In this document: positions 1 through 64,000 of the stretch, piece after piece
Position numbering within the stretch: position 1 is the first letter of the stretch
Layout of the letters: every line of letters starts with the position of its first letter
Source: an uncultured Nitrososphaerota archaeon
Lineage (GTDB): Archaea > Thermoproteota > Nitrososphaeria > Nitrososphaerales > CADDZS01
Assembly: GCA_963799845.1 (NCBI GenBank)
Contig: CAWCYI010000004.1
Coordinates: forward strand, 1,728,001-1,792,000
DNA: 64,000 bases
Direction of reading: 5' to 3'
The notes under the pieces: model-generated
Told to the model about the DNA's origin: nothing
Database searches by the model: none
The model's input: only the letters and a program-made list of their open reading frames with translations
Position numbers and translations under genes: made by a program

Positions 1-1949
1 TCATGTGACACCAAGATTATTTGAGGACTTTGGATTTCATCCAATATTTCCCTTACCTTCGAAAGCTGTTCTTTTGAAAATCCATCGGTGGGCTCATCCA
101 AAATCAATAGATTGGACTCCAGACCACTTGATTCTTTCCTCACAACCGAATTTAGTGCCAACCTATATGCCAGAGCGACGCTCGTCTTTTCTCCGCCGCT
201 CAAATACGAGACTTCCTGATCCAGCCCGTCCTGCTGTATTACTGGAGTAAACTCCTCATCCACCTTCGCCAGCTTCCCCGGATCGTCGACGAGCATCCCA
301 AACCACTTTTGAAACTGCGCGTTGAACTCCTGGTTGTGGTTCAGCATCACCTGCTTCTCCACCAGTTCCAGAGTGGGCAAAAAGTAATCCTGAACCCAGA
401 TCAGGTACTCGTTCAACTTGTCTGAGCTTGCTTTCTTCTCCAGCTTTTTCTCGATCGAATCTTTGTAGTCCTTTGTCTGTCTCTCCCAGTCGACGATGTT
501 TGCTTCTGCGGATGAAATGCTCTTGTCAATTCGCTTGAGATCTTCTTCAGATTTTGTAATCCGGATCTCGACGTTTTGAAGATCGGCGTTCACGCCCTGC
601 AACTTCTGTATGCTTGCCTTTACAGAGACCATTTCCATGTTTGCTGTTTTCAGAGCGCCATCTGCTTCTTCGAATTTCGACAGCCAGATCCTGACGTTTT
701 CCTCGTACTCGGAAAGACTCTTCTTCGCATCCTCCAGCCTCGCCTGAGCCATGTCAAACTGAACTTTCTTGTCGAGAACTGTCTTTGAAATCTGGAGTTT
801 TTCGTTGCAACCCTCCACATTGTCCTGAGTTGCTTTCAGCTCAGTTTCCTTGTGCAAGACAAGATCAGAAAAACCGTGCGGGTCGATAGGCTGGTCACAA
901 GTCGGGCAAACTCCTTTATCTAGAATGGTTTTGTAATCCGAGAACTTTACACGGATCTGGGTTTCCAAATTCCTGAGCTTCTTCAATTCCTCTTCAAGGT
1001 GTTGTATCTCTTCCTTCAATTCTATCTGGGCAAGCTCTGACGGATTTGCTAGGTTGCTCATCTCCACAATCTTTGGTTGTACAAGTTTGATTCTTGCCCT
1101 GTTGGACGCGAGCTGGGCTTGTGCGTCTTTGATCTCTTTTTCTTTTTCAGCGACCAGTGCAAGAAGAGCATCTGCCTTTCCTGTTTCAGCTTTCAGCACG
1201 AGCTGTTTAGAGCGCAGGTCGTCACGCTTTACCTTTTGTGTGTGGATCAGCTCGTCGACTTGATTTCGTTCAAGATTGAGATTCTCTAGCTCATTCTTTT
1301 TCAAAGCCGTAGATGCCTTTAACTGATCGATCTTTGCTTTCATCGCTTGAACCTCGGACGCCATCGCGGCGAGTTCCTTCCCCCTTGATTTGATTTCGTT
1401 GGAGAGATTTTTCGCATTCTCAGCCGAGGTCTTGTATTCTTCCATGCGGAATGCTTTTCGCAACGTTTGAAGCCTTATGTCAGGACGCAACGTGAGGATT
1501 GCCTTCATCTCCTCTTGCGGTGTGTATATCGCATACCTGTAGATGAAGCTCTGTGCTTTTGGATCAATGGGTTCGTTGAAACCCAGGATCTCTAGAATCT
1601 TCTCTTTCAGCTCAGTGACGGAATACGACTTTGTTCCCTCGTCGGGACTCTTCAGTTTGCAATCATCCTGGTTTATCGAATTCCCCTTCTTCACCAAGTG
1701 GCGATTCACTACGTACTCCTTCCCGCCCGATTCGAAAAAGACGCCGACAAAGCCGTCCTTCTCCCCTGCCCTAAGAAGCGATCCAGCTTTTTCAGAGCCC
1801 AGCCCAAACAGCCCGAACTCGATTGCCATCAGGATTGTTGACTTGCCCGAGCCGATGTCGCCCTCGAACAGAGTCTTTCCGAGCGAAAAATCGATGAGCT
1901 GGTTCTTGTAGCTCCGGATGTTTTCGAGCTTCAGTTTTTTGATGATCAT
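1..1949 (-). CDS. rad50: DNA double-strand break repair ATPase Rad50 (C-terminus runs off the window)
   Basis: Not in the ORF track; translated by hand. Starts MIIKKLKLENIRSY, has Walker A GDIGSGKST, a coiled coil with zinc hook CPTC (~900), signature LSGGEK, Walker B LLILDEPT and ILVSH. ATG overlaps the mre11 stop (ATGA). Confidence 0.95.
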   Translation of the reverse strand, partial: MIIKKLKLENIRSYKNQLIDFSLGKTLFEGDIGSGKSTILMAIEFGLFGLGSEKAGSLLRAGEKDGFVGVFFESGGKEYVVNRHLVKKGNSINQDDCKLKSPDEGTKSYSVTELKEKILEILGFNEPIDPKAQSFIYRYAIYTPQEEMKAILTLRPDIRLQTLRKAFRMEEYKTSAENAKNLSNEIKSRGKELAAMASEVQAMKAKIDQLKASTALKKNELENLNLERNQVDELIHTQKVKRDDLRSKQLVLKAETGKADALLALVAEKEKEIKDAQAQLASNRARIKLVQPKIVEMSNLANPSELAQIELKEEIQHLEEELKKLRNLETQIRVKFSDYKTILDKGVCPTCDQPIDPHGFSDLVLHKETELKATQDNVEGCNEKLQISKTVLDKKVQFDMAQARLEDAKKSLSEYEENVRIWLSKFEEADGALKTANMEMVSVKASIQKLQGVNADLQNVEIRITKSEEDLKRIDKSISSAEANIVDWERQTKDYKDSIEKKLEKKASSDKLNEYLIWVQDYFLPTLELVEKQVMLNHNQEFNAQFQKWFGMLVDDPGKLAKVDEEFTPVIQQDGLDQEVSYLSGGEKTSVALAYRLALNSVVRKESSGLESNLLILDEPTDGFSKEQLSKVREILDEIQSPQIILVSH

Positions 1950-3223
1950 TCGGTTTCATCCTCGAACTCTTTCTGGAGCTTCAGCGTTTCGATCCCGGAA
2001 CTGATGATCCGTCCTTGATAATCCCCCTTCGACTCGCCCCCCTTTTGCTGCTGCCTGGTTACTCTCAGCAATTCAATGGCTGAGTGCACCCCCTCCTCTC
2101 CCTTCAGGTTTTGCTGCGAGACCTTGACAGTCCCGATGTTTTCTCTGAAGAGGTTTGACTCTATCTGCGGTTTGTCCTCTCCCGCGATCTTGTTTGCCTC
2201 GTACTCCTTTGATGAGAGGCTGAAGCGGTTGAACTGAAAGTACGCCGCACCTCTAGCGGAAAGCTTACGCCCTAACTCAGAGAAGTCAATGTCGGTCGTT
2301 TTCCCTCCCGCCAATTCTCCTTTTACCCTGACGATTACGACCTTTCCATTGACCTCTAGCTCATCCAGCTTCGTCGCTAGATCTTTCCTTGCCTGATGCG
2401 AATTTTTCCCGGTCACGTCGTATACAAGATAAGCCCCGTTGAATCCCCCGACTTCGACAAACTCTACTTTCTTGACCTTCTCTTCAAACTCGACGATGAA
2501 GAAGCCGCGTTTTGTCCCCCTCGCCGTGTCTTCGATGTCCTTGCCGTAGCCGGTGAACAGAGGCCCGGGAAAGACGATCTTCGGATAACCTGGGAACGTG
2601 AATTCGTCGGTTATGTGGATGTGTCCGCCGGCGTAATAGTCAAACCCCTTTGGAAAATTGGTAATCCGAACCGTCTCCATTTCTGAGAGAAATGAGGGCT
2701 TGAACTCCGAGATTCCGCTGTGAAATGCAAAAATCTTGAATCCCTTCTCCGCTTCAAGCCGCGGTTTGTCGAGCTTCTCGTACAGCTTGCTCTCCAGCCC
2801 TATCCTTCGCGCCGAGATCCCGGCTAGCTTTGCTCCAGTCTTGGGATCTACGACAAACTGGAGTATCACCATCCCTTCTTCATCGACGCGGGCTTTCATT
2901 ACGTTGGTCAGAATGCCCGCAGTGTCAAGGATGTCAATCACCGAAGTCCCGTTGGGCGTGTAGTCGTGGCTCCCGTAGATTGCATAGACCGGAATGTTCG
3001 CTTTTTGCAAGAGGCGAAGGGTTCGTATTGTTTCATTGACGATGGTAAGATCTGGTATGCTGACGTGAAAGATGTCTCCGCAAATAAGGGCGAAATCGAC
3101 ATTGAGCTCGATGCACTTTTCGACCGCGTCCTCGAGTGCCTGCCGCTCCATCTGGCGCAAGATCGGATCACGGAAGGCCCCTAGGTGAATATCTGACATG
3201 TGAGCGAACTTCATGGGATCCAC
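1946..3223 (-). CDS. mre11: DNA double-strand break repair nuclease Mre11
   Basis: Metallophosphoesterase motifs SDIHLG, GDIFH, GSHD and GGHIH; lies between herA and rad50. Confidence 0.95.
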   Translation of the reverse strand: MDPMKFAHMSDIHLGAFRDPILRQMERQALEDAVEKCIELNVDFALICGDIFHVSIPDLTIVNETIRTLRLLQKANIPVYAIYGSHDYTPNGTSVIDILDTAGILTNVMKARVDEEGMVILQFVVDPKTGAKLAGISARRIGLESKLYEKLDKPRLEAEKGFKIFAFHSGISEFKPSFLSEMETVRITNFPKGFDYYAGGHIHITDEFTFPGYPKIVFPGPLFTGYGKDIEDTARGTKRGFFIVEFEEKVKKVEFVEVGGFNGAYLVYDVTGKNSHQARKDLATKLDELEVNGKVVIVRVKGELAGGKTTDIDFSELGRKLSARGAAYFQFNRFSLSSKEYEANKIAGEDKPQIESNLFRENIGTVKVSQQNLKGEEGVHSAIELLRVTRQQQKGGESKGDYQGRIISSGIETLKLQKEFEDETE

Positions 3224-4804
3224 TTACAGGGAGAATTTTTCTTTGCTCAGGTCAAAGGGATCGTTCTGGGTATTTTTCTTCGCATCGGCAACTATTGTCT
3301 CAAACAAAGGCGTGTAAATTGGTACCGCAAATTTCGTAAAGATGCTGCTGACTATCGCCTCCCCTTTGTCGAGACTTGCTATCGTCCTGTCCTCGTCAGA
3401 GAGATCCTGTGCCGAGCTTTCCATCACGGCGTGGCGCTCCGCAACCATCTCGTTTCCCAGAATGATTTTCGTGTTCATGTTTGTCAATACCATCTGCGGG
3501 ATGACACTCGTTAGCTGGGTAATTGCGACGAGCCCAACCTTGAACTTTCTTCCTTCTCGGGCGATGGTGCTGTAAATATTTGAGCTCTGCTCTATAGCTT
3601 CGGCTGAAAGTACCCTAGGCGCTTCTTCTATTACTATGCTCACCGGAGCTATCTGACTCAACTTGCCTTCGGCTTTAGCTTTCCTGTGTCCGTAGAATAT
3701 TTCATTGGAAATGATGCTCCCGATGATGAGTTCCGCGTCGTCGCTCAACCGCGAGGTATCAATTACAACAATCTTGCCGGCTTCAAGCGATTTGGTGATC
3801 TCTCCGATCGTTGCTCTGCCGGCGTCGGTTGAGAAAATTTCCATGTCGCAGAGGATCTGACCATTGCTTGCGCTGACTCCAAGGGTCTTGCGGAATTTCC
3901 TCTGCAAAACCTGCAGCGTCCTAGGAGTAGTGCCCTCTACTGCGGCGCCAAGAATGAGCTGCTCCAGCCAATGATTCTTGTATGTCTTGTAATAACCGGC
4001 GATCGCATCCTGCTGCGCGTCCGAGAAAGAAATTATCCCATCAAAGTGACCCGGCTCGAGCGTCTCGAGGTTTACCACGAGTGTGTTTTTCCCAGTGACG
4101 GCATCCGAAGAATAATACACCAGGTTCTTGTTCGCCTTTGCATGATCCTTGAGCCCGATTCCATCCCGCCCGTAATATTCGTCGTGCGGATCTAGAACAA
4201 GAATCCCTACCTTCCCGACATCCATCAAACTCCAGAGGATAACCTTCAGCAAGTTGCTCTTACCCCTGCCCGTTGTTGCAGGAATGAGGATGTGGTGGGT
4301 GAAAGCATCGTCCCCGTTCAGGTACACCTTGACTTCGAGTATTTTTGAGCCGCTTCTAACCTGCCCTAAGTAAACAGGATTCTTTGGTGGAACTGAGAGA
4401 AAGGCTAGATCCTTTTCCGTTGCAAATCTCATCGAAGAGAAAAATGCAGGCATAACCTTTGGTATCTTTACCTGATCTCTATTTCTGAAAACTTTGGCGA
4501 TCGGCTTCACCGAAGCGCAGACGTAATTTCGGAGTTTCGGATCCATAAAATCAACTCCAGATGAATAACCCTCGAGCTTCAGTCCCGCTGCAAGTTCTCT
4601 TACCGACCCGGGTATCTGGCTCCCATACTGAAGATCGTTTACCTTGAGTATCAGATAGCTGTCGTCGTCCGAATCAGCGACGAGTAAATCACCGAGCTCG
4701 ATGTTCTGGTCGCTTTTCTGCCTCACTAGAATGCTCGCGACATTTCCACCGACTACTTGCCCGGCTATTTCCATCATTTTTCCGTCTTGCATTTTTTCCA
4801 CCAA
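3224..4804 (-). CDS. herA: HerA DNA translocase/ATPase
   Basis: N-terminal HAS barrel, Walker [28 protein letters not shown] and ITQ motifs. Confidence 0.93.
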
Positions 4805-5908
4805 CTAGAATCCAGCTATGGTATTCAGAACGTCATGCGCGTCTCCCGCTCTGATGTGGGAAACAAACCTTCCCTGTCTATTCAAACTGGAAATCTGGGA
4901 AGAGACCAACGCACGATAATAATCAATCTCATTTTCTGACACTCGTGAAAACAAATCGGCGTCAATAGACCCATAGGGATAACCGGGGAACGTCGGATCG
5001 GAAGCGTTAGAGCAAAGGAGATTCAGAATCTCGTCCAGTTTATCTTCGCTGAGCTGCTTGAACTGATCGAGCTGGAAATCCAATCGGAAAACCCAGTCTG
5101 AGACAGACTTTAACTTGACAACGAGGCCGAATACATGATGTTTACGCGATTCGAAGATAGGATGAAACCATTCACCATTCATGTTTTCGTTGTTTGCAAA
5201 CTGGCTGATTGCACCTAGAAGAGATAGTCCTGAATCCGTAAAGAGCATGCTCGTCTTTGAAAGACTCGTAAGAATTACCCCGTGTTTTTGGGTGGTCTCT
5301 TCCAGATTTCGAAAGTACTTCCCCTCGTTCTGAAACTGAGTCTGAAGAGTACCATCCAATACAATGACATCATCTGGGTTCAGTAATTCGGCTACCTTTT
5401 CTGCAAATTTCCATTCCGCAAAATTTCTGGCGATTGAGGCAACCCTCGATGTACTAGCTCTATAGTTTCCGTATTCGATATTATGCTCGGAATAGCGGAC
5501 CACGCTGCCCGATAGATCGGGAAGAAGTGAGGAAAACTCGGGGGCGCTGGGCACTATCATCGTTTCGAAGACGATTTCATCATCCTTGATAGTAGAAAAA
5601 ATTGCGGAAAAAAATTCTATCTGCGGAACTTTCAATCCATTCTGTCGCTTATTGTCTTTCCAGATGCACGCATAAATCCTGTTAAGCTGGACAGAGAAAT
5701 TCGGCGCGCCCAGGAGTTCCAGGTTTCCTCCGTCAACGAAAGCAACCTGTCGATCGCTCTTGATCGGTTTGATTGGTAGAAAAGATTCTTTCTTGAAGGG
5801 AAAGGCAATTACATCGGGATCCCTGAAGTAAGGATTCCCCAACGGTCTATCTCCCATTTTCGAATCCAACCTTGAAATGATTTCTTTCGCCGCTTCGAGA
5901 CTCAACAA
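4805..5908 (-). CDS. nurA: NurA nuclease
   Basis: AFVDGG, VLDGTL, LSKTS and GYPYG..AD motifs; first gene of the herA-mre11-rad50 operon. Confidence 0.9.
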   Translation of the reverse strand: MLSLEAAKEIISRLDSKMGDRPLGNPYFRDPDVIAFPFKKESFLPIKPIKSDRQVAFVDGGNLELLGAPNFSVQLNRIYACIWKDNKRQNGLKVPQIEFFSAIFSTIKDDEIVFETMIVPSAPEFSSLLPDLSGSVVRYSEHNIEYGNYRASTSRVASIARNFAEWKFAEKVAELLNPDDVIVLDGTLQTQFQNEGKYFRNLEETTQKHGVILTSLSKTSMLFTDSGLSLLGAISQFANNENMNGEWFHPIFESRKHHVFGLVVKLKSVSDWVFRLDFQLDQFKQLSEDKLDEILNLLCSNASDPTFPGYPYGSIDADLFSRVSENEIDYYRALVSSQISSLNRQGRFVSHIRAGDAHDVLNTIAGF

Positions 5909-6145
5909 CTACACCAGAATTATTCCGTTTCAGAAAACCGTGCGACCGACTTTCATTCACTTGATTCTTTTAAACCATACAGATAATTTTTGGATTTGTG
6001 ACTTTTATCATCTGTCAAGGTTCATCCCGAGCAGAGCAAACCTCGGCTACTTACCTCCAAGAATCTGATCGCAGGTATGGGAATACCCAGAGACTTACCG
6101 CGCATCTGTCTTAAATAAGATCAGTAATATCCGAAGAAAACTACC

Positions 6146-7283
6146 TTGTCGACCAAATCTGAATTTGATAATTCAAAGATTCAATCATTTGCCTCCCGCA
6201 TGATATCTATCCTGAATGATGGTTTCCTGTGTTTGATGATAAGCATTGGTCACAGAACTGGATTGTTCGATGTCATGGCAAGCTTGCCGCCGATGTCAAG
6301 CGAGCAGATTGCCAACAAGGCGAAGCTCGACGAGCGATATGTTCGCGAATGGTTAGCCTGCATGGTCACGGGGCGAATTGTAGAATACGAGTTCCATTCA
6401 GGAACGTATAAGCTTCCTCCTGAGCACGCTGCCAGTCTCACTCGTACCGCGGGGCTTGCTAATCTCGGATCCTCCTCACAGCTTGTTTCTTTTTTGGGAA
6501 ACGTTGAGGATCAAGTTATCGAGTGTTTCCGCGAGGGTGGTGGAGTTCCCTACACAGCATATCCCAAATTGCAGACATACATGGCAGAATCAAGCGTCCG
6601 AATTCATGACGCGAAGTTGATTGATGTAATCCTCCCACTGATTCCGGGGTGCACTGATCGCCTAAAAGAAGGAGTCGACGTTCTGGATGTTGGATGTGGT
6701 TCGGGACACGCCATTAATCTAATGGCTCGAGCTTTCCCAAAAAGTAGTTTCGTTGGTTACGATATGTCAAGAGAGGGAATAGCAGCAGGAAGGTCGGAAG
6801 CCAAACGGCTTGGACTATCGAACGCCAAATTCGCAATTAAGGACATTGCAACATTGAATGAGTTCAGATCCTTTGATTTGATTACAGCTTTCGATTCAAT
6901 TCACGACCAGGCAAGGCCAACTAAGATCTTGAAAGCAATTTCCAAAGCTCTTCGAACGGACGGCGTCTTTTTCATGGTAGAAAACAAATCTTCCAGCAAC
7001 CTCGAAGAAAACCTTGACCATCCCGTTGCACCAATGCAGTACGCCGCCTCGACTATGCACTGCATGACTGTCTCATTCAGCTTATGGTGGAGAAGGACTC
7101 GGAAACATGTGGGGCGAGCAGATGGCACGCAAGAAACTGAAACGAGCGGGATTCAACTCCATTGACGTTAGGCAAGTTGAAGGCGATATTTTGCATAACT
7201 ATTTCGTAGCCTCAAAGAGGCGAACTTCGCCACGTTTCGACGAGATTCTGATGACGACTGTCAATCGTTCTCCCATAACCTAG
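6146..7283 (+). CDS. SAM-dependent methyltransferase with N-terminal winged HTH (Rv2258c-like); +1 frameshift at ~7078
   Basis: ERYVREWL, LDVGCGSG and FDSIHD motifs. The conserved tail AYGGEGLGNMWGEQ continues in another frame from 7080 to TAG at 7281-7283. Confidence 0.85.
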
Positions 7284-7423
7284 CTACCAGGTACCGAATG
7301 AAGCCCAACAGTGAAAAAATGACTAATCAATCAAACCCAGACTAAGAGCTCGTCCTCCTCCAAACTGTAAAAGAAGGCTGACCGTTTGTTGGTTATCATT
7401 TTGGAAGACTCTGTAATTTCTGA

Positions 7424-9103
7424 CTATCGTCCCGGAGACTCTAGTCCAGACTTTGGGATTTCCGTTGAAATGGTAGAAGAATCCTGAGTGAGTTCCGGAG
7501 GTCGCTCCGTTCCGGATTCATTTATTCCGCCGGTTGCGGTCGGATTTCCTTTGGGAAGCCGTCCTTTTAGAAACAATGCGAAGACCAGTGCTACGACAAG
7601 TAACACTACCATCACGACGAAAACTTGGTCGTACGATTGTACCAGAGATACTTCTAGTGAGCTGAGATAGCTACCGCACAAAGGAATTTGCGGCGTTGGT
7701 GACAGACAAGAGACGTTGGGCAACGGATCGAGTACAGCGAACCGGGTGGCTTGCAGTGATGCGAGTACCGACAATCCGACTGCGCCGCCTAAGGACTGAA
7801 GAAATTGGATCATCCCTCCAGCTTCGCCGACGTCCGCGGATCTTACCTGATTCTGTGCAGCCAAAAGAAACACCGGGAAAGTCAAGCCGATCCCGAACCC
7901 GAGAGGGAGCAATGGCAAAATTATTCCGCCTACAGGGATCACATCGAAAATGAACTTCCAAAGTGGAGTCGTTGCTGATAGGTTGGTCAGCCCAGCCATT
8001 CCGACGAGCCCGATGATCATGCCGATTATTGTGACAGTTCTGTACGAGAGCCGAGTGAGTAGCTGACCTCCAAGAGCCGCTCCTATCACAAGAGGTATGA
8101 CGAGGAAGTAGAGGATGTCCCGAACGGTCGCTGAAGAATTGGAGCCCGGTGCGAGTACGATTCCGACCACGAGCGAGAGAAAAGTCGCCACGGGGAAGAA
8201 GACCATACCTATGAAGAAAGTAGATCCGCCTCCCGCCCACATGACGCGATTTTTCAAAAGGCTGACCGGAACGATTGGATTTTCTGCACGAAGTTCCCAG
8301 ATCACAAAAACCACGATAAGCGCCGACCCGAGCCCGAGCAACCCAACTACTCGCGAGTCGGTCCACGCCCAACCACTGTCTGCAATGCCGTACAGTGGAT
8401 ACATGATGGAGGCCACCCATCCAACAAGAAGACACGTGCCTATGGCGTCAAATTTCCGTGTAAATTCAGGACGCAGGGGTCCAAGTGTAGCAAGGATGAT
8501 CGCAAACCCGGCGATCCCAATCGGGATATTCACATAGAACACCCAACGCCAAGTGGTATACTGCACAATTGCGCTGCCGATCAATGGCCCTGCCACCACC
8601 GCAATGCCGAAAACCCCCGACAGGGCTCCAATCACCCGGGCCCTAGTCTTGGGGGGAAACACGACCGCGACGATAGCAATTCCTACAGGAAAGAAACCAC
8701 CGCTGCCGAAACCTTGGATGGCCCGGAAGAAGATAAGCTCCGTAAGATTCTGGCTCAGACCTGCAAGGACGGATCCCACCATAAACACTGCCAAGCTCCC
8801 GAGGAAGACATTTCGGCGGCTCCAAAGATCCGAGAGCTTGGCAAAGATCGGGATCGCTGCAGTGGTCGCGATAACATAGGCGCTGATTATGAAAGTACCG
8901 CTGTCGGGGCTATGAAACTGCGTTAAGATGATGGGCAGTGCTGTCAGGACGACAAATTCATCCAACGCACCCATCAAGAGAGCAAGAAGGATCCCCACGG
9001 TGATTAACAGCTCAGTTCTCGGAGAGGGTGCCGTTTGGGACACCCCCGTTGAGGGAGATGCCACCGAATTTTCAGAAGACGAAACTTTCAAAACGTCCGT
9101 CAA
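7424..9103 (-). CDS. MFS drug:H+ antiporter (DHA2, 14-TM)
   Basis: LSDLWSRR, FRAIQGFG, GPLIG and WRWVFYVNIPIG motifs. Confidence 0.9.
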   Translation of the reverse strand: MTDVLKVSSSENSVASPSTGVSQTAPSPRTELLITVGILLALLMGALDEFVVLTALPIILTQFHSPDSGTFIISAYVIATTAAIPIFAKLSDLWSRRNVFLGSLAVFMVGSVLAGLSQNLTELIFFRAIQGFGSGGFFPVGIAIVAVVFPPKTRARVIGALSGVFGIAVVAGPLIGSAIVQYTTWRWVFYVNIPIGIAGFAIILATLGPLRPEFTRKFDAIGTCLLVGWVASIMYPLYGIADSGWAWTDSRVVGLLGLGSALIVVFVIWELRAENPIVPVSLLKNRVMWAGGGSTFFIGMVFFPVATFLSLVVGIVLAPGSNSSATVRDILYFLVIPLVIGAALGGQLLTRLSYRTVTIIGMIIGLVGMAGLTNLSATTPLWKFIFDVIPVGGIILPLLPLGFGIGLTFPVFLLAAQNQVRSADVGEAGGMIQFLQSLGGAVGLSVLASLQATRFAVLDPLPNVSCLSPTPQIPLCGSYLSSLEVSLVQSYDQVFVVMVVLLVVALVFALFLKGRLPKGNPTATGGINESGTERPPELTQDSSTISTEIPKSGLESPGR

Positions 9104-9299
9104 GTATACGGGCTCTCTTCGATTTTCCGTTCTAATAATTACGATTCGAAATGTCCTGGGTAACTTAGATCTTTACTCGGACATTGGAAAGAAGCAGGTG
9201 AGTATTGAATGCCTTAACTCGTCTCATGGAACCTTCGGAGATTTCATTTAGTTTTGCGACGTCGAGCATGACAATATAGTACATCCAATATATAACACA

Positions 9300-9315
9300 C
9301 GATATAACTATATCG
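9300..9315. promoter_or_regulatory. Putative operator, perfect 7-2-7 inverted repeat
   Basis: CGATATA-AC-TATATCG in the AT-rich region about 200 bp upstream of the MFS gene. Confidence 0.4.
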
Positions 9316-9444
9316 CAGTCATGGCTCCCCCATTGGAGTTTGATTCCAAAGTCCATTTCTGGGCGATCGCACTTTATCTTCGCGGTTCAAATCATGAGGG
9401 ATAGTCAATCTCCTTCACTGACATCAATGGATTCTTGAGGCCCT

Positions 9445-9813
9445 TTATACTCTAATTAGAATACTGTTATCTACAACCTTGATCTCGTATGCCTTAAGAT
9501 CAGTTGCTCTCCTTCTCGTTGCAAGCCTCAGTAGTGCAGTTACATCCTTGGCAACTTTTCCTGTATCTAGATCGAATTCAGCCTTGTGGACGGGACAGAC
9601 CACCCTGTTTTCTTTCAGCTGGCCTTTTGGAAGATATCCAAAATAATGCGAGCAGATTGCGTCAATCGCGTAGTATTTGTTTCCAATTCGAGAGATCAGG
9701 ATTTGTTTTCCGATAACCGTAACTCCGATCATCGAAGCGTCCGGGACATCCCTCACTTTCGCAACTTCGATGAAAGTATCTTCTCGATCGGCTTGTTCAG
9801 GTTCCTTAGACAT
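9445..9813 (-). CDS. Rieske [2Fe-2S] ferredoxin
   Basis: CSH...CPVH ligand motifs. Start at MSKEPE chosen; the ORF track extends to 9849. Confidence 0.88.
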   Translation of the reverse strand: MSKEPEQADREDTFIEVAKVRDVPDASMIGVTVIGKQILISRIGNKYYAIDAICSHYFGYLPKGQLKENRVVCPVHKAEFDLDTGKVAKDVTALLRLATRRRATDLKAYEIKVVDNSILIRV

Positions 9814-10064
9814 ATTATTCGAAGCCCAGCTGTTTTTTAGGCATACCAATATGCGAAAGAAACTCGGTTATTCGCAAATCTGATTTGATAACAGAATTTG
9901 TATGCATTTGACAGTTCTTCGAAGTTCAGCTGATTGTCTGATATAACTGTATTGGTCGTCCAATAAGTCTTAATACAGGATAGAACTCGAAAATATGTCT
10001 GAGAGCTAATGGTGCGATATTCACCGAACGACCAATTTTCACTTGAGAGCGGTGTCTCAGAAAC

Positions 10065-10352
10065 TTGAAAAAGTCATTTCTTGCGCTGGGAATTGTAGGC
10101 ATTATTTTCGTATTTTCCGGGGCGGTTTCAGCACTTCAAGGAGACGGGATGATTGGAGGTTCTCCAATGACAGGTAATCCGTTTTGGATTTACGCAGGAT
10201 CAGGAATTGCTATAGTTGGAGCGATAATTGCTCTTGTTGGCTTCATCCTCGGTTCAAAAAGTCGAATCTCATCGAAAACTGTCGAAGATGAAACCGCTTC
10301 TAAGATGGAAGGAGAGTCGGACACGAAATCTCCGTCCCAGACAAAGAAGTAA
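10065..10352 (+). CDS. Small two-TM membrane protein (LQGxG..GSxMxG..FW family)
   Basis: Two hydrophobic helices; clear paralogue of 31022..31294. Confidence 0.7.
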   Translation: MKKSFLALGIVGIIFVFSGAVSALQGDGMIGGSPMTGNPFWIYAGSGIAIVGAIIALVGFILGSKSRISSKTVEDETASKMEGESDTKSPSQTKK

Positions 10353-10883
10353 TTAATTTAGAAAATGGTCAAACGTTATAGGGCTGGCAAACTATCCCTC
10401 AGTTATGCAAACTGTTTTCCTAATGGCAATCTAGCTGTCAAGCATTCCAATCAACAGCCGCCGTTCTGCTTTTCTCAAATGCTCTACCAAAGTTGAGCTG
10501 ACCACATCTAACTTCTTAGCCAACTGTTCAGAATTGATCTTGCGAGGGAGATCATAGTATCCCTGCTTGTACGCTGCAATCAAGATTTTTCTCTGCTTTT
10601 CTGTAAGGCGGCTTAAGGGAGACTCTTGGGAGTACTTTGCGTCAGTGAGACTGACTATTTTATGACGAACCCTCATGATCTCCGTGCGATGAAGGAACCT
10701 CTTAACTTGGACTAGGTTGCCAAGAAAGGTTATCCTGAGCTTTCCCTCTTTGATTTCGAATGGAACTATGAGATATCCACCAATCTTTCCCATGCCAAAA
10801 GGAGGAGATTCCACATTCGACTGCTTCGCCCTAAAGTATACTGTGTAGGCTCCTTCCTTTTCACGCTCAAGGACTTGCATTTC

Positions 10884-11972
10884 TAGGAGTTACGCGGTTG
10901 ACCCAAGAAGATAGATTGGGTGTGCAATGTAGCTCCTTATCGCATCTCTGACGATTCTCGCCTTCGCTTCGTACCAGCTTATCCCGGTCATCAATCTGCA
11001 CAATTCTAGACGTATGAACGCCCTTATTGACATGTGGATGTGATTCAGAATGGATGTCGCCTTCCTGACCTGAGCCCTCTCAATGCCACAACACTGCTTG
11101 ACTCCTCTGTGGTACTCCTCGATTCCCCATCCTTGGTCAGAGAGTTCATCTCTCTTTTCCTCATTCATCCCAACGTCATCGGTAGCCCAGTGTTCAATGT
11201 CTCCTTTCTTGGAGGCTGTCCTGAACACCCTGACCATTCCGAATCCCATGAGATGAACCGTGGTTCCCTCAGGCGGGATCTCCACGTCCTTGATTGGTTT
11301 GTTTCCTTTTTTTCTGCCCGTTGGATTGACGAGCCTGTTCTCCTTGAGGCGGCAGAAGAAATGCCACCCGAGCTCCCTTGCGATGAGCTTCAGATTTTCC
11401 ATGCTCGAGTACCAGCTGTCAAAGAGGACGTATTTTGGTTCCATCCCTCTCTGCTTTGCAACCAACAACATGTCCTGGAAGTGATCGTTCTTGGTGAGAC
11501 CGTCTTTTGACGCATTGTAGAGTCTAAAGTCACATGGAATGAGGGCGTTACCATCGCTCCATAGTGTTGTGATGAGATTTATCCCCTTCACCACACTGTG
11601 GTGTTTTCCGCTCCAGTGGTACGTGACGTAATCCATCTTCTCCGCGTACGGTTTGTCCAGAGTTGAATCATCGACTATCAGTACTCCTCCCGCAGTAACG
11701 GCGATGATCCTCTTCGCCTCATCCCAGAGCGCTTCTGTATCCGCAGGCAGTCTCTCCAGAAGGCGGGTGAAGCTATCGTGTGCTGGCGGCGTGACTCCTG
11801 CATCATCATCAGGCTGACATCTAGCAGCTTCGGTGCAAGCGAATGATTTCTGGGATGCTATCAGGAAGTCTATGTAGTCATTGTCATCGCATTTTGGAGG
11901 GTTCATGCAGCGTCTGATGAACCAGAGAAACAATCCTGGCCAAATTCTTTTCGGCCAAATGCGTAACTCCTA
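10884..11972 (-). mobile_element. IS701-family insertion sequence, 1089 bp
   Basis: Terminal inverted repeats begin TAGGAGTTACGC (12 bp perfect, ~25 bp imperfect). 5-bp target duplication ATTTC at 10879-10883 and 11973-11977. Confidence 0.92.
10890..11933 (-). CDS. IS701-family DDE transposase
   Basis: IVDDSTLDKPYA, LFDSWYSS and WGIEEYHRGVKQ motifs; the real start may be MNPPK (~11906). Confidence 0.92.
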   Translation of the reverse strand: MFLWFIRRCMNPPKCDDNDYIDFLIASQKSFACTEAARCQPDDDAGVTPPAHDSFTRLLERLPADTEALWDEAKRIIAVTAGGVLIVDDSTLDKPYAEKMDYVTYHWSGKHHSVVKGINLITTLWSDGNALIPCDFRLYNASKDGLTKNDHFQDMLLVAKQRGMEPKYVLFDSWYSSMENLKLIARELGWHFFCRLKENRLVNPTGRKKGNKPIKDVEIPPEGTTVHLMGFGMVRVFRTASKKGDIEHWATDDVGMNEEKRDELSDQGWGIEEYHRGVKQCCGIERAQVRKATSILNHIHMSIRAFIRLELCRLMTGISWYEAKARIVRDAIRSYIAHPIYLLGSTA

Positions 11973-12335
11973 ATTTCAATAGTTTTGTTCCTTCCAATGA
12001 AATCTTCAATGCTTGAATAAGGACTTTTGAGTTCAATCTTGCATATTCCAGCGAGCTCTTGATGATCCTGCCTAATGAAATGTAGAATTTCCAACGATTT
12101 CACTTTCATGAGGGGTACTGGCACTGGGAGCATTTGTAGATCCTTGTTCTGAAACTCCAATACTAGCCGATGCATAGAGGATTATCCCATTTCCTCAGCT
12201 TATATTTCTTTGATAGAAAGCCGCGTATATATGGTAGAAAGCTTATCCACGTTTATCTCAGGATCTTTCGAGTAAGTTCGATGGAAAGTCGTTATTTGAA
12301 TTGATTACGGGAAGAGGCAAGTTGAAGATTAATAG

Positions 12336-14900
12336 ATGAAAGCAGATCGTTCGCGGTTTGATTACCTGAACGCCTTTATTAAAAAAAGGCACAGGGTGAT
12401 AGTCGTAGCCTGGATTCTCGCACTTGCTCTATCAGCTCCGCTCACTTTGGACTTTTTCTCATCAATTTCATTCAATGTCGTAAACGGGGGTCCTAGCCTT
12501 AGCGTTCCGAACTCGGAATCGGAGAAGGCTCAGGCTGTACTTAGCGCTCAATTCCCGTCGACCAACACGAGTACCGGTCCAATAATCGTCGTTTTCCAGA
12601 ACCAAAACGTCTACTCAGATGAAGTCAAGGATGATGTTCTTTCGCTAAACCAGACGCTCGGCTCAGATCCGAAGTTAATCAACTTCACTGGAATATTGAG
12701 CCCCTACTCGGAAGAAGGAAGTTTGCTCGATTCGACGATCCCCATCTACATCACACAGATCGCACAAATCGCGGGGCAGCTGCCTAGCTCTGCAAATACG
12801 ACGGCGACATGGGATGCCGCCACGAGAGTCTTCGTCAATACAACTTCAAGTTTGTTCGCATCTTCCCCGCTGTTCACGATAAACGCTTCCTCGCTCTACA
12901 GTCTTCTCTCCCAACTAAATGTCAACAGCACCCCGACTCAGGTTCGAACATCTGTCGCAAATCTTCTCTCGACAGATGGACTTGCTGATTATCCTTACCA
13001 ACTCTCCGCGTCCATCCTGAAAAACTTCGTGAGTCCCGACAACAAAACCATGATCTTTCAGATTGGCTTTTCATCGACACCCAACGCCAGCGTTGTTATA
13101 CAGACTCGAACCGCGGTGCACAGTTCGAGCCTCGCGAGTATTGGAACCATCTACGTGACAGGTAGCCCGGTTTTAGCGGTGGATTTTGCCAACACCGCTC
13201 AGCCAGCTCTAGACGACAGCATTCTACCGGGCCTTATTATTTCACTTCTTGTTGCCGGTCTCTTGTTCCTCTCTCCTGTAGCGGCGCTTGTTCCACTCCT
13301 GATAGCTGGTTTTGCTGTTGGAATATCGCTCGGTTCGGTCTATGGCTTGGTGGTGGTCGTCCAGCATGGCCAGATCAATTTTGCTGTCCCGTTTCTCATG
13401 ATTCTGACGATGCTCGGTCTGGCTGTGGACTATTCGGTACTGCAACTCAGAAGAACGAAGGAAGAACGAGCGAAGGGCAAGACTCTCCAAGAGAGTGTAG
13501 CTATATCCGTAAGGTGGGCGGGGCAGGCGATTCTGACGGCGGGATTGACGGTGGTAGTAGCCTACATCGTACTATCAGTTACCAACGTACCATTCTTTGG
13601 TGATGTTGGGACAGCGATTGCGATAGGTGTTACGATTTTGCTTGCGGCGTCGATTACGCTCCTGCCCTCACTTGAATTGATGATGGGTGACAGGCTCTTC
13701 TGGCCCAAGCGCGGAATGAGGACTCTGCGAAATTCTTCGAGTAAGGGACGATTAGAGAGGATTACTGAAAAGACTATGCAACGAAGGGTCGCAATCTCTG
13801 TAATATTCACCCTATTGGCTGTTGGCTCTTTCTACCTGGCTTACCAGACTCCATCTGGAATCGACATAACGAAACTCATTCCAAACTTCGAGAGTAACCA
13901 GGGCTTAACAGCGATCACAAACAACCTCGGCGGATCCGTTGTTTCGCCCACTTTAGTTGTAGTAACGTTCCAAACTCCCATCGATTATGGTCAGAATCAA
14001 TTCAACCAGACCCTGCTCAAACAGATTGATGCGATTTCATCGACCATTTCCAGCTCTCAGGGAGTCAGCAGTGTCAGCGGCCCGAGTAGACCCTACGGCG
14101 CTACATTCAACTTTTCAGCACTAGGAGTCTTGCCGCCACCGGTCAGATCACAATATCTGATCGGCATGCTCTCGCAGATTGGAAAGGACAATAGGACTGC
14201 CCTGATCACCGTCGGTCTCTCTGAATCTGCAGAGAGCTCAAAAGCCGTATCCGATTTAATGAGCATCGAGACAGCCGTAGATAAGATTCCACTTCCAGCA
14301 GGCACTACGCTCTACTTCGGTGGGTCTACCCAATCAACGGTTGACAGTCTGAACCTCATAAACGGAGTTCTCCCTCTAGTTGTCCTGATTCTTGCACTGG
14401 GGGTCTATGCTATTCTCTTTGTCCAACTTCGTTCCGTCTTTACGCCTCTTCGCTTGATCTTTACCATTCTTTGCAGCGTAGCATTCGCTCTCGCTCTTCT
14501 CTCTATCGCGTTCTACTACCTGCTTCAGACTCCGGTGGTAAGCCTCGCCCCTCTATTTGTGATCGTTACCATGCTCGGCGTGGGAATAGATTACGACATA
14601 TTCCTAGTGACTAGGATAAGGGAAGAAGCTTTGAGTGGGAAATCAGACCATGACGCCATCAGAACGGCAGTAAACAAGATTTGGGTTACCTTATTCGGCT
14701 TGGGCTTGATATTGTCGAGCGTCTTCGCGTCTCTTGTAGCCAGCGGAATAGGATTGCTACAAGAAATTGGCGTTAGCGTCGCTTCTGCTATCATGGTCGA
14801 TGTCGGTTTGGTCATCTTGTTCTTCGTCGTTTCCCTAATGGCAATCGCGCAGAAGTACAACTGGTGGCCGTCAAGAATTGCAGGAAGAAATCAGGAATAG
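12336..14900 (+). CDS. MMPL/RND-family transporter
   Basis: Two repeats of a TM bundle with GLAVDYS and GVGIDYDIFLVTRIREE motifs, plus large extracytoplasmic loops. Confidence 0.92.
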   Translation: MKADRSRFDYLNAFIKKRHRVIVVAWILALALSAPLTLDFFSSISFNVVNGGPSLSVPNSESEKAQAVLSAQFPSTNTSTGPIIVVFQNQNVYSDEVKDDVLSLNQTLGSDPKLINFTGILSPYSEEGSLLDSTIPIYITQIAQIAGQLPSSANTTATWDAATRVFVNTTSSLFASSPLFTINASSLYSLLSQLNVNSTPTQVRTSVANLLSTDGLADYPYQLSASILKNFVSPDNKTMIFQIGFSSTPNASVVIQTRTAVHSSSLASIGTIYVTGSPVLAVDFANTAQPALDDSILPGLIISLLVAGLLFLSPVAALVPLLIAGFAVGISLGSVYGLVVVVQHGQINFAVPFLMILTMLGLAVDYSVLQLRRTKEERAKGKTLQESVAISVRWAGQAILTAGLTVVVAYIVLSVTNVPFFGDVGTAIAIGVTILLAASITLLPSLELMMGDRLFWPKRGMRTLRNSSSKGRLERITEKTMQRRVAISVIFTLLAVGSFYLAYQTPSGIDITKLIPNFESNQGLTAITNNLGGSVVSPTLVVVTFQTPIDYGQNQFNQTLLKQIDAISSTISSSQGVSSVSGPSRPYGATFNFSALGVLPPPVRSQYLIGMLSQIGKDNRTALITVGLSESAESSKAVSDLMSIETAVDKIPLPAGTTLYFGGSTQSTVDSLNLINGVLPLVVLILALGVYAILFVQLRSVFTPLRLIFTILCSVAFALALLSIAFYYLLQTPVVSLAPLFVIVTMLGVGIDYDIFLVTRIREEALSGKSDHDAIRTAVNKIWVTLFGLGLILSSVFASLVASGIGLLQEIGVSVASAIMVDVGLVILFFVVSLMAIAQKYNWWPSRIAGRNQE

Positions 14901-15198
14901 TAATTGTTGTGGCGTTCCGGTCTGTGGGAATTGGAATTTAAGTTCATATCCGCCAGGAGGCGAGAATCCGATAACGCAGTAGGGACACATTGCGTTCTAT
15001 AACTTCCTTTGCAACTTGGGGAAGAGTTTGGAAATTTGAGAAATCAGATTATCTTGACTTTCTCCAAAATTCACATTGATTTCGTGTCAACTGCTAGTCG
15101 AAGACTGATTCGCACTCGAACTCGAGATTTTACCGGTTAGCACTCGGGGAACACTTACCGCTCTTCCAAGATTCAGAGACGATTTACAAGCTAAGTTG

Positions 15199-15246
15199 TA
15201 CTAGCAAATCCCGAGTGCGAGATGTGGGATTCGCGCACGAACCCTC
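15199..15246 (-). repeat. tRNA(Leu)-like 3' fragment / att-like repeat, copy 1
   Basis: Minus strand reads GAGGGTTCG(TGCGCG)AATCCCACATCTCGCA-CTCGGGATTTGCTAGTA. Positions 15199-15233 match 21139-21173 at 32/35 nt. Confidence 0.7.
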
Positions 15247-15502
15247 TCTTCTCGAGGTACCTGGCTTTCTTGGTGATTGCGAGTCTCTGTCCTTCTCATT
15301 CAAATTTAGTCTCTTCATGACCCAACACTAGAGGGTCAAATCGCAGTAATAACGAACAAGTTGCGTTTAGGTGTAGCGTAACATATCCTCTTTCTTCAAT
15401 TCTCTTTGCTTTAGACTTTGGAAGGGAGAACGGTATCCACAATGTACTTGGACGACATGATAAAGTCAGGCCTAGGAAGTAATCTCGTCCTTACTAGCAA
15501 GT

Positions 15503-15518
15503 CTATCGCATTCGATAG
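15503..15518. promoter_or_regulatory. Putative PadR operator
   Basis: CTATCG-CATT-CGATAG just upstream of a TATATAG box (15534-15540) and the padR start. Confidence 0.45.
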
Positions 15519-15562
15519 TATTCAAGATATTGATATATAGTCTATTCACGTAATTTCTGATC

Positions 15563-16207
15563 ATGGAAAAAGGAAAACGGTTGTCACCCAGCCGAGAGAG
15601 CATGGGACTCTTTGAGAACAGGAGCCCGTATCCTCACGGTGCTCCGAGGGGACTGCTACACTTCTATGCCCTTCTGAGCATAGCTCGCAAGCCAATGCGC
15701 GGTTACGACCTCATGAAAGAAATTGAGATCAAAACTGAGGGAGCTTGGCGCCCTGGACCAGGTGCAGTATATCCTGTGCTCCGGAAACTCGCGAATCAGG
15801 GTAACATTACTGCGAAGAAAAAGGTGGAAGGCGGCCCACACCATGTTCTCTACGAGATAACACCTGGAGGACTCGAGAACATTGCCAACGCCAAGAAGAT
15901 GATGAAATCATCCACGGAACGCTGGAGCCTTATGAGACAGCTATTCATCGATCTGATGGAACCAGAAGACCTAGTAAGATTCGTCCTCAACTCCTTGGAA
16001 CTCCAAATCGAGCTTGTCCACACGCTGGTCGAATCCGATAGAAGCGGCCTGAGCGACCAGGACAAGCTGTTCATCCTTCGCCAGTACAGGCTCAATCTGG
16101 AGAGGGAGCTGACTCGGGCAGTGGCTTCGATAAAAGAGATAGACGGTCGAACTCCCTCGGAGAACCCCGTCGCCGGGGGAGCAGCTTTGGAGGAGAGAAA
16201 GGTTTGA
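15563..16207 (+). CDS. PadR-family transcriptional regulator
   Basis: PMRGYDLMKEI and WRPGPGAVYPVLRKL winged-helix motifs. Confidence 0.92.
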   Translation: MEKGKRLSPSRESMGLFENRSPYPHGAPRGLLHFYALLSIARKPMRGYDLMKEIEIKTEGAWRPGPGAVYPVLRKLANQGNITAKKKVEGGPHHVLYEITPGGLENIANAKKMMKSSTERWSLMRQLFIDLMEPEDLVRFVLNSLELQIELVHTLVESDRSGLSDQDKLFILRQYRLNLERELTRAVASIKEIDGRTPSENPVAGGAALEERKV

Positions 16208-17259
16208 GCGAAACGACACTCCTCTCAGCCGACCTCATCGTCGGAGGCGACTCGATGATCAGGGTTGAGAACCTGACCAAGAAATTCGGCAACTTCGTGG
16301 CCCTCGACGATATTTCGTTTGATGTCAAGAAGGGTGAGATATTCGGTCTACTTGGTCCCAACGGTGCTGGCAAGAGCACAACCTTGCGAATACTTTCCAC
16401 CTTGGCGAGGCCCACCGAAGGGACAGCCACGATTGGCGGCCATGACATCGTGAAGGATGACACAGAAGTTCGCAAGCTGATTGGTATCGTTTCTGAGAAG
16501 ATGATAATGTACGATCGCCTAACAGCAAGAGAAAACCTCTGGTTCTTCGGCAGTCTCTTTGATATTCCAAGCAATGTGCTGACCCAGAGAATTGACGAAC
16601 TGCTGAACCTAGTCCAGCTGACCAAGTGGAAGAATAGTTTGGTGGGGACGTTCTCGACTGGGATGCGGCAAAGGATGAACGTGGTACGGGCCCTGCTGAA
16701 CATGCCCCAAGTGCTGTTCTTGGATGAACCAACTCTAGGTCTGGATCCCCAATCTTCCGTCGAGATCCGGGAATTCGTGAAGAAACTCAACAGAGAGAAC
16801 GGCACGACGATAATCATAACGACGCACACAATGGTCGATGCTGACATGCTGTGCGATCGCATTGCTATCATTGATCACGGGAAGGTAGTTGCCCTAGACA
16901 CCTCGACTAACCTGAAGAAACTGATTTCCGGAGGGGGCGGCACAATTCTGAAACTGGACATTGCCAATCTTACGGCCAACCTCCTCGAGACGATCCGAAC
17001 GCTAGGTTGCGTTAAGTCCGTTACTCAGGAGAATTCCACACAAATCAGAGTGATCGCAAGCGGCAACGACGCATTCGACAATGTAATCGACGCGGTGAGA
17101 AGGAAGGGCGGGAAGATAACATCGATAGAAAACCTGCAGCCATCGCTCGAAGACGTATTCCTGCACTTAACGGGCCACGAAGTCAGAGACAGCGCGGATC
17201 AGAAGATTCCACTAGAAACGCATAGGGGATTTGGGGCCCCACAACGGAGGGTAAGGTGA
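16204..17259 (+). CDS. ABC-2 exporter ATP-binding protein (DrrA-like)
   Basis: GPNGAGKS, FSTGMRQR, LDEPTLGLDP and a C-terminal SLEDVFL motif; the start may be ~16255. Confidence 0.93.
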   Translation: MSETTLLSADLIVGGDSMIRVENLTKKFGNFVALDDISFDVKKGEIFGLLGPNGAGKSTTLRILSTLARPTEGTATIGGHDIVKDDTEVRKLIGIVSEKMIMYDRLTARENLWFFGSLFDIPSNVLTQRIDELLNLVQLTKWKNSLVGTFSTGMRQRMNVVRALLNMPQVLFLDEPTLGLDPQSSVEIREFVKKLNRENGTTIIITTHTMVDADMLCDRIAIIDHGKVVALDTSTNLKKLISGGGGTILKLDIANLTANLLETIRTLGCVKSVTQENSTQIRVIASGNDAFDNVIDAVRRKGGKITSIENLQPSLEDVFLHLTGHEVRDSADQKIPLETHRGFGAPQRRVR

Positions 17260-17265
17260 AACTGG

Positions 17266-18465
17266 ATGGGGGCTAGGACTCTGCTGTCGCACAGTTTCAG
17301 AATCGCTTGGAAGGACCTAGTCGAGCTTGAGAGGAACAAATTCGGTCTGGTCCTGCTCATCGTGATGCCCCTGTTCATGCTGGCATTGGTCGGTTTCATC
17401 TACCCGACAAGTAGCAGTTCGGCCAGCAACCTGCCTGTCGCGATTGTCAACTTGGACGGAGGGTACCACAACTCAACAATCGCAAGCCAGACATTCATTT
17501 CAGTCTTAGATCAGATTAACAGCAAGACCGAGATGATGAAACTCTCCGCATTGCCGAGCGTCTCGGACGTCAAGAGCTCGATTCAAAGCGGCAACCTCGA
17601 AGGCGCGATAGTCATCCCGAGCAATTTCTCGACGAGCCTCCTTAGTGGAAGACAGGGTACGTTGATAATCATGACTGACGAGTCCAACCCTCAAGTATCG
17701 ACAACCATCCAGACGCTGTTGTCCGGGGTTTTCAGCGAGATGGGCATTGCGTTAGCCCAGCAGAATGTTCAGGCTCTCAGTCCAACGGTCAATGCGAGCG
17801 ATTCCCTTGCAATAGTGCAGCCATACAGGGTTCAAACACAGGGCGTCGTTCCCGGCGCCTCCAACTACTTTGACTTCATTGCTCCTGGCATAATGGCCAT
17901 GGTTGTCATGATGAGCGTCATGACGGGGCTACCCGCAGCGATCTCTCTGGAGAAAGAAATCGGCACCATGGACGGGATGATGGTGGCTCCCATTAACAGG
18001 TTGTCAATCATCCTCGGCAAGGCCCTAAGCCAGACGGCGAGAGGCATGATCCAAGGCCTCATAATACTGGTTCTGGCTGTCTTGTTGTTTGGTGTAACGA
18101 TACAAGGGAACATCCTTCTTGTCTTCGGTTTACTTCTGCTTGGCGTGTTCAGCTTTGTCGGCCTGGGCATAGTGATGACCTCGTTCGCGAAGGACCAGCA
18201 GACGGCAACGATGCTGATGACCACCCTGATGTTCCCCATGATGTTCCTGAGTGGAGTATTCTTCCCGATACAGCAGATGCCTTGGTACATGCAGGATATA
18301 TCAAAAGTGCTCCCGCTCACTTATGCATCGAGTGCCCTAAGGAAGGTCATGGTTCTGGGCGCAGGGATACCCGCCATAACCACGGAGCTGACAATCCTGA
18401 TAGGGTTCGGAGTCGTAATGACCGCAATAGCCGTCCCCGTGTTCAGGCGACAGATGACTAGGTAG
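17266..18465 (+). CDS. ABC-2 type permease
   Basis: FIAPGI, EKEIGT, FLSGVFFPI and PLTYA motifs. Confidence 0.92.
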   Translation: MGARTLLSHSFRIAWKDLVELERNKFGLVLLIVMPLFMLALVGFIYPTSSSSASNLPVAIVNLDGGYHNSTIASQTFISVLDQINSKTEMMKLSALPSVSDVKSSIQSGNLEGAIVIPSNFSTSLLSGRQGTLIIMTDESNPQVSTTIQTLLSGVFSEMGIALAQQNVQALSPTVNASDSLAIVQPYRVQTQGVVPGASNYFDFIAPGIMAMVVMMSVMTGLPAAISLEKEIGTMDGMMVAPINRLSIILGKALSQTARGMIQGLIILVLAVLLFGVTIQGNILLVFGLLLLGVFSFVGLGIVMTSFAKDQQTATMLMTTLMFPMMFLSGVFFPIQQMPWYMQDISKVLPLTYASSALRKVMVLGAGIPAITTELTILIGFGVVMTAIAVPVFRRQMTR

Positions 18466-18835
18466 CGGGCATATTCTTTTTCATCTTAGAGGCGGTTGAA
18501 CGGAGCATTCATCATAAAATAATACGGAAGAATCCTCTTAGATCTTATCGGATGAGAAGTTCGTCCGTACAAAACTGCAACGGTACCTACTTTTATTCTC
18601 TTTGGATTTTTCGCATGAAATCAAAACCAAGGTCAATGATTGAGTACAGAATCGTAATCTAGTAGAAGATAGCCTACTCCACTTTGTAGGCAAGTAGTTT
18701 AGCCGAAAGCATCCTGGGCGCGATAACAGATGATGCTACGAATCAATTTTCTCGCACAACTCTGACATCCATATAGCCGGATTCCTAAACTGATTCTCAG
18801 GTACTGATAATCGTCCTCCCAACCTAAATAGTCCG

Positions 18836-19339
18836 ATGTATAACGCACAACGCTACGGTTCTGAGAACAAATGTGAAAGATTCAGCCGTGGGACAAGGCA
18901 GAACGGGATGATGCGACTTTCCAGACCTCTGAGGTTGAAGAATGTCATTGTCGCTTTGGAAAATGACCACGAGGAGATCAGACGTCAGCTACTGATTTTG
19001 CGTATGCAGATCTTGAGAAGTGATTACGAAGGGACTGAGAAAAGGGCAATGGACCTTGAAGGATTCCTGAGGCAGCACTGCATTGATGAGGAATCTAGAG
19101 TGCTGAAAGCCTTGACCGAAGTTTGCGGAAGTAGAGAAGCAGCCGAAGCCGCAGTTGTGTTCCAACAACATCAAGAGACATCTGTCTTACTTGGGAAAAT
19201 GCAACACTCGTCGCAATCTTCTCCAGAGAAGTATTTGTCAGATTTTCTGAGATTAGAGAAAATCCTCACGGATCACATGAAAGAAGAGGAAGAACACATC
19301 TTTCCCCCTCTGATGGATACGATAGAACTTTTGACATGA
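18836..19339 (+). CDS. Hemerythrin/HHE domain protein
   Basis: H...HxxxE...H...HxxxE (DHEE, HCIDEE, QHQE, HMKEEEEHIFP); the start is likely ~18908. Confidence 0.8.
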   Translation: MYNAQRYGSENKCERFSRGTRQNGMMRLSRPLRLKNVIVALENDHEEIRRQLLILRMQILRSDYEGTEKRAMDLEGFLRQHCIDEESRVLKALTEVCGSREAAEAAVVFQQHQETSVLLGKMQHSSQSSPEKYLSDFLRLEKILTDHMKEEEEHIFPPLMDTIELLT

Positions 19340-19550
19340 GAGTCTGAGATTTTAGGTAAATCTGCATGGTGCAAAAGTTTTGAAAGAAGATCTCACTAAG
19401 TCATGTTCATTCAATCAAACTAATTTGCCTTCGGTTGAATAACGGCAAGCAATGCTTGCAATCCCGTTCTCCAAGCGATCGAACTTGATACCGTTGAAGA
19501 CACCTAGTTCGCCCGGAATGAGGAGAGGGGGCCTCCCACTATTAGGAAGG

Positions 19551-20807
19551 TCATTCTTCGCGCGGCAAGAACTTGATTATCATGATTAATGCACAAAATG
19601 CACCTATTGCGCTTGCTACTGGTGGAGCACCAAATCCAAACTCCTGAAAAAGAATCCCTCCGATGATCGGCGCGGGAAAAGCGATTATTCCCCTGAAAGC
19701 CGCGAGCTTTCCCGCGACCTCCGCCCTACGATCATTCGGGGCAACGGTCATCAGCATGGACTGTGCTGCAGGCTGCCAAGCGACACTGGTGAAGGCCCAG
19801 ATCGCAGCGAAGGCCACAAATGCCGGAAGAGTGCGAGCAAAGAATAAGCTCAACATCTGCACGACGCTGAGAGATTCTGATAGCGCAATCGATTTCTTTG
19901 CCCCTATCCTTAGCATCAGTCTCGTGGCGGGAACCTGACCAAGTACGAGGACGACGAAATAGACACCGGAGATGAGCCCGAGCTCAGCATCTGAGTAGTG
20001 ATATTGCGTGGCGATCATGCCGAAGATTATGTACCCCGTGATGCTAAAGGCGAAAAGATCAACTGCAAAAGTAGCAAAGTATCCCCGAAGGCCGCTTGGA
20101 GGGGCGAGCATACCAGTTAGGCGTTTGACGATTCCTCGTATCACATCTTCCCTACGCATCCCATGGCTCGGGACTTCGAACGATCGATTCATTTCTTTGA
20201 GTCTTGCACTGTAGAGAACAAAGTTCACAGCCTCTAGAGATACGGCACTTGCAAAGATCACATAGTAACCGAGACTATCCGCTATGACTCCTCCGAAGAA
20301 GGATGTGAAGGCCGCGGGAATGTTGGAGAACAGGAACACAATACTGTAGGCGATCTTCATCCTTCCGTAATCCAACCCCACGGACTCGGCGATCAACACT
20401 TGGGAAGCTGGTAGACTCAGGAGAGAACTGCCATAGAGCAGATAAGCTGGAACCAGTATGAGAGAAATATGGGTGACAGCTGCGAGCAGAAAAAAAGACA
20501 TCGCGATTATTGCTATGGCACTGCCGGCCCGGACGACGACTTTCCTCCCGAAGAGCTCAGAGAGATATCCTCCGACTGGCTGAACGATCGAGCCGGCGAG
20601 ACCACCAGTCCTGTTCCCGAGTGATTGCAGAATTCCGAGCGTCGCTAAGCTCAGACCCACGCTTAGAGTGAAGGGCTGGAGAATCGTGTTTAGCATTCCG
20701 GTATAGCTGCCCGTTAAGAGACCGCTAATGGACATCACCGCAATGTTGCCCTGAAGCGTCGAAGCAACGATCGAAGGTACAATCCGACTAAAATTTCTTC
20801 CGGGCAT
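19551..20807 (-). CDS. MFS transporter
   Basis: About 12 TM segments and a GYLSELFGRK loop motif. Confidence 0.88.
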   Translation of the reverse strand: MPGRNFSRIVPSIVASTLQGNIAVMSISGLLTGSYTGMLNTILQPFTLSVGLSLATLGILQSLGNRTGGLAGSIVQPVGGYLSELFGRKVVVRAGSAIAIIAMSFFLLAAVTHISLILVPAYLLYGSSLLSLPASQVLIAESVGLDYGRMKIAYSIVFLFSNIPAAFTSFFGGVIADSLGYYVIFASAVSLEAVNFVLYSARLKEMNRSFEVPSHGMRREDVIRGIVKRLTGMLAPPSGLRGYFATFAVDLFAFSITGYIIFGMIATQYHYSDAELGLISGVYFVVLVLGQVPATRLMLRIGAKKSIALSESLSVVQMLSLFFARTLPAFVAFAAIWAFTSVAWQPAAQSMLMTVAPNDRRAEVAGKLAAFRGIIAFPAPIIGGILFQEFGFGAPPVASAIGAFCALIMIIKFLPREE

Positions 20808-20885
20808 TGTCGCGCGACTATGCGAGTTTTCTCTAGATACTTAACACTAGTTTCAAGATGCTGAGGCTTGTCCAAAATCTAGGCA

Positions 20886-21090
20886 CTAGTGAAATTGGAG
20901 CAGCTTTGAGGAGCTTGTAGATTCTGGTATGGATTCCGTTGGAACGATTCCAAGACCGGGTCCTTCTACTTGAATTGCTTCTTTGTCCAATTTCCCATTG
21001 AAGTCGAAATATTCCTCAGGTGGCTCATTCGTAGGACCATCCAGTATGGCACCGGCGTCGATACACGAAGCCACATGCGCGCTACTGGAC
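20886..21090 (-). pseudogene. Possible C-terminal remnant of an enolase-superfamily (MR/MLE) gene
   Basis: SAHVASC...LDG...GPGLGI resembles the MR/MLE C-terminus; no N-terminal part is present. Confidence 0.4.
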
Positions 21091-21138
21091 TAACTATCTT
21101 AGCGATACGCCAACTTGTTTCACAACATTCATGAAACT

Positions 21139-21180
21139 TACTAGTAAACCCCGAGTGCGAGATGTGGGATTTGAACCCCG
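21139..21180 (-). repeat. tRNA(Leu)-like 3' fragment / att-like repeat, copy 2
   Basis: Minus strand GGGGTTCAAATCCCACATCTCGCA equals a T-arm, acceptor 3' strand and discriminator A. TTACTAGTAA palindromes sit at both edges (21138 and 21183). Confidence 0.72.
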
Positions 21181-21207
21181 ATTTACTAGTAACTTCAGCA
21201 GTTGGAT

Positions 21208-22133
21208 CTAGACCTTGATTCTCTTTTCGATCTCATGATCAAGCCAGTCGTGGACAAGAATCCTCTCTTCTATGATTTTCGACCTGACCTCTCTCACTCC
21301 ATCCATTCCTCTTAGTCCACCAGAGATTCGATGAGCTTGCAAGATATTTTGACAAATTGCAGCGATTACTGTGTGGAACTCGGCAGTTGTGTCAATGAAA
21401 ATAATGGGTTCTGTCGATCTGAGAAGGAATCGATCTGCAATACTCTTTTTCTTCATATCAGCAAATGATAATAAAAAAAGGTAAAGAAAGCCTTCAATTC
21501 GCTTCATGTCGACGATGGGATCAGTGAAGAAAGCGTTGTCCTCTGCCAATGACGCGAGCCTTCTTCTCACTGTACGGCTCGAAACCCCTATTTGCGCAGC
21601 TGATGTCAGAAGTACTGCCATGCGAATTTTTTAACAGTGTTCTGATCACCTGCCAATCGGTTGTCCTCAGTTTCGTTTTGCTAGAAGGATAGGTTAGTTT
21701 CCAAGCTAGAGACGGTTGACTTGTCTTGCAAATGGAGCATATCAGTCGAATTTTCCGATTGAGATCATTTCCGTCTTCGTAGTAGAAGATCAACCTGAAT
21801 ACAGACTCGTCATGAAAACTGAAGATAATTACAACTCCCGCGATCAGTTTTAGCTGCGACACGATCTCGTCTTTTGACAAAGAAGCTGTGTTTCCTGATT
21901 CGAGAAGTACACTCTCCGCTTCCATGTTGAAGATGTGCGGATTCAAAATCGCACTCCAAGTCTTTAGAAAACCCGAATCCTCCATTCTTTTCAGGACGCT
22001 TCTTACAGTTTGATCGTCGACTCGAAGTTTCTTCGAAAGATCAGCTAAAGACTGTTGACCACTCCTTCGCAGCATGGAAGGACTAGACAGACTCCCTCAG
22101 GAGCCGAAAGTAAATACTGTCCCTATTTGCCAT
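21208..22133 (-). CDS. Tandem Lrp/AsnC-type winged-HTH regulator; two +1 frameshifts (~22091, ~21602)
   Basis: Two HTH units (SLADLSKKLRVDDQTVR; IAAQIGVSSRTVRRRL). Removing one base at each site gives MANRDSIYFRLLRELSSPSMLRR... as a single ORF. Confidence 0.8.
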
Positions 22134-22253
22134 ACATCACTAGTATAACGGGCATTTTCTTATTGATTCTGTCCAAGTAGACGAATTACGCAAGAGCCAA
22201 GTTAAACATCTTTTGAACGGTAATTATTTTTTCAGCTAGACGAGATATTAAAA

Positions 22254-22895
22254 ATGAAACTTTGCGTGTTCGGTGGGACAGGCGCGACCGGTGTTAATGT
22301 CATTCAAGTGGCCAAATCGAAAGGATACGAGGTCGTGGCACTTGCTCGACGACCAGAGGCCTTGAGAGATCGGTTTCCCGAGATTCAAGTCGTGCCCGGA
22401 GACGTTTTTAAGCCCGAAACCATCAAAGCAGCGATTATCGATAGTGACGCTGTAATTTCGACGCTCGGTCCAGTTGGACGAGCAAGAGAGACGAGTATCT
22501 ACTCGGAGGGCGTACTGAACATTGCACTGGTAATGCAAGAGCTTGGCAAACGGAGGTTGATCGTGGGCGCGTCTCTAATAGGAATCGATCCACATCCTAA
22601 TGCGACCTGGTACACCTTGATTTTTGCTAAACTCATTTTGCAACCAATACTTGGATGCCAATATCGAGATACCGCAAGGATGAAAGTGAAGTTGACCCAG
22701 TTTGATGACTTGGATTGGACTCTCGTTGGACTTCCAATGCTCACAAATGGCGGGGCTAGGGGTCACTTTAGAAGCTCAATAGGCTCACCGCTTAAGCACC
22801 CTTCCAGGATAAGCCGGGCAGATCTAGCCGATTACTTAGTTTCCATTATCAACGAAACCGCGACCTACAGGCAATGGACAGAAGTTTCTTGGTAA
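22254..22895 (+). CDS. NAD(P)H-binding flavin reductase-like protein (BLVRB-like atypical SDR)
   Basis: GGTGATG, LDWTLV and ISRADLA motifs. Confidence 0.88.
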   Translation: MKLCVFGGTGATGVNVIQVAKSKGYEVVALARRPEALRDRFPEIQVVPGDVFKPETIKAAIIDSDAVISTLGPVGRARETSIYSEGVLNIALVMQELGKRRLIVGASLIGIDPHPNATWYTLIFAKLILQPILGCQYRDTARMKVKLTQFDDLDWTLVGLPMLTNGGARGHFRSSIGSPLKHPSRISRADLADYLVSIINETATYRQWTEVSW

Positions 22896-23007
22896 GAAAC
22901 CAATGACTCTCCCATTCGCTCTACATTCCTGTTCATTGTACTGCAAACTTTAATCAACCAGACTTTCCGAAAATTCGTAGTCTATTTCTTTGAAGGTCGA
23001 TTGATAA

Positions 23008-23728
23008 ATGCCCAATTTGAGAAAACCTCTTCTTAAAGAGCCACATTCTTCGCACTCGTTTCTTTCAGATTTTATCCTTGGCAGCCAGGACGGGCTCGTC
23101 AACGTACTTGGAATTCTACTGGGAATTTCCGCCGCGACGAGTGATGTTAGAATAATCTACGTTGCGGCACTCGCAGCTCTGGGCGCCGAATCGATCTCGA
23201 TGGGCGCAGTAGCTTATACCTCCACTGTTGCGAGGCGCAGGCAGTACCCTGAAGGAGACTTCTCGAGAGGAGCTTGAAATGAAAGAGGTCCCAGCCACAG
23301 AGTTCGAAGAGGTGCGGGACATCTTCAAGGGGTGGGGCTATGAGGGCGAGAAGCTTGAAGAAATGACTAACCGCATTGCGTCCAACCCGAAAGCGATGCT
23401 AGAGTTTATGATGTCGTTCGAACTCAAGCTTGCCCCGGTTGAAAAGAGCGAGGCTAGACGGAGCTTTTCAGTTGTGCTATCCTCGACGATTGTCGGGTCG
23501 ATTATACCGCTTATCCCATTTTTCTTCGTGACATCATCTACCATCGCTTCTGGGACGATCGCATCGATAATTCTGAGCGGTGCGACACTATTTTTCATAG
23601 GCGCATACGAAGCGAGGTCGACGATCGGTTCCATATGGTGGAGCGGTTTGCAAATGACGATGATAGGACTGGCGGCCGGATTCGCGGGCTATCTTATCGG
23701 GCACGTGGTGGGAGCCGTGCCTGCTTGA
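23008..23728 (+). CDS. VIT1/CCC1 Fe/Mn transporter; +1 frameshift at ~23248
   Basis: ILGSQDGLV, AESISMG, E-rich loop and GSIIPLIPF motifs, split over two ORFs. Confidence 0.88.
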
Positions 23729-23862
23729 CTGCGAGGCTCAAAGCTGAGCTCTTGACAGCGTCTCAAAACCCTGCTCGTTCATCATTGACGAAAGCGGAAT
23801 TATTCGCTACCAATATATCGGCAAAACGCGACGGATCGACCACAGGTTGGAGAGAATTAGGA

Positions 23863-24201
23863 TTGAGGAAACTGAAATCCATCGACGTCGTTTACGCGAA
23901 CTGGTGTCCCCACTGTGTTCCTACAGCGGTCGAGCCGATGAAGAAAGCGGCTAAAGAGCTGGGCGTTCCGTTGGTGCTGCTCGACATCGACACGAACGCG
24001 GTCAAAAGGGCAGACGAGCTCGTCAGAAAATACGGCGACTGGTCTGAGGATTACATCATACCACAGGTCTTTCTGGAATTCGATGACGGTGAGGTCAAGC
24101 ACGTTTTGACAGGATACTCGGAAGGTGTTTCCCTCACCAAGGCAGCAGTTGAGAGATTCTTGAAAAGCCCGCTGTACCAGAGTTTGACCGTCAAGAGTTG
24201 A
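23863..24201 (+). CDS. Thioredoxin/glutaredoxin-fold protein
   Basis: WCPHC active site and cis-Pro IPQV; TTG start chosen. Confidence 0.8.
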   Translation: MRKLKSIDVVYANWCPHCVPTAVEPMKKAAKELGVPLVLLDIDTNAVKRADELVRKYGDWSEDYIIPQVFLEFDDGEVKHVLTGYSEGVSLTKAAVERFLKSPLYQSLTVKS

Positions 24202-24677
24202 AGGTGCCCATGAATTTGGCCGAAACAGAATTACGCGGACTGGTTGAAGAAAAGCTCAACGAACCAACAACCTGCTATGGTCACTGCGAGCAACAGTCTC
24301 AACTCAGATTTGTAGGTGACCGAGAACTGACAGGGGTTTTTGTCTGCCCTTCCGGTTATGTTTCGAGAATAGTTAGGTATGGCGACGAAATAGACGTTCC
24401 GAAATTCAAGTCGTTTCTCGAAAATGTAGTCGGAAGCAGCTTGGACATCCAGAGCGAAGACATCAGAACCGCAACTCGGTACAGCTGGGACTTCGGCATC
24501 GAGAGCGATAAAGAAAGAATACTGAGGGAAGCGTACTGGACTCAAAATTACAGGAGAACCAAGAGGGGCGATTCTGACCGTTCCGCGCTTTTTCTCTGCA
24601 CGAACTGCAATGAAAACTTCCTAGTCCAGGCCGTAACGAGCAAGTCGTCACTGTGCGAAAGATGCAGCAACGTTTGA
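24198..24677 (+). CDS. Cys-rich hypothetical protein (probable metal-binding)
   Basis: CYGHC, VCPSG, CTNC and CERC motifs; translationally coupled to the thioredoxin gene. Confidence 0.65.
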   Translation: MKVPMNLAETELRGLVEEKLNEPTTCYGHCEQQSQLRFVGDRELTGVFVCPSGYVSRIVRYGDEIDVPKFKSFLENVVGSSLDIQSEDIRTATRYSWDFGIESDKERILREAYWTQNYRRTKRGDSDRSALFLCTNCNENFLVQAVTSKSSLCERCSNV

Positions 24678-24734
24678 GTCCAGAAAATTTTCGAGCCCTA
24701 ACGGGCAAACATGATCTGAAGGTTGTGTTGTCAA

Positions 24735-25079
24735 CTAGAAGCCGTCAAAAAAGAGAACTTCTGGATACGGGTCCTGTCTGGGCCCGTTGAAATCCATTCC
24801 GGTTATTGCTTTGGTGCCGTCTTTGAGCCACACATCGAAAGGATCCTTGGATTGTCCAAAGTCAGCCATAGACTTCTGGACATCATCCGCCTCGAAGAAA
24901 ACTATCAGCGTGCTGCTCTGAGGAAGCTGCTGGAGAAACCAGGCATGTCTCTTTATTTTCAACCGTTTTGAACTTTTTTCGAAATCCTTCTTTTTGTTCT
25001 TGACATCCGCCGCAAAATTTCTTGCCCGTCCTTCATTACCCGGGAGCACGGGAAAGGCGAGACCGACTACTGAGGTCAT
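24735..25079 (-). CDS. Hypothetical protein (DUF6176-like dimeric alpha/beta barrel)
   Basis: FPVLPG...WFLQ...S.DPFDVW.K...ITG.D pattern. Confidence 0.65.
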   Translation of the reverse strand: MTSVVGLAFPVLPGNEGRARNFAADVKNKKKDFEKSSKRLKIKRHAWFLQQLPQSSTLIVFFEADDVQKSMADFGQSKDPFDVWLKDGTKAITGMDFNGPRQDPYPEVLFFDGF

Positions 25080-25234
25080 TATATCGCTAGATTCCGCGGC
25101 CTCGATGGTAGATATACGTTTTCCCCTCGAACTTCAGCCGTTATCTTCGAGATTTTAGGAACCGAAAACAATTGGAATTAATGTATATTTTTGGCCGTCC
25201 ATTTAGACTTGGCTGGAATGAATGCTCACTGTAA

Positions 25235-25462
25235 CTATTGATCGGCAATCTTTTCATCATTCTGCATTCGCCTAAATTGTTCAAGAGTGAGGCCCTTTGT
25301 TTTGGCAAATGCAATTATCCTTCGCGAGCTGAATTCACAGTCTCTGCAGATCCATGCCGAACAAGTGGTGCAGTACTTCACTTCCTTCTTACTCGAATCT
25401 TTCAGTGTCAATCTGCATACGTCGCAAATTCCAATCTCCCACTTGTCGGTCACGTTCCGCAT
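25235..25462 (-). CDS. Small zinc-finger protein
   Basis: CDVC...CTTC...CRDC in 75 aa. Confidence 0.55.
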   Translation of the reverse strand: MRNVTDKWEIGICDVCRLTLKDSSKKEVKYCTTCSAWICRDCEFSSRRIIAFAKTKGLTLEQFRRMQNDEKIADQ

Positions 25463-25506
25463 TCACTTTGAAGAATAGGTCGGAGGATCTCTGATTATCG
25501 CTAAGA

Positions 25507-25929
25507 TTACCCATATGCGGAGATCAGTGGAAGTTTGGAATCACCGCTGGGTTGTGACGAAAATATTTCCTTGACGTCGAGAACCCAAATCCTATGAGGT
25601 TTAGTACCAAACCCGTGTTCCTTCAACTTTGAAATAGCCTGTTGTTCGAGCTGCTCATCGGTAACTTCCATCGCCTCTCCCTTTAACTGAAAGCCGCCCA
25701 TAGTCTGAGCATCAATTACCGAGGCCGTAACTTTGTTCCACGCCATCAAATTTGCCAGAGTTTTGTTTTCGTAAAGATCTGCGAAAAGCAGTCGATCATT
25801 GTTCCCAACTATTCCGAGAACAAATCGCGGCGAAATGTTTGGTACTCCCGCTTTATCGACACTTCCAATAAACGCCACATTGTCATTCTTTATCAACAGC
25901 CGAATTACTTCTTCAGGTATCTGGACCAA
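25507..25929 (-). CDS. Pyridoxamine 5'-phosphate oxidase-like FMN-binding split-barrel protein
   Basis: GVPNISPR, KTLANL and GFQLKG motifs. Confidence 0.85.
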   Translation of the reverse strand: MVQIPEEVIRLLIKNDNVAFIGSVDKAGVPNISPRFVLGIVGNNDRLLFADLYENKTLANLMAWNKVTASVIDAQTMGGFQLKGEAMEVTDEQLEQQAISKLKEHGFGTKPHRIWVLDVKEIFSSQPSGDSKLPLISAYG

Positions 25930-26031
25930 TCCGATATGACCGTGATAGGAATTTCAAAGCCCGAAGCATAAAGCGCTTTCTTGCGTTAAGGAACTCGTTT
26001 CGTTAGAAAGTACATCAGATAGGTCGTTCTT

Positions 26032-26469
26032 CTAGTTCTTCTTTGTTTGGAAATACTTCTTCAGCGGCTCCCAGTAATATGTCATCCATCCTTCACTGTA
26101 CATCTTCGATTGCGAAGCAGGCACTTTGAATTGCACCATCGTGAGCTCAGTTTCTTTTCCCTTGGGCTTGAATGTTAATTCCAGGATCGATGGCGGATAA
26201 CCGCTAGGCCATTCGGTCGTTGACCATTCCTGCACGATCTTTTCGCCCTCCACAAGTTGGAGATACTTGCCGGTGATGTAACCATCTCCGTGCGTCATCT
26301 TCCCGCCGACTTTTGGCACACCTGTTGCCGCCTGGCCGGTAAATTCAGCAGCCTTCTTGGTATCAACATACGCAAGATAGACTTCCTTCGGCTTCCCAGG
26401 GATTATCACTTTCTGGGTTATAGTCGCGACTTTAAGATCGGGACTTTTCTTGCTCATGGTAGTGGGCAT
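26032..26469 (-). CDS. SRPBCC/AHSA1 domain protein
   Basis: GYITG...KIVQEW and GW..YYWEPLKKY motifs. Confidence 0.88.
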   Translation of the reverse strand: MPTTMSKKSPDLKVATITQKVIIPGKPKEVYLAYVDTKKAAEFTGQAATGVPKVGGKMTHGDGYITGKYLQLVEGEKIVQEWSTTEWPSGYPPSILELTFKPKGKETELTMVQFKVPASQSKMYSEGWMTYYWEPLKKYFQTKKN

Positions 26470-26564
26470 TCACAAAAAATTACCTACTAATAAAACATGA
26501 TACGACCGAGAATATTTGCAAATCATACAGGGTTGTTAATAGCAGTCCATGACTTCTTTCTTCT

Positions 26565-28187
26565 TCAAAGATCCTCTCTCCGCCTTATCGAATCCCCCGC
26601 CCTGTTCAAAACGCTATTCAGAATCACCACAGAATAACCTACGCCGGAGATTGCCAGTATGATTCCCAACGGAACAAGTGTTCCAACTCCGAATATACCT
26701 AACAGCCACCCTGCCGCGAGCACGAGAAGCATCAGCGGTCCAACCATCAAGAGGTTGAATGCCGTCTGGAAAACGAAGCGCTTGATGTTTGTCAGGTTCT
26801 GTGCCTGGACAGCCAGGATGTCGTCTGTCGAGCTCTGTGAGTATCTCGCGGCAAAATACATGCTGCCACCCATCGTTATCCCGGCTATCTGCACGGCGCC
26901 GATCAGGGCAAGTACGATGCTGAGGAGTGTTTCCGGCTTTCCGAGATTTCCGGGTATCAACAAGCCTGCGACCACCACGATCGCTGGAGCCAGAAACAAC
27001 AATAGAGGAGTAACTCTCGCAAGAAATACATTCTTCACATAAGAGCGCAGACTTATCGAGGAAGTCTTCAAAATCCACAGCCTCTCCTTCTCGATCCAAC
27101 TCATCGCGTTACCCGAGCCGAACGAGCCGATGATGAACAGGATTAGCAAAAACGATGTCGGAGACGATATGAAAGTCCCCGCTAGAGAATAGATTACCAG
27201 GAAGACCGAGAGTATGAGAGAGCTGAACATTAGACCTCTTGCCTCCTTCGTCCGGCTCATCAGGATTCTTTCCTTTGTCCTGACGACCGACCAGACTGAC
27301 TTTCCTTCTGGGTTCAGCTTTGATACCTCACTCTTGCCGTTGAGACTCGTTTCCGACTGGTCAGGATTGGTGACCTGGAGTAGCTCGTAGAACTGCCGCC
27401 TCGACATTCTTAACCCAATAATCAAAAACCCGACGACCCACATAAGCAATAGTGCAAAGTCGAAAACATAACTTCCAAAACTAATTCCAAGGCCGCTGAC
27501 CAAGCCCACGGTAATTTCGGCGACTATACCGCTCGGGAGAAAACGAATCACGCTGACCACGAGAGAAGACTGCACTCCCGGAATGAGTGTAACTAGGGGT
27601 ATCATGCTGGCGATGAGTATCAGACCGGTCAACACATACTTCAGACTCGACATCCTGCCATCTAAATTGGATCTCTGCGCCAGCGTGATGTCGGCGCTGA
27701 ACAATAAACCCATGAAGAAAAATACCAGCGTCACGAGTCCCGCGACTACAGCCGTAATTGCGGGAGTGTCGTAGAAGAAGGTCGCCCTCAGGTAGAGGAA
27801 GAAGATTGGTGGAAATGTCAGTAGCGTCGTGACTGAATTGAGCAAAATCTTTGCCGTGAATACCTCGGTAGTTTTCACTGGTGCTGTGAAAACATAGTCT
27901 ACGTCGGCAGAAACAAAGGGCAGCCCTGCACCGCTAAACCCGCTCTGCACGAGTCCGATCAAATAAAAGCCAAGTACTAATCCCCACAACGCTTCCGTGA
28001 TCTGGGCTCCTCCCGTCTGCCCGAACCGTGTCGAGAACGAGAGAAATGTACCGCCGGCAAAAAGTAGAAAGACCGAGAGAGCTATCTCCCCCAGGAGCAT
28101 GGCCATAAATGTCGTCTTTGTGAATCTTCCTTTAGACCAATACTTCACAAGTGTCGAAACGTTCCCTACTGATCGCCCAAAGCTCAA
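26565..28187 (-). CDS. Putative ABC exporter permease
   Basis: Multi-TM protein with ADVDYVFTAPV and LWILK motifs; directly downstream of an ABC ATPase. Confidence 0.8.
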   Translation of the reverse strand: MSFGRSVGNVSTLVKYWSKGRFTKTTFMAMLLGEIALSVFLLFAGGTFLSFSTRFGQTGGAQITEALWGLVLGFYLIGLVQSGFSGAGLPFVSADVDYVFTAPVKTTEVFTAKILLNSVTTLLTFPPIFFLYLRATFFYDTPAITAVVAGLVTLVFFFMGLLFSADITLAQRSNLDGRMSSLKYVLTGLILIASMIPLVTLIPGVQSSLVVSVIRFLPSGIVAEITVGLVSGLGISFGSYVFDFALLLMWVVGFLIIGLRMSRRQFYELLQVTNPDQSETSLNGKSEVSKLNPEGKSVWSVVRTKERILMSRTKEARGLMFSSLILSVFLVIYSLAGTFISSPTSFLLILFIIGSFGSGNAMSWIEKERLWILKTSSISLRSYVKNVFLARVTPLLLFLAPAIVVVAGLLIPGNLGKPETLLSIVLALIGAVQIAGITMGGSMYFAARYSQSSTDDILAVQAQNLTNIKRFVFQTAFNLLMVGPLMLLVLAAGWLLGIFGVGTLVPLGIILAISGVGYSVVILNSVLNRAGDSIRRREDL

Positions 28188-28196
28188 GCAGATCGC

Positions 28197-28931
28197 CTAA
28201 CCAGACTCTGTAAGTTTCAGGAAAACGTCGTCCAGTTTCGCATCATCTTTCGTGTTAGCCATCTTGCGTAGCGAGTTCAGCTCCCCAACCGCCACGATCT
28301 TTCCCTTGTCGATAATAGCGATTTTGTTCGCGTAGTCTTGCGCGATGTCAAGGTTGTGAGTTGAGAGAAACACGGTTACACCCCTGCTCGCGGTCATCGT
28401 GATCCACTGGTTCACGAATCTCTGCGTCTTGGGATCCAGCCCGCTGAGCGGTTCGTCCAGAACCAAGAATCGCGGGTCGTGGAGCATGGACGCTATGATT
28501 GCGACCTTTTGCTTCGTTCCCTTTGAGAGACTTCCGACCAGTGCGTTCTTCTTGTCTTCGATGTCAAAAGCTCTCAGGGATTCGGGGATCTTTGAGTCGA
28601 GGTCCTGATCGCTTACTGCTCTAATTTTTCCAACAAACTGAAGAAACTCCGTAACGGTAAGCGCGGTGTAAAGAGAGGCGTTCTCCGGCAAGTATCCGAT
28701 TATTTTCTTAGCCGCTTCTGGCTCCCGCATTATGTCGATTCCATCTAGAACTACGGTACCGCTAGTGGGCCTCAATATTCCGACGATGATTTTCAGAAGA
28801 GTGCTCTTCCCTGCACCGTTCGGCCCCAAAAGTCCGACGATTTCCCCTGAGCCGATCTTGAGGGAGACGTTGTTTAGCGCGATAACATCGCCATACTTCT
28901 TAGTGAGATTCTCTACGATCAGATCTGCCAA
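28197..28931 (-). CDS. ABC transporter ATP-binding protein
   Basis: GPNGAGKS, LSKGTKQK and LDEPLSGLDP motifs. Confidence 0.93.
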   Translation of the reverse strand: MADLIVENLTKKYGDVIALNNVSLKIGSGEIVGLLGPNGAGKSTLLKIIVGILRPTSGTVVLDGIDIMREPEAAKKIIGYLPENASLYTALTVTEFLQFVGKIRAVSDQDLDSKIPESLRAFDIEDKKNALVGSLSKGTKQKVAIIASMLHDPRFLVLDEPLSGLDPKTQRFVNQWITMTASRGVTVFLSTHNLDIAQDYANKIAIIDKGKIVAVGELNSLRKMANTKDDAKLDDVFLKLTESG

Positions 28932-29252
28932 TTGCGTTCACACAGCCAAGAAACCACATCCGCCGTCGTGATAATGATTAAAGTATCAATAGTAATTGCC
29001 AATTTATTTTCGCAAAGCGGCTATTGGGCGCCCAAGCATATAGGGATTGCATCTTGCCGGTTTAGACTGCTCGGAAAGAAGCGATTTGGCGATAGAATTA
29101 CTCAGACCATTGTTGACTATGCACATTTCGGCAAGCCGACGTCTAACGCTGTCTGATTAACTCATATCATTTCGAAGAAAAAAAGAAAGAAGTGGGGAGG
29201 AGCCCGGGCCAGTATGACCAAAGCCCTGTTTCACTTGGAGGTACGTCTGAAT

Positions 29253-30377
29253 CTACGATGCTGCCAGACCAGATGCGCTGGCGGCCAATCCAGACACGGA
29301 ACCTACGGACGAGATGCTGCCTCCCGAGACTAGGAATCCGGTGATGGATGCACCGTTGTGCACGTACAAGAACTGGCTGTTTTGGGTGAAGGCCATATCA
29401 AGGGTCGCTATGAGGGTGATAGCCGCAACAGAGCTGAAAAGCGTCAGCCCGCCATTATTCGAAACGTAGTAACTCGATATGGTTCCGCCGTGGGCGTTTG
29501 CCGCGTACGCAAAGTGACCGCTGCTATCGACCTCAAGCCAGCAGGGCGCCAATCCGAAATCGGGGATTGCTCCGCTGATGATCGACAGTTTTCCTTGGCT
29601 AGAAACGAAGTAGGATGTAACCGAGTTCGATGCGGCCTCTGAAACTAACAATACGTCCTGATTGTTGAACGAAAACCCGTATGGTCCCATTCCTGCAGAG
29701 GTTTGCGAATCAGGCGCGCTTGCGACTCCGCTCTTGCCAACCGTATACGTATCTATGGTGTTCGTACCTTTCTCAGTCACAACGAGAACGTTTCCCCAGT
29801 TGTTGAAACCTATCTGTTCTGGAGAGGGAGTTGATGCCCCGCTCAGCGGCTGGATCGATCCGCTAATGAATGTCAGCACACCCGCATTGCTCAACCTGAA
29901 TCCCGCAATATTTCCAGAGCCTTCGGCATCAAGCACGTAGACAAGCTTTCCGGATACAGCCAGGCTGATCGGATCACTTCCATGCGAGCTTGCCTTGCTT
30001 ACAAATGTCAGACCCACACCATGTACTTTGAATACTGAGATCTGGTTGCTACCTGCATCGACGACCAAGAGCCAGCGGCCGTCAGAAGTCAACACGACAG
30101 CCCCTTGGCTTGCTAAACCGGTTCCGGTACCCAGTCCATGCGTCGAGACCGAACCCAAAGAGGTCAGCGACCCGTCCGAAGCTCTCGCGTAAACCCAGAC
30201 ATTGTTTCCAGATGCAGAATTGTCGATTATGTAGACCGCTCCGGCCACTCCGCTGTATGCAGCGGTGGAGATGCCGACCGAAGCCAGTATTGCTATTATT
30301 GCTGCTAATGATATGATTGATACCATGGCAGTAGACACACCTAAGTTCTTATTCACCGTTCTGAGATTGGTTCTCAT
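29253..30377 (-). CDS. Membrane-anchored or secreted beta-propeller lactonase-family protein
   Basis: N-terminal hydrophobic helix; propeller repeats DGRWLLVVDAGSNQISVF and APCW...AYAAN. Confidence 0.8.
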   Translation of the reverse strand: MRTNLRTVNKNLGVSTAMVSIISLAAIIAILASVGISTAAYSGVAGAVYIIDNSASGNNVWVYARASDGSLTSLGSVSTHGLGTGTGLASQGAVVLTSDGRWLLVVDAGSNQISVFKVHGVGLTFVSKASSHGSDPISLAVSGKLVYVLDAEGSGNIAGFRLSNAGVLTFISGSIQPLSGASTPSPEQIGFNNWGNVLVVTEKGTNTIDTYTVGKSGVASAPDSQTSAGMGPYGFSFNNQDVLLVSEAASNSVTSYFVSSQGKLSIISGAIPDFGLAPCWLEVDSSGHFAYAANAHGGTISSYYVSNNGGLTLFSSVAAITLIATLDMAFTQNSQFLYVHNGASITGFLVSGGSISSVGSVSGLAASASGLAAS

Positions 30378-30661
30378 GATTCCAGCGGATGAAGGGAAAT
30401 TATTTAGGTAAACTTCAATCTCTGTTACAAATCTCTTCGAAATTTGTTGCACATCGCATGTCTACTTTGCGATGAATCCACGGTTCAAAGATTAACGCAG
30501 GCAAGTACGCTTCGATGTTCTAGAACAATCTTCTAGTTCTATTAGGTACCCATATTCCCATCCTGGCGGATATGTCCTCACTGTCCTGAGCCTACTTACT
30601 GGGGAATCTCTGGAACTGCCCTAACTGTCGACTACTTATTTCATGTCGGCCAAAAAATGCT

Positions 30662-31012
30662 TCAACTTCCCCCAGCTGGAGAAACTTTCTCATTACGATT
30701 TCCTTTCCCGTCGGGCTCGTTCAAAAATCTCCTGATCCCAGTTCCAAACATCAGCATAGTCAACCAGAATCCCACCATAAGTGCCACTAGGGCGTAGTTG
30801 CTGTAGAGATTCAGTACGCTCAATCCAATTGAGATGATCGTCGCAGTTATGAAATTCGAAAGGCCCCAAATAATGTTGGTTCTGGGAGGAGACTTTTGAC
30901 CAAATGGGCTCCTGAATATTTTCCCCGCGGCTCCAAATACAAAGTGCGGCACCCCGTTGCCTAGCAGAAATCCTATAACGAAATACCAGATCAAAAAAAG
31001 TTGGAGTGCCAA
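30662..31012 (-). CDS. Hypothetical membrane protein
   Basis: NGVPHF..G..G..F.SPF...S....NIIWG..N pattern with 3 TM segments. Confidence 0.7.
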   Translation of the reverse strand: MALQLFLIWYFVIGFLLGNGVPHFVFGAAGKIFRSPFGQKSPPRTNIIWGLSNFITATIISIGLSVLNLYSNYALVALMVGFWLTMLMFGTGIRRFLNEPDGKGNRNEKVSPAGGS

Positions 31013-31021
31013 TTAAAGCCC

Positions 31022-31294
31022 TCAGGGTTTATCTGTCGAAGGATCCGGACCAGTAGCCGCACCTTGCTTATTCTCGACGACTGTCTTTGGTTTCTCCTTC
31101 CTTGTACCCATCATGAATCCGATTACTGCGAGAACGAATCCAAACAATGCAATGACGGAACCGGCATATATCCAGAAAGTCACTCCACTCATCATAGAAC
31201 CGGGAAGAATCCCGTCACCTTGAAGAGCAAATCCCGTGCCGAACAAGATCAGCAAGATTCCAACGATTACCAGTACCATGAAAGAGCGTTTCAA
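31022..31294 (-). CDS. Small two-TM membrane protein, paralogue of 10065..10352
   Basis: ALQGDG..GS.M.G..FWIYAGS is shared with 10065..10352; TTG start chosen from the alignment. Confidence 0.7.
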   Translation of the reverse strand: MKRSFMVLVIVGILLILFGTGFALQGDGILPGSMMSGVTFWIYAGSVIALFGFVLAVIGFMMGTRKEKPKTVVENKQGAATGPDPSTDKP

Positions 31295-31558
31295 ATGACT
31301 TCCTCCTTCACGCTGGAACAGAAGGGTATAAACTTTATTGGGCAACCAATACAGCCCGCAACAGAACCGTCTTGTATTGAATAATGCCTAAATGGGTCAT
31401 AATTGAGCAACTAGAAAAGAGACTCAATGATGACTTTCGATTCCGAAACTCACGCAGACAAGCCAAAAACAAGAATCCTACTGAGAAAGACAGTTCAGAA
31501 TGAAGTGCAATCATTAACTCTTGACTGCAACGCCTACAGTCTCAGGAGTCGAATATTG

Positions 31559-31966
31559 CTACTTGTTACCCTTTCTTTTCTTGGAAACTGGTTTCCGACT
31601 CGTTCGGATCTTTGTTGGTCGGATATGAACTCGCTTTTTGTATTTCGGCTGATACAATTCTACTTCCAATTCTCCTGGCATCTGAAAATGGGTCAATAAT
31701 CCCCAGCCTTGATCTGTGATTTCCGTTGTGAAGTGGACTCCTCGGGTCTTCAACTCTCCAACCGTCTTGTGAATGTCATCGCAGTAGAAAGAGATCGAAT
31801 GGGACACACTGTCAGATGGATGAGCTGCAAGGTCTGCCTCCGGCATGTCAAAGATTAGCCAGCCCTCGCCCGTATCAGTGTAAGTAAAACCCAGCTTGTC
31901 GCGTATGAATTCGCGCACTTCATCGGCCTTGGGCGTATAGAATATGCCATGCAAACCCTTGATCAT
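31559..31966 (-). CDS. VOC/glyoxalase family protein
   Basis: GWLIF, ISFYCDDI, DQGWG and ELYQP motifs. Confidence 0.88.
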   Translation of the reverse strand: MIKGLHGIFYTPKADEVREFIRDKLGFTYTDTGEGWLIFDMPEADLAAHPSDSVSHSISFYCDDIHKTVGELKTRGVHFTTEITDQGWGLLTHFQMPGELEVELYQPKYKKRVHIRPTKIRTSRKPVSKKRKGNK

Positions 31967-32146
31967 TTTCTAATCACAGTAGTACAGGGAAGAGAAATAA
32001 TCCAGCCTTTAAGTTTGCCAGCCGTCTGAAGCAGTTCGTCGTTCATTTACTCGCACCCAAAAAGGTTTGATTACTTGAATGATTTCCTTGTGTGGCAATC
32101 TATAAGAATAAAAAATAGGATTGTCGGGAGCGAGTCGAAAGCGAGA

Positions 32147-32911
32147 ATGGATTTCGGTTGTCGTAGATTTGATGGAAAGATTGTGCTTGTGACGGGATCA
32201 GGAAGAGGAATCGGCCTGGAGATCGCTCGATCTTTCGCACGCGAAGGAGCGATTCTCGTTTTGAATGATATCAATAAAGATCAACTGGACAGTGCGCTGG
32301 AAGAGATTTCGCTTGACTCTCCAAAGAGCATCAGCTACCTGTGTGATATTTCAAAGAAGGAAGATGTCGCAAGAATGGTGGGTACCATTGTCTCAAGATT
32401 AGGCAGAATTGATGTACTCGTCAACAATGCGGGAATAGGAACACCATCTTCTTTTCTCGATATCGGAGAAGAAGAGTGGGACCGCGTGATGGGCATCAAC
32501 CTCAAAGGTACCTTTCTTGTGACCCAGCAGGTCGTCGGTCAGATGGTAAAGCAGCGGTACGGGCGCATAGTCATGATATCGAGCCTGTCCGGAAAGATGG
32601 GAGGTGTTGCAACTGGAATTCATTACAGTATTTCAAAAGGAGGAATGATGGTCATGGCGAGACAGGTCGCTAGGGAATTCGGTTCGTTCAATATCACAGC
32701 AAACGCCGTTGCGCCTTCGTTCGTCGATACGAATCTGCTAACGGACTTGAAACTGGAAAACAAAAAAGAAGATCTTGCGAGGTTGAACGTGATCCAGCGC
32801 CTCGCAACCACCGCGGATGTGGCAAATGCCGTGTTATTTCTGGCAGCTGAACCTTCTTCCTTCATAACGGGCGAGACGTTGAATGTGAATGGAGGTAGGT
32901 ATATGGACTAA
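32147..32911 (+). CDS. Short-chain dehydrogenase/reductase (FabG-like)
   Basis: TGSGRGIG, NNAG, YSISK and ITGETLNVNGG motifs. Confidence 0.92.
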   Translation: MDFGCRRFDGKIVLVTGSGRGIGLEIARSFAREGAILVLNDINKDQLDSALEEISLDSPKSISYLCDISKKEDVARMVGTIVSRLGRIDVLVNNAGIGTPSSFLDIGEEEWDRVMGINLKGTFLVTQQVVGQMVKQRYGRIVMISSLSGKMGGVATGIHYSISKGGMMVMARQVAREFGSFNITANAVAPSFVDTNLLTDLKLENKKEDLARLNVIQRLATTADVANAVLFLAAEPSSFITGETLNVNGGRYMD

Positions 32912-33105
32912 CCCAAAGCTCACACTATTCATACTAGGTACGGCAAGCTTTTCATAAACCTCTGCCCATGTGACGATCACTCATTCGTTTGCAGTCTGTC
33001 AAAGACGATACGAGTAATCAAAATATATAGAGTTTCAATTCTCACAAGTGATAATCGTACTAATCCCTTAACTAGGCAGAAATAGTTTCCATCATTGATG
33101 TTAAC

Positions 33106-33492
33106 ATGAGTGTCGTATCAGAAGATGTAAAGACAACGATCGATCAGCTGCTGAGGGTAATTTCGACGAAGAATGTGATCTCGGAACCAATCGAAATCGG
33201 GGACAACGTAGTCATAACCATAACCAAAATTGGGCTCGGCTTCGGTACAGGAAAGGGCGAAAGCAAGGCGCCGACGGGTCCTCAAGGAGCTGAAGGGGTG
33301 GGAGGAGCAGCCGGTGTTTCTCCAGTTGCAATCGTCGTAGTTCACAAGTCAACTCCGGGCCCCGCGGGAATAGAGGTTAAATCTCTTACTCCACCTAGCA
33401 CCGTAGGTAAGGCAATCGGAGACCTTGCAACTACAATCATGCAAGGGATGAAAGAACCAAAGGAGAAAAAAGCGCCGGAAAAAGATCAGTAA
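33106..33492 (+). CDS. GerW/YtfJ family protein
   Basis: VISEPIEIGD..ITITKIGLGFGTG.G...GGAAGVSPVAIVVV pattern. Confidence 0.85.
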   Translation: MSVVSEDVKTTIDQLLRVISTKNVISEPIEIGDNVVITITKIGLGFGTGKGESKAPTGPQGAEGVGGAAGVSPVAIVVVHKSTPGPAGIEVKSLTPPSTVGKAIGDLATTIMQGMKEPKEKKAPEKDQ

Positions 33493-33523
33493 CCGATAGC
33501 AAATCCAGAAGGACGACCGCCTT

Positions 33524-34114
33524 TTGATTCTGGAAATTGTGGCGATCGTCCTAATTATTTTGTTCTCTCTTGCGGCAGCTGTATTGCTGATACCATTCCA
33601 TATAGTCCTCACTGCTTCTGTTTCCCAATCTGCCAGAAAGTCCGAAGTCGCGCTTTCCTGGCTGGGATTGACTCTCTGGCAGAGAAAGCAGAGTGGACCA
33701 AAAGCGCCGAAAGAAGAAAAAGAGAAGGAAATGCCTGAGAAAAAAGGACTTGGTATAACCAGGATCGTGCGAATTCTCTCTTCCCTGAGAGATTCTATTC
33801 CTGCCCTTTCAATCTTGGCTGGATCATTTAGGAGAGCCCTACATATTCAAAGACTGGATACGAATTTCACTTTTGGGTTAGGCGATCCGGCAGATACGGC
33901 AATGCTCGCCGGCTACTTGTGGTCTTTCGCGTGGCTCATAAACAGCGTTCCTTCTGTCTCGTTTTCGTTTCGCCCCGACTTTGAGATGATTGGTCTTGAC
34001 GGATCTATCAAAGCCGAAGCGAAAGTCAAGATATTATTCTTGGCAATCGGATTCGTGAGAGCGTATTCGAAGAAACCATTTCGGAAACTAATCAGAGAAG
34101 TCAGAACGAGATGA
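33524..34114 (+). CDS. DUF2953 (YtfI-like) membrane protein
   Basis: N-terminal TM helix; FGLGDPADTAMLAGYLW...PDF motif. Confidence 0.82.
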   Translation: MILEIVAIVLIILFSLAAAVLLIPFHIVLTASVSQSARKSEVALSWLGLTLWQRKQSGPKAPKEEKEKEMPEKKGLGITRIVRILSSLRDSIPALSILAGSFRRALHIQRLDTNFTFGLGDPADTAMLAGYLWSFAWLINSVPSVSFSFRPDFEMIGLDGSIKAEAKVKILFLAIGFVRAYSKKPFRKLIREVRTR

Positions 34115-34482
34115 TGGTTATGGAGCTTGAAGAAAAAAAGGACTTTGAGATAGGCCCTACACTCGAAATAGGAGACAGACTCATTTTCGTTCTATGCGAG
34201 AGATTGCTGATTAAAACTCGGAAGGATCAACTGGTTTTCGGGATGTTGATTTCACCGATTTACATCATAATTGTAGAACATGATCTGCGCTACGCCTTCT
34301 CTCTCTTGGAAGGGACAGAAGTGGACATGGAGGAGCTTTTTCTAAAGTATCCCTCGTTGAAAGAGAAATTGAACCTAATTCGAAATCAGTTTGGGAACGT
34401 CACAAGTTTCAGCACGAAAGATACCTCACAGGCGGGGTTCGCCCTGGAGTTTTCAAACAACCATGAATCATTCGAATTCTGA
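34111..34482 (+). CDS. Hypothetical protein, possibly a divergent GerW-like protein
   Basis: GPTLEIGDRLI...ISPIYIIIV echoes the GerW pattern; coupled to the DUF2953 gene by an ATGA overlap. Confidence 0.55.
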   Translation: MMVMELEEKKDFEIGPTLEIGDRLIFVLCERLLIKTRKDQLVFGMLISPIYIIIVEHDLRYAFSLLEGTEVDMEELFLKYPSLKEKLNLIRNQFGNVTSFSTKDTSQAGFALEFSNNHESFEF

Positions 34483-34506
34483 AATCCTTGACAAAAATTA
34501 CCCGAG

Positions 34507-35190
34507 TTACGATAGCAGTTTGTCAAACACATGCTTCTCTGCTCTTCGCAGGTGTTCGCCCACCGTTCCCTTGTCCATCCGAAGGACGCTCGCAAGATCA
34601 TCGGTTCTGGTTCTCTTCGGAACATCGTAGTATCCCATGGCATGGGCAAGCCGTAGAATGCTCGTTTGCTTCCCAGTCAAGGAATTCAAGGCTGAATCGC
34701 TCCTTGCCTTGGGACGAGCTAGCCTGAGCACCTTGTACGGAACTTTGATTTGGTCCAACCCGTCCAGCAGTTGCCTGATCATCTTCTCGTGGGCAATTAC
34801 TGATACCTGAAGCTTCCCTTCTTGGAATCTTGGGTTCCCCAAACTGTATATCGGCGCTTTTTCCATCGCCTCGAAGAATTTCAATTCCTCTGCCAGCCGC
34901 CGGTCGAGCTTCCCATGACGTTTGGTAATCAGCCACCTGCCCGAAACCAGCAATATCTCGGAACCCGATTTCTCCTTGTTCAGAACCTTCACGCTGATGT
35001 TGTGAGAGTCATCGCCGGAAATAGAGTGTCTGAAAAGCTCCGATTCCTCATGCGATCCGCGGCAGAGCAGCAAGAAGCCTCGGCTGCGAAACTCTAGGAC
35101 ATTCAGAATATCGAGATGTTTCAATGCCTTGATCAGAAAGGAGGTCTCGGATTTTTCGTCGATTTGAACCTCGAAAGTCAGTTCTCTCAT
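34507..35190 (-). CDS. HTH_10 (Bat-like) transcriptional regulator
   Basis: LTGKQ...AHAMGYYDVPKR...EHLRRAE motif; start at MRELT chosen. Confidence 0.9.
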   Translation of the reverse strand: MRELTFEVQIDEKSETSFLIKALKHLDILNVLEFRSRGFLLLCRGSHEESELFRHSISGDDSHNISVKVLNKEKSGSEILLVSGRWLITKRHGKLDRRLAEELKFFEAMEKAPIYSLGNPRFQEGKLQVSVIAHEKMIRQLLDGLDQIKVPYKVLRLARPKARSDSALNSLTGKQTSILRLAHAMGYYDVPKRTRTDDLASVLRMDKGTVGEHLRRAEKHVFDKLLS

Positions 35191-35201
35191 GGTCGTTTCG
35201 A

Positions 35202-35223
35202 TATACCCCACATGTGGGGTATA
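35202..35223. promoter_or_regulatory. Perfect 22-bp palindrome, putative HTH_10 operator
   Basis: TATACCCCACATGTGGGGTATA, between the divergent regulator and MFS genes. Confidence 0.7.
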
Positions 35224-35265
35224 ACAGTTATTCGAATATTCAAAAAATAATTGATTCGATCGATT

Positions 35266-36711
35266 ATGACGCCATCAAATCCCAAGATGAACAACCTGGG
35301 ACAAAAACTTGCACTCGGGGTCCAGTTCGGATTGATCGCAGGTCCTTTTCTCAGCATGATCGACTCAAACGTAGTAAACGTGGCGCTTCCAGCTATCCTG
35401 ACGGACTTTCATAGCTCACTCTCCGCAGTGCAGTGGGTGCTCAGCGCGTATCTTTTGTCCAGCGGCGGCGCGCTCGTTGCAAGTCCTTATCTCTCAAAGA
35501 AGTTCGGAGCAAACCGCGTCTACCTCCTGAGCCTGCTGGGCTTTACAGGCGCATCGGGGCTCTGCGCTCTCGCTCCCACCCTCGAGATCCTCATTCTTGC
35601 CAGAGTCCTGCAAGGAGCCTTGGGATCCGTGATGGTGCCGCTCGCGATGGACATGCTGCTTGGAAAGAGTGGGAGTTCGAAGCAAATCTCCCCTGCGTTC
35701 GGGATAATCCTCTTCCTCGCTCCGGCGCTTGGACCTACCCTCGGAGGATTTCTGATCGGCGTTGCCGGGTGGCCTTCCGTATTCCTCATAAACGTCCCGC
35801 TCGGACTCTTCTCCGCCCTCATAATATCGCGTAGCAAAATTCCTCGAATCCGCCCCAGCGAAGTGCCTAAATTTGATCTGGTGGGCGCTGTTATTCTCGC
35901 ATCCGGCGTCGTCCTCGCGTTGTACGGGGCTTCCGAAGGCCCGCTGCTCGGATGGATTTCGATCGGGTCGTTGCCCTTTTGGGTATCCGGCATCATTCTG
36001 TTGGCTGTCTACGGGCTGTGGTCTCTCCGCAAACCGAATCCAGCCATAAACCTGAAGCTGCTGAGAAATACTCAGACAGCGCTGGCACTGGTGATAATCA
36101 CCATCGCGGCTACGGTACTCTTCGCGATGCTGTTTCTTCTCCCCATCTTCATGGAATCAATCCAGGGCGTGTCTGCTACAATCACGGGCCTCACACTGTT
36201 ACCGCAGGGAATAGTCACAGGAATCGGAACCTGGATCGGCGACAAGTTGTCAAAGCAGAGGAGTGAGAGAAGCATCCGGCTTACTACCGTCCTGGGGATG
36301 GCGATTCTGGCCGCGACAACGGCGATGCTGTTGTTTGTCGACGTAGGGACGCCAGACTGGATAATCGCTGCCATCCTTAGCGGAAGAGGGCTCGCGTTGG
36401 GTCTAACGATCCAACCTCTGCTGTATGCAACAATTGGGAATCTGACAGACCAAGAAGTCCCTGATGGAAACACTTTGTTCAACGTAATGGATCGCCTCGG
36501 AGGCTCAGTCGGAATCTCCTTACTTGCTACCTTCTTCCAGTTCAGAGAGCAAGCTTACATTTCGGCCGAGTCAACGACATCTCCCTCGACCTCGCAGCTG
36601 GTTCTTGCAGCGTTGCACGGGTTTCATGATACCATCCTGCTTCTCACCGCCATTTCTTTATTCGGGCTGTTTCTTGCCATACTATTGAAGACGAAAAACG
36701 AGAATCAATAG
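35266..36711 (+). CDS. MFS transporter (DHA2/EmrB-like)
   Basis: DSNVVNVALP, ARVLQG, APALGPTLGG and FLINVPLG motifs. Confidence 0.92.
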   Translation: MTPSNPKMNNLGQKLALGVQFGLIAGPFLSMIDSNVVNVALPAILTDFHSSLSAVQWVLSAYLLSSGGALVASPYLSKKFGANRVYLLSLLGFTGASGLCALAPTLEILILARVLQGALGSVMVPLAMDMLLGKSGSSKQISPAFGIILFLAPALGPTLGGFLIGVAGWPSVFLINVPLGLFSALIISRSKIPRIRPSEVPKFDLVGAVILASGVVLALYGASEGPLLGWISIGSLPFWVSGIILLAVYGLWSLRKPNPAINLKLLRNTQTALALVIITIAATVLFAMLFLLPIFMESIQGVSATITGLTLLPQGIVTGIGTWIGDKLSKQRSERSIRLTTVLGMAILAATTAMLLFVDVGTPDWIIAAILSGRGLALGLTIQPLLYATIGNLTDQEVPDGNTLFNVMDRLGGSVGISLLATFFQFREQAYISAESTTSPSTSQLVLAALHGFHDTILLLTAISLFGLFLAILLKTKNENQ

Positions 36712-36749
36712 CAATACTTATTCTTAGAAAAATAAGACGAGCCAGTTTC

Positions 36750-37766
36750 TTGGAAAAGATTGATTACACACTACTACTTCCTTCCTACCGATCCTCTCAA
36801 TTGAACAGCAGGCTCTCCAAACGAATTCTCGTGACCGGAGCAACAGGGCAGATCGGTTCAGAGTTAATATTCGAGCTTTCGAAAAAATACGGTCGGAACA
36901 ATGTGGTGGCTACAAGTCACAGCAAGACTCCAAGCGAAGAAATGCTCTCTTCTGTCATCTTTGAATCCTTGGATGTCGCCGACAAAATCGCGGTTTCAAA
37001 GATCGCGGAGAAGCACAACATAGACACCATTTACCATCTTGCAGGACTGCTTTCTGCCGTGGGCGAAAAAAATCCAATGCTCGCTTGGCAGGTGAACATT
37101 GGAGGTCTCCTTAACGTGCTTGAGATTGCACGAGAACGGAACATGATCAGAGTATTTTGGCCGAGTTCAATAGCAGTCTTTGGCCCTGAAGCTCCTCGTG
37201 TAATGACGCCCCAGCTGACGCCGCTTATTCCGAGAACAATTTACGGCTCAAGTAAGGTTGCGGGAGAACTCCTTTGCAATTATTACTTCAATCGGTATGG
37301 TCTCGATGTCAGGAGCATCCGATATCCTGGCATCATCAGCAGCGAAACGCCTCCCGGAGGCGGAACAACAGATTACGCGGTCGAGATTTTCTACGAAGCA
37401 ATCAAGAAAAAGCAGTACACATGTTTTGTCAGAAGGGACACAGTCCTGCCGATGCTCTACATGCCCGACTGCATCGCGGGCACTTTGGATCTGATGGAAG
37501 CAGACTCTTCCAAGATCAAGATCCGCACTAGCTACAACCTTGGTGGACTGAGCTTCTCCGCAGAGGAACTTGCAAATGAAGTAAGAAAGTTCATTCCAGA
37601 ACTTACCGTCGATTACAAACCAGATTTTAGACAAAACATAGCCGATTCCTGGCCCATGTCGATAGACGATAGCGACGCTCAGAGGGACTGGAACTGGAAG
37701 CCCTCTTACAGCCTTGCATCGATCACCAAAGACATGATCGAAAAACTCTCCAAAAGGCTCCAGTAG
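36750..37766 (+). CDS. tdh: L-threonine 3-dehydrogenase (SDR/epimerase type)
   Basis: GATGQIG, LSAVGE, YGSSK and PGGGTTDYAV motifs; adjacent to kbl. Confidence 0.88.
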   Translation: MEKIDYTLLLPSYRSSQLNSRLSKRILVTGATGQIGSELIFELSKKYGRNNVVATSHSKTPSEEMLSSVIFESLDVADKIAVSKIAEKHNIDTIYHLAGLLSAVGEKNPMLAWQVNIGGLLNVLEIARERNMIRVFWPSSIAVFGPEAPRVMTPQLTPLIPRTIYGSSKVAGELLCNYYFNRYGLDVRSIRYPGIISSETPPGGGTTDYAVEIFYEAIKKKQYTCFVRRDTVLPMLYMPDCIAGTLDLMEADSSKIKIRTSYNLGGLSFSAEELANEVRKFIPELTVDYKPDFRQNIADSWPMSIDDSDAQRDWNWKPSYSLASITKDMIEKLSKRLQ

Positions 37767-37809
37767 TTTGGCGGGAAATGGTTAAAGTTCAGTTCCGAGC
37801 TCTCAGAAT

Positions 37810-39015
37810 GTGGCAATCCTTATGCGAAATCCAACATCGTTCCTGCGCGACGAGTACGAAGATCTGGTAAAAAACGAGCTTGAATGGAAACTACGAGTTC
37901 TTCAAGGGCCGAGCACTTCTTGGTGCACCGTTGACGGCAAGAAAGTGCTCATGTTTTGCTCTAACAATTATCTCGGCCTGAGCAATCATCCCAGACTAAA
38001 AGAGGCATCAATTAAGGCTGTGCAGAGTCATGGTGCAGGCTCAGGATCTGTCCGACCGATTGCCGGGAACATGGATCTGCATGTCGAACTGGAAAAACGT
38101 CTTGCACTTTTCAAACATGCTGATGCCTCACTGACCTATCAGACTGGTTTTGCCGCAAATGCTGGTCTGATCCCGCAGCTCGTCGGAGAAACCGACATAA
38201 TAATCAGCGACGAGCTGAACCACGGGAGCATCATCGACGGAGTCAGATTATCGCGGGCAGAACGAACGGTCTACAAGCACACGAACATGCCAGATTTGGA
38301 GCGCGTTCTCGACGAAGCAGAAAAACACACTCCCCCGTACAGACGAATCTTGTTGATAACGGATGGGGTCTTCTCGATGGATGGAGATATTGCTCCGCTG
38401 GATGAGATAGCAAAGCTCGGTTCCGAGCACGGCGCAATGGTTTACGTTGACGACGCCCACGGCGAAGGAGTTCTCGGAGAAGGAGGCAGAGGGATAGTTT
38501 CTCATTTCAAGCTTTCACGAGACAAAGTGCACGTGGAGATGGGAACATTCTCCAAAGCTTTTGGCGTAGTTGGAGGACACGTCTCGGGTTCCAAAGATCT
38601 CGTCAATTTTGCTTACAACAAATCTCGAACCTGGCTCCTCAGCGGGTCTCATCCTCCGGCGGTAGTTGCTGCATGCATCGCAGCTATCGATGTCTTGGAG
38701 AGCGAACCCCAACATGTTGAGAAACTCTGGGAGAACACTAGATACTTCAAGAAATCAATGAAGGATCTCGGGTTTGACATTGGAAACAGTCAGACGCCAA
38801 TCACTCCGGTCATGGTGGGAGACAGTACTCTTGCGAAGAAATTGAGTTCAAGGCTATTCGAGGAAGGAGTATTTGCCTTACCAATTGTTTACCCGATGGT
38901 TGCGCTTGATAAGGCGCGAATAAGGACCATCATGAACGCGGCTCTGACTAGAGAGGATCTAGACTTTGCAATCGAGGCGTTCACAGAGATAGGAAAGGAA
39001 TTGAAAATAATATGA
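37810..39015 (+). CDS. kbl: 2-amino-3-ketobutyrate CoA ligase (glycine C-acetyltransferase)
   Basis: CSNNYLGL, SDELNHGSIIDG, DGVFSMDG, DDAHG and GTFSKA (PLP lysine) motifs. Confidence 0.9.
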   Translation: MAILMRNPTSFLRDEYEDLVKNELEWKLRVLQGPSTSWCTVDGKKVLMFCSNNYLGLSNHPRLKEASIKAVQSHGAGSGSVRPIAGNMDLHVELEKRLALFKHADASLTYQTGFAANAGLIPQLVGETDIIISDELNHGSIIDGVRLSRAERTVYKHTNMPDLERVLDEAEKHTPPYRRILLITDGVFSMDGDIAPLDEIAKLGSEHGAMVYVDDAHGEGVLGEGGRGIVSHFKLSRDKVHVEMGTFSKAFGVVGGHVSGSKDLVNFAYNKSRTWLLSGSHPPAVVAACIAAIDVLESEPQHVEKLWENTRYFKKSMKDLGFDIGNSQTPITPVMVGDSTLAKKLSSRLFEEGVFALPIVYPMVALDKARIRTIMNAALTREDLDFAIEAFTEIGKELKII

Positions 39016-39034
39016 TCGTGTCACGGTTCCGGAA

Positions 39035-39238
39035 ATGATACCTCTTCATGTTCCAAAGCCATTAGCGGAAGCATTTAACCTCCATGAAGGCAGTGTCGTG
39101 ACGTTCACAAAGGAAGAAGATGCTATCCTTTTGAGAAAAACAAGCGATACAAAGGACAAGCTTACCGAGATAATGTCGTGGAATACCAAGAGAAAGAAAG
39201 GTAAGCTAAAGAAGGTCGTCGAGAAGGAGAATTCATGA
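39035..39238 (+). CDS. AbrB/MazE/SpoVT-type DNA-binding protein (possibly 5'-truncated)
   Basis: LHVPKPLAEAFNLHEGSVVTF...ILLRK pattern. Confidence 0.6.
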   Translation: MIPLHVPKPLAEAFNLHEGSVVTFTKEEDAILLRKTSDTKDKLTEIMSWNTKRKKGKLKKVVEKENS

Positions 39239-39473
39239 TGAAGACCCACAGCCTTTCACAGCCTGACCTAAATCAGATTCGGAAAAAGACCGCCTAATCA
39301 AGAATAGAGATTTACGATTGGAAGAGCAAGATAACCGGATTTCTTGCTTCTTAACCATCGAGCGTTTTATTGTCGATCTCAGTAACTATCCCTGGTAAAA
39401 TAATATATTTTTACGAACTAAATTAGAAGTGGTCTTTGGCAGCCCGTCAGTTCGAAACCTAGACCCAAATTGA

Positions 39474-40430
39474 ATGATGCGAATGGAAGATCTTTTGGAA
39501 TGTAGAAACCTCACTAAACAGTATGGAAAAGAGGCGCCTGCTTTGGACAATGTAAGCCTCTCAATAAAGACAAGTGGGATCTTTGCACTCTTGGGAAGGA
39601 ACGGCGCTGGAAAGACTACGCTGATAAGGATACTCGCGACCGAGCTCATGCCAAGCTCCGGAAGCGCGAGTATCAATGGGATGGATGTGGTGAATGACAC
39701 CAAGAAGATAAGGGCACAGATAGCGGTTATGCCACAGGAGGCAAGGCTCGTACCCTGGCTGACTCCAAGGCAGGCAATCTATTCTTACCTTTTGTACAGG
39801 GGATTCAGCAGAAACGAAGCCTCTTCAAAAGTTGCTGGAGCACTCGCAAATCTTGGACTCGGTAAATATGAGAATACTCTGAATAGGCATCTTTCTGGCG
39901 GCGTGAAAAGAAGGGTGCTGATGACTATGATCCTTGCAACTGATGCAAAGATCCTGTTCGTGGATGAACCGACAACGGGCCTTGATCCCATAATAAGAGC
40001 AGATCTGTGGGCCAAATTGAATGAACTAAAAAAGACCCACTTCATATTCTTGACAACCCATTACCTCGAAGAAGCAGAAAGACTGGCTGACATGATCGGC
40101 ATACTTGAGAACGGAAGACTTCTCAGTTTAGGCACTTTGGATCAGCTCAGGTCGATGGTCAAATACCAGTACAGCATACGCATCCTGCAAATTGGTTCTT
40201 CCTTCGAGCCGAAAATCGGCGAGGTAATCAAGAGCGCCGATGGATCAACTCAGATTTTCGCTACGGAGGAGGATGCCGACAAACTCTCAGAGCAGCTGAT
40301 AAGGGAAAGGAAACGATTTTCGATCTATCCAATCTCGCTGGAAGATATTTTCTATTATCTGGTGAGGAAACCAATCGAAGAAGATACCAAGCACAATTCA
40401 ATCGAGCAGAATGATGTTCATGAAGATTAA
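39474..40430 (+). CDS. ABC transporter ATP-binding protein
   Basis: GRNGAGKT, LSGG, VDEPTTGLDP and TTHYLEEAE motifs. Confidence 0.92.
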   Translation: MMRMEDLLECRNLTKQYGKEAPALDNVSLSIKTSGIFALLGRNGAGKTTLIRILATELMPSSGSASINGMDVVNDTKKIRAQIAVMPQEARLVPWLTPRQAIYSYLLYRGFSRNEASSKVAGALANLGLGKYENTLNRHLSGGVKRRVLMTMILATDAKILFVDEPTTGLDPIIRADLWAKLNELKKTHFIFLTTHYLEEAERLADMIGILENGRLLSLGTLDQLRSMVKYQYSIRILQIGSSFEPKIGEVIKSADGSTQIFATEEDADKLSEQLIRERKRFSIYPISLEDIFYYLVRKPIEEDTKHNSIEQNDVHED

Positions 40431-41164
40431 CAGATTGAATCAGGTTTATGCATCAATATTGATTGATGCAATATACCAGATGAAGAACTATCCAATCACA
40501 TTGGTAAGCAACGTAATTGCACCATTTTCCGTTCTAATCCTGATAATCCTCGTGAGTCATGGACAACTGTTGAGCATCTCGATAGAAGGCGCTCTGATAA
40601 CCAGTATGATCTCCGGTGGCGTGACTTTACAGATCGATCTTTCTCACATCAAGAACGACTTCAAGCTGCAGGACATGCTGATTCAGCTCGCCTACCAGCG
40701 CATTCACTTACACGCTGGGAATGGCGATGGCTGCACTCACAAACGCCCTTCCCGCACTCGCCGTTCTGACCAGTCTCGCGTTTCTATACATACACACTAG
40801 CCCAATCGGTGCGCTCACAATTTTTGCGGTGTTTTCATTAATATTTGCATTCTCGGTCGCACTTGGCTTCATGCTCTCGACCTTCAGCACCGATATCCAG
40901 CAAAACCGTGCGTTCGTGAGTATCTTGACTGTCATATTAGCAACTATAGCCCCGATATACTATCCAATAACCTACATACCACTTTCAATAAGGTTCATAG
41001 CATATCTCTCTCCAGCCACTTATGCGGCAGAAATAGCCCAGAATGCAATACGCGATTTACCACTCTCGGCTTCAAACCTCGCAATCGATTGGATTGTACT
41101 GATAGCGGTCTCTGGCGTACTGTTTGCTGTCGCTGTAAGAAAGAGTCACTGGCGCGATCCTTAA
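40411..41164 (+). CDS. ABC-2 permease; +1 frameshift at ~40684
   Basis: The two ORFs join as KLQDMLISSPTSAFTYTLGMA; PIYYPI and SPATYAA motifs follow. Confidence 0.82.
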
Positions 41165-41442
41165 TCCGGAATCGACCGGATACCTTTCCACGTCTCATGG
41201 TAGAGTCGAATCTATCCTGTCCAGATCGTAAGACAGTATATTGATGACTACTTTAGAAAAGTGATACGTTTGCTATAGAAAAGTTCCAGAATTGAATTAA
41301 TAACTGAGATGGTTATGCAATAATCTTCAGATGGGCGGATTCTACATGAATCTGAATCAAATCAGCTGGAGCAATTAAAGCTGCATGATTCAGAGCCTGT
41401 ACACATAAAGCCACCCGACTAAGCTGGCTTGTCGAACTATCA

Positions 41443-42021
41443 TTGGGCGTATCTAGCTTTTTAGTAGTCAGGCACGGAGAAACTCAAGGTAACGTGATGG
41501 GGATAAATGCCGGTCCCCTTGACTACCCGCTTACCAAGAAAGGAAAAAAGGAAATTGAGTACCTCGCGAAAACACTTTCAGAAATCAAGATCTCTGCAAT
41601 ATACTGCAGCCCGGTGTTTCGCGCAGTTGAAACTGCGAGGATACTGGCCGGGCCTCATAAGTTAGGCGTGCAAACGGTCGAGGATCTTACGGAAGCAAAG
41701 CTCAAACGTGAATTTGTGGGAAAGAAAGGAAGGAAACGCATCCTTACAACACCTGGGGCATTTGACGAAACGTACCCAGAGCTGCAAGAGCGAGTGGTGA
41801 GGTCAATCGATTACATCAAAAATCAGGCAAGTGGAAACGTCATAGTCGTCTCCCACGGAGATCCGATAACGGCGTTGCTGCAATACGTGGTGGAAAGAAA
41901 AATTGGAAAGAACAATTACTACGTGTTACATCCAGACCCAGGATCGCTCTGCATTGTCGATTTCACGGACAGGCTGGAACTGGTCTTGTTCAATTACCAT
42001 CGAAAGCAGTTTGAACGATAG
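41443..42021 (+). CDS. Histidine phosphatase family protein
   Basis: RHGET, SPVFRAVETA and VSHGD motifs. Confidence 0.9.
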   Translation: MGVSSFLVVRHGETQGNVMGINAGPLDYPLTKKGKKEIEYLAKTLSEIKISAIYCSPVFRAVETARILAGPHKLGVQTVEDLTEAKLKREFVGKKGRKRILTTPGAFDETYPELQERVVRSIDYIKNQASGNVIVVSHGDPITALLQYVVERKIGKNNYYVLHPDPGSLCIVDFTDRLELVLFNYHRKQFER

Positions 42022-42146
42022 TATACTGCCGAAGCCTCTTGGGTTTCACTTTCGAGCAATTCTTTCCACTTCATCATCTGTTTCGGCTTTTATTGGTTAT
42101 CGGTACATGATATCTCGTCGAGCTGTTTCAGTACTACCGGTCTTGA

Positions 42147-42911
42147 CTAGACCGCGCTCCAGCCATCATCGATGACGACGCATGAACCATTTACAAAACT
42201 TGAATCGTCGCTGACTAGGAACAGTCCGAGCCTTGCGATTTCCGTCGGATCAGCGATTTTCGGCAGAGAAGCCATCGACTTTTTCATGAGCTCGAGACCC
42301 AGTGGGTTCGGATTGGAACTGCCAAAACCGATCGCAGTATTGACTGCACCCAGAACCATCGCGTTGCTTCTGATTCCCTTGTCGCCGTAAAATACCGCAA
42401 TGCTCTTCGTTAGTCCGATAAGCCCGTGCTTTGAGACAGCGTAAGCGACACCAGATTTTCCGCCAAAGAACGAAGCCACTGACGCCGTGTTCAGGATCGC
42501 GCCATGACCGTCCTTCAACATTCTCGGGATCACTCGCCTGCTCGCCCAGAAGGGAGCGTTCAAATTGACATTCATTACTCTCTGCCACAGCTCATCTGAA
42601 GTGTCGGCAACTGGGGTCACTCCATCCATAATTCCAGCGTTGTTGCATAGGATGTCTATTTTTCCCATTGATCGGTAGGCTTCATCAACCATGCTTTCGA
42701 CTTGATCCTTATTCGATAGATCTTTGATCATGCCGCGTGCGTTACTTCCAATCTTTGCAATGACATCGTTCACTCGATCCTCGAGAACATCCACAACAAC
42801 GACTTTGCATCCATTCTCTGAGAAAAGTTCGGCCATCGCCTTTCCCACGCCGGAACCCGCGCCAGTGATTAAGGCAATCTTACCTTCCAACTTCGGTCCA
42901 AAACTTGTCAA
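42147..42911 (-). CDS. Short-chain dehydrogenase/reductase
   Basis: TGAGSGVG, NNAG, YAVSK and FVNGS motifs. Confidence 0.92.
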   Translation of the reverse strand: MTSFGPKLEGKIALITGAGSGVGKAMAELFSENGCKVVVVDVLEDRVNDVIAKIGSNARGMIKDLSNKDQVESMVDEAYRSMGKIDILCNNAGIMDGVTPVADTSDELWQRVMNVNLNAPFWASRRVIPRMLKDGHGAILNTASVASFFGGKSGVAYAVSKHGLIGLTKSIAVFYGDKGIRSNAMVLGAVNTAIGFGSSNPNPLGLELMKKSMASLPKIADPTEIARLGLFLVSDDSSFVNGSCVVIDDGWSAV

Positions 42912-42993
42912 ACTATTCGACTTCCTATGGATTCAAGCTCCCTTCAGTCCTATTAATCTCTGGTCACGATTCTCAATTTCGATAATCGAAAAA

Positions 42994-43570
42994 TTAGACG
43001 ACAACTTGCGAACTTGTGTGCACGTTAACTAATTCGCGTCCCAACTCCAACCCTATTTGCTCAAACTTCCCTTCCATTCCTTCTTCAAGGACGGCAGCGG
43101 GCCGTTTGATTTCCTTCGCTTCTGATTTCCTCGCTTTTCTTTCCTCTTTGGTCTCGCTAGCCGGTTCGCCCTCAGGCTCCAGTTCTTCTCTTGGAGGTCT
43201 ATTTACAAAGGCAGAGGTTCGTGGCATTAGAATCTGTGCGCCAGAGGCCTTTAGCGCACCATCGATTGAATTCGATGCATCCCCTGCCCATCGGGAGTTT
43301 AGTTTTGTATCGAAAGCAAATCCATACTTTCCTTTCAGATCAACGTGTTTCAATTTGGACAGGAATTCCCTCATCGGGGCGGAAGCACGGTGCATCTCGG
43401 TGGGTCCGCCGACAGCTATCAGATCGTCAGCTGTCGAGTTTCTCAACATCGACTTCAGTTGTTTTGAAACAAGCAGCTTCAATCTGATCTTGTCTCAGTC
43501 CTTTTGCAATATCACAAGCTATCTTCTCGGTGTTTCCACACCTAGAATCAAATACGACTATCGCCTTCAA
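42994..43570 (-). CDS. Flavodoxin-domain protein; +1 frameshift at ~43428
   Basis: The 5' frame LKAIVVFDSRCGNTEKIA (FMN loop) joins SYDLIAVGGPT...AFDTK after one base is removed. Confidence 0.8.
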
Positions 43571-43728
43571 TTTCAAAAAACCTCTTTGGACGAAATCAGG
43601 AGGCGTAGTTAGTTAAAACGATTAGACGATCTGCAAGTCTGATAAAGTCATGATTCCCAATTTTGGAGATCGTGTATCGTGCCTTTATTCTACGCTTTGA
43701 CAACTTGTGAATCACCAATGGAGCTAGG

Positions 43729-44181
43729 TTGTCGACAATGACACGAGTTTCAGAATTAATGACCAAGACAGACATTCAATTCGTAAATCTATCTACGAGC
43801 ATTCGAGAAGCTGCCGAAGATATGAAACGGCTTCACAGAGGATGTCTAATTGTGATGAACAAGGGGAAGCTCGTGGGTATATTGACTGAAAGGGATCTGG
43901 TTCAGAAAGTACTTGCGGTTGGAAAAAATCCGAAAGAGACTCCCGTGTCAAAAATAATGTCAGAGCCGGTCATCACTGTAAACCCAGACACAAGCTTACC
44001 GGATGCCGCCAAAATAATGGTTAGAAATGCAATACGCCGGCTCCCGGTGGTCGATGGCGGAAAGGTCGTCGGAATCCTCACCACGAGCGATTTTGCAAGG
44101 TATATGCGTCTGCAGAACAGAGATGAGCCCATGTGGGCGGCGGCAGCGAGAGCGGCTGATTACCAAACTATCTTCGAATAA
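43729..44181 (+). CDS. CBS-domain pair protein
   Basis: VGILTERDL and IRRLPVVD..VVGILTTSD motifs. Confidence 0.92.
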   Translation: MSTMTRVSELMTKTDIQFVNLSTSIREAAEDMKRLHRGCLIVMNKGKLVGILTERDLVQKVLAVGKNPKETPVSKIMSEPVITVNPDTSLPDAAKIMVRNAIRRLPVVDGGKVVGILTTSDFARYMRLQNRDEPMWAAAARAADYQTIFE

Positions 44182-44265
44182 CCTAGAGCTTGAAGACCAT
44201 TCTCAGACCACTGACAGAAAGGATAAGAGTCCCAACGGGTTTCCCGAATACGACCGTGGTAGAAA

Positions 44266-44550
44266 GTGGAACCGTTCTATTTCATGAGTTACGATAGAGT
44301 CATAGGTGTTGCCAAGAATGTTCGGGAACTGGACAAGGAAATGAAAAGACTCGCAAGGGAAGATCGGCCCTGTCTGGAATACCATCTTGCAAATGGCCAC
44401 ATTGTGTCATGGCTCGAATACGCAAATGAACCCGAATTTGCAAAGGATCTGGCGGGAGTCATAAATGTCGAGGAAGCTTTACGCCTGACAGAAAGGTATG
44501 TAGCAAGATCGGTCATTCTGCACAGGACGAGACGCGGAAGGATGCACTAG
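44266..44550 (+). CDS. Small hypothetical protein (DUF5752-like), copy A
   Basis: PFYF.SY...A....EL...YHL..GHIV.WL; C-terminus GRMH. Confidence 0.75.
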   Translation: MEPFYFMSYDRVIGVAKNVRELDKEMKRLAREDRPCLEYHLANGHIVSWLEYANEPEFAKDLAGVINVEEALRLTERYVARSVILHRTRRGRMH

Positions 44551-44708
44551 TACTAGTTTGTGACATTCTGTAGAACCGCATGGCAGTACCACCCAGAGCA
44601 AGCCGAAAAAGTCTGCGGGCACCAGTGCCCATGAATTCTGTTGGAATTACAATCAAAGCGCTTATCAAGCTGGCCGAAATGGACAGAATTCCAAGGTGCT
44701 TTTGAAGC

Positions 44709-44795
44709 ATGTCAGAAGAAGATGGAGAATTGGAAGATGATGAAGACGGTGACGACGATGACTTTGAACCTTCGGACGACGATGACGACGAGTAG
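44709..44795 (+). CDS. Possible ultra-acidic micropeptide (28 aa)
   Basis: Hand-translated MSEEDGELEDDEDGDDDDFEPSDDDDDE, followed by TAG TAA. Confidence 0.4.
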   Translation: MSEEDGELEDDEDGDDDDFEPSDDDDDE

Positions 44796-45041
44796 TAAGC
44801 TATCTTACAGGTGCGATCTCACCGCAGGGATGCAACGAAGGGAAGGCAATCTTCCTTTCGTTTAGATTGCACCGTAGTAATATATGCTTTCTAGATAAAG
44901 GCGTCGTGGGTTTCCCAAAGTCGTTGTTTTATTTTCATTGATTTATTATGCCATTTTTGCCCTGTTCTACACGGGGCGCAATTCTGCGTACCGAAGAGCT
45001 CGTTTCAAGCTCTGTTGCAAATTCTCTAATGCTATTGTTTA

Positions 45042-45326
45042 CTAGTGCATCCTGCCGTGGGTCATTCTCTGAATCATAACGACTTTTTCCATATGTTTTT
45101 CCAGGATGTTCTGAGCTTCAGTGATGGTGTGGACTCCCTTCATCCTTTCCGCAGTTTCGATTTCTTCAATGGATATTAGCCACTGAACTATGTGCCCCTC
45201 CCTTAGATGATATTCAATAGCTTTCGGAAATTCTTTAGACAGTCTTCTCATCTCTTTTTCGAGCTCGTAAATGTTCGAAGCTTCACCAATTGTCATGCTA
45301 TAGCTCTTGAAATAAAATTTCGCCAA
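45042..45326 (-). CDS. Small hypothetical protein (DUF5752-like), copy B
   Basis: KFYFKSY...YHLREGHIVQWL...GRMH; colinear 94-aa paralogue of copy A. Confidence 0.75.
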   Translation of the reverse strand: MAKFYFKSYSMTIGEASNIYELEKEMRRLSKEFPKAIEYHLREGHIVQWLISIEEIETAERMKGVHTITEAQNILEKHMEKVVMIQRMTHGRMH

Positions 45327-45345
45327 CTTTTTTCATCCCCTTGGT

Positions 45346-45855
45346 TTACGATATCAAGACAAGACCCTGCGGATTTTTCTCTTCGCGGGCAATTGTTCCT
45401 CTCCCTTCTTTGTTTGTTTCAAAAGAGACAGGCATGACGGCGCTGTTCTCTTGTGACAAGCAATTCAAAAGAGTCCTTTCAAACTTGTCAAAACACGAAA
45501 ACCTCTCCACATCAGACGAGAATCTTGTCAGATGTTGGATCTCTCTGAAAGAATCATATGTCGCTTTGCGTTTTCGAATCAAGGACTCAATGAATTGCTC
45601 ATTGCGGAAGACGGTTGCGCTTTTATTCTCCAAGAAAGAAAGGCTCGGGGAGACCGTGACAGCACTGCGCGCTCTTGACTCTTCTCTTGCCAAATGCGAA
45701 TCCAGAAAAGCCAGAAGCTCAAGTACGCGTTTTTCTGCGAGATCGTAGTCGCCGCGAGACATGAGCATGCGTAGGACCCAGAGCTGCCGGCGAATTTCAT
45801 CCTGATCATTCCTTCGACTCACGCTCAGATCTTTCAAGTTTCTTTCAAGCTCCAT
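45346..45855 (-). CDS. Degenerate hemerythrin-like protein
   Basis: The N-half aligns with 18836..19339 (EIRRQL..LRM...DY...EKR...FL..H...EESR); most His ligands are replaced. Confidence 0.6.
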   Translation of the reverse strand: MELERNLKDLSVSRRNDQDEIRRQLWVLRMLMSRGDYDLAEKRVLELLAFLDSHLAREESRARSAVTVSPSLSFLENKSATVFRNEQFIESLIRKRKATYDSFREIQHLTRFSSDVERFSCFDKFERTLLNCLSQENSAVMPVSFETNKEGRGTIAREEKNPQGLVLIS

Positions 45856-46021
45856 TTTGTCCCACTCCCGTCTCCCGGACACTCTGATATTTGGTAAATC
45901 GTTGTATTTATGGGACGATATGATCATCAATTTTGATAATAATCACTTGTTCAAATAGGAATCCAGATCCATTTGCCAAATCCACAACACCTTTTGTTGG
46001 CTTACACGAACTTCTATACGC

Positions 46022-46240
46022 TTGGTTCCAAGAAATCGCATCGTCGAGATTCTGTGTTTTGTTGGGATCGTTTTGCTGCTGCACAGTGCATCGAGGACTC
46101 TGATTGTCATGGGAATTGGCAGCGGCTCGTACTACTTTGGATTGCAAGGAGCGTTCGCGCCATTTGAAAACATCGAAGGATTGGTCGGCGCGATACTCGC
46201 GATGAATCCGCTGTTCCTTCTGGTATTCACCAAAACTTAG
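46022..46240 (+). CDS. Possible small membrane protein
   Basis: Two hydrophobic segments in an otherwise empty gap; its stop overlaps the convergent gene. Confidence 0.35.
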   Translation: MVPRNRIVEILCFVGIVLLLHSASRTLIVMGIGSGSYYFGLQGAFAPFENIEGLVGAILAMNPLFLLVFTKT

Positions 46241-47251
46241 AGCAGATCGTCCCACAACTTTTTCATTTCGAGTTGTGAAAGTTCTCTATCGTCTAGAATT
46301 TCATAACGAGAGCCCATCGCCACGGTAGTAGCTTTCATGCGACGGATTCCGGTCTCAAACTCTTCAAACGATATCCCGTAATCATGGGGACGGTACCTGA
46401 GGCCGAATGAATCCAGATCTCGCATGATTTCTTTGTAATCGGTATCATGAAAGAAAGCACTGATGACGCAGCCGGTCCCGAGGACTTCACCATGGGAGAA
46501 AGTTCTGCCGGTCACTTTTTCCAGACTGTAAAAAAAGACGTGCTCGATCCCCTCCTGCGGCCAGGTTCTCCCCTTTGCGATGAACGGCCACTGCAATTCA
46601 TTCAGCCTGATGTGCATCGAGACAAGTGATTTGATTCCCTTCTCTGTCACGTCGTAGATCTCCCGTCTATCGGCGTGTAGCTTTGAAAGGACTTTTTCCG
46701 CCTCTTTCACGATCTCCGGATCATATTCGGCTGACGCGTGCTCCTTCGCATATTTCCAGTCCATCAGCGATATTCTCGTGGAATAAATGTCCCCGATACC
46801 GGCTCTGTTCAATCTTGACGGAGCTGTCCTGATCAGATCCGCGTCGATGACAACCTCGCTTGCGAACTTGTTTCCCAGGTACGTTACTATCCCATTTGTT
46901 CTAATCGCGGCAACGGGAGTGATGTAAGCGTCTGCTCCAATTACCGATGGAATTGAGATGAAATCCCCTCCGGTCTGGAGGGAGACGTACTTTGCAGAGT
47001 CGATAGCCCTGCCGCCGCCAATGCCGACGATCTTCTTAATGCCGGCGGCCTTTGGAACAAAGCCGTCGAGAATCTCCTTGTCGGATTCGTGGATCAAGAA
47101 AACTTTTTCGGGATCATTTTTCAGCGTCTTGGATAAACTGTGCCAGGGAGGATCTACCGTAAACAGCGCGTATTTTTCTCCGAGATTGTCCAGGTACCGA
47201 GCTTACCGGCTCGTAGAGGACGTCATTCTCGGTCAGATGCCAGCTTGACAC
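46237..47251 (-). CDS. Glycerol-1-phosphate dehydrogenase-like (EgsA/AraM-related) metal-dependent dehydrogenase; frameshift at ~47204
   Basis: GIGGGRAIDSAK, RAGIGD and EH...HGE motifs; the 5' end was reconstructed by hand from a GTG at 47251. Confidence 0.75.
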
Positions 47252-47257
47252 GGTGCT

Positions 47258-48303
47258 CTAACCAGAATTGAAATGCGGCAGGATTGACTTTGCAAACTTG
47301 TCCAGCGGCTCGTCGCCCCTCTCCTGAAACTCGATAACTATGTGCTTCGCGCCAGCTCTTCTGTAAGTTTCGATTTTCTCTACGATCTGCGACGGGGATC
47401 CTGACACCAGAAATTGCAGGGCGAGTTCATCCGGGATGGAATTTTCGGCGTTGTTGATCAACTGATCCGCCCTGTCGCTCACCAGCATCTGCTGGTACGG
47501 GATCAGCTCTTCCGGCGGCTTGAACCCGATGAATTTCAGGGTGTGTATCTCGGCGAGGAGAGCTTTTTCGTGTTGCTGATTGCTTCGCGAAGTTGCGTGC
47601 CGCTTTCCGCCAGCGAGATAAAAATCCACGCGACCGGTTCGAAATTTCGATTCTGGATATTCTTCGCGGACCTGAATCCCTCCACGATCTTCAGCCGTTT
47701 CGCGTAGGTTTCGGCGGTATTGAGCCACGGGATCCATCCGTCGCCAAACTCACCCGCGACGCGCAGGCCGTTCATTCCTCCCAGCGCGCCGACGATTATC
47801 CTCGGCGAGAACTTGGTCTTGACATCGAGCCATGCATTATTCAAATGGAAATGATTTCCCTGAAACGAGATGGGATTTTTCCGGTCAGATTCCCAGAGGA
47901 GCCTTATCACCTGTATCGCCTCGGCGAGTCGTTCAGCTCTAACTTTTGGGGCATCGAACGGAAGGCCGAACGGAATTAAGTTCATCGCCTCCCCGGCGCC
48001 TATTCCGAGAGAGACCCTGCCACCAGTGATTTCAGAAAGTGTTGCGACTGTTTGCGCAGTCCTCGCGGGGTGCATCCGCTGAGTGTCCGTAACGGCAGTT
48101 GCAAATTCAATTTTTTTTGTCTGGACGCCAATCGCGCTGATAGTAGTCCAGGGCTCTACCTTGGATCCGCCAGTGTCGATCAGGTGATCAACCGCCCAAA
48201 GCGAATCGAAGCCGAGCTTCTCGCACCTGATTCCCAATTGTATTGATTCATTCGGAGGAACGAAATCGATTGTGGTGCCGATCTTCAAGTGTCCTGTCAT
48301 CAA
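47258..48303 (-). CDS. LLM-class (luciferase-like, probably F420-dependent) oxidoreductase; -1 frameshift at ~47565
   Basis: GFDSLWAVDH, LGIGAGE and AGEFGDGWIP motifs; the C-terminus GSPSQIVEKIETY lies in a second frame. Confidence 0.87.
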
Positions 48304-48412
48304 GAAGATTCGGATTGAGGCTGCCTAGATTAATGAATCGGGGACGATCCTTTTTTCCGCCACTGCAACTGGTTGCTGCAGAGTCAGCGCACCGGACTGG
48401 TTTAATTGCGGG

Positions 48413-49348
48413 CTATAGTTTCCCCAGTACTTCCCTTGCAAACTTCTCGGAGTAGACTTTGGTCTTTTCCAGATTCTCGCGCAAAAAGCTGAGGGCGAGA
48501 AAAGAAACTCCAAGGTTTTCAAATTCCCTAACGTCTGCGACAATTTGTCGAGAGTTGCCGGCAAATAAGTTCCCTTTATCTGGATGATCGTTCAATTCAA
48601 AATTCTGTGCAAGGTACCCTATCCTGACGTCGTCTGGATTCCTACCCGTCTTCTTTACCTGCTGCTTGAGCCGTGCGATAGCTTCGGCCATTTGCGAGGA
48701 ATTTGATAGTAGAAACCTCGGGTTGCTGTCGATCGGAAACCAACCATCTCCAAGCTCGGCCGCCCGCCTGACTGCCCTCGGGCTTTCACCGCCGACCCAA
48801 ACTGGTGGATGCGGCTTCTGGACGACCTTCGGCGAAAAGTGGACATTGGAGAATTGAAAGTACTCACCGCTGAAGCTGGGATTTTTCTCGGACCAGATCA
48901 CTTTGAGAATCCGCAGGTATTCGTCCATGATCTTACCTCTTTCTTCGTACGGGATATGGAGAAGGTCGAACTCATCCTTCATCCAACCCACGCCGACTCC
49001 GACGTCCAGCCTCCCACCGGAAAGATAGTCCACGGTTGCGAGGGTGTTTGCCATGGCGAGCGGGTTCCGGTAGGGGATAACTGCGATACCGGTCATCAGA
49101 CGGATTTTTTCTGTTTTTGCCGCAACGAAGGAAAGTGTCGTTGATTGATCAAGGTCTTCGGTTGTATCAGTATACTCGCCTGAGGTCGAGTACGGGTACG
49201 TCGTGTTGATCTTGTTTGGCATTACGATGTGGTCGGAGGGTTCTACCAGCGTATCGAAGCCGAGGCTTTCGGCGTGCTCTGCAAGCTTGGTAAGGTTGTC
49301 AGGTTTTGACAGTTCACCGTCGTGGGGGAGACAGAATCCGAATTTCAA
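48413..49348 (-). CDS. LLM-class F420-dependent oxidoreductase (Rv2161c-like)
   Basis: SDHIVMP, DYLSGGRL..GVGVGW, PPVWVGG and RRAAELGDGW motifs. Confidence 0.9.
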   Translation of the reverse strand: MKFGFCLPHDGELSKPDNLTKLAEHAESLGFDTLVEPSDHIVMPNKINTTYPYSTSGEYTDTTEDLDQSTTLSFVAAKTEKIRLMTGIAVIPYRNPLAMANTLATVDYLSGGRLDVGVGVGWMKDEFDLLHIPYEERGKIMDEYLRILKVIWSEKNPSFSGEYFQFSNVHFSPKVVQKPHPPVWVGGESPRAVRRAAELGDGWFPIDSNPRFLLSNSSQMAEAIARLKQQVKKTGRNPDDVRIGYLAQNFELNDHPDKGNLFAGNSRQIVADVREFENLGVSFLALSFLRENLEKTKVYSEKFAREVLGKL

Positions 49349-50349
49349 GATCTATCCCCTACTTTAGGCGAGATCATCGACTTGAGCCCGATGTAGTCTT
49401 CTCTTTTGGCCAGCCCCTTGAGCGGTTCTCGTTTCAAATATCGTTCGATGTTTCGCACCGCATTCTTGACCGCAAGCTCGTGTGACTCTGGCACGGCATC
49501 CGCATTGTGAGGGGAGCCCAAAAAATTTGGGAGATCGAGGAAGGGGTAGTTCTGAGCGAATGGCGCGCCGGGAGCGGGATATTTCCACCAGACGTCAATC
49601 CCGGCCTTGAAAGAAGGATTCGCTCGAAGATGATCATAGAGTGCTTTCTCGTTTATGATCTTACCGCGACCCACGTTGACCAAAATACAGTTTGCTTTAG
49701 TTAAGCGGAGATTTGATTCGTTAATCAAATTCATAGTACCGACAGTCAGTGGCATCGCAATCACCACAATGTCAGACTTCGACAGGAGCTCGTTAAGACC
49801 GCCGAGGCTATTCGTCCTGTCAAAGAATTCGACTTTTCTTCCCGACGAGTTGATTCCAATGGTGCCTATACCAAACGCCTTTGCAAGTCGAGCTACGGCC
49901 TGTCCAATTCCTCCAGTCCCAATAATTCCAATAGTCTTGCCCTTCAGAAAGATTCCTTGACCCTGATCGAAGACTGATTTTCTAAGCTCCTCTTCTCGAA
50001 GGATGATATTCCTCGCAAGACAGAGGATCATTCCAAAAACGTGTTCAGCAATTTGCTCGGAAAAGGCACCGACGTTTCCGCATACCAGGACTTCTCGTGG
50101 AATCACTTCGAAATCGATTACGTCGACTCCGGCAGATAGCGTCTGTACTAAACGAAGATTCTTCATCCGTTCAAACTTGATCTCGTTTAACCACTTTGTG
50201 TCGGAGACGAGGAGGATCTCTACATTCGAGGCTACTTCGTCTGGAAGCTCGTCACCCTCGACTATTTCGATTGTGTTGCTGGAAGACAGTTGCAGTCTCG
50301 AACGCAACGTGCTTGAGAGCTTGGTTGTGGAAAAAATTATTCTTGTCAA
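49345..50349 (-). CDS. D-2-hydroxyacid dehydrogenase family protein
   Basis: SAGVD, GTGGIG, VNVGRG, DVWW and SPHNA motifs. Confidence 0.9.
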   Translation of the reverse strand: MTRIIFSTTKLSSTLRSRLQLSSSNTIEIVEGDELPDEVASNVEILLVSDTKWLNEIKFERMKNLRLVQTLSAGVDVIDFEVIPREVLVCGNVGAFSEQIAEHVFGMILCLARNIILREEELRKSVFDQGQGIFLKGKTIGIIGTGGIGQAVARLAKAFGIGTIGINSSGRKVEFFDRTNSLGGLNELLSKSDIVVIAMPLTVGTMNLINESNLRLTKANCILVNVGRGKIINEKALYDHLRANPSFKAGIDVWWKYPAPGAPFAQNYPFLDLPNFLGSPHNADAVPESHELAVKNAVRNIERYLKREPLKGLAKREDYIGLKSMISPKVGDRS

Positions 50350-50739
50350 TCGCCAACTGAATTCTCAAATAGGCTTGGTCTTTTAATTGGTTCGATGAAA
50401 CAGTGACTTTTCAGGTCTGCAGGTACAAAACTACCTGAAATAATCTTCGTTAGTAGTAGTGTAACTGTGAGATTGTGAAAACAGACTTCTTTGCTTACAA
50501 TAGCATTAGAAATAACCAGAAGAGCTAGAAACGAGCTCTCCGGTACGCAGGATTGCGCCCCCGTAGAACAGGGCGAAAATGGCATAATAAATCAATGATC
50601 GTGAAACAAATGGCCAAGAGAGCTGGAGGGTACACGAGGAGGTCGTGGACCTGCCGGAAATTCGATGGCGAAGATCTCGCAGGGTATCTTGGAGCCGGGC
50701 ACACTGTAACCTGCTTCAGAGTTTGGAAAATGATTTTTC

Positions 50740-50949
50740 TTACTGCTTTCCAGCGGCTTCAAAAACAACTTGCCTTCCTTCAGATTCTGAGATTCTGACG
50801 TAGCACCGCTTTACATATTTCACGCCTGACTTCTGTGTCCGCCGGGGGTGCCGGAATACACGATAACGAAGTGTGCCGTTCTCATTTCGCATGATTTGAA
50901 CCACGCTCTCCCGTGCAATTTTGCCGCATCTTGGGCATACTAGATCCAA
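50740..50949 (-). CDS. Small basic zinc-binding protein (CxxC...H...C)
   Basis: CPRCGK...YRVFRH...KRCYV. Confidence 0.6.
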   Translation of the reverse strand: MDLVCPRCGKIARESVVQIMRNENGTLRYRVFRHPRRTQKSGVKYVKRCYVRISESEGRQVVFEAAGKQ

Positions 50950-51111
50950 TTAGGTCAAATCTTCTCCAATGAGGTGGGACAGAGTTGTCGTCAGAAGACA
51001 GGGATTGGTGTAATAAAAACTCCTGAAGCCCTATTGGCTGGATAAATTTCAAAACCCTGACGTCAAGACTATATTCTTATGTTGCAACTTTTTTTCGTTA
51101 ATTAGCGCCGA

Positions 51112-52242
51112 ATGAAGATTTCCAGGACATTAGACGAAGCTGACCTAGAGGATCTGGTGATTGGTGCCACAATCCTATCATCCGGAGGAGGAGGCTCGGT
51201 TGAGAACGCGTTTAGGATAATAAGGAAAATATCGGAAAAAGGGCTTGCACCGCACCTTGTTGACCCTGCCGGATTACCCGCAAAGGCTCTCGTTTTTGCT
51301 CCCGGCGATGTTGGTGGAGGGATAACGTCGGAAGAAGAAAAAAGGTTTGAGAGGGTCTACAAAACGAAGATCCCGATAAAGTGGAAACGGTGGCCGTGGG
51401 ATAAATGGTCGTCCGCATCAATAGCGGAACTTGCCAAATATCTGGGCCGGGAACCTGACGCGTTTCTGGCGATGGAAGCAGGTCCCGGTTCTTTTCTCAG
51501 CGTGATCTTCGAAGCAGCCGAAAGCGGAAAGCCGACGATCGATGGTGATACTGTCGGACGCGCGGTTCCTGAGATGACGATGTCGAAACTTTTTCTCAAT
51601 AATACGAGAGTTCTCGCCTCGGCTTCGACATCGCACTTTGGAGATATTATCATCTTGAAACAGATCCCCAATTTCAGGAGAATGGAAGATATCGTCAGGT
51701 CGTTCGCGAGTGCCTCGGGAGGAGGTGTGGGACTAGTTTCTGCGTTCGAAGGATCTACTGTCAGCAGAGGGACGATACCAAATTCAATTTCGCGATGCAT
51801 CAAGCTCGGTAGAGAGGTACGGACTTCTCCGATGAAGGACCTGTTGAAGACTGTCCTAGAAGAGACACGTGGAAAGATCCTATTTGTCGGGAAAGTGGAT
51901 AAAGTGGAATCCGAGCCCAGGCTCGGATATCTATTCGGGTCTTATTTGATGACCGGCACCGGCGAATATCGAGGGGCCAAGCTCAAAATCTGGTTCAAGA
52001 ACGAGAACCACGTAGCTTGGAAGAACGGGAGGCCGGTTGCCACATCTCCTGACACGATTACAATTTTTGATCCTGAGAAAAGACAGGGAATGTGGAATTG
52101 GGACGTGGTTCCAAGAGACAGGGAGTTAATTGTACTCGGAATACCTGCGGATAATATTTGGAAAACAAAAAGGGGTCTCGAAGTTCTGGGCCCCAGAGCT
52201 TTCGGTTTTGATATTGAGTACAGGCCGGTTCGCGCCGGCTAA
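51112..52242 (+). CDS. DUF917 family protein (thiohydantoin desulfurase-like), paralogue 1
   Basis: GATILSSGGGG, DGDTVGRAVPE, WFKNEN, PD.I and GPRAFG motifs. Confidence 0.9.
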   Translation: MKISRTLDEADLEDLVIGATILSSGGGGSVENAFRIIRKISEKGLAPHLVDPAGLPAKALVFAPGDVGGGITSEEEKRFERVYKTKIPIKWKRWPWDKWSSASIAELAKYLGREPDAFLAMEAGPGSFLSVIFEAAESGKPTIDGDTVGRAVPEMTMSKLFLNNTRVLASASTSHFGDIIILKQIPNFRRMEDIVRSFASASGGGVGLVSAFEGSTVSRGTIPNSISRCIKLGREVRTSPMKDLLKTVLEETRGKILFVGKVDKVESEPRLGYLFGSYLMTGTGEYRGAKLKIWFKNENHVAWKNGRPVATSPDTITIFDPEKRQGMWNWDVVPRDRELIVLGIPADNIWKTKRGLEVLGPRAFGFDIEYRPVRAG

Positions 52243-52997
52243 TAGCGCAGGTCCTTCATGAAATCTTCTATCGCTTGTGTGATGTTCTTCGCGGCTCCCT
52301 CTATCATGTTCTTTCCCCATTCCCTGTTTGCCTTGGTCGCATCTCCGAGAATTCCGGATGAAGTAACATCCTTGAACGTCCTGAATGTGGACGTGTAGAA
52401 GCCCTCCGACATCTTGATCGCTTCAGAAGCCTGGGGCATCTCCCGTTTCGCCCTTTCGATTTTGACCTGATCCGGTCTCAGATAGAGAGTCCAGGAAGTC
52501 TCCTGCGCGTTAGCGTGAAAGCCATCGTCGAAACTGATTCCCTTGCCGAGCTCCTTCGGGATAAAGTCCCACCAGTTGAAACCGATAACCTTCTTTGGAG
52601 AGAGCTCGTTTCTCGATTCGGCCGTGGCTATTGACAGCGCTGCCGTATTGCCTCCGTGGCCGTTGATGAAGATTACAGGATCAAAACCGTGGGAGGTGAG
52701 AGACCGCGCATAGTCCTTGACTACTGCGATGAACGTCTGTGCCTGCAGTGTAATGGTTCCGGGAAAAGGCATGTGGTGTGCGGACACGCCGGGTCGGAGT
52801 GGTGGCGCTACGACGCACCCCAGCTGCATTGCTACCAAGATGGACACCTCAAGAGGTGCAACGACATCTGAATAAAGTGGTAGATGTGGACCATGCTGCT
52901 CGATCGAACCGGTGGGTACTAGAATCGTCTTGGTCTGTTTCAGCAATTCCTGAACATCAGGCCATGTCATTTCTTCCAGAAAGATTGAATTTGGCAA
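52239..52997 (-). CDS. Creatininase/creatinine amidohydrolase family protein
   Basis: GSIEQHGPHLP..SD, NGHGGN, HA...ETS and SGILGD motifs; start approximate. Confidence 0.92.
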   Translation of the reverse strand: MPNSIFLEEMTWPDVQELLKQTKTILVPTGSIEQHGPHLPLYSDVVAPLEVSILVAMQLGCVVAPPLRPGVSAHHMPFPGTITLQAQTFIAVVKDYARSLTSHGFDPVIFINGHGGNTAALSIATAESRNELSPKKVIGFNWWDFIPKELGKGISFDDGFHANAQETSWTLYLRPDQVKIERAKREMPQASEAIKMSEGFYTSTFRTFKDVTSSGILGDATKANREWGKNMIEGAAKNITQAIEDFMKDLRY

Positions 52998-53222
52998 TTT
53001 TATTGTGCTACCTTTGGGTTCTAAGATCAGAGTGCACTCTATTAAATTTCTGGAAAGACATTCCCCTTTATAGGAGAGCAAGGTTTCTTACTCTCAGAAT
53101 TTAAGCCTGAATTTCTCGAGGAAAATTTGTATGACCAGTCTGCAAATGCACAAGGCGTGTCCAAAAAGTCACGATATCACTCAATGATTATATTTTTCGG
53201 AGAATCTCAGGTATAGAGCACG

Positions 53223-54281
53223 TTGAGTAAGAGAGGCTACACCGACTACCATGAGAGGATACCGCCGGGATGGCGTATAGCTCCAGTCGATCGCTGGCCG
53301 ATCAACAATCACGATTCGGGTCAAACGCCAAATTTCGATGTAGGAAAGTGGAGGTTCAGGACGTATGGTGAAGTAGAAAACCCACTCGACATAACGTATG
53401 AAGAATTCCGGAATCTTCCGCATATTACAAAGACGCTTGACCATCACTGCATCGATGGTTGGAGTTATCTCGGTCAGGTGTGGAACGGCGTCGACATTTC
53501 CGTCATAAAGGAAAAGACAAAAGTCCGGAAAAGTGCTTGCTACATTTTGGTTGAGAGTAGCCAAGGTCTGAGCCAGACGTTTCCAATAGGCCAGGATCTC
53601 TTGCTTGCGGATGGCCAGAATGGGTCAGTCCTGCCGAGACCCGCCGGGTATCCGCTGCGGATAGTGGCTCCAGGAGAATTCGGAATGAAAAGCACGAAGT
53701 GGGTTGAGAAGATCAAGTTTTGCAGCGAGCGGGAAGTCGATGCACTGGATAGGATGGTCATGCAGAACGGCCTGTACGAATTGTACTCCGAGAAATTGAG
53801 TGACTTCAATCCATGGACTGTCGATAATAAAGAGAGAAAGAAATTTCTCTGCAAGAATTTCGCCGCTGGAGTCGAGGCGGTGAGGTTTAAGAAAAAGCAG
53901 GAATTTCTCGACAGTAACGATGCGATCTCTTCAGAAACTTTTGCACTTTGCAAGCTAGGCGACCTAAAGGAGAATGCAGGTTCAAAGTTTGTAATTAACG
54001 GAAACGAGATTCTTGTGGTAAAGTCAGGGAACTTGATCTACGGGGTAGAGCCAATTTGTCCTCACCTTGGTTCAGATTTGTCTCGCGGAAGGGTCAACTG
54101 CGATGCCAAAACCGTCAAATGTCCCTTGCATGGCGCGGTGTTTGATATTGCTAGTGGGACATGCCTAAGCGGCAGCTATGGATGCGACGGCGATACTTTT
54201 CCTCCAATCCGAACTTACCGGATAAAGGTAGAATCTGATACCGTATTCCTTGAAAGAAATCAGGAATGGGGAACGATTTAG
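53223..54281 (+). CDS. Molybdopterin-dependent oxidoreductase domain (sulfite oxidase/MsrP-like) fused to a C-terminal Rieske ferredoxin
   Basis: HCIDGWS (Mo-ligating Cys) and GYPLRIVAPGEFGMKSTKWV, followed by CPH...CPLHG. Confidence 0.85.
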   Translation: MSKRGYTDYHERIPPGWRIAPVDRWPINNHDSGQTPNFDVGKWRFRTYGEVENPLDITYEEFRNLPHITKTLDHHCIDGWSYLGQVWNGVDISVIKEKTKVRKSACYILVESSQGLSQTFPIGQDLLLADGQNGSVLPRPAGYPLRIVAPGEFGMKSTKWVEKIKFCSEREVDALDRMVMQNGLYELYSEKLSDFNPWTVDNKERKKFLCKNFAAGVEAVRFKKKQEFLDSNDAISSETFALCKLGDLKENAGSKFVINGNEILVVKSGNLIYGVEPICPHLGSDLSRGRVNCDAKTVKCPLHGAVFDIASGTCLSGSYGCDGDTFPPIRTYRIKVESDTVFLERNQEWGTI

Positions 54282-55352
54282 GACAGGTTGAACGCGCTGG
54301 GACTGACAAGCTTTATGAGCTTCCTCAGACAGCCACTTCTCCGCGACCGGGATCTTGAAGACCTTGCAACGATTGCCGTACCTCAACTGATCTGTCGTTA
54401 TTGGAAGAAGAGATTCTAGATCGTGGATTGAAATTATCTGGGGCGTGGCGACGATCGTCTCTTCATTCTGCTCGAGTATGCGCTTGGCAATCAGAAACTC
54501 GTTCTGGAACAAGATCTTGAGTTTCTGGTCGCGATAGTGATCAATCCCTTCTATCAAAACATGGCCGATCGCAAAGCCCCTGAGATTGAATCTCTTCAGG
54601 TCAGTCACCTTCCCAACGAAGATTTCCTTCGCCCCGCATGAGTCGATCAGCGATTGCTCTGCTTCCTTGTTTTTCATCCCTTCGAGAAGCGATTCCCCGA
54701 TGTTTAGGGCGAGGCTGAGCGTGTTGGGGATTGCACTTTTTCTGTATCCAGCGCCATTCATTGGATGGCTGGCTACGCATCCTCGTCCACCCATCGCGAC
54801 GGTTATGGATCTGGCGAGCTTTTCTGTCCATGAATCGGAAAGACCGTTTATGATGACCTCGTTACCCTTCTCGTCGGAAATGCACATCGGGCTTGCTCTC
54901 TGGCCGTAAGCGTTGAAAGTTGTCATCTGAAGCTCGGGAAAAGCTCTTCCTTCTCCATCGCCATCGATTACGGGCAGCTTCACGTAGACCGCATTTATGA
55001 AGGGGACCAGCGAGTTGATCCCTCCGATTTCTGCGGGAGAAAGGTGCGTCGCATTTCTCCCGATGATCTTTTCAAGACTTCTGGTCGACCTCGCATACTC
55101 GGTTCCCGCGGGAATCTTTTCAACGCCGATCGTGGGCGATCCCATGCCGGCAATGCAGAAAGAAAAATGTGAATCATCGATTTCATCGAAAGGCGTAACC
55201 TCCAGCTCCTCGACTTGGAATCTTTCCATCGCTGATTTTAGAAGAAGCGCGCCAAGGTACGGATTTCCGCCCCCTCCTGACCCGAGGACAGCGCTGCCAA
55301 GCGCGAGAGAGTCAATGTTTGATTTTCTGAATTTCCTGAGCTCAGATCTCAT
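54278..55352 (-). CDS. DUF917 family protein, paralogue 2; +1 frameshift at ~54313
   Basis: GSAVLGSGGGG, EIGGINS, DGDGEGRAFPELQM and FQNE motifs. The corrected end HKLVSPSAFNLS* stops at 54278, which removes a 117-bp antisense overlap. Confidence 0.9.
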
Positions 55353-55469
55353 GCAGTAGTCATGATTCCTTCAGACTAAGTCTACCTTTGAAGGACGCCT
55401 GACCATAAGAAAGAAGAAAGTGTATCCTTCCTTATGATTGGGAGGATAGATTGAGGTGTCCTTCGGAGC

Positions 55470-57188
55470 CTATGATTTGTAATACACGTTGTACAGACCG
55501 TACTCAAAGCTGGGACCCAGGGAATAGGTGTACCCGCCGACGTGCGGGGACAACGCCACGAAGTACGGGGCAATGTCCAGGTATACATCCACGTAATTCT
55601 GAGTGATGTCTGTCTGGAGCTGGTAGAAGTACTGCTGTCTCTGGGCGTCGTTTATTGTTGTCCTCTCCTGTGTAAGAAGGCTATCTACAGTTGAGTTGCT
55701 GAACCACTCCATGGAAATCCACGTGCCGTGAGCTGAAGATGAATACGGGGAGTAGAGCAACGAATCAACATCTGGATAGAAAGGCAGGAATTCGATGATT
55801 GTAAAGTCAGGCGTCGAAGTAACATTCGCTGCAATCTGAGTGACGGTAAGGAACGTTTGGGGCTGGATGTTTACCGTGACGCCGATCTGCCCCAGATCCT
55901 TCTGGAATTCCTCGGCTATCTGTTGTTCCTGAATGCTGCCCTGGACATACACTATAGTAAGAGCTTGAGCACCCGGGTTGACTCCTGAACTAGTAATCGC
56001 CGCTTTGGCTGCGCTAATGTTTTGTGAAAGTGGCTTTACAGCCGAGTTATAGTCCTTGTAGGATTGCGGAACAGGACCGGCGAGCTGGACACCGCCAGGG
56101 AAAATATAGGGCAGTGACGAGTAATTGAAAGCTAGCGCGACTGCCTTTCTGAAAAGGGTGCTATTCAGCGGGGCCTTCTGGGTATTCATCTTGATCATGT
56201 AGAAGGTCGCGGTCGAATAGTTCATGAATTGCCAGCCCAAAGACGAGTGTAGAGACTGGTATGTCGAGAGCTGAAGATAATCACTCACCCAGTCCAACGA
56301 GCCTTCTTTGGCAAGAGACAATACGGTGGCATCGGAAGTCACAATCGTGTAAGTGACTGTATTGTACGGGTGCGGGTTACTGGACCATCCCAGCCAATAT
56401 CCGGAGAATCTATCGATGGTAAGGGAAACTCCAGGTTGGTAGTTTCCGAGCATGTAAGGCCCAGATCCTGCTTCGTGGTTGTTCAGCCAGCCAGCTCCCC
56501 AGTCACCCATCGGGTTGCTCGATGAGGAATTTGCCAGGTGCTGCATTACGGTTTGCTGGTCTACGATGAAGAAAAGAGAAAGCGTGCTCACAAACGGGGC
56601 GTAGACTGTTTCGGTTTGCATCTGGACCGCCGAAGAATTCAGAGCTTTGATTCCGGAAGAGTTCAATATTCCTATCCAGAATGAAGCAGAACCCTCGCCG
56701 ATTGCAAGCATCCGCTGCATCGAGAAAACCACGTCGCTCGCATTTAGGATGTTCCCGCTGTGGAACTTGATGCCCTGATTAAGAATGAAAGTATACGTCT
56801 TGCCGTCGGATGCTGCGGTCCAGCTGCTGGCGACGTGCGGAATGATCGTCGAATTCGGAGCCTGCGTTACGAGGTTATCATACATGTTGTACATGGCAAG
56901 ATCTTGGGTGTAATCATTTCCAACCGCTGGGTCGATGTTTCCAAAGTCCTGCTGAACCTGCACATTCAGCGTAGGAGTCGATGCGTTTGATGCGGTAGAT
57001 GAGGTCGTAGAAGTGGTTGAAACCACAGGTGAACTTGAAGTGGTAATCGTTGACGAGGTTGAAGTCGTAGATGTGGTCGTTGATTTGGTAGATAACGCGA
57101 GGATCCCAGCTCCAGCGATGATTATTATTATGACGACGACTACGACAATCAGAGCGACTCTGCTAATGGCATGTCTAAAATTCTTCAA
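55470..57188 (-). CDS. Peptide/nickel-type ABC substrate-binding protein (family 5)
   Basis: N-terminal TM helix and Thr/Ser linker; DGKTYTF.L..GIKFHSG and GSGPY motifs. Confidence 0.92.
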   Translation of the reverse strand: MKNFRHAISRVALIVVVVVIIIIIAGAGILALSTKSTTTSTTSTSSTITTSSSPVVSTTSTTSSTASNASTPTLNVQVQQDFGNIDPAVGNDYTQDLAMYNMYDNLVTQAPNSTIIPHVASSWTAASDGKTYTFILNQGIKFHSGNILNASDVVFSMQRMLAIGEGSASFWIGILNSSGIKALNSSAVQMQTETVYAPFVSTLSLFFIVDQQTVMQHLANSSSSNPMGDWGAGWLNNHEAGSGPYMLGNYQPGVSLTIDRFSGYWLGWSSNPHPYNTVTYTIVTSDATVLSLAKEGSLDWVSDYLQLSTYQSLHSSLGWQFMNYSTATFYMIKMNTQKAPLNSTLFRKAVALAFNYSSLPYIFPGGVQLAGPVPQSYKDYNSAVKPLSQNISAAKAAITSSGVNPGAQALTIVYVQGSIQEQQIAEEFQKDLGQIGVTVNIQPQTFLTVTQIAANVTSTPDFTIIEFLPFYPDVDSLLYSPYSSSAHGTWISMEWFSNSTVDSLLTQERTTINDAQRQQYFYQLQTDITQNYVDVYLDIAPYFVALSPHVGGYTYSLGPSFEYGLYNVYYKS

Positions 57189-57306
57189 AGTTGAAACTTT
57201 GAAGGTGGTAAGCGACTTAGCTCTTAAGCTTAGCGGAATTCGTTAATCGGAAAAAAACGAAATTCGCACGCTTAAATATTATCCAGTGGTAGTTGCCTCC
57301 CATTCA

Positions 57307-58323
57307 ATGCGGTTTTGGGAGTACGTTTTTCGCAGAGCAATGCTCGCGCTCTTGACTCTCGTAGGACTTTCTGTTGTCATTTTTTATTTGTCCAGAGTCC
57401 TCCCCGCTGATCCGGGCAGACTTGCGCTGGGGCCGTATGCGAGCGAGCAACAGGTGAAATTATACGATCACCAGCTCGGGCTTGACAAGCCGATCTACGA
57501 ACAATATTTTCTCTATCTCTGGAACTTTATTCACGGACAGTGGGGACAATCGATAATCACCCACAACAATGTGCTTGCTGACGTTGAATACTATTTTCCA
57601 TCAACCTTTGAACTGATCACAATTTCGATAATTCTCACAGCGCTCATTGGGATACCTCTGGGAATAGTCGCGGCGAGCCGCCGCGGAAAGGGATCGTCAG
57701 CAGTGATTAGATTACTCTGGATAATCGGAATTGCGATACCTCCGTTTGCGACCGGAATCGCTTTACAGTTGATCTTCGGCTATTATCTCGACCTCCTGCC
57801 GGTCGCGACCCAGATCAGCGGAGCTCTGCCGACGAGGATCACCGGAATGGTTTTGGTCGACAGCCTGCTCACACTTAACTGGCCAGCGTTCGTGAGCTCT
57901 TCCGCACATTTGATCCTTCCCGAGATCGCACTTTCCCTTACCGGCATCGGGCAGATCGCCCAGTTGACCTACGCTGGAGTTCTTGACGAAACTGGTGAGG
58001 ATTACTACACCGCCCTAATCGCATTCGGAGCAAAGTCTAGATCGCTCAACTTCAAGTATGCAATGAGATCCGCTCTTGTTCCTGTTTTGACAGTTCTTGG
58101 TCTGCTCTACGCTTCTCTGATAGCTTACGCGTTTCTGGTCGAAGATGTGTTCACCTGGGGCGGACTGTCCCAGTACGCGGTGACCGCCATGCAGACAAAG
58201 GATTTCAACGCGATTGTCGCGACCGTCCTCATAGTTGGCTTCTTCTACATCGTGCTTAATTTCCTCGTGGATATTGCCCTCGGATATGTTGATCCCAGAA
58301 TGAGATTGGATGGAGCAGAATGA
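57307..58323 (+). CDS. ABC permease (DppB/OppB-like)
   Basis: GLDKPIYEQY, FPSTFEL, VEDVFTWGG and VDPRMR motifs. Confidence 0.92.
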   Translation: MRFWEYVFRRAMLALLTLVGLSVVIFYLSRVLPADPGRLALGPYASEQQVKLYDHQLGLDKPIYEQYFLYLWNFIHGQWGQSIITHNNVLADVEYYFPSTFELITISIILTALIGIPLGIVAASRRGKGSSAVIRLLWIIGIAIPPFATGIALQLIFGYYLDLLPVATQISGALPTRITGMVLVDSLLTLNWPAFVSSSAHLILPEIALSLTGIGQIAQLTYAGVLDETGEDYYTALIAFGAKSRSLNFKYAMRSALVPVLTVLGLLYASLIAYAFLVEDVFTWGGLSQYAVTAMQTKDFNAIVATVLIVGFFYIVLNFLVDIALGYVDPRMRLDGAE

Positions 58324-59207
58324 CCGAGACATTAACAAAACCGCCAAAAGGTGAGAGGTTCAAGGAACTCACAAACCAGCTTTACCGTTTGACGTATGAT
58401 CCGCTCGCGATAGGCGGCCTGGTAATCTTGGCAGGGATCATCTTCGTCGCGATCTTTGCTCCGTTCCTTACCCCATATGCAAATCAGGTGGGGCCTTACA
58501 CGAACTTTGCGGCGGAGTATATGCATCCGTCGTGGGCTCACTGGTTCGGGACGGACAATGTTGGAAAGGATATTTTCACCCAGGTTATCTTTGGTTTCAG
58601 AATTTCGCTTTCAATTGCGTTGGTAGTCCTCGTGGCGAGCGCCCCTGTTGGAATCGTGCTCGGCCTGGTCGCGGGGTACTACGAAGGATGGATAGGAGCG
58701 TTAATCCAAAGGGTCACCGAGATATTTCTGTCGCTGCCCGCCCTAATTTTCGCACTCGTAATCGCGGCCATCCTCGGTCCAAACCTTCAGGACGTAATAA
58801 TCGCCCTGATCAGCCTCTGGTGGAACTGGTATGCGAGGATAATGTATACCGTGACAAAATCACTCAAAAATCGCCCTTACGTGGAAGCAGCCAAAGTGCA
58901 GGGAGCCGGGCCCTTGCGAATAATGTTCAGGGAGATCCTTCCGAATGCGACATCGACCCTGACCGCGAAGATGATGCTCGATCTGGGCTTCATCATACTG
59001 ATAGAATCGGCCATGGGGTTCCTCGGGATTGGGGCACAGCCGCCAACGCCTGATCTTGGAGTGATGGTGGCCTCTGGGCTTCCATACCTCGCGACGTACT
59101 GGTGGATTTCGCTTTTCCCGAGTCTTGCTCTGACTGTCCTCGTCCTCTCCTTCAACTTAATCGGAATCGGGATAAGGGATCTCTTTGACGTGAAGGTGGT
59201 CGCCTAG
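58320..59207 (+). CDS. ABC permease (DppC/OppC-like)
   Basis: HWFGTDNVGKD, YVEAAK..GA and EILPN motifs. Confidence 0.92.
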   Translation: MTETLTKPPKGERFKELTNQLYRLTYDPLAIGGLVILAGIIFVAIFAPFLTPYANQVGPYTNFAAEYMHPSWAHWFGTDNVGKDIFTQVIFGFRISLSIALVVLVASAPVGIVLGLVAGYYEGWIGALIQRVTEIFLSLPALIFALVIAAILGPNLQDVIIALISLWWNWYARIMYTVTKSLKNRPYVEAAKVQGAGPLRIMFREILPNATSTLTAKMMLDLGFIILIESAMGFLGIGAQPPTPDLGVMVASGLPYLATYWWISLFPSLALTVLVLSFNLIGIGIRDLFDVKVVA

Positions 59208-60185
59208 ATGTCGCTGCTTGAAATTGACAAGCTGAATCTCAGCGTTACCGCCAATCGGATCAAGGTACCGATTTTAAGGAATGTAAGTATCAATGTGGAG
59301 AAGGCCGAGGTCGTAGCGATCGTGGGAGAAACCGGGAGTGGGAAGACGCTCACGGCGAAAGCGGTAATGGGCATTCTCCCCAAGAACTCCATCATCGATT
59401 CTGGGCATGCATTCTATGAGGGAGTCGACATACTTACTTCCTCATCTGAAGCCCGCAAGGCTCGAAAAAAGATCGCTATGGTATTCCAGAACCCGATGTC
59501 ATCCCTGAATCAACTTTTCAAGATAAAGGATCAGATGAGCGACGTTTTGAACTGGTCCGGCGTCGACAAATCGCAGATGACAAAGGAGACACGGATCGAC
59601 AAAATTATTTCGACTCTGGAACAGGTGAAATTAGGGCAAAACGCACTTGACATGTATCCCTTCCAGCTGAGCGGGGGGATGAGACAAAGGGTGATGATAG
59701 CGATGTCACTCTTGCGCGAGCCAGATCTCCTGATAGCAGATGAACCAACAACTGCGCTCGACGTTACAACGCAGAGGGAGATACTGAACCTGCTCCAGGA
59801 GCTCGCTGGCAAGAACAAGATGAGCCTCTTGCTCATCACGCACAATTTGGGAATCGCTTTTGAGACTGCCGAGCGGACCTACGTATTCTACGCCGGAAGG
59901 GTCGTGGAAGAGGGCACAACCTCATCCTTGTTTCGGAACCCTCTGCATCCATACACCCGAGGCCTCATTGATTCGATCCCGTCTCTGGACAGGTCCAGGG
60001 CGATGGAGGGAATTCGAGGAGAGATTTCTCAGGACGACAGGAGCACCGAATCGTGCTGCTTCAACAGGAGATGTCCAATCGCGATTGAGATCTGCACGAA
60101 GGAAGAGCCGCAGCTGGAAGAACTGGAGTCGCGACACCGAGTGGCGTGCTTTGTGGCGAGTCAGAGGGCGAGGCGAACGAAGTGA
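59208..60185 (+). CDS. ABC ATPase (DppD/OppD-like)
   Basis: GETGSGKT, LSGGMRQR, DEPTTALD and HPYT motifs, plus a C-terminal Cys cluster. Confidence 0.93.
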   Translation: MSLLEIDKLNLSVTANRIKVPILRNVSINVEKAEVVAIVGETGSGKTLTAKAVMGILPKNSIIDSGHAFYEGVDILTSSSEARKARKKIAMVFQNPMSSLNQLFKIKDQMSDVLNWSGVDKSQMTKETRIDKIISTLEQVKLGQNALDMYPFQLSGGMRQRVMIAMSLLREPDLLIADEPTTALDVTTQREILNLLQELAGKNKMSLLLITHNLGIAFETAERTYVFYAGRVVEEGTTSSLFRNPLHPYTRGLIDSIPSLDRSRAMEGIRGEISQDDRSTESCCFNRRCPIAIEICTKEEPQLEELESRHRVACFVASQRARRTK

Positions 60186-61139
60186 AACAAATTTTTGAAG
60201 TAGACCAGGTCTCCAAGACGTTTGAGCTTCGAACCGGCTTGACGCGAAAGAAGGTGGGAGAAGTTAGGGCAGTTGACAATGTCTCATTCAGTGTCGGTCG
60301 GGGAGAGACGCTCGGAATCATCGGCGAAACTGGATCTGGCAAGACGACGATAGCGAAGATGCTGTTGCTACTCGTTAGACCTGATTCGGGGAAGATACTC
60401 TTCGAGGATCGCGATATCTCCTCATTTTCCAAGTCAGAGGAGAAAGATTACAGGAAGAAGGTTCAAACCGTGTTCCAGGACCCGACTTCGTCTCTCAATC
60501 CGAGGCACAATGTGAAGACGATCATCGAATCTCCGCTCAAGATTCATCACGAGGAATTCAAGAAGCGAATCCCCGACCTGTTGAAACTCGTCAATCTAGA
60601 CGAATCTTACGAGTACAGATATCCGCATACACTGAGCGGGGGAGAGAAACAGCGCGTAGCTGATCGCCCGTGCCCTGGCTTTAAACCCTGAGGTTATCAT
60701 CCTGGACGAACCTACTTCCGCACTTGACGTATCCGTACAGGCAAAGATAATTGCTCTGTTGAAAAGCTTCAAAGAAAAGCTCGATATCACCTATCTCTTT
60801 ATCTCGCATGACCTGAGTCTCGTCGCGAACTTTTGCGATCGAACTCTGGTTGTTTACAACGGAAAAATGTGCGAGATGGGAAAAACTTCGGAGATTTTCA
60901 AAAATCCGATCCATCCGTACACCGAACTCTTGCTTTCTTCTGTCCCAGTCGTCAGCGAGTCGGAGGAAAACATGAAGCCGAAGGACGTGCCAATCCAAAC
61001 GAATTCAAGATCCGTCAGATACACAGACGGCTGCGTTTTTCGCGACAAGTGCTGGTTGAAGCAGAGCATCTGCGAGACGCGGGTGCCGGAGTTCAGGGAG
61101 GTTTCCCAGGATCACTGGGTCGCCTGCCACGTGAGGTGA
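60182..61139 (+). CDS. ABC ATPase (DppF/OppF-like); +1 frameshift at ~60662
   Basis: LSGGEKQRVA|IARALALNPEVIILDEPTSALD is restored by removing one base. Confidence 0.9.
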
Positions 61140-61145
61140 AATGCG

Positions 61146-61478
61146 ATGACTTCTGACGACGATGAAAACGGTGAACACAAATCGAGGTCTTCGATCGGAG
61201 CTTCGCGGTTCTTTGTCTGGTACGGAAATAGAAGGAGACGAGGGATGCTTGACGATGCAAGACTGTCGTTCAGGGATTATCTCGTGAAAATTGGATTAAT
61301 TTTTGCGTTCATGCTGCTCGACCTGATTTTCTTTCCTTCCTTGGTTCAGATTTTAATCCCGATCTCCACCGATTTCTACGTAGCGTGGGCGGCCGGCGGA
61401 TTGTTGCTGGTATTTGTCGAAAAAAAGATGCTCGACAGAATCTTGCCGCCGCGGAAAATACCTACGAGCAATCAGTGA
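61146..61478 (+). CDS. Hypothetical two-TM membrane protein
   Basis: In-operon ORF with two hydrophobic helices. Confidence 0.6.
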   Translation: MTSDDDENGEHKSRSSIGASRFFVWYGNRRRRGMLDDARLSFRDYLVKIGLIFAFMLLDLIFFPSLVQILIPISTDFYVAWAAGGLLLVFVEKKMLDRILPPRKIPTSNQ

Positions 61479-61537
61479 ATTAATTTCTCACGAGTGTTGG
61501 AAGATTTAATAGCTGAAAATCCGTTCGAGGCTAATTC

Positions 61538-62616
61538 ATGAAGATTACCGCGCAGGAAATCGAGGATATTGCCATTGGTGCCGCAGTCCTCGGAACCGGA
61601 GGTGGAGGAGATCCATTCATCGGGAAGCTGCTTGCGCTCGACGCAGTGGCAAGGTATGGTTCAGTTGAATTAATCCAGCCGGAAGAAGTACCAGACGAAG
61701 GGCTCGTGGTACCATCCGCGGGGATTGGAGCTCCCACTGTGTTGGTAGAGAAAATTCCGAACGGAGAAGAGGGGCTGGCTGCCCTCAGGATTCTCGAGGA
61801 CAAGATCCACAAAAAGCTGTCGCGATTACGCCGATTGAGCAGGGCGGACTGAACTCGGAAATCCCAATTTCTGTTGCGGCGAAGACCAGGCTCCCCCTGA
61901 CGGACTGCGACGGGATAGGAAGAGCCTTCCCCGAGCTCCAGATGTGCTCGTTCAGCCTCGACGGAATTCCTGCAAATCCAATGGTACTCGCCGACGAGAA
62001 AGGAAATGTGGTACTCCTTGAAACGATAGACAACTTGTGGACTGAGAGATTCGCACGAAGTACTGTTGTCCAGATGGGCGGATCTGCGCTCAGTGTTGCT
62101 TATCCTATGACGGGTGCGCAGCTGAAAAAATCGTGCATAAAGGGGACTGTTTCACTCTCGCTGAGGCTGGGCGAAGTGACCCGTTTTGCGAGAGAAAAGG
62201 GCGAAAATCCTCTCCACGACATTGCAAAGATACTCAGGAGCAAAATATTGTTCAAGGGAAAGTTGGTCGATATTTTCAGGAGGACGACGGGCGGTTTTGC
62301 AAGGGGCGAGGCACTCTTTCAGGGATTGGATGAATTTGACGGAGAATCCCTGAGGATCAAGTTCCAGAACGAGAACCTGATCGCCATGCGAAATGAGAAG
62401 AAGGTTGTAGCGACGGTACCGGACTTGATCTCTGTTCTCGATGTGGAGACAGGCATCGCGATCACAACTGAAGAGCTAAGATACGGAAATCGTGTCGTCA
62501 TCATAGGTTCGCCCTGCAACGAAAGATGGAGGACGCCCAAGGGCATCACCGTCGCGGGTCCGAGGTATTTCGGTTATGATGTTGACTATGTTCCCGTGGA
62601 GGAGCTGAGCGCTTAG
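61538..62616 (+). CDS. DUF917 family protein, paralogue 3; -1 frameshift at ~61815
   Basis: GAAVLGTGGGGDP, then (frame-corrected) EQGGLNS, DCDGIGRAFPELQM, FQNEN and GPRYFG. Confidence 0.9.
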
Positions 62617-62617
62617 T

Positions 62618-64000
62618 ATGCCGTACAGAATTGGAATCGACGTTGGTGGCACGCACACCGACGCGGTTATACTCGACGAGAACGACAAGCTCATCTGGGC
62701 CGAGAAAGTTGACACAACGGAGGACGTATCGACAGGGATCAATCAGGCCCTGGAAAGGGTTCTAAAGAATAGCTCGGTTGATCGGAAGAAAATCATCGCG
62801 GTAATGTTCGGGACGACCCACTGCACGAATGCCGTTGTTGAAAGAAAAAATCTCACGCACGTCGGTCTCCTGCGCATCGGAAAGCCTGCGACTCTGGGAA
62901 TTTCGCCACTATTCTCCCTGCCCAAAGATCTTCGATTGGCCATCGGAGATACCTGGTCTATAGTCTCGGGGGGGCATGAGTTCGACGGAAGAGAAATCTG
63001 GGCGTTTGATGAAAAAGCCACCCGAGAGGCGGCGGAGGACTTTAGGTCCCGCGGCGTCGAATCTGTTGCGATAGTGTCGGTCTTCTCTCCGGTCAATTCC
63101 ATTCATGAGGAGCGAGCCCAAAAGATATTCGCCGAGGTCATGGGCCCCACAGTTCCGCTAACTCTTTCCCACGAAATTGGAAGCATCGGTCTGTTGGAGC
63201 GCGAAAACGCCTCGGCCCTCAACGCCGCCCTAATGAAAGTCGCGCAAAAAGCAATTTCAGGATTCGTGAGCGCGGTGAATGAATCTGGGCTGTCCTCTGC
63301 GAAGATCTATCTTACGCAGAACGATGGGACGCTGATGTCGGTTGATTATGCCCGAAAGTACCCGGTCAAGACAATCGCGTCAGGTCCCACAAATAGCATG
63401 AGGGGCGCGGCATTTCTCACGGGGATCTCTGATGGAGTAATCGTTGACATTGGCGGTACGACTGCGCTCGTCGGAGCTATCATGCACGGTTTCCCGAGGG
63501 AATCCAACATTGCTGTCGAAATTGGAGGGGCCAGGACCAATTTCAGGATGCCCGATTTAATTGCGATAAGCTGCGGCGGCGGGACGGTCGTAAAATATGA
63601 TCAGAATGCCGTGCAGATAGGTCCAGAAAGCGTGGGGTTTCGGATAACCAGAGAGAGCGTTGCATGGGGCGGAAAAACCTTGACCACGACCGACGTGAGC
63701 TTGGGACTAGGTTATTCCAAAGTCGACGACCCTACATCTGTCGCGGAGAGAGTCGGGAATTCGTTTAGCAAGCAACTGCTTGAGCGAGCGCGTGACAGGA
63801 TAATCGCGATCATAGAAGATTCGATTGACAGGATGAAGACATCCGCAGATCCGGTGGAGGTTGTACTGGTAGGCGGAGGTGGAATCATTGTTCCGGAGGA
63901 TTACTATGGAAAGTTCAAGGGAGTATCGAGGGTCGTGAGACCGTCGCATTTCCAGTATGCGAACGCGATAGGAGCAGCTATCGCGCAGGCAAGCGGAGAG
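62618..64000 (+). CDS. Hydantoinase/oxoprolinase family protein (runs off the window)
   Basis: Not in the ORF track; hand-translated motifs MPYRIGIDVGGTHTDAV, GTTHCTNAVV, GLLEREN, SGPTNSMRGA, DIGGTT and ANAIGAA. The start and the window-end motifs share one frame. Confidence 0.92.
   Translation, partial: MPYRIGIDVGGTHTDAVILDENDKLIWAEKVDTTEDVSTGINQALERVLKNSSVDRKKIIAVMFGTTHCTNAVVERKNLTHVGLLRIGKPATLGISPLFSLPKDLRLAIGDTWSIVSGGHEFDGREIWAFDEKATREAAEDFRSRGVESVAIVSVFSPVNSIHEERAQKIFAEVMGPTVPLTLSHEIGSIGLLERENASALNAALMKVAQKAISGFVSAVNESGLSSAKIYLTQNDGTLMSVDYARKYPVKTIASGPTNSMRGAAFLTGISDGVIVDIGGTTALVGAIMHGFPRESNIAVEIGGARTNFRMPDLIAISCGGGTVVKYDQNAVQIGPESVGFRITRESVAWGGKTLTTTDVSLGLGYSKVDDPTSVAERVGNSFSKQLLERARDRIIAIIEDSIDRMKTSADPVEVVLVGGGGIIVPEDYYGKFKGVSRVVRPSHFQYANAIGAAIAQASGE

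Follow-up and report, generated by a model that had tools for sequence, protein, structure and literature searches.

Single-base frameshifts at AGCT and GTAC motifs in a soil Nitrososphaerales assembly: probable long-read consensus errors at modified sites

The window analysed here is a stretch of 64,000 nucleotides (contig CAWCYI010000004.1, positions 1,728,001 to 1,792,000) from the genome of an uncultured soil archaeon that shares its GTDB order with Nitrosocaldus-like genomes. The window contains 307 AGCT sites, and no Rfam family was found in it. The amoA gene was found neither in the source genome nor in its family. The assembly (GCA_963799845.1) consists of 9 contigs totalling 4.6 Mb. 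Since these were obtained from a soil metagenome and include contigs of 2.14 and 1.75 Mb, the assembly was presumably built from native-DNA long reads, most likely Nanopore. Its completeness is 86.7%, which is low for 9 contigs and 4.6 Mb and is consistent with the presence of many broken marker genes.

A reading of the sequence alone had located 11 single-base frameshifts in the window. Each of them is borne out by at least one line of evidence: a split Pfam domain, a homologue or a short-read contig. AGCT (AGACT in the case of 22089) is present at all ten places where it had been noted, and the eleventh site, 23247, lies within GTACCC. For the sites 7079, 21598, 22089, 23247 and 40685, the break is supported by homology. 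In the 3'-end region of a SAM-methyltransferase-like gene on the plus strand (frames 6128–7165 and 7068–7283), residues 8–317 of the homologue P0003 match one frame and residues 317–362 match the next; together with the +1 frame geometry, this supports an insertion-type T[C]AGCT site at 7078–7082. The two-HTH regulator gene on the minus strand (about 21208–22133), for which 275 relatives were found, is broken twice in the window. P0123 matches the middle frame to residue ~180 and its residues 178–307 match the next frame from nucleotide ~21600, and the agreement of homologues with the middle frame ends at residue ~166, supporting an insertion-type T[C]AGCT site at 21598–21602 on the minus strand. 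The 191-residue fragment of this regulator had no homologues of 336–2000 residues, and the full protein would have ~305 residues. In addition, the homologues have 12–14 extra N-terminal residues relative to the main frame, and a 14-codon ATG piece in a shifted frame (22092–22133) corresponds to residues 1–14 of P0121. P0121 and the translation were compared by eye, the 16-residue N-terminal piece being too short for BLASTP. An insertion-type AG[A]CT site (plus-strand reading) is thus supported at 22089–22093, after codon 14 of the gene. In a VIT1-family gene on the plus strand (23008–23728), VIT1 positions 1–63 are followed by 65–214 in the next frame at an insertion-type GTAC[C] site (23244–23249). 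The ABC-2 permease gene (40366–41164, plus strand) has an insertion-type T[C]AGCT site at 40684–40688, as indicated by Pfam and by a paralogue: the match to the second half of the domain (ABC2_membrane 86–208) starts from the second residue of the downstream frame, and the split is paralogue-verified with its junction at 1768680 of contig C4. A list of short ORF overlaps across the window was too noisy to add sites in 1–42 kb.

Window positions 42000–61999 were compared with Logan contigs from four runs (X1–X4) of one soil study. These contigs drop rare variants, their samples may differ from the assembled one, and X2–X4 leave parts of the stretch uncovered. Loose contig ends carry what we take to be Nextera adapter sequence, and the runs were therefore read as short-read libraries. 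The contigs have no other letters than the window over pieces of 1.1–3.7 kb, but show nine clean one-base indels. Each indel was seen in all bridging contigs, from one to four runs, with the exception of X2 at 47197, which has a depth of 2.9 and does not show the difference. Outside the repeat at ~44,960–44,975, one substitution in the 20-kb stretch has the whole depth of the best-covering run behind it (45777 in X1), and the remaining listed differences each come from a lone contig of low depth in X2 or X3. A search for a tRNA in the region of high depth around 44,970 found none.

Six of the nine indels correspond to sites that had been proposed from the sequence (43429, 47200, 47561, 54309, 60658 and 61815). 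The other three (50485, 51068 and 61515) are additional, and the count of 11, each member of which is real, was therefore too low by at least three. In the flavodoxin-like gene on the minus strand (42994–43612), the extra C of T[C]AGCT (43428–43432) at 43428 is left out in X1, X2 and X3, and Flavodoxin_1 positions 1–39 lie in the upstream piece. In the 5'-end region of an Fe-ADH-like gene (46237 to about 47257, minus strand), whose Fe-ADH_2 match lacks the first ~70 positions, 47197 is left out in X1 and X3; the change, within 47194–47203, is the additional C of GTAC[C] at 47197/47198, with AGCT 2 nt away, and not at 47200. The luciferase-like monooxygenase gene (47258–48324, minus strand), with Bac_luciferase split into 20–241 and 271–314, lacks a T in the T-run after AGC at 47561–47568 (T5 in the window and T6 in the reads), and X1 and X2 have this T behind 47563. 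Two extra A bases in AG[A]CT are among the additional indels, both left out in X1 and X2: 50485 (50483–50487), which adjoins a dispersed-repeat copy at ~50497–50598, and 51068 (51066–51070), upstream of the ORF at 51112–52242. In the 3'-end region of an S-Me-THD-like gene (54165–55370, minus strand), where the S-Me-THD_C match ends at 174 of 190 (nucleotide ~54312), the indel is an extra G in [G]AGCT (54317–54321). This G, at 54317, is left out in X1, the only covering run, and belongs to the AGCT following the one at 54309 to which the break had been assigned. The two proposed placements 47200 and 54309 were off by a few bases.

In the oligopeptide-type ABC ATPase gene (60089–61139, plus strand), ABC_tran and oligo_HPY are in different frames; the extra G of AGCT[G] (60658–60662), which is T[C]AGCT on the other strand, is left out at 60662 in X1, X2, X3 and X4. 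The same form, AGCT[G], was found at 61511–61515 just upstream of the ATG at 61538, with 61515 left out in X1 and X4. Finally, a second S-Me-THD-like gene (61535–62616, plus strand), with S-Me-THD_N split into 1–91 and 87–157, lacks an A in the A-run leading into AGCT at 61811–61818 (A5 in the window and A6 in the reads), and X1 has this A behind 61810. Each of the in-gene indels defined by the reads restores a split Pfam domain. At the six compared sites, the frameshift is absent from the short-read DNA and the genes are intact, so that the proposal of artefactual indels in intact genes has direct support there from same-study contigs that are otherwise identical. The extra C on the 5' side of AGCT, proposed as one recurrent event, fits 7078, 21598–21602 (minus strand), 40684, 43428 and 60662 (other strand).

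Eight of the nine indels touch AGCT and the remaining one is GTAC[C]. Under a fixed rule by which 4.1% of the positions in the compared stretch touch AGCT, seven of the nine do so (binomial P = 6.5e-9), in agreement with the view that the clustering is not random; the eighth, 61810, is included if the A-run is counted. About 8 of the ~103 AGCT sites in this stretch (about 8%) are wrong, indicating that the flanking context must matter as well.

Frameshifts were counted by flanking tetramer across the genome using split genes. From 1733 same-strand overlapping long-ORF pairs, 436 had paralogue matches on both halves, and 161 of these were verified as one gene. AGCT occurs in the junction interval (median 24 nt) of 76 of the 161 verified genes versus 17.6 expected, and GTAC in 25 versus 10.7 expected. 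Among the 16 palindromic tetramers, only AGCT (4.3-fold) and GTAC (2.3-fold) are clearly enriched, and the other 14 range from 0.33-fold to 1.74-fold. GATC in particular is not enriched at the verified junctions (25 versus 23.4 expected). The insertion-type junctions (n = 118) contain T[C]AGCT in 42 cases (2.1 expected), AG[W]CT in 24 (5.4 expected) and GTAC[C] in 18 (3.5 expected), and the deletion-type junctions (n = 43) contain AAGCT or AGCTT in 19 (2.8 expected). In total, AGCT, AGWCT or GTAC is present in 108/161 verified intervals; the 53/161 junctions with none of the three point to further sources of error. Across all 1733 pairs before filtering, the AGCT enrichment is modest (~1.3-fold) for the insertion-type windows (267/887 versus 194 expected), and 200/846 deletion-type windows contain AGCT versus 192 expected. 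This is because true gene junctions dominate the unfiltered set, and the paralogue-verified set was used in its place.

The read-defined indels are absent from the short-read contigs and sit on AGCT or GTAC motifs, and the motif enrichment extends over the genome. We consider it likely that the frameshifts are not mutations but consensus errors of a long-read metagenome, most probably of native Nanopore reads, at modified AGCT and GTAC sites. AGCT would carry a modified base, probably N4-methylcytosine by analogy with other Nitrososphaerota, and GTAC a second modification. The altered signal may then put the base count of the basecaller or polisher off by one at a minority of the sites, giving the fixed forms T[C]AGCT, AG[A]CT, [G]AGCT and GTAC[C], and runs of A or T next to AGCT that are one base too short. 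The restriction of the enrichment to two palindromic tetramers has the shape expected of methyltransferase recognition sites.

Methylation of AGCT in Nitrososphaerota, noted in the sequence-only reading, is on record as m4C (PMC6329791, PMC8919816, PMC11033074). Specifically, a Nitrosoarchaeum MAG with an orphan methyltransferase showed 96% modification of AGCT as m4C, which is described as conserved in the group (PMC6329791), and AGCT was 82–91% modified in two Thaumarchaeota MAGs (PMC8919816). In a REBASE-derived table, AGCT m4C is entered for three Nitrososphaerota, and Nitrososphaera viennensis is among the archaea with GTAC enzymes (PMC11033074). PMC11033074 and PMC6329791 report GATC as m6A in relatives. 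GATC shows no junction enrichment here, an observation that was counted against modification as the cause.

The proposed host enzyme for AGCT, and perhaps GTAC, would be encoded outside the window. Matches to PF01555 (N4/N6; 12) and PF02086 (2) occur in the genome, none of them in the window, and PF00145 (C5 methyltransferase) has no match. Of the N4/N6-type candidates, none could be tied to AGCT. One candidate (G000:C4:1427535-1428520(-)) matches PF01555 at 2.1e-32 and has an ADPPF stretch (DPPF/Y motif) in the upstream frame. A PDB search with its intact ortholog in genome G008 (73% identical) gave CcrM and N4-cytosine methyltransferases as the closest solved relatives. No enzyme of known specificity was found among the best 80 of at least 583 relatives of the candidate in named genomes. 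The best-conserved candidate family is present in 36/80 other genomes of the order, and the spread of the candidate is patchy by family (8/9, 7/9, 6/7 and 5/7 in four, and 0/9 in each of three). Neither named relatives, PDB neighbours nor the spread in the order allowed a specificity for AGCT or GTAC to be assigned to a methyltransferase.

Long-read errors could also arise from the sequence context itself (TAGCT, AGCT, GTACC), if the caller or polisher were weak on these words with no base modification involved. We regard this as rather unlikely. To our knowledge, no general long-read caller weakness on unmodified AGCT or GTAC is known, which counts against it, and the literature matches listed on AGCT m4C and nanopore errors include no report of such a weakness. 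The fixed and context-dependent error forms, the small affected share of AGCT sites (about 8%) and the unaffected GATC, reported as methylated in relatives, speak for such a weakness. Against it stands that precisely two tetramers are affected, both of them palindromes of the methyltransferase-target kind, and that one of them, AGCT, is a documented m4C motif of the phylum (PMC6329791, PMC8919816, PMC11033074).

That the indels are real is very unlikely, whether as an AGCT mutational hotspot with many pseudogenes or as a difference between the assembled strain and the short-read strain. Another strain would show SNPs, but the contigs have no substitutions over kilobases and differ only in indels; the short-read version restores the conserved domains every time, and the intact form is shared by as many as four samples. 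Nine indels per 20 kb would, by our extrapolation, mean roughly 2,000 frameshifts in 4.6 Mb. The points in favour of real indels are that the short-read contigs might stem from samples other than that of the assembly, that Logan contigs drop rare variants, and that X2 has no difference at 47197. Programmed frameshifting, in which the ribosome shifts at AGCU-containing slippery sites, has a negligible probability: the one point in its favour is that a motif recurs where the frames break, and it is refuted for the six compared sites by DNA of the same population without the shifts. Furthermore, the shifts include +1 and −1 types and affect both strands, some indels are outside ORFs, and the affected genes are unrelated.

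The preferred explanation, consensus errors at modified motifs, resembles the case of Dcm CCWGG motifs, which accounted for about 70% of the Nanopore consensus errors under default models (Wick et al. 2019, PMC6591954). There, as proposed here, the errors concentrate on a short motif that the organism modifies, survive consensus and polishing, are absent from short-read data, and are taxon-specific, the caller being untrained on the modification. Unlike that case, the motifs here are AGCT and GTAC, and the modification is likely m4C rather than m5C (PMC6591954). The errors here are also one-base indels of fixed form; only indels were seen because errors were detected through frameshifts, and substitutions could be checked in the compared 20-kb stretch only. 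The AGCT motif and the class of archaea are shared with the M.NspBD3I, M.Nca01I and M.TarMY3I systems (PMC6329791, PMC8919816, PMC11033074). For these AGCT m4C systems of Nitrososphaerota, an orphan type II enzyme is reported to modify the motif almost completely. The present genome has several N4/N6 methyltransferase genes and no C5 match. The organisms described there are ammonia oxidisers from other families; in the family of the source genome, amoA was not found.

Consensus errors bound to methylation motifs are a known kind of sequencing artefact, and no new biology is shown. There is a small chance that the error signature is readable as a methylome, giving a first hint that this 4.6 Mb soil Nitrososphaerales lineage without a detected amoA modifies AGCT and GTAC. 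Fixed one-base insertions (T[C]AGCT, AG[A]CT, GTAC[C]) dominate to an unusual degree, and on this reading the modification might differ from plain m4C, or a pair of enzymes might target adjacent words. The error forms provide a free and testable prediction of the methylation motifs of the organism. Knowing them exactly also makes motif-aware correction possible, which matters for annotating the source genome. If the compared 20 kb with nine indels is typical, the 4.6-Mb assembly would by our extrapolation contain about 2,000 false indels, with many genes wrongly split or called pseudogenes and completeness (86.7%) underestimated. Through such assemblies, truncated proteins also reach public protein collections, and the homologue P0121 looks truncated in the same way.

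The frameshifts in the window are systematic consensus errors, at two palindromic tetramers (AGCT and GTAC), of what is probably a long-read assembly. A sequence-only reading had listed 11 single-base frameshifts. AGCT is present at each of the ten places where it had been named (22089 reading AGACT), and the eleventh site, 23247, lies within GTACCC. At most of the 11 sites, stop-to-stop open reading frames (ORFs) overlapped on the same strand in two different frames. Pfam matches divided one domain between two frames at four sites: VIT1 (1-63 and 65-214, in successive frames) at 23247, Bac_luciferase (20-241 and 271-314) at 47561, ABC_tran followed by oligo_HPY in different frames at 60658, and S-Me-THD_N (1-91 and 87-157) at 61815. 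Truncated matches started or stopped at 40685, 43429, 47200, 54309, and 22089. At 7079, residues 8-317 of the public homologue P0003 (363 aa) aligned with one frame and residues 317-362 with the next. At 21598, relatives of ~305 aa depart from the middle frame at residue ~166, and the homologue P0123 takes up the next frame at residue 178 and follows it through to its C-terminus. At 22089, residues 1-14 of P0121 correspond to a piece that begins with ATG, lies in the shifted frame, and stops two codons past the minus-strand AGTCT. Taken together, ORF geometry, Pfam matches, and homologue alignments show all 11 sites to be frameshifts in the assembled sequence, as had been claimed. P0121 (207 aa), a public protein homologous to the HTH regulator (71% identity), keeps the correct frame beyond the equivalent of 21598 and then ends in residues resembling the out-of-frame reading; it probably reflects a frameshift in another assembly.

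The stretch is present in four runs (X1-X4) of a single soil-metagenome study, and Logan contigs of these runs were compared with window positions 42000-61999. What we take to be Nextera adapter sequence is present at the loose ends of some contigs, and the libraries were therefore regarded as short-read. In X1, the run with the best coverage, long pieces of 1.1-3.7 kb had no letter differences apart from the indels, except for one piece with a single letter. The comparison yielded nine clean one-base indels. A base of the window is left out in the contigs at 43428 (X1, X2, and X3), 47197 (X1 and X3), 50485 and 51068 (both X1 and X2), 54317 (X1), 60662 (all four runs), and 61515 (X1 and X4), and the contigs have a T inserted behind 47563 (X1 and X2) and an A inserted behind 61810 (X1). 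At 47197, X2 did not show the difference at a depth of 2.9, where a contig-end effect is possible. A tenth, partial difference at 44972, inside a dispersed repeat, was excluded from the count. The compared stretch takes in six of the claimed sites (7079, 21598, 22089, 23247, and 40685 fall outside it), and all six recur among the nine indels. At these six sites, the genes are intact and the indels are artefacts. The earlier listing was right that its sites are real, while two of its placements required correction and at least three sites (50485, 51068, and 61515) had been overlooked.

The indels take a small number of forms, in which the inserted base is bracketed. Three are T[C]AGCT on either strand (43428, 60662, and 61515), two are AG[A]CT (50485 and 51068), one is [G]AGCT (54317), and one is GTAC[C] (47197, 2 nt away from an AGCT). 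The remaining two have lost a base from a run abutting AGCT: at 47563 the window has T5 instead of T6, and at 61810 it has A5 instead of A6. By a fixed rule, AGCT is touched by 7 of the 9 indels vs 4.1% of the positions in the stretch (P = 6.5e-9), and 61810 also touches it once its A-run is counted. AGCT occurs 101 times in 42000-61999, which puts the miscalled share at about 8 of 103 true sites. The same forms are found at 7079, 21598, and 40685 (T[C]AGCT), 22089 (AG[A]CT), and 23247 (GTAC[C]).

The source assembly (G000; 4.60 Mb, 9 contigs, 47-48% G+C, estimated completeness 86.7%), in which the window spans C4:1728001-1792000, contains 1733 cases where two long stop-to-stop ORFs overlap on the same strand in different frames. 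Among these unfiltered pairs, no 4-mer ranked above AGCT once words related to stop codons or ribosome-binding sites were set aside, but its enrichment was only 1.3x; AGCT was found in 267 of 887 insertion-type windows (194 expected) and 200 of 846 deletion-type windows (192 expected). Both halves of each pair were then searched by blastp against all 6565 genome ORFs of at least 120 aa. Non-self matches were obtained for both halves in 436 pairs, and 161 pairs matched one subject with consecutive coordinates, the paralogue alignments setting junction intervals with a median of 24 nt. The association with AGCT holds genome-wide in these verified junctions, which are spread over all nine contigs: AGCT, the top 4-mer, is in 76 of 161 intervals (17.6 expected) and GTAC in 25 (10.7 expected). 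AGCT, AGWCT, or GTAC is present in 108 of the 161 and none of them in 53. T[C]AGCT, [G]AGCT, AG[W]CT, and GTAC[C] were observed in 42, 27, 24, and 18 of the 118 insertion-type junctions (2.1, 8.0, 5.4, and 3.5 expected, respectively), and AAGCT/AGCTT in 19 of the 43 deletion-type junctions (2.8 expected). AGCT (4.3x) and GTAC (2.3x) are the only conspicuous words among the 16 palindromic tetramers, with GATC at 1.07x. GGCC was at 1.7x (16 vs 9.2 expected), which is too weak to call it a third motif.

Artefacts of this kind are already known, and their recognition here is of practical value for annotation only. It is established that consensus errors in Nanopore data track methylation motifs; one report placed ~70% of consensus errors within Dcm motifs under default models and found them removed by taxon-specific training (PMC6591954). 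AGCT was described as 96% m4C-modified in a Nitrosoarchaeum MAG and stated to be conserved across the group, the enzyme being an orphan 45.9% identical to M.Mma5219II (PMC6329791); for two Thaumarchaeota MAGs, modification levels of 82-91% were given (PMC8919816). A REBASE-derived table gives AGCT m4C for Nitrosoarchaeum BD3, Nitrosomarinus SPOT01, and strain MY3, and enzymes recognising GTAC for several archaea, those of Nitrososphaera viennensis being predictions (PMC11033074). Methylation is the likely cause of the errors at AGCT and GTAC. A context error, in which these words are miscalled without any base modification, would fit the fact that just ~8% of AGCT sites are affected, but it appears unlikely given that both motifs have the form of methyltransferase recognition sites, one of them being the known motif of the phylum. 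Real mutations or a strain difference are very improbable, since the contigs are otherwise identical to the window and their versions restore conserved domains. Programmed frameshifting is refuted, at the six compared sites, by the DNA itself in the short-read contigs and has practically no likelihood.

Profile searches of the source genome gave 12 matches to PF01555 (N4/N6 DNA methyltransferases) and two to PF02086 (Dam-like), every one outside the window, and no match to PF00145 (C5 methyltransferases). The PF01555 gene best conserved among relatives, G000:C4:1427535-1428520(-), also outside the window, is 73% identical to that of the comparison genome G008 and 43% to those of G019 and G015. 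Its family has a patchy spread across the order, with members found in 36 of 80 other genomes. A PDB search with the intact G008 ortholog gave CcrM and N4-cytosine methyltransferases as the closest solved relatives, and no characterised enzyme was present among the best 80 of at least 583 relatives from named genomes. The gene is itself split in the assembly, with the frame change at AG[A]CT, 10 nt after AGCT. The two Dam-like genes adjoin each other at G000:C5:11600-13529; their contig, 65 kb long and lower in G+C (46.4%), could represent a mobile element or a virus.

Archaeal amoA (PF12942) was not found in the 4.6-Mb source genome at its completeness of 86.7%, nor in three other genomes from its family (87-96% complete). 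It is present in G019, a Nitrosocaldus-like genome of the same order whose methyltransferase locus is 96% identical to Archaeon HR04 and 84-89% to Candidatus Nitrosocaldus. The family may be a large-genome lineage without ammonia oxidation, a reading tempered by the 86.7% completeness of the source genome.

The dispersed repeat, which looks MITE-like, has copies in the window at 44912-45040 and ~50497-50598. Its unit of ~100-125 nt occurs in at least 25 copies with 79-97% identity on contigs C1, C3, C4, and C6. The copy at 44912-45040 is intergenic; the word depth of X1 is raised at this place, where many of the contigs end. Away from the repeat, the sole clean substitution between window and short-read contigs is at 45777, which precedes an AGCT by 5 nt; the window has C there, and both X1 and X3 have T.

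Follow-up and report, generated by a model that had tools for sequence, protein, structure and literature searches.

The window analysed here, a 64,000-nucleotide stretch of DNA from an uncultured Nitrososphaerota archaeon of soil, closes with 16 tightly packed genes with few gaps between 46237 and 64204, arranged in four or more transcription units that alternate between the strands. The preliminary description had read positions 46237..64000 as a single catabolic island, and profile scans with Pfam and NCBIfam models recovered every gene that it had listed. At the left end, four redox genes lie on the minus strand. These are a G1PDH-like Fe-ADH_2 dehydrogenase (46237..47251; 337 aa once corrected from the reads at 47197; PF13685, 48 bits), with 129.5 bits against the cut-off of 413 for the G1PDH model NF002022; the luciferase-like oxidoreductase LLM1 (47258..48303; 348 aa after correction at 47563; PF00296, 150 bits), placed under every NCBIfam subfamily cut-off; LLM2 (48413..49348), of an F420-type luciferase-like subfamily (TIGR03619, 243 bits, cut-off 166.9), in a genome in which CofE was also found; and a D-isomer-specific 2-hydroxyacid dehydrogenase (49345..50349; PF02826, 148.5 bits, and PF00389). 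They are followed by DUF917_1 on the plus strand (51112..52242; 376 aa; PF06032 and PF20906) and by a creatininase-family metal hydrolase on the minus strand (52239..53081; PF02633, 230 bits), which remained below the equivalog cut-offs for creatininase (145.7 bits of 235), MftE (134 of 172) and IolN (101 of 245). A Moco-Rieske fusion on the plus strand (53223..54281) joins a sulfite-oxidase/YedY-type Oxidored_molyb domain (PF00174) to a Rieske domain (PF00355). It has a second copy with 70% identity in the same genome (G000:C3:39711-40781) and relatives in 45 other protein clusters, most with both domains and none characterised by name.

The right-hand part contains two divergent units. On the minus strand, DUF917_2 (54278..55352; 357 aa after correction at 54317; PF06032, 175 bits, and PF20906, 163 bits) is the terminal gene behind SBP5, a family-5 solute-binding protein of the Dpp/Opp/Nik type (55470..57188; PF00496, 212 bits), and in the uncorrected sequence it spans 54165-55352 and carries a false 48-aa tail. 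On the plus strand, the permeases PermB (57286-58323) and PermC (58320-59207), which together match PF00528, PF19300 and PF12911, precede two ABC ATPases with oligo_HPY tails (PF00005 and PF08352), ATPaseD (59208-60185) and ATPaseF (60146-61139 after correction at 60662), so that the family-5 importer is complete. Next come orf110 (61146..61478), a small hydrophobic ORF with no Pfam or NCBIfam match, DUF917_3 (61538..62616; 359 aa after correction at 61810; PF06032 and PF20906 in two pieces) and a short HyuA-like ATPase of the ASKHA fold (62618..64204, reaching 204 nt past the window end; 528 aa; PF05378 and PF01968). The 20 kb downstream of the window contain additional amidohydrolases, a CN_hydrolase and two further SBP5 genes.

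Four of these genes, encoding the G1PDH-like enzyme, LLM1, the second ABC ATPase and DUF917_3, are split by frameshifts in the raw window. Logan short-read contigs from four runs (X1-X4) of one study revealed 1-nt indels at 47197, 47563, 50485, 51068, 54317, 60662, 61515 and 61810. All eight were present in run X1, and six of them recurred in one or more of the other runs; that at 60662 was common to all four runs, and for 47197 run X2, with a depth of 2.9, had no contig with the change. Applying the eight indels by script yielded uninterrupted ORFs for all 16 genes. The apparent breaks are assembly errors and the genes are intact.

The 4.6 Mb assembly has four DUF917 loci, three of them within 11.5 kb, a clustering that is not due to chance (probability below 1e-4 by our own rough estimate). 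At 24-40% identity, the three are old paralogues and not recent tandem copies. In a tree built without characterised desulfurases, they fall into two clades, class I and class II, with SH-aLRT of 100 each. DUF917_1 falls, together with an orthologue from genome G024 (49%), in class II, a group of 36 rows whose members stand alone, with no HyuA-like gene adjoining, and occur in other genomes in hydantoin-type contexts (family-5 ABC or NCS1 transporters, hydantoin-family racemase, PucR, M20). DUF917_2 and DUF917_3 belong to class I, the clade whose genes accompany short HyuA-like ATPases lacking HyuB, and keep 64 and 70 of its 76 invariant positions, respectively, as compared with 38 in DUF917_1.

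The class I pairing is conserved in gene order. The pair of class I DUF917 and short HyuA-like protein was present in all four orthologous loci: among 151 genomes of the class, two had full-length orthologues of the short HyuA-like protein (G052, 50%; G083, 41%), both with a class I DUF917 directly upstream, and the same arrangement was seen in G031 and in a metagenome contig with 88% identity. DUF917_3 shares 45-51% identity over the aligned part with the DUF917 proteins in this position in G031, G052 and G083. In G052 the order on one strand is NCS1, small ORF, DUF917, HyuA-like, hydantoin racemase and enolase-superfamily enzyme; the small ORFs of G052 and G083 are unlike each other (E 0.59), and orf110 is unlike the one upstream of the G083 pair (E 6). 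The ATP-binding motifs DVGGTHTD, DIGGTT and GGGG of the HyuA-like protein are unchanged in all 30 aligned rows. Its gene is some 143 kb from the closest HyuB match, whereas the genome's three canonical HyuA matches each have one within 2-3 kb. Structure prediction for the G083 proteins, which are 41-48% identical to those of the window, gave a complex score of 0.75 (runs 0.75, 0.75 and 0.77; best control 0.00). Of 157 solved complexes 116 attain this mark, as do 2 of 215 mismatched pairs, counts that apply only roughly here, own alignments having been used. Contact agreement in this model was at least 88% and partner pLDDT at least 78, and where the interface is predicted DUF917_2 has residues similar to those of DUF917_3. 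Among solved structures there was no similar complex, and the sole match to the DUF917 model was PDB 2o3i (Foldseek E 3.7e-18; VIA Z 35, rmsd 2.2 over 320 residues). It should be added that three fungal protein clusters of the ESM Atlas, of approximately 1004-1017 aa, carry the Hydantoinase_A and S-Me-THD domains in one chain.

That DUF917 sits with an importer and a HyuA-type protein, as had been proposed, was borne out. Family-5 ABC parts adjoin DUF917 in five of seven relatives' loci and at the fourth DUF917 copy of this genome. They also occur in 20-21 of 78 loci that were chosen by likeness to DUF917_1, of class II, and that say little about the company of class I; these ABC-bearing loci span bacterial and archaeal phyla, several having the order SBP-PermB-PermC-ATPase-DUF917. 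A family-5 ABC or NCS1 importer lies within 7 kb in 47 of the 78; among the 34 loci that are 15 kb or longer, 28 have one. Other recurrent neighbours are Asp/Glu/hydantoin racemase (27 loci), NCS1 (26), PucR (21), nitroreductase (13) and M20 (8+6). No hydantoin-family racemase was present in the window region, and the nearest carbamoylase-like gene, the CN_hydrolase, is situated about 18 kb downstream, past a toxin-antitoxin pair.

Several other explanations of the locus have to be weighed against these data. All 16 genes might constitute one lineage-specific oxidative pathway for an N-heterocycle, with the redox enzymes (LLM, 2-hydroxyacid dehydrogenase, G1PDH-like, Moco-Rieske) acting before or after ring opening by DUF917 and the creatininase. 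The tight packing, the amidohydrolases, CN_hydrolase and SBP5 genes downstream, the LLM genes adjoining DUF917 in three of seven relatives' loci (G031, G009 and G011) and a MoCoBD_2 gene beside the G009 locus are in line with it; however, those LLM proteins are just 25-31% identical to LLM1 and LLM2, and the genes of the window are divided among several units of alternating orientation. The synteny survey, moreover, found largely no co-conservation of the 18 kb: beside the 78 relatives of DUF917_1 there was neither a creatininase nor a G1PDH-like gene, and Moco-Rieske occurred once, LLM twice and 2-hydroxyacid dehydrogenase four times. In the same-genus genome G003, LLM2 (91%) lies beside 2-hydroxyacid dehydrogenase (79%), 8.8 kb of quite different genes separate the two from the creatininase (90%), and the region read contains no DUF917; nor was there a DUF917 within the 18 kb read around the creatininase orthologue of G004 (64%). 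A single pathway is thus unlikely, and the 18 kb is best read as a mosaic of neighbouring units. On this reading the redox block, the creatininase-family hydrolase and the Moco-Rieske protein would be accessory and distinct from the core, in a part of this large genome that varies. Comparison lent no support to the earlier idea of F420 and Mo steps replacing a known upper pathway, the sole hint being the unrelated LLM genes of the three relatives, on account of which some forms of the DUF917 system may include a redox step.

The importer could likewise serve nickel, a metallophore or ordinary oligopeptides, the substrate of DUF917 and the HyuA-like protein being made in the cell and their adjacency having no catabolic meaning. 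The binding protein and permeases indeed match nickel/opine-type models best (NikA, NikB, NikC and Opp2, all under cut-off; SBP5 against NikA 104.6 bits of 393), and this genome abounds in family-5 ABC operons, one of them beside the fourth DUF917 copy. Yet the adjacency recurs in distant phyla, with permeases 36-48% identical to PermB and PermC beside DUF917 in most of the 21 loci holding them, and NCS1 takes the place of the ABC system in other genomes, which indicates selection for having an importer, of whichever type, and makes this explanation quite improbable. Desulfurisation fares worse. As originally proposed, a thio-heterocycle of the thiohydantoin, thiourea or thio-nucleobase type would be imported and desulfurised by DUF917, with F420 and Mo enzymes in place of ergothionase and hydratase. 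The DUF917 proteins do have the Pfam architecture of the family named after S-methyl thiohydantoin desulfurase, the two desulfurase equivalogs NF058529 and NF058532 are the sole NCBIfam models that they touch, and a sulfite-oxidase-type Mo domain lies within the cluster. Their scores, however, are 34-74 bits, and those of the intact orthologues of relatives 68-105 bits, against cut-offs of 440 and 450. The absence of an ergothionase and a urocanase-type hydratase, noted earlier, was confirmed, PF00221 and PF01175 having no match among the scanned ORFs of the window, and inspection beyond 64 kb found no lyase or hydratase in the next 20 kb; ergothionase and thiourocanate hydratase were not found nearby either. 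The aromatic-lyase fold PF00221 was without a match anywhere in the assembly, which is 86.7% complete and whose single urocanase, on contig C8, passes as an ordinary hutU (533 bits, cut-off 375) and fails as thiourocanate hydratase (400 bits, cut-off 930). With Moco-Rieske and LLM so rare beside DUF917, and two of three DUF917 genes in an ATPase-tied clade, we regard sulfur removal as very improbable, and nothing ties the DUF917/HyuA-like cluster to it.

We therefore favour, with moderate confidence, a narrower reading, in which the core at 54278-64204 (SBP5-DUF917_2 divergent from PermB-PermC-ATPaseD-ATPaseF-orf110-DUF917_3-HyuA-like) is an ATP-driven ring-opening system for an imported cyclic amide or ureide, in an otherwise mosaic 18 kb. 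Of the original proposal, uptake and opening of a small N-heterocycle or cyclic amide are thereby retained as the best reading, and desulfurisation is dropped. The importer would take up a small peptide-derived cyclic amide or ureide, for instance a hydantoin, a cyclic dipeptide or a lactam. The short HyuA-like ATPase, having no HyuB subunit, would bind DUF917_3 and possibly DUF917_2 too, and would spend ATP on activating the ring carbonyl, while the DUF917 subunit would perform the hydrolytic step in the stead of HyuB. The class I pair is thus probably an uncharacterised enzyme opening small cyclic amides, and DUF917_1 probably handles a related substrate, without using ATP.

Thiohydantoin desulfurase and S-methyl thiohydantoin desulfurase act in bacterial ergothioneine catabolism and, to our knowledge, require no ATPase. 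The three DUF917 proteins share their S-Me-THD_N and S-Me-THD_C architecture, but differ in the profile scores, in an assembly devoid of the ergothionase fold and thiourocanate hydratase, and in the pairing of two of them with an ATPase clade. The fold is also that of 2o3i (CV_3147 of Chromobacterium violaceum), a structural-genomics entry without function, 22-26% identical and solved alone, without ligand or partner information. Classical hyu clusters (permease, racemase, hydantoinase and carbamoylase) resemble the relatives' loci, in which DUF917 likewise occurs with NCS1 permeases, hydantoin-family racemases and M20; their ring opener is a cyclic amidohydrolase, whereas here it would be DUF917, with or without the HyuA-like protein, and in the window the importer is of the ABC type and a racemase is absent. 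With the HyuA/HyuB family (N-methylhydantoinase, 5-oxoprolinase, caprolactamase CapA/CapB, acetone and acetophenone carboxylases) the short HyuA-like protein has in common the Hydant_A_N and Hydantoinase_A domains and the conserved ATP-binding motifs. Its best curated match is caprolactamase subunit alpha (118.7 bits, cut-off 1000), its 528 aa contrast with about 670-760 aa for canonical HyuA frames in this class, and a DUF917 gene occupies the place that HyuB has beside HyuA. The uncharacterised fungal fusions contain the same two modules, the HyuA-like model aligning with them over 513-517 residues (TM 0.94-0.95 by query), and unite in one chain what the archaeal window encodes as two adjacent genes.

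The window (contig C4, 1728001-1792000) derives from an assembly (G000) of 4.6 Mb in nine contigs, 86.7% complete and 4.9% contaminated, in which the archaeal RpoA' equivalog TIGR02390 scored 1252 bits, above its cut-off of 1043. Archaeal AmoA was found in 8 of 41 genomes sampled among relatives. These eight are all the sampled members of four further families of the order, and the gene was missing from the 13 genomes, G000 among them, of the family to which the window belongs; a member of Nitrososphaerales without ammonia oxidation is accordingly the most likely host. It should be added that tallies over relatives take in one genome flagged as unpublished (G001), and that no claim depends on that genome alone.

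In the raw window four genes were split, and a false tail of the second DUF917 gene (DUF917_2) overlapped the neighbouring Moco-Rieske gene by 117 nt. Gene decay was considered first, because RpoA' (1267 aa) and RpoB (1119 aa) stood in open frames, and was dropped, since short-read contigs restore the frames. Logan contigs of four short-read runs labelled ‘soil metagenome’ (X1-X4, all from one study, X1 possibly being the source sample) showed 1-nt indels relative to the window at 47197, 47563, 50485, 51068, 54317, 60662, 61515 and 61810. All eight were present in X1 and six also in another run, those at 54317 and 61810 being confined to X1; at 47197, where the depth of X2 was 2.9, no X2 contig carried the change. 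Five of the eight coincided exactly with the sites assigned beforehand to the false tail and to the four frameshifts. Applying all eight by script yielded 16 uninterrupted ORFs and moved the end of DUF917_2 to 54278, as in the preliminary description. The gene breaks are thus errors of long-read assembly, at a rate of roughly one 1-nt indel in 2 kb (8 in the 18 kb of 46001-64000). Further split genes, an ABC-2 permease (40411-41164), a urocanase on contig C8 and a fourth DUF917 gene on contig C6, may have the same cause, and the completeness figure itself may have been lowered by such indels. Since long-read indels are easily misread as gene decay, apparent pseudogenes of this assembly are not trustworthy before polishing.

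Every gene listed in the preliminary description was found again by Pfam and NCBIfam. The importer is of family 5 (Dpp/Opp/Nik) with all five parts present: an SBP_bac_5 binding protein (SBP5, 55470-57188, minus strand), followed at 57286-61139 (plus strand) by two BPD_transp_1 permeases (PermB and PermC) and two ATPases with ABC_tran and oligo_HPY domains, the second of them whole after the indel at 60662, which all four runs carried. None of these proteins reached a substrate-specific NCBIfam cut-off. The short orf110 (61146-61478, plus strand) had no match to the small ORF upstream of the related gene pair in genome G083 (E 6), nor did the small ORFs of G052 and G083 match each other (E 0.59). 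Neither Rfam families nor tRNA genes were detected in the window, integrase families were absent at 46-84 kb, and GC content was 0.475-0.526 across the island against 0.45-0.53 elsewhere in the window; the region, having no integrase, tRNA border or deviant composition, was accordingly rejected as a mobile genomic island. A scan for bacterial sigma-70 promoter and terminator consensus was set aside as inapplicable to an archaeal host. At 9445-12175 lie a lone Rieske protein (9445-9849), an HTH_10 regulator (10431-10880) and a DDE transposase (10890-11933), in surroundings rich in MFS, MMPL and ABC-2 transporters, and the window as a whole resembles accessory, variable genome. The 20 kb downstream (L001 1-20000, equivalent to 64001-84000) encode a VapC-like PIN protein, a nitroreductase with DUF6092, an SDR protein, Amidohydro_3 (559 aa) and Amidohydro_1 proteins, a class V aminotransferase, an M24 peptidase, an alpha/beta hydrolase, a CN_hydrolase and two large SBP5 proteins, a second concentration of genes for amide and peptide processing.

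The three DUF917 genes, DUF917_1 (51112-52242, plus), DUF917_2 (54278-55352, minus) and DUF917_3 (61538-62616, plus), all encode the S-Me-THD/DUF917 Pfam pair PF06032 and PF20906 in that order (89-239 bits per domain, cut-off 27). Their proposed role as thio-ring desulfurases was not supported by the comparison with two NCBIfam equivalogs, NF058529 for thiohydantoin desulfurase (cut-off 440 bits) and NF058532 for S-methyl thiohydantoin desulfurase (450 bits): DUF917_1 scored 49.5 and 39.6 bits, DUF917_2 73.9 and 69.1, and the pieces of DUF917_3 34-65, so that the full range was 34-74 bits. Scores against the same equivalogs were similarly 68-105 bits for the intact orthologues of DUF917_2 and DUF917_3 in G031, G052 and G083, and 43-81 bits for relatives of DUF917_1. 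At the level of sequence, the DUF917 proteins of the window are not close relatives of the known desulfurases, and the name ‘thiohydantoin desulfurase’ should not be transferred to distant DUF917 proteins.

It could nevertheless be supposed that the cluster is the known ergothioneine pathway with its upper part lying just out of view, a possibility that the preliminary description had itself raised. Its observation that ergothionase and urocanase-type hydratase are missing from the window was confirmed among the scanned ORFs, and the next 20 kb likewise contained neither an ergothionase-type lyase nor a thiourocanate hydratase. The aromatic ammonia-lyase fold PF00221 had no match in the 86.7%-complete assembly, control genomes being positive. 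The sole urocanase passes hutU (533 bits vs 375) and fails the models of thiourocanate hydratase (400 vs 930) and S-methyl thiourocanate hydratase (438 vs 880). Because the 86.7%-complete assembly has no lyase fold and only a hutU-type urocanase, and the downstream 20 kb are empty of both enzymes, we reject this explanation; judged from gene content, the cluster is not the known pathway with a hidden upper part. The urocanase (G000:C8:85435-86789; L027 15435-16789) is split over two ORFs; PIN and ATPase genes adjoin it, and a contig end is about 700 nt away.

Phylogenetic analysis was performed on 56 chosen rows, all from outside the characterised desulfurases: the three corrected paralogues, 18 class I sequences, five proteins of relatives and, out of 78 surveyed loci, 30 that gave full-length matches. 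The 78 loci came from a scan with DUF917_1 of one genome per GTDB species across many bacterial and archaeal phyla, and are thus a sample centred on class II. Two clades were resolved, each with SH-aLRT of 100. Class I (20 rows) comprised DUF917_2, DUF917_3 and every DUF917 with a short HyuA-like gene immediately downstream. In class II (36 rows) were DUF917_1 and its 49% identical G024 orthologue, the ABC-linked DUF917 genes from the family of the window and, from bacteria and other archaea, DUF917 genes linked to ABC or NCS1 importers. The 31 class I sequences compared share 76 invariant positions, of which DUF917_3 keeps 70, DUF917_2 64 and DUF917_1 38. The only PDB relative is 2o3i, a lone structural-genomics entry, which the model of a class I orthologue matched at Z 35; beyond it, a remote fold search returned Z values of at most 5.6, including CbiG/CobE-like domains at 4.4-5.4, which are within noise and therefore give no lead on mechanism.

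DUF917_3 is followed, after a gap of 1 nt, by the HyuA-like gene (62618-64204, plus), whose product of 528 aa matches PF05378 (139.5 bits) and PF01968 (109.7 bits) and retains the residues of the ASKHA ATP-binding motif, which are invariant in all 30 aligned rows, its own included. No HyuB (PF02538) was found among ORFs scanned at 46-84 kb, the nearest match being at C4:1647500, some 143 kb away, and each of the three canonical HyuA matches of the genome lies within 2-3 kb of a HyuB match. The seven HyuB matches of the assembly, at five places on contigs C4 and C6, make up a set of the ATP-dependent ring-opening/carboxylase type that is unusually rich for an archaeon of this order. Across 151 genomes of the class, full-length counterparts of the HyuA-like protein occurred only in G052 (50% identity) and G083 (41%); other matching genomes aligned over roughly the first 330-400 residues, mostly of frames of about 670-760 aa, that is, of canonical HyuA. 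A metagenome scan with the protein returned one contig of 2.5 kb.

A class I DUF917 stood directly upstream of the HyuA-like gene in all four related loci (G031, G052, G083 and the 88% identical metagenome contig L106), the two genes overlapping by 11 nt in G083. In G052 they are part of a one-strand series of NCS1 permease, small ORF, DUF917, HyuA-like protein, hydantoin-family racemase and enolase-superfamily enzyme. Moreover, three fungal protein clusters (127, 165 and 142 members, about 1004-1017 aa) combine HyuA and the two DUF917 domains within a single polypeptide. A complex was predicted for the orthologous pair of G083 from our own alignments (30 and 31 rows). Its scores were 0.75, 0.75 and 0.77, against 0.00 in all three controls, with contact agreement of at least 88% and partner pLDDT of at least 78. 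Of 157 solved complexes, 116 reach the mark of 0.75, as do 2 of 215 mismatched pairs; these counts are approximate here because own alignments were used. As the sole PDB relative of DUF917 is a lone entry, it is unlikely that the score reflects memory of a solved complex. The modelled interface holds the class I invariants D33, Y35, G72, P74, E79, K80, G84, E86, R182, K250, R256 and N286, with E121 and F156 on the ATPase side.

The picture of a single co-conserved island of 18 kb had to be abandoned after the synteny survey. By tblastn, SBP5 recurred in 20 of the 78 loci, PermB and PermC in 21 each and the first ABC ATPase, from a promiscuous family, in 41; the 2-hydroxyacid dehydrogenase (2-HADH, 49345-50349, minus) recurred in four, LLM oxidoreductases and the HyuA-like protein (24-25% identity) in two each, the Moco-Rieske protein in one, and the creatininase-family and G1PDH-like (46237-47251, minus) proteins in none. 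It was the link with the importer that persisted: several loci repeated the order SBP-PermB-PermC-ATPase-DUF917, and a family-5 ABC or NCS1 importer was situated beside DUF917 in 47 of the 78 loci; among the 34 loci that reached 15 kb or more, 28 had one. Clustering of neighbours within 7 kb gave oligopeptide-type ABC ATPases in 34 loci, Asp/Glu/hydantoin racemases in 27, NCS1 permeases in 26, PucR regulators in 21, SBP5 in 20, nitroreductases in 13 and M20 enzymes in 8 and 6. In 18 loci, ten of them with SBP5, DUF917 was accompanied by a conserved protein of some 351 aa that matched no Pfam family (e.g. L093:3128-4183). In the window's own family, DUF917 was followed by PermB-PermC-ATPase-ATPase in G004, G009, G011 and at the fourth DUF917 of the source genome (G000:C6:718079-719154, L026; in two pieces), which stands directly before its operon. 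An SBP5 gene adjoined DUF917 at a second G011 locus and in G024, from another family of the order. Family-5 ABC parts occurred in five of the relatives' seven DUF917 loci, the exceptions being G031 (different ABC type) and G003 (a contig of 3.8 kb). Upstream of the fourth copy are an M20 peptidase, an MFS transporter and a further family-5 ABC set.

The flanking genes behaved differently. A contig of the same-genus genome G003 (G003:C102:1-11298, L119) carries LLM2 (91% identity; 48413-49348 in the window, minus) and 2-HADH (79%), then a Zn-ADH, two GFO/IDH/MocA oxidoreductases, a TPP enzyme, an unknown protein and an FAD amine oxidase, and finally the creatininase-family gene (90%; 52239-53081 in the window, minus). 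DUF917 is absent from that contig, and from the 18 kb read around the creatininase orthologue (64%) of G004. The redox block and creatininase-family gene are thus a backbone with a filling that varies between close relatives, and DUF917_1 is one such filling. The G003 set between 2-HADH and creatininase recalls cyclitol or sugar catabolism, in which the creatininase-family hydrolase IolN is known. The window protein, for its part, matched only PF02633 (230 bits) and stayed below the cut-offs for creatininase (TIGR04448, 145.7 vs 235), MftE (134 vs 172) and IolN (101 vs 245); its identity as creatinine amidohydrolase was rejected on the first of these. Concerning the suggestion of F420-dependent steps, the use of F420 is plausible, since LLM2, the neighbour of LLM1 (47258-48303, minus), exceeds the cut-off of an F420-type subfamily and the genome encodes CofE (274.6 bits vs 180.65), but no observation connects F420 with DUF917. 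The Moco-Rieske protein (53223-54281, plus) joins a sulfite-oxidase/YedY-type molybdopterin domain to a Rieske domain and has a 70% identical copy at G000:C3:39711-40781 and a 44% relative in G003, other relatives having single-domain proteins only; among 45 other public protein clusters, most with both domains and one labelled Nitrososphaerales, none bore a functional name.

How the pair might work is suggested by the chemistry of the HyuA/HyuB family, in which an ASKHA subunit activates the ring amide carbonyl with ATP and the partner then hydrolyses it. By analogy, the short HyuA-like protein would activate the substrate in an ATP-dependent manner and the class I DUF917 would hydrolyse the activated product; adjacency, conservation, fusion elsewhere, ATP motifs and the modelled interface argue for this partnership, and the chemistry itself we infer. 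NCS1 and ABC importers, hydantoin-family racemases, M20/M24 enzymes and an enolase-superfamily racemase among the relatives' neighbours point to small chiral cyclic amides or ureides from amino acids or peptides as the probable class of substrate. As DUF917_2 resembles DUF917_3 at the predicted interface positions, one HyuA-like ATPase may serve both.

The short HyuA-like/DUF917 pair is widespread, with at least 7,487 DUF917 and at least 8,000 HyuA-like protein clusters at E <= 1e-30. No described activity or substrate was found for it, sources naming only ‘DUF917 domain-containing’ and ‘hydantoinase/oxoprolinase family’ proteins; a 2023 paper describes DUF917 as experimentally uncharacterised and likely hydantoinase-like. 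The window is a usable example of the pair and not a unique one; particular to it are the host lineage, the two class I paralogues with a single ATPase around a single divergent ABC operon, and a class II paralogue at a distance of 2 kb. The chemistry of the pair, once solved, would annotate thousands of genes and show organic-nitrogen use by heterotrophic soil relatives of ammonia-oxidising archaea.

A wider generalisation, which we regard as doubtful, would make DUF917 a general hydrolytic module for C2 of hydantoin-like rings, acting alone on a thiocarbonyl, in the manner of the known desulfurases, and together with the short HyuA-like ATPase on a carbonyl. The HyuA-like protein would then activate the carbonyl oxygen and DUF917 would replace HyuB, so that ATP-dependent ring opening would have a second lineage of enzymes, so far unrecognised; DUF917_2 and DUF917_3 would be exchangeable catalytic subunits conferring two substrate specificities on one importer-linked enzyme, with a third, ATP-independent DUF917 nearby. 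The HyuA-like gene of the window has no HyuB gene near it and adjoins a class I DUF917 gene instead.
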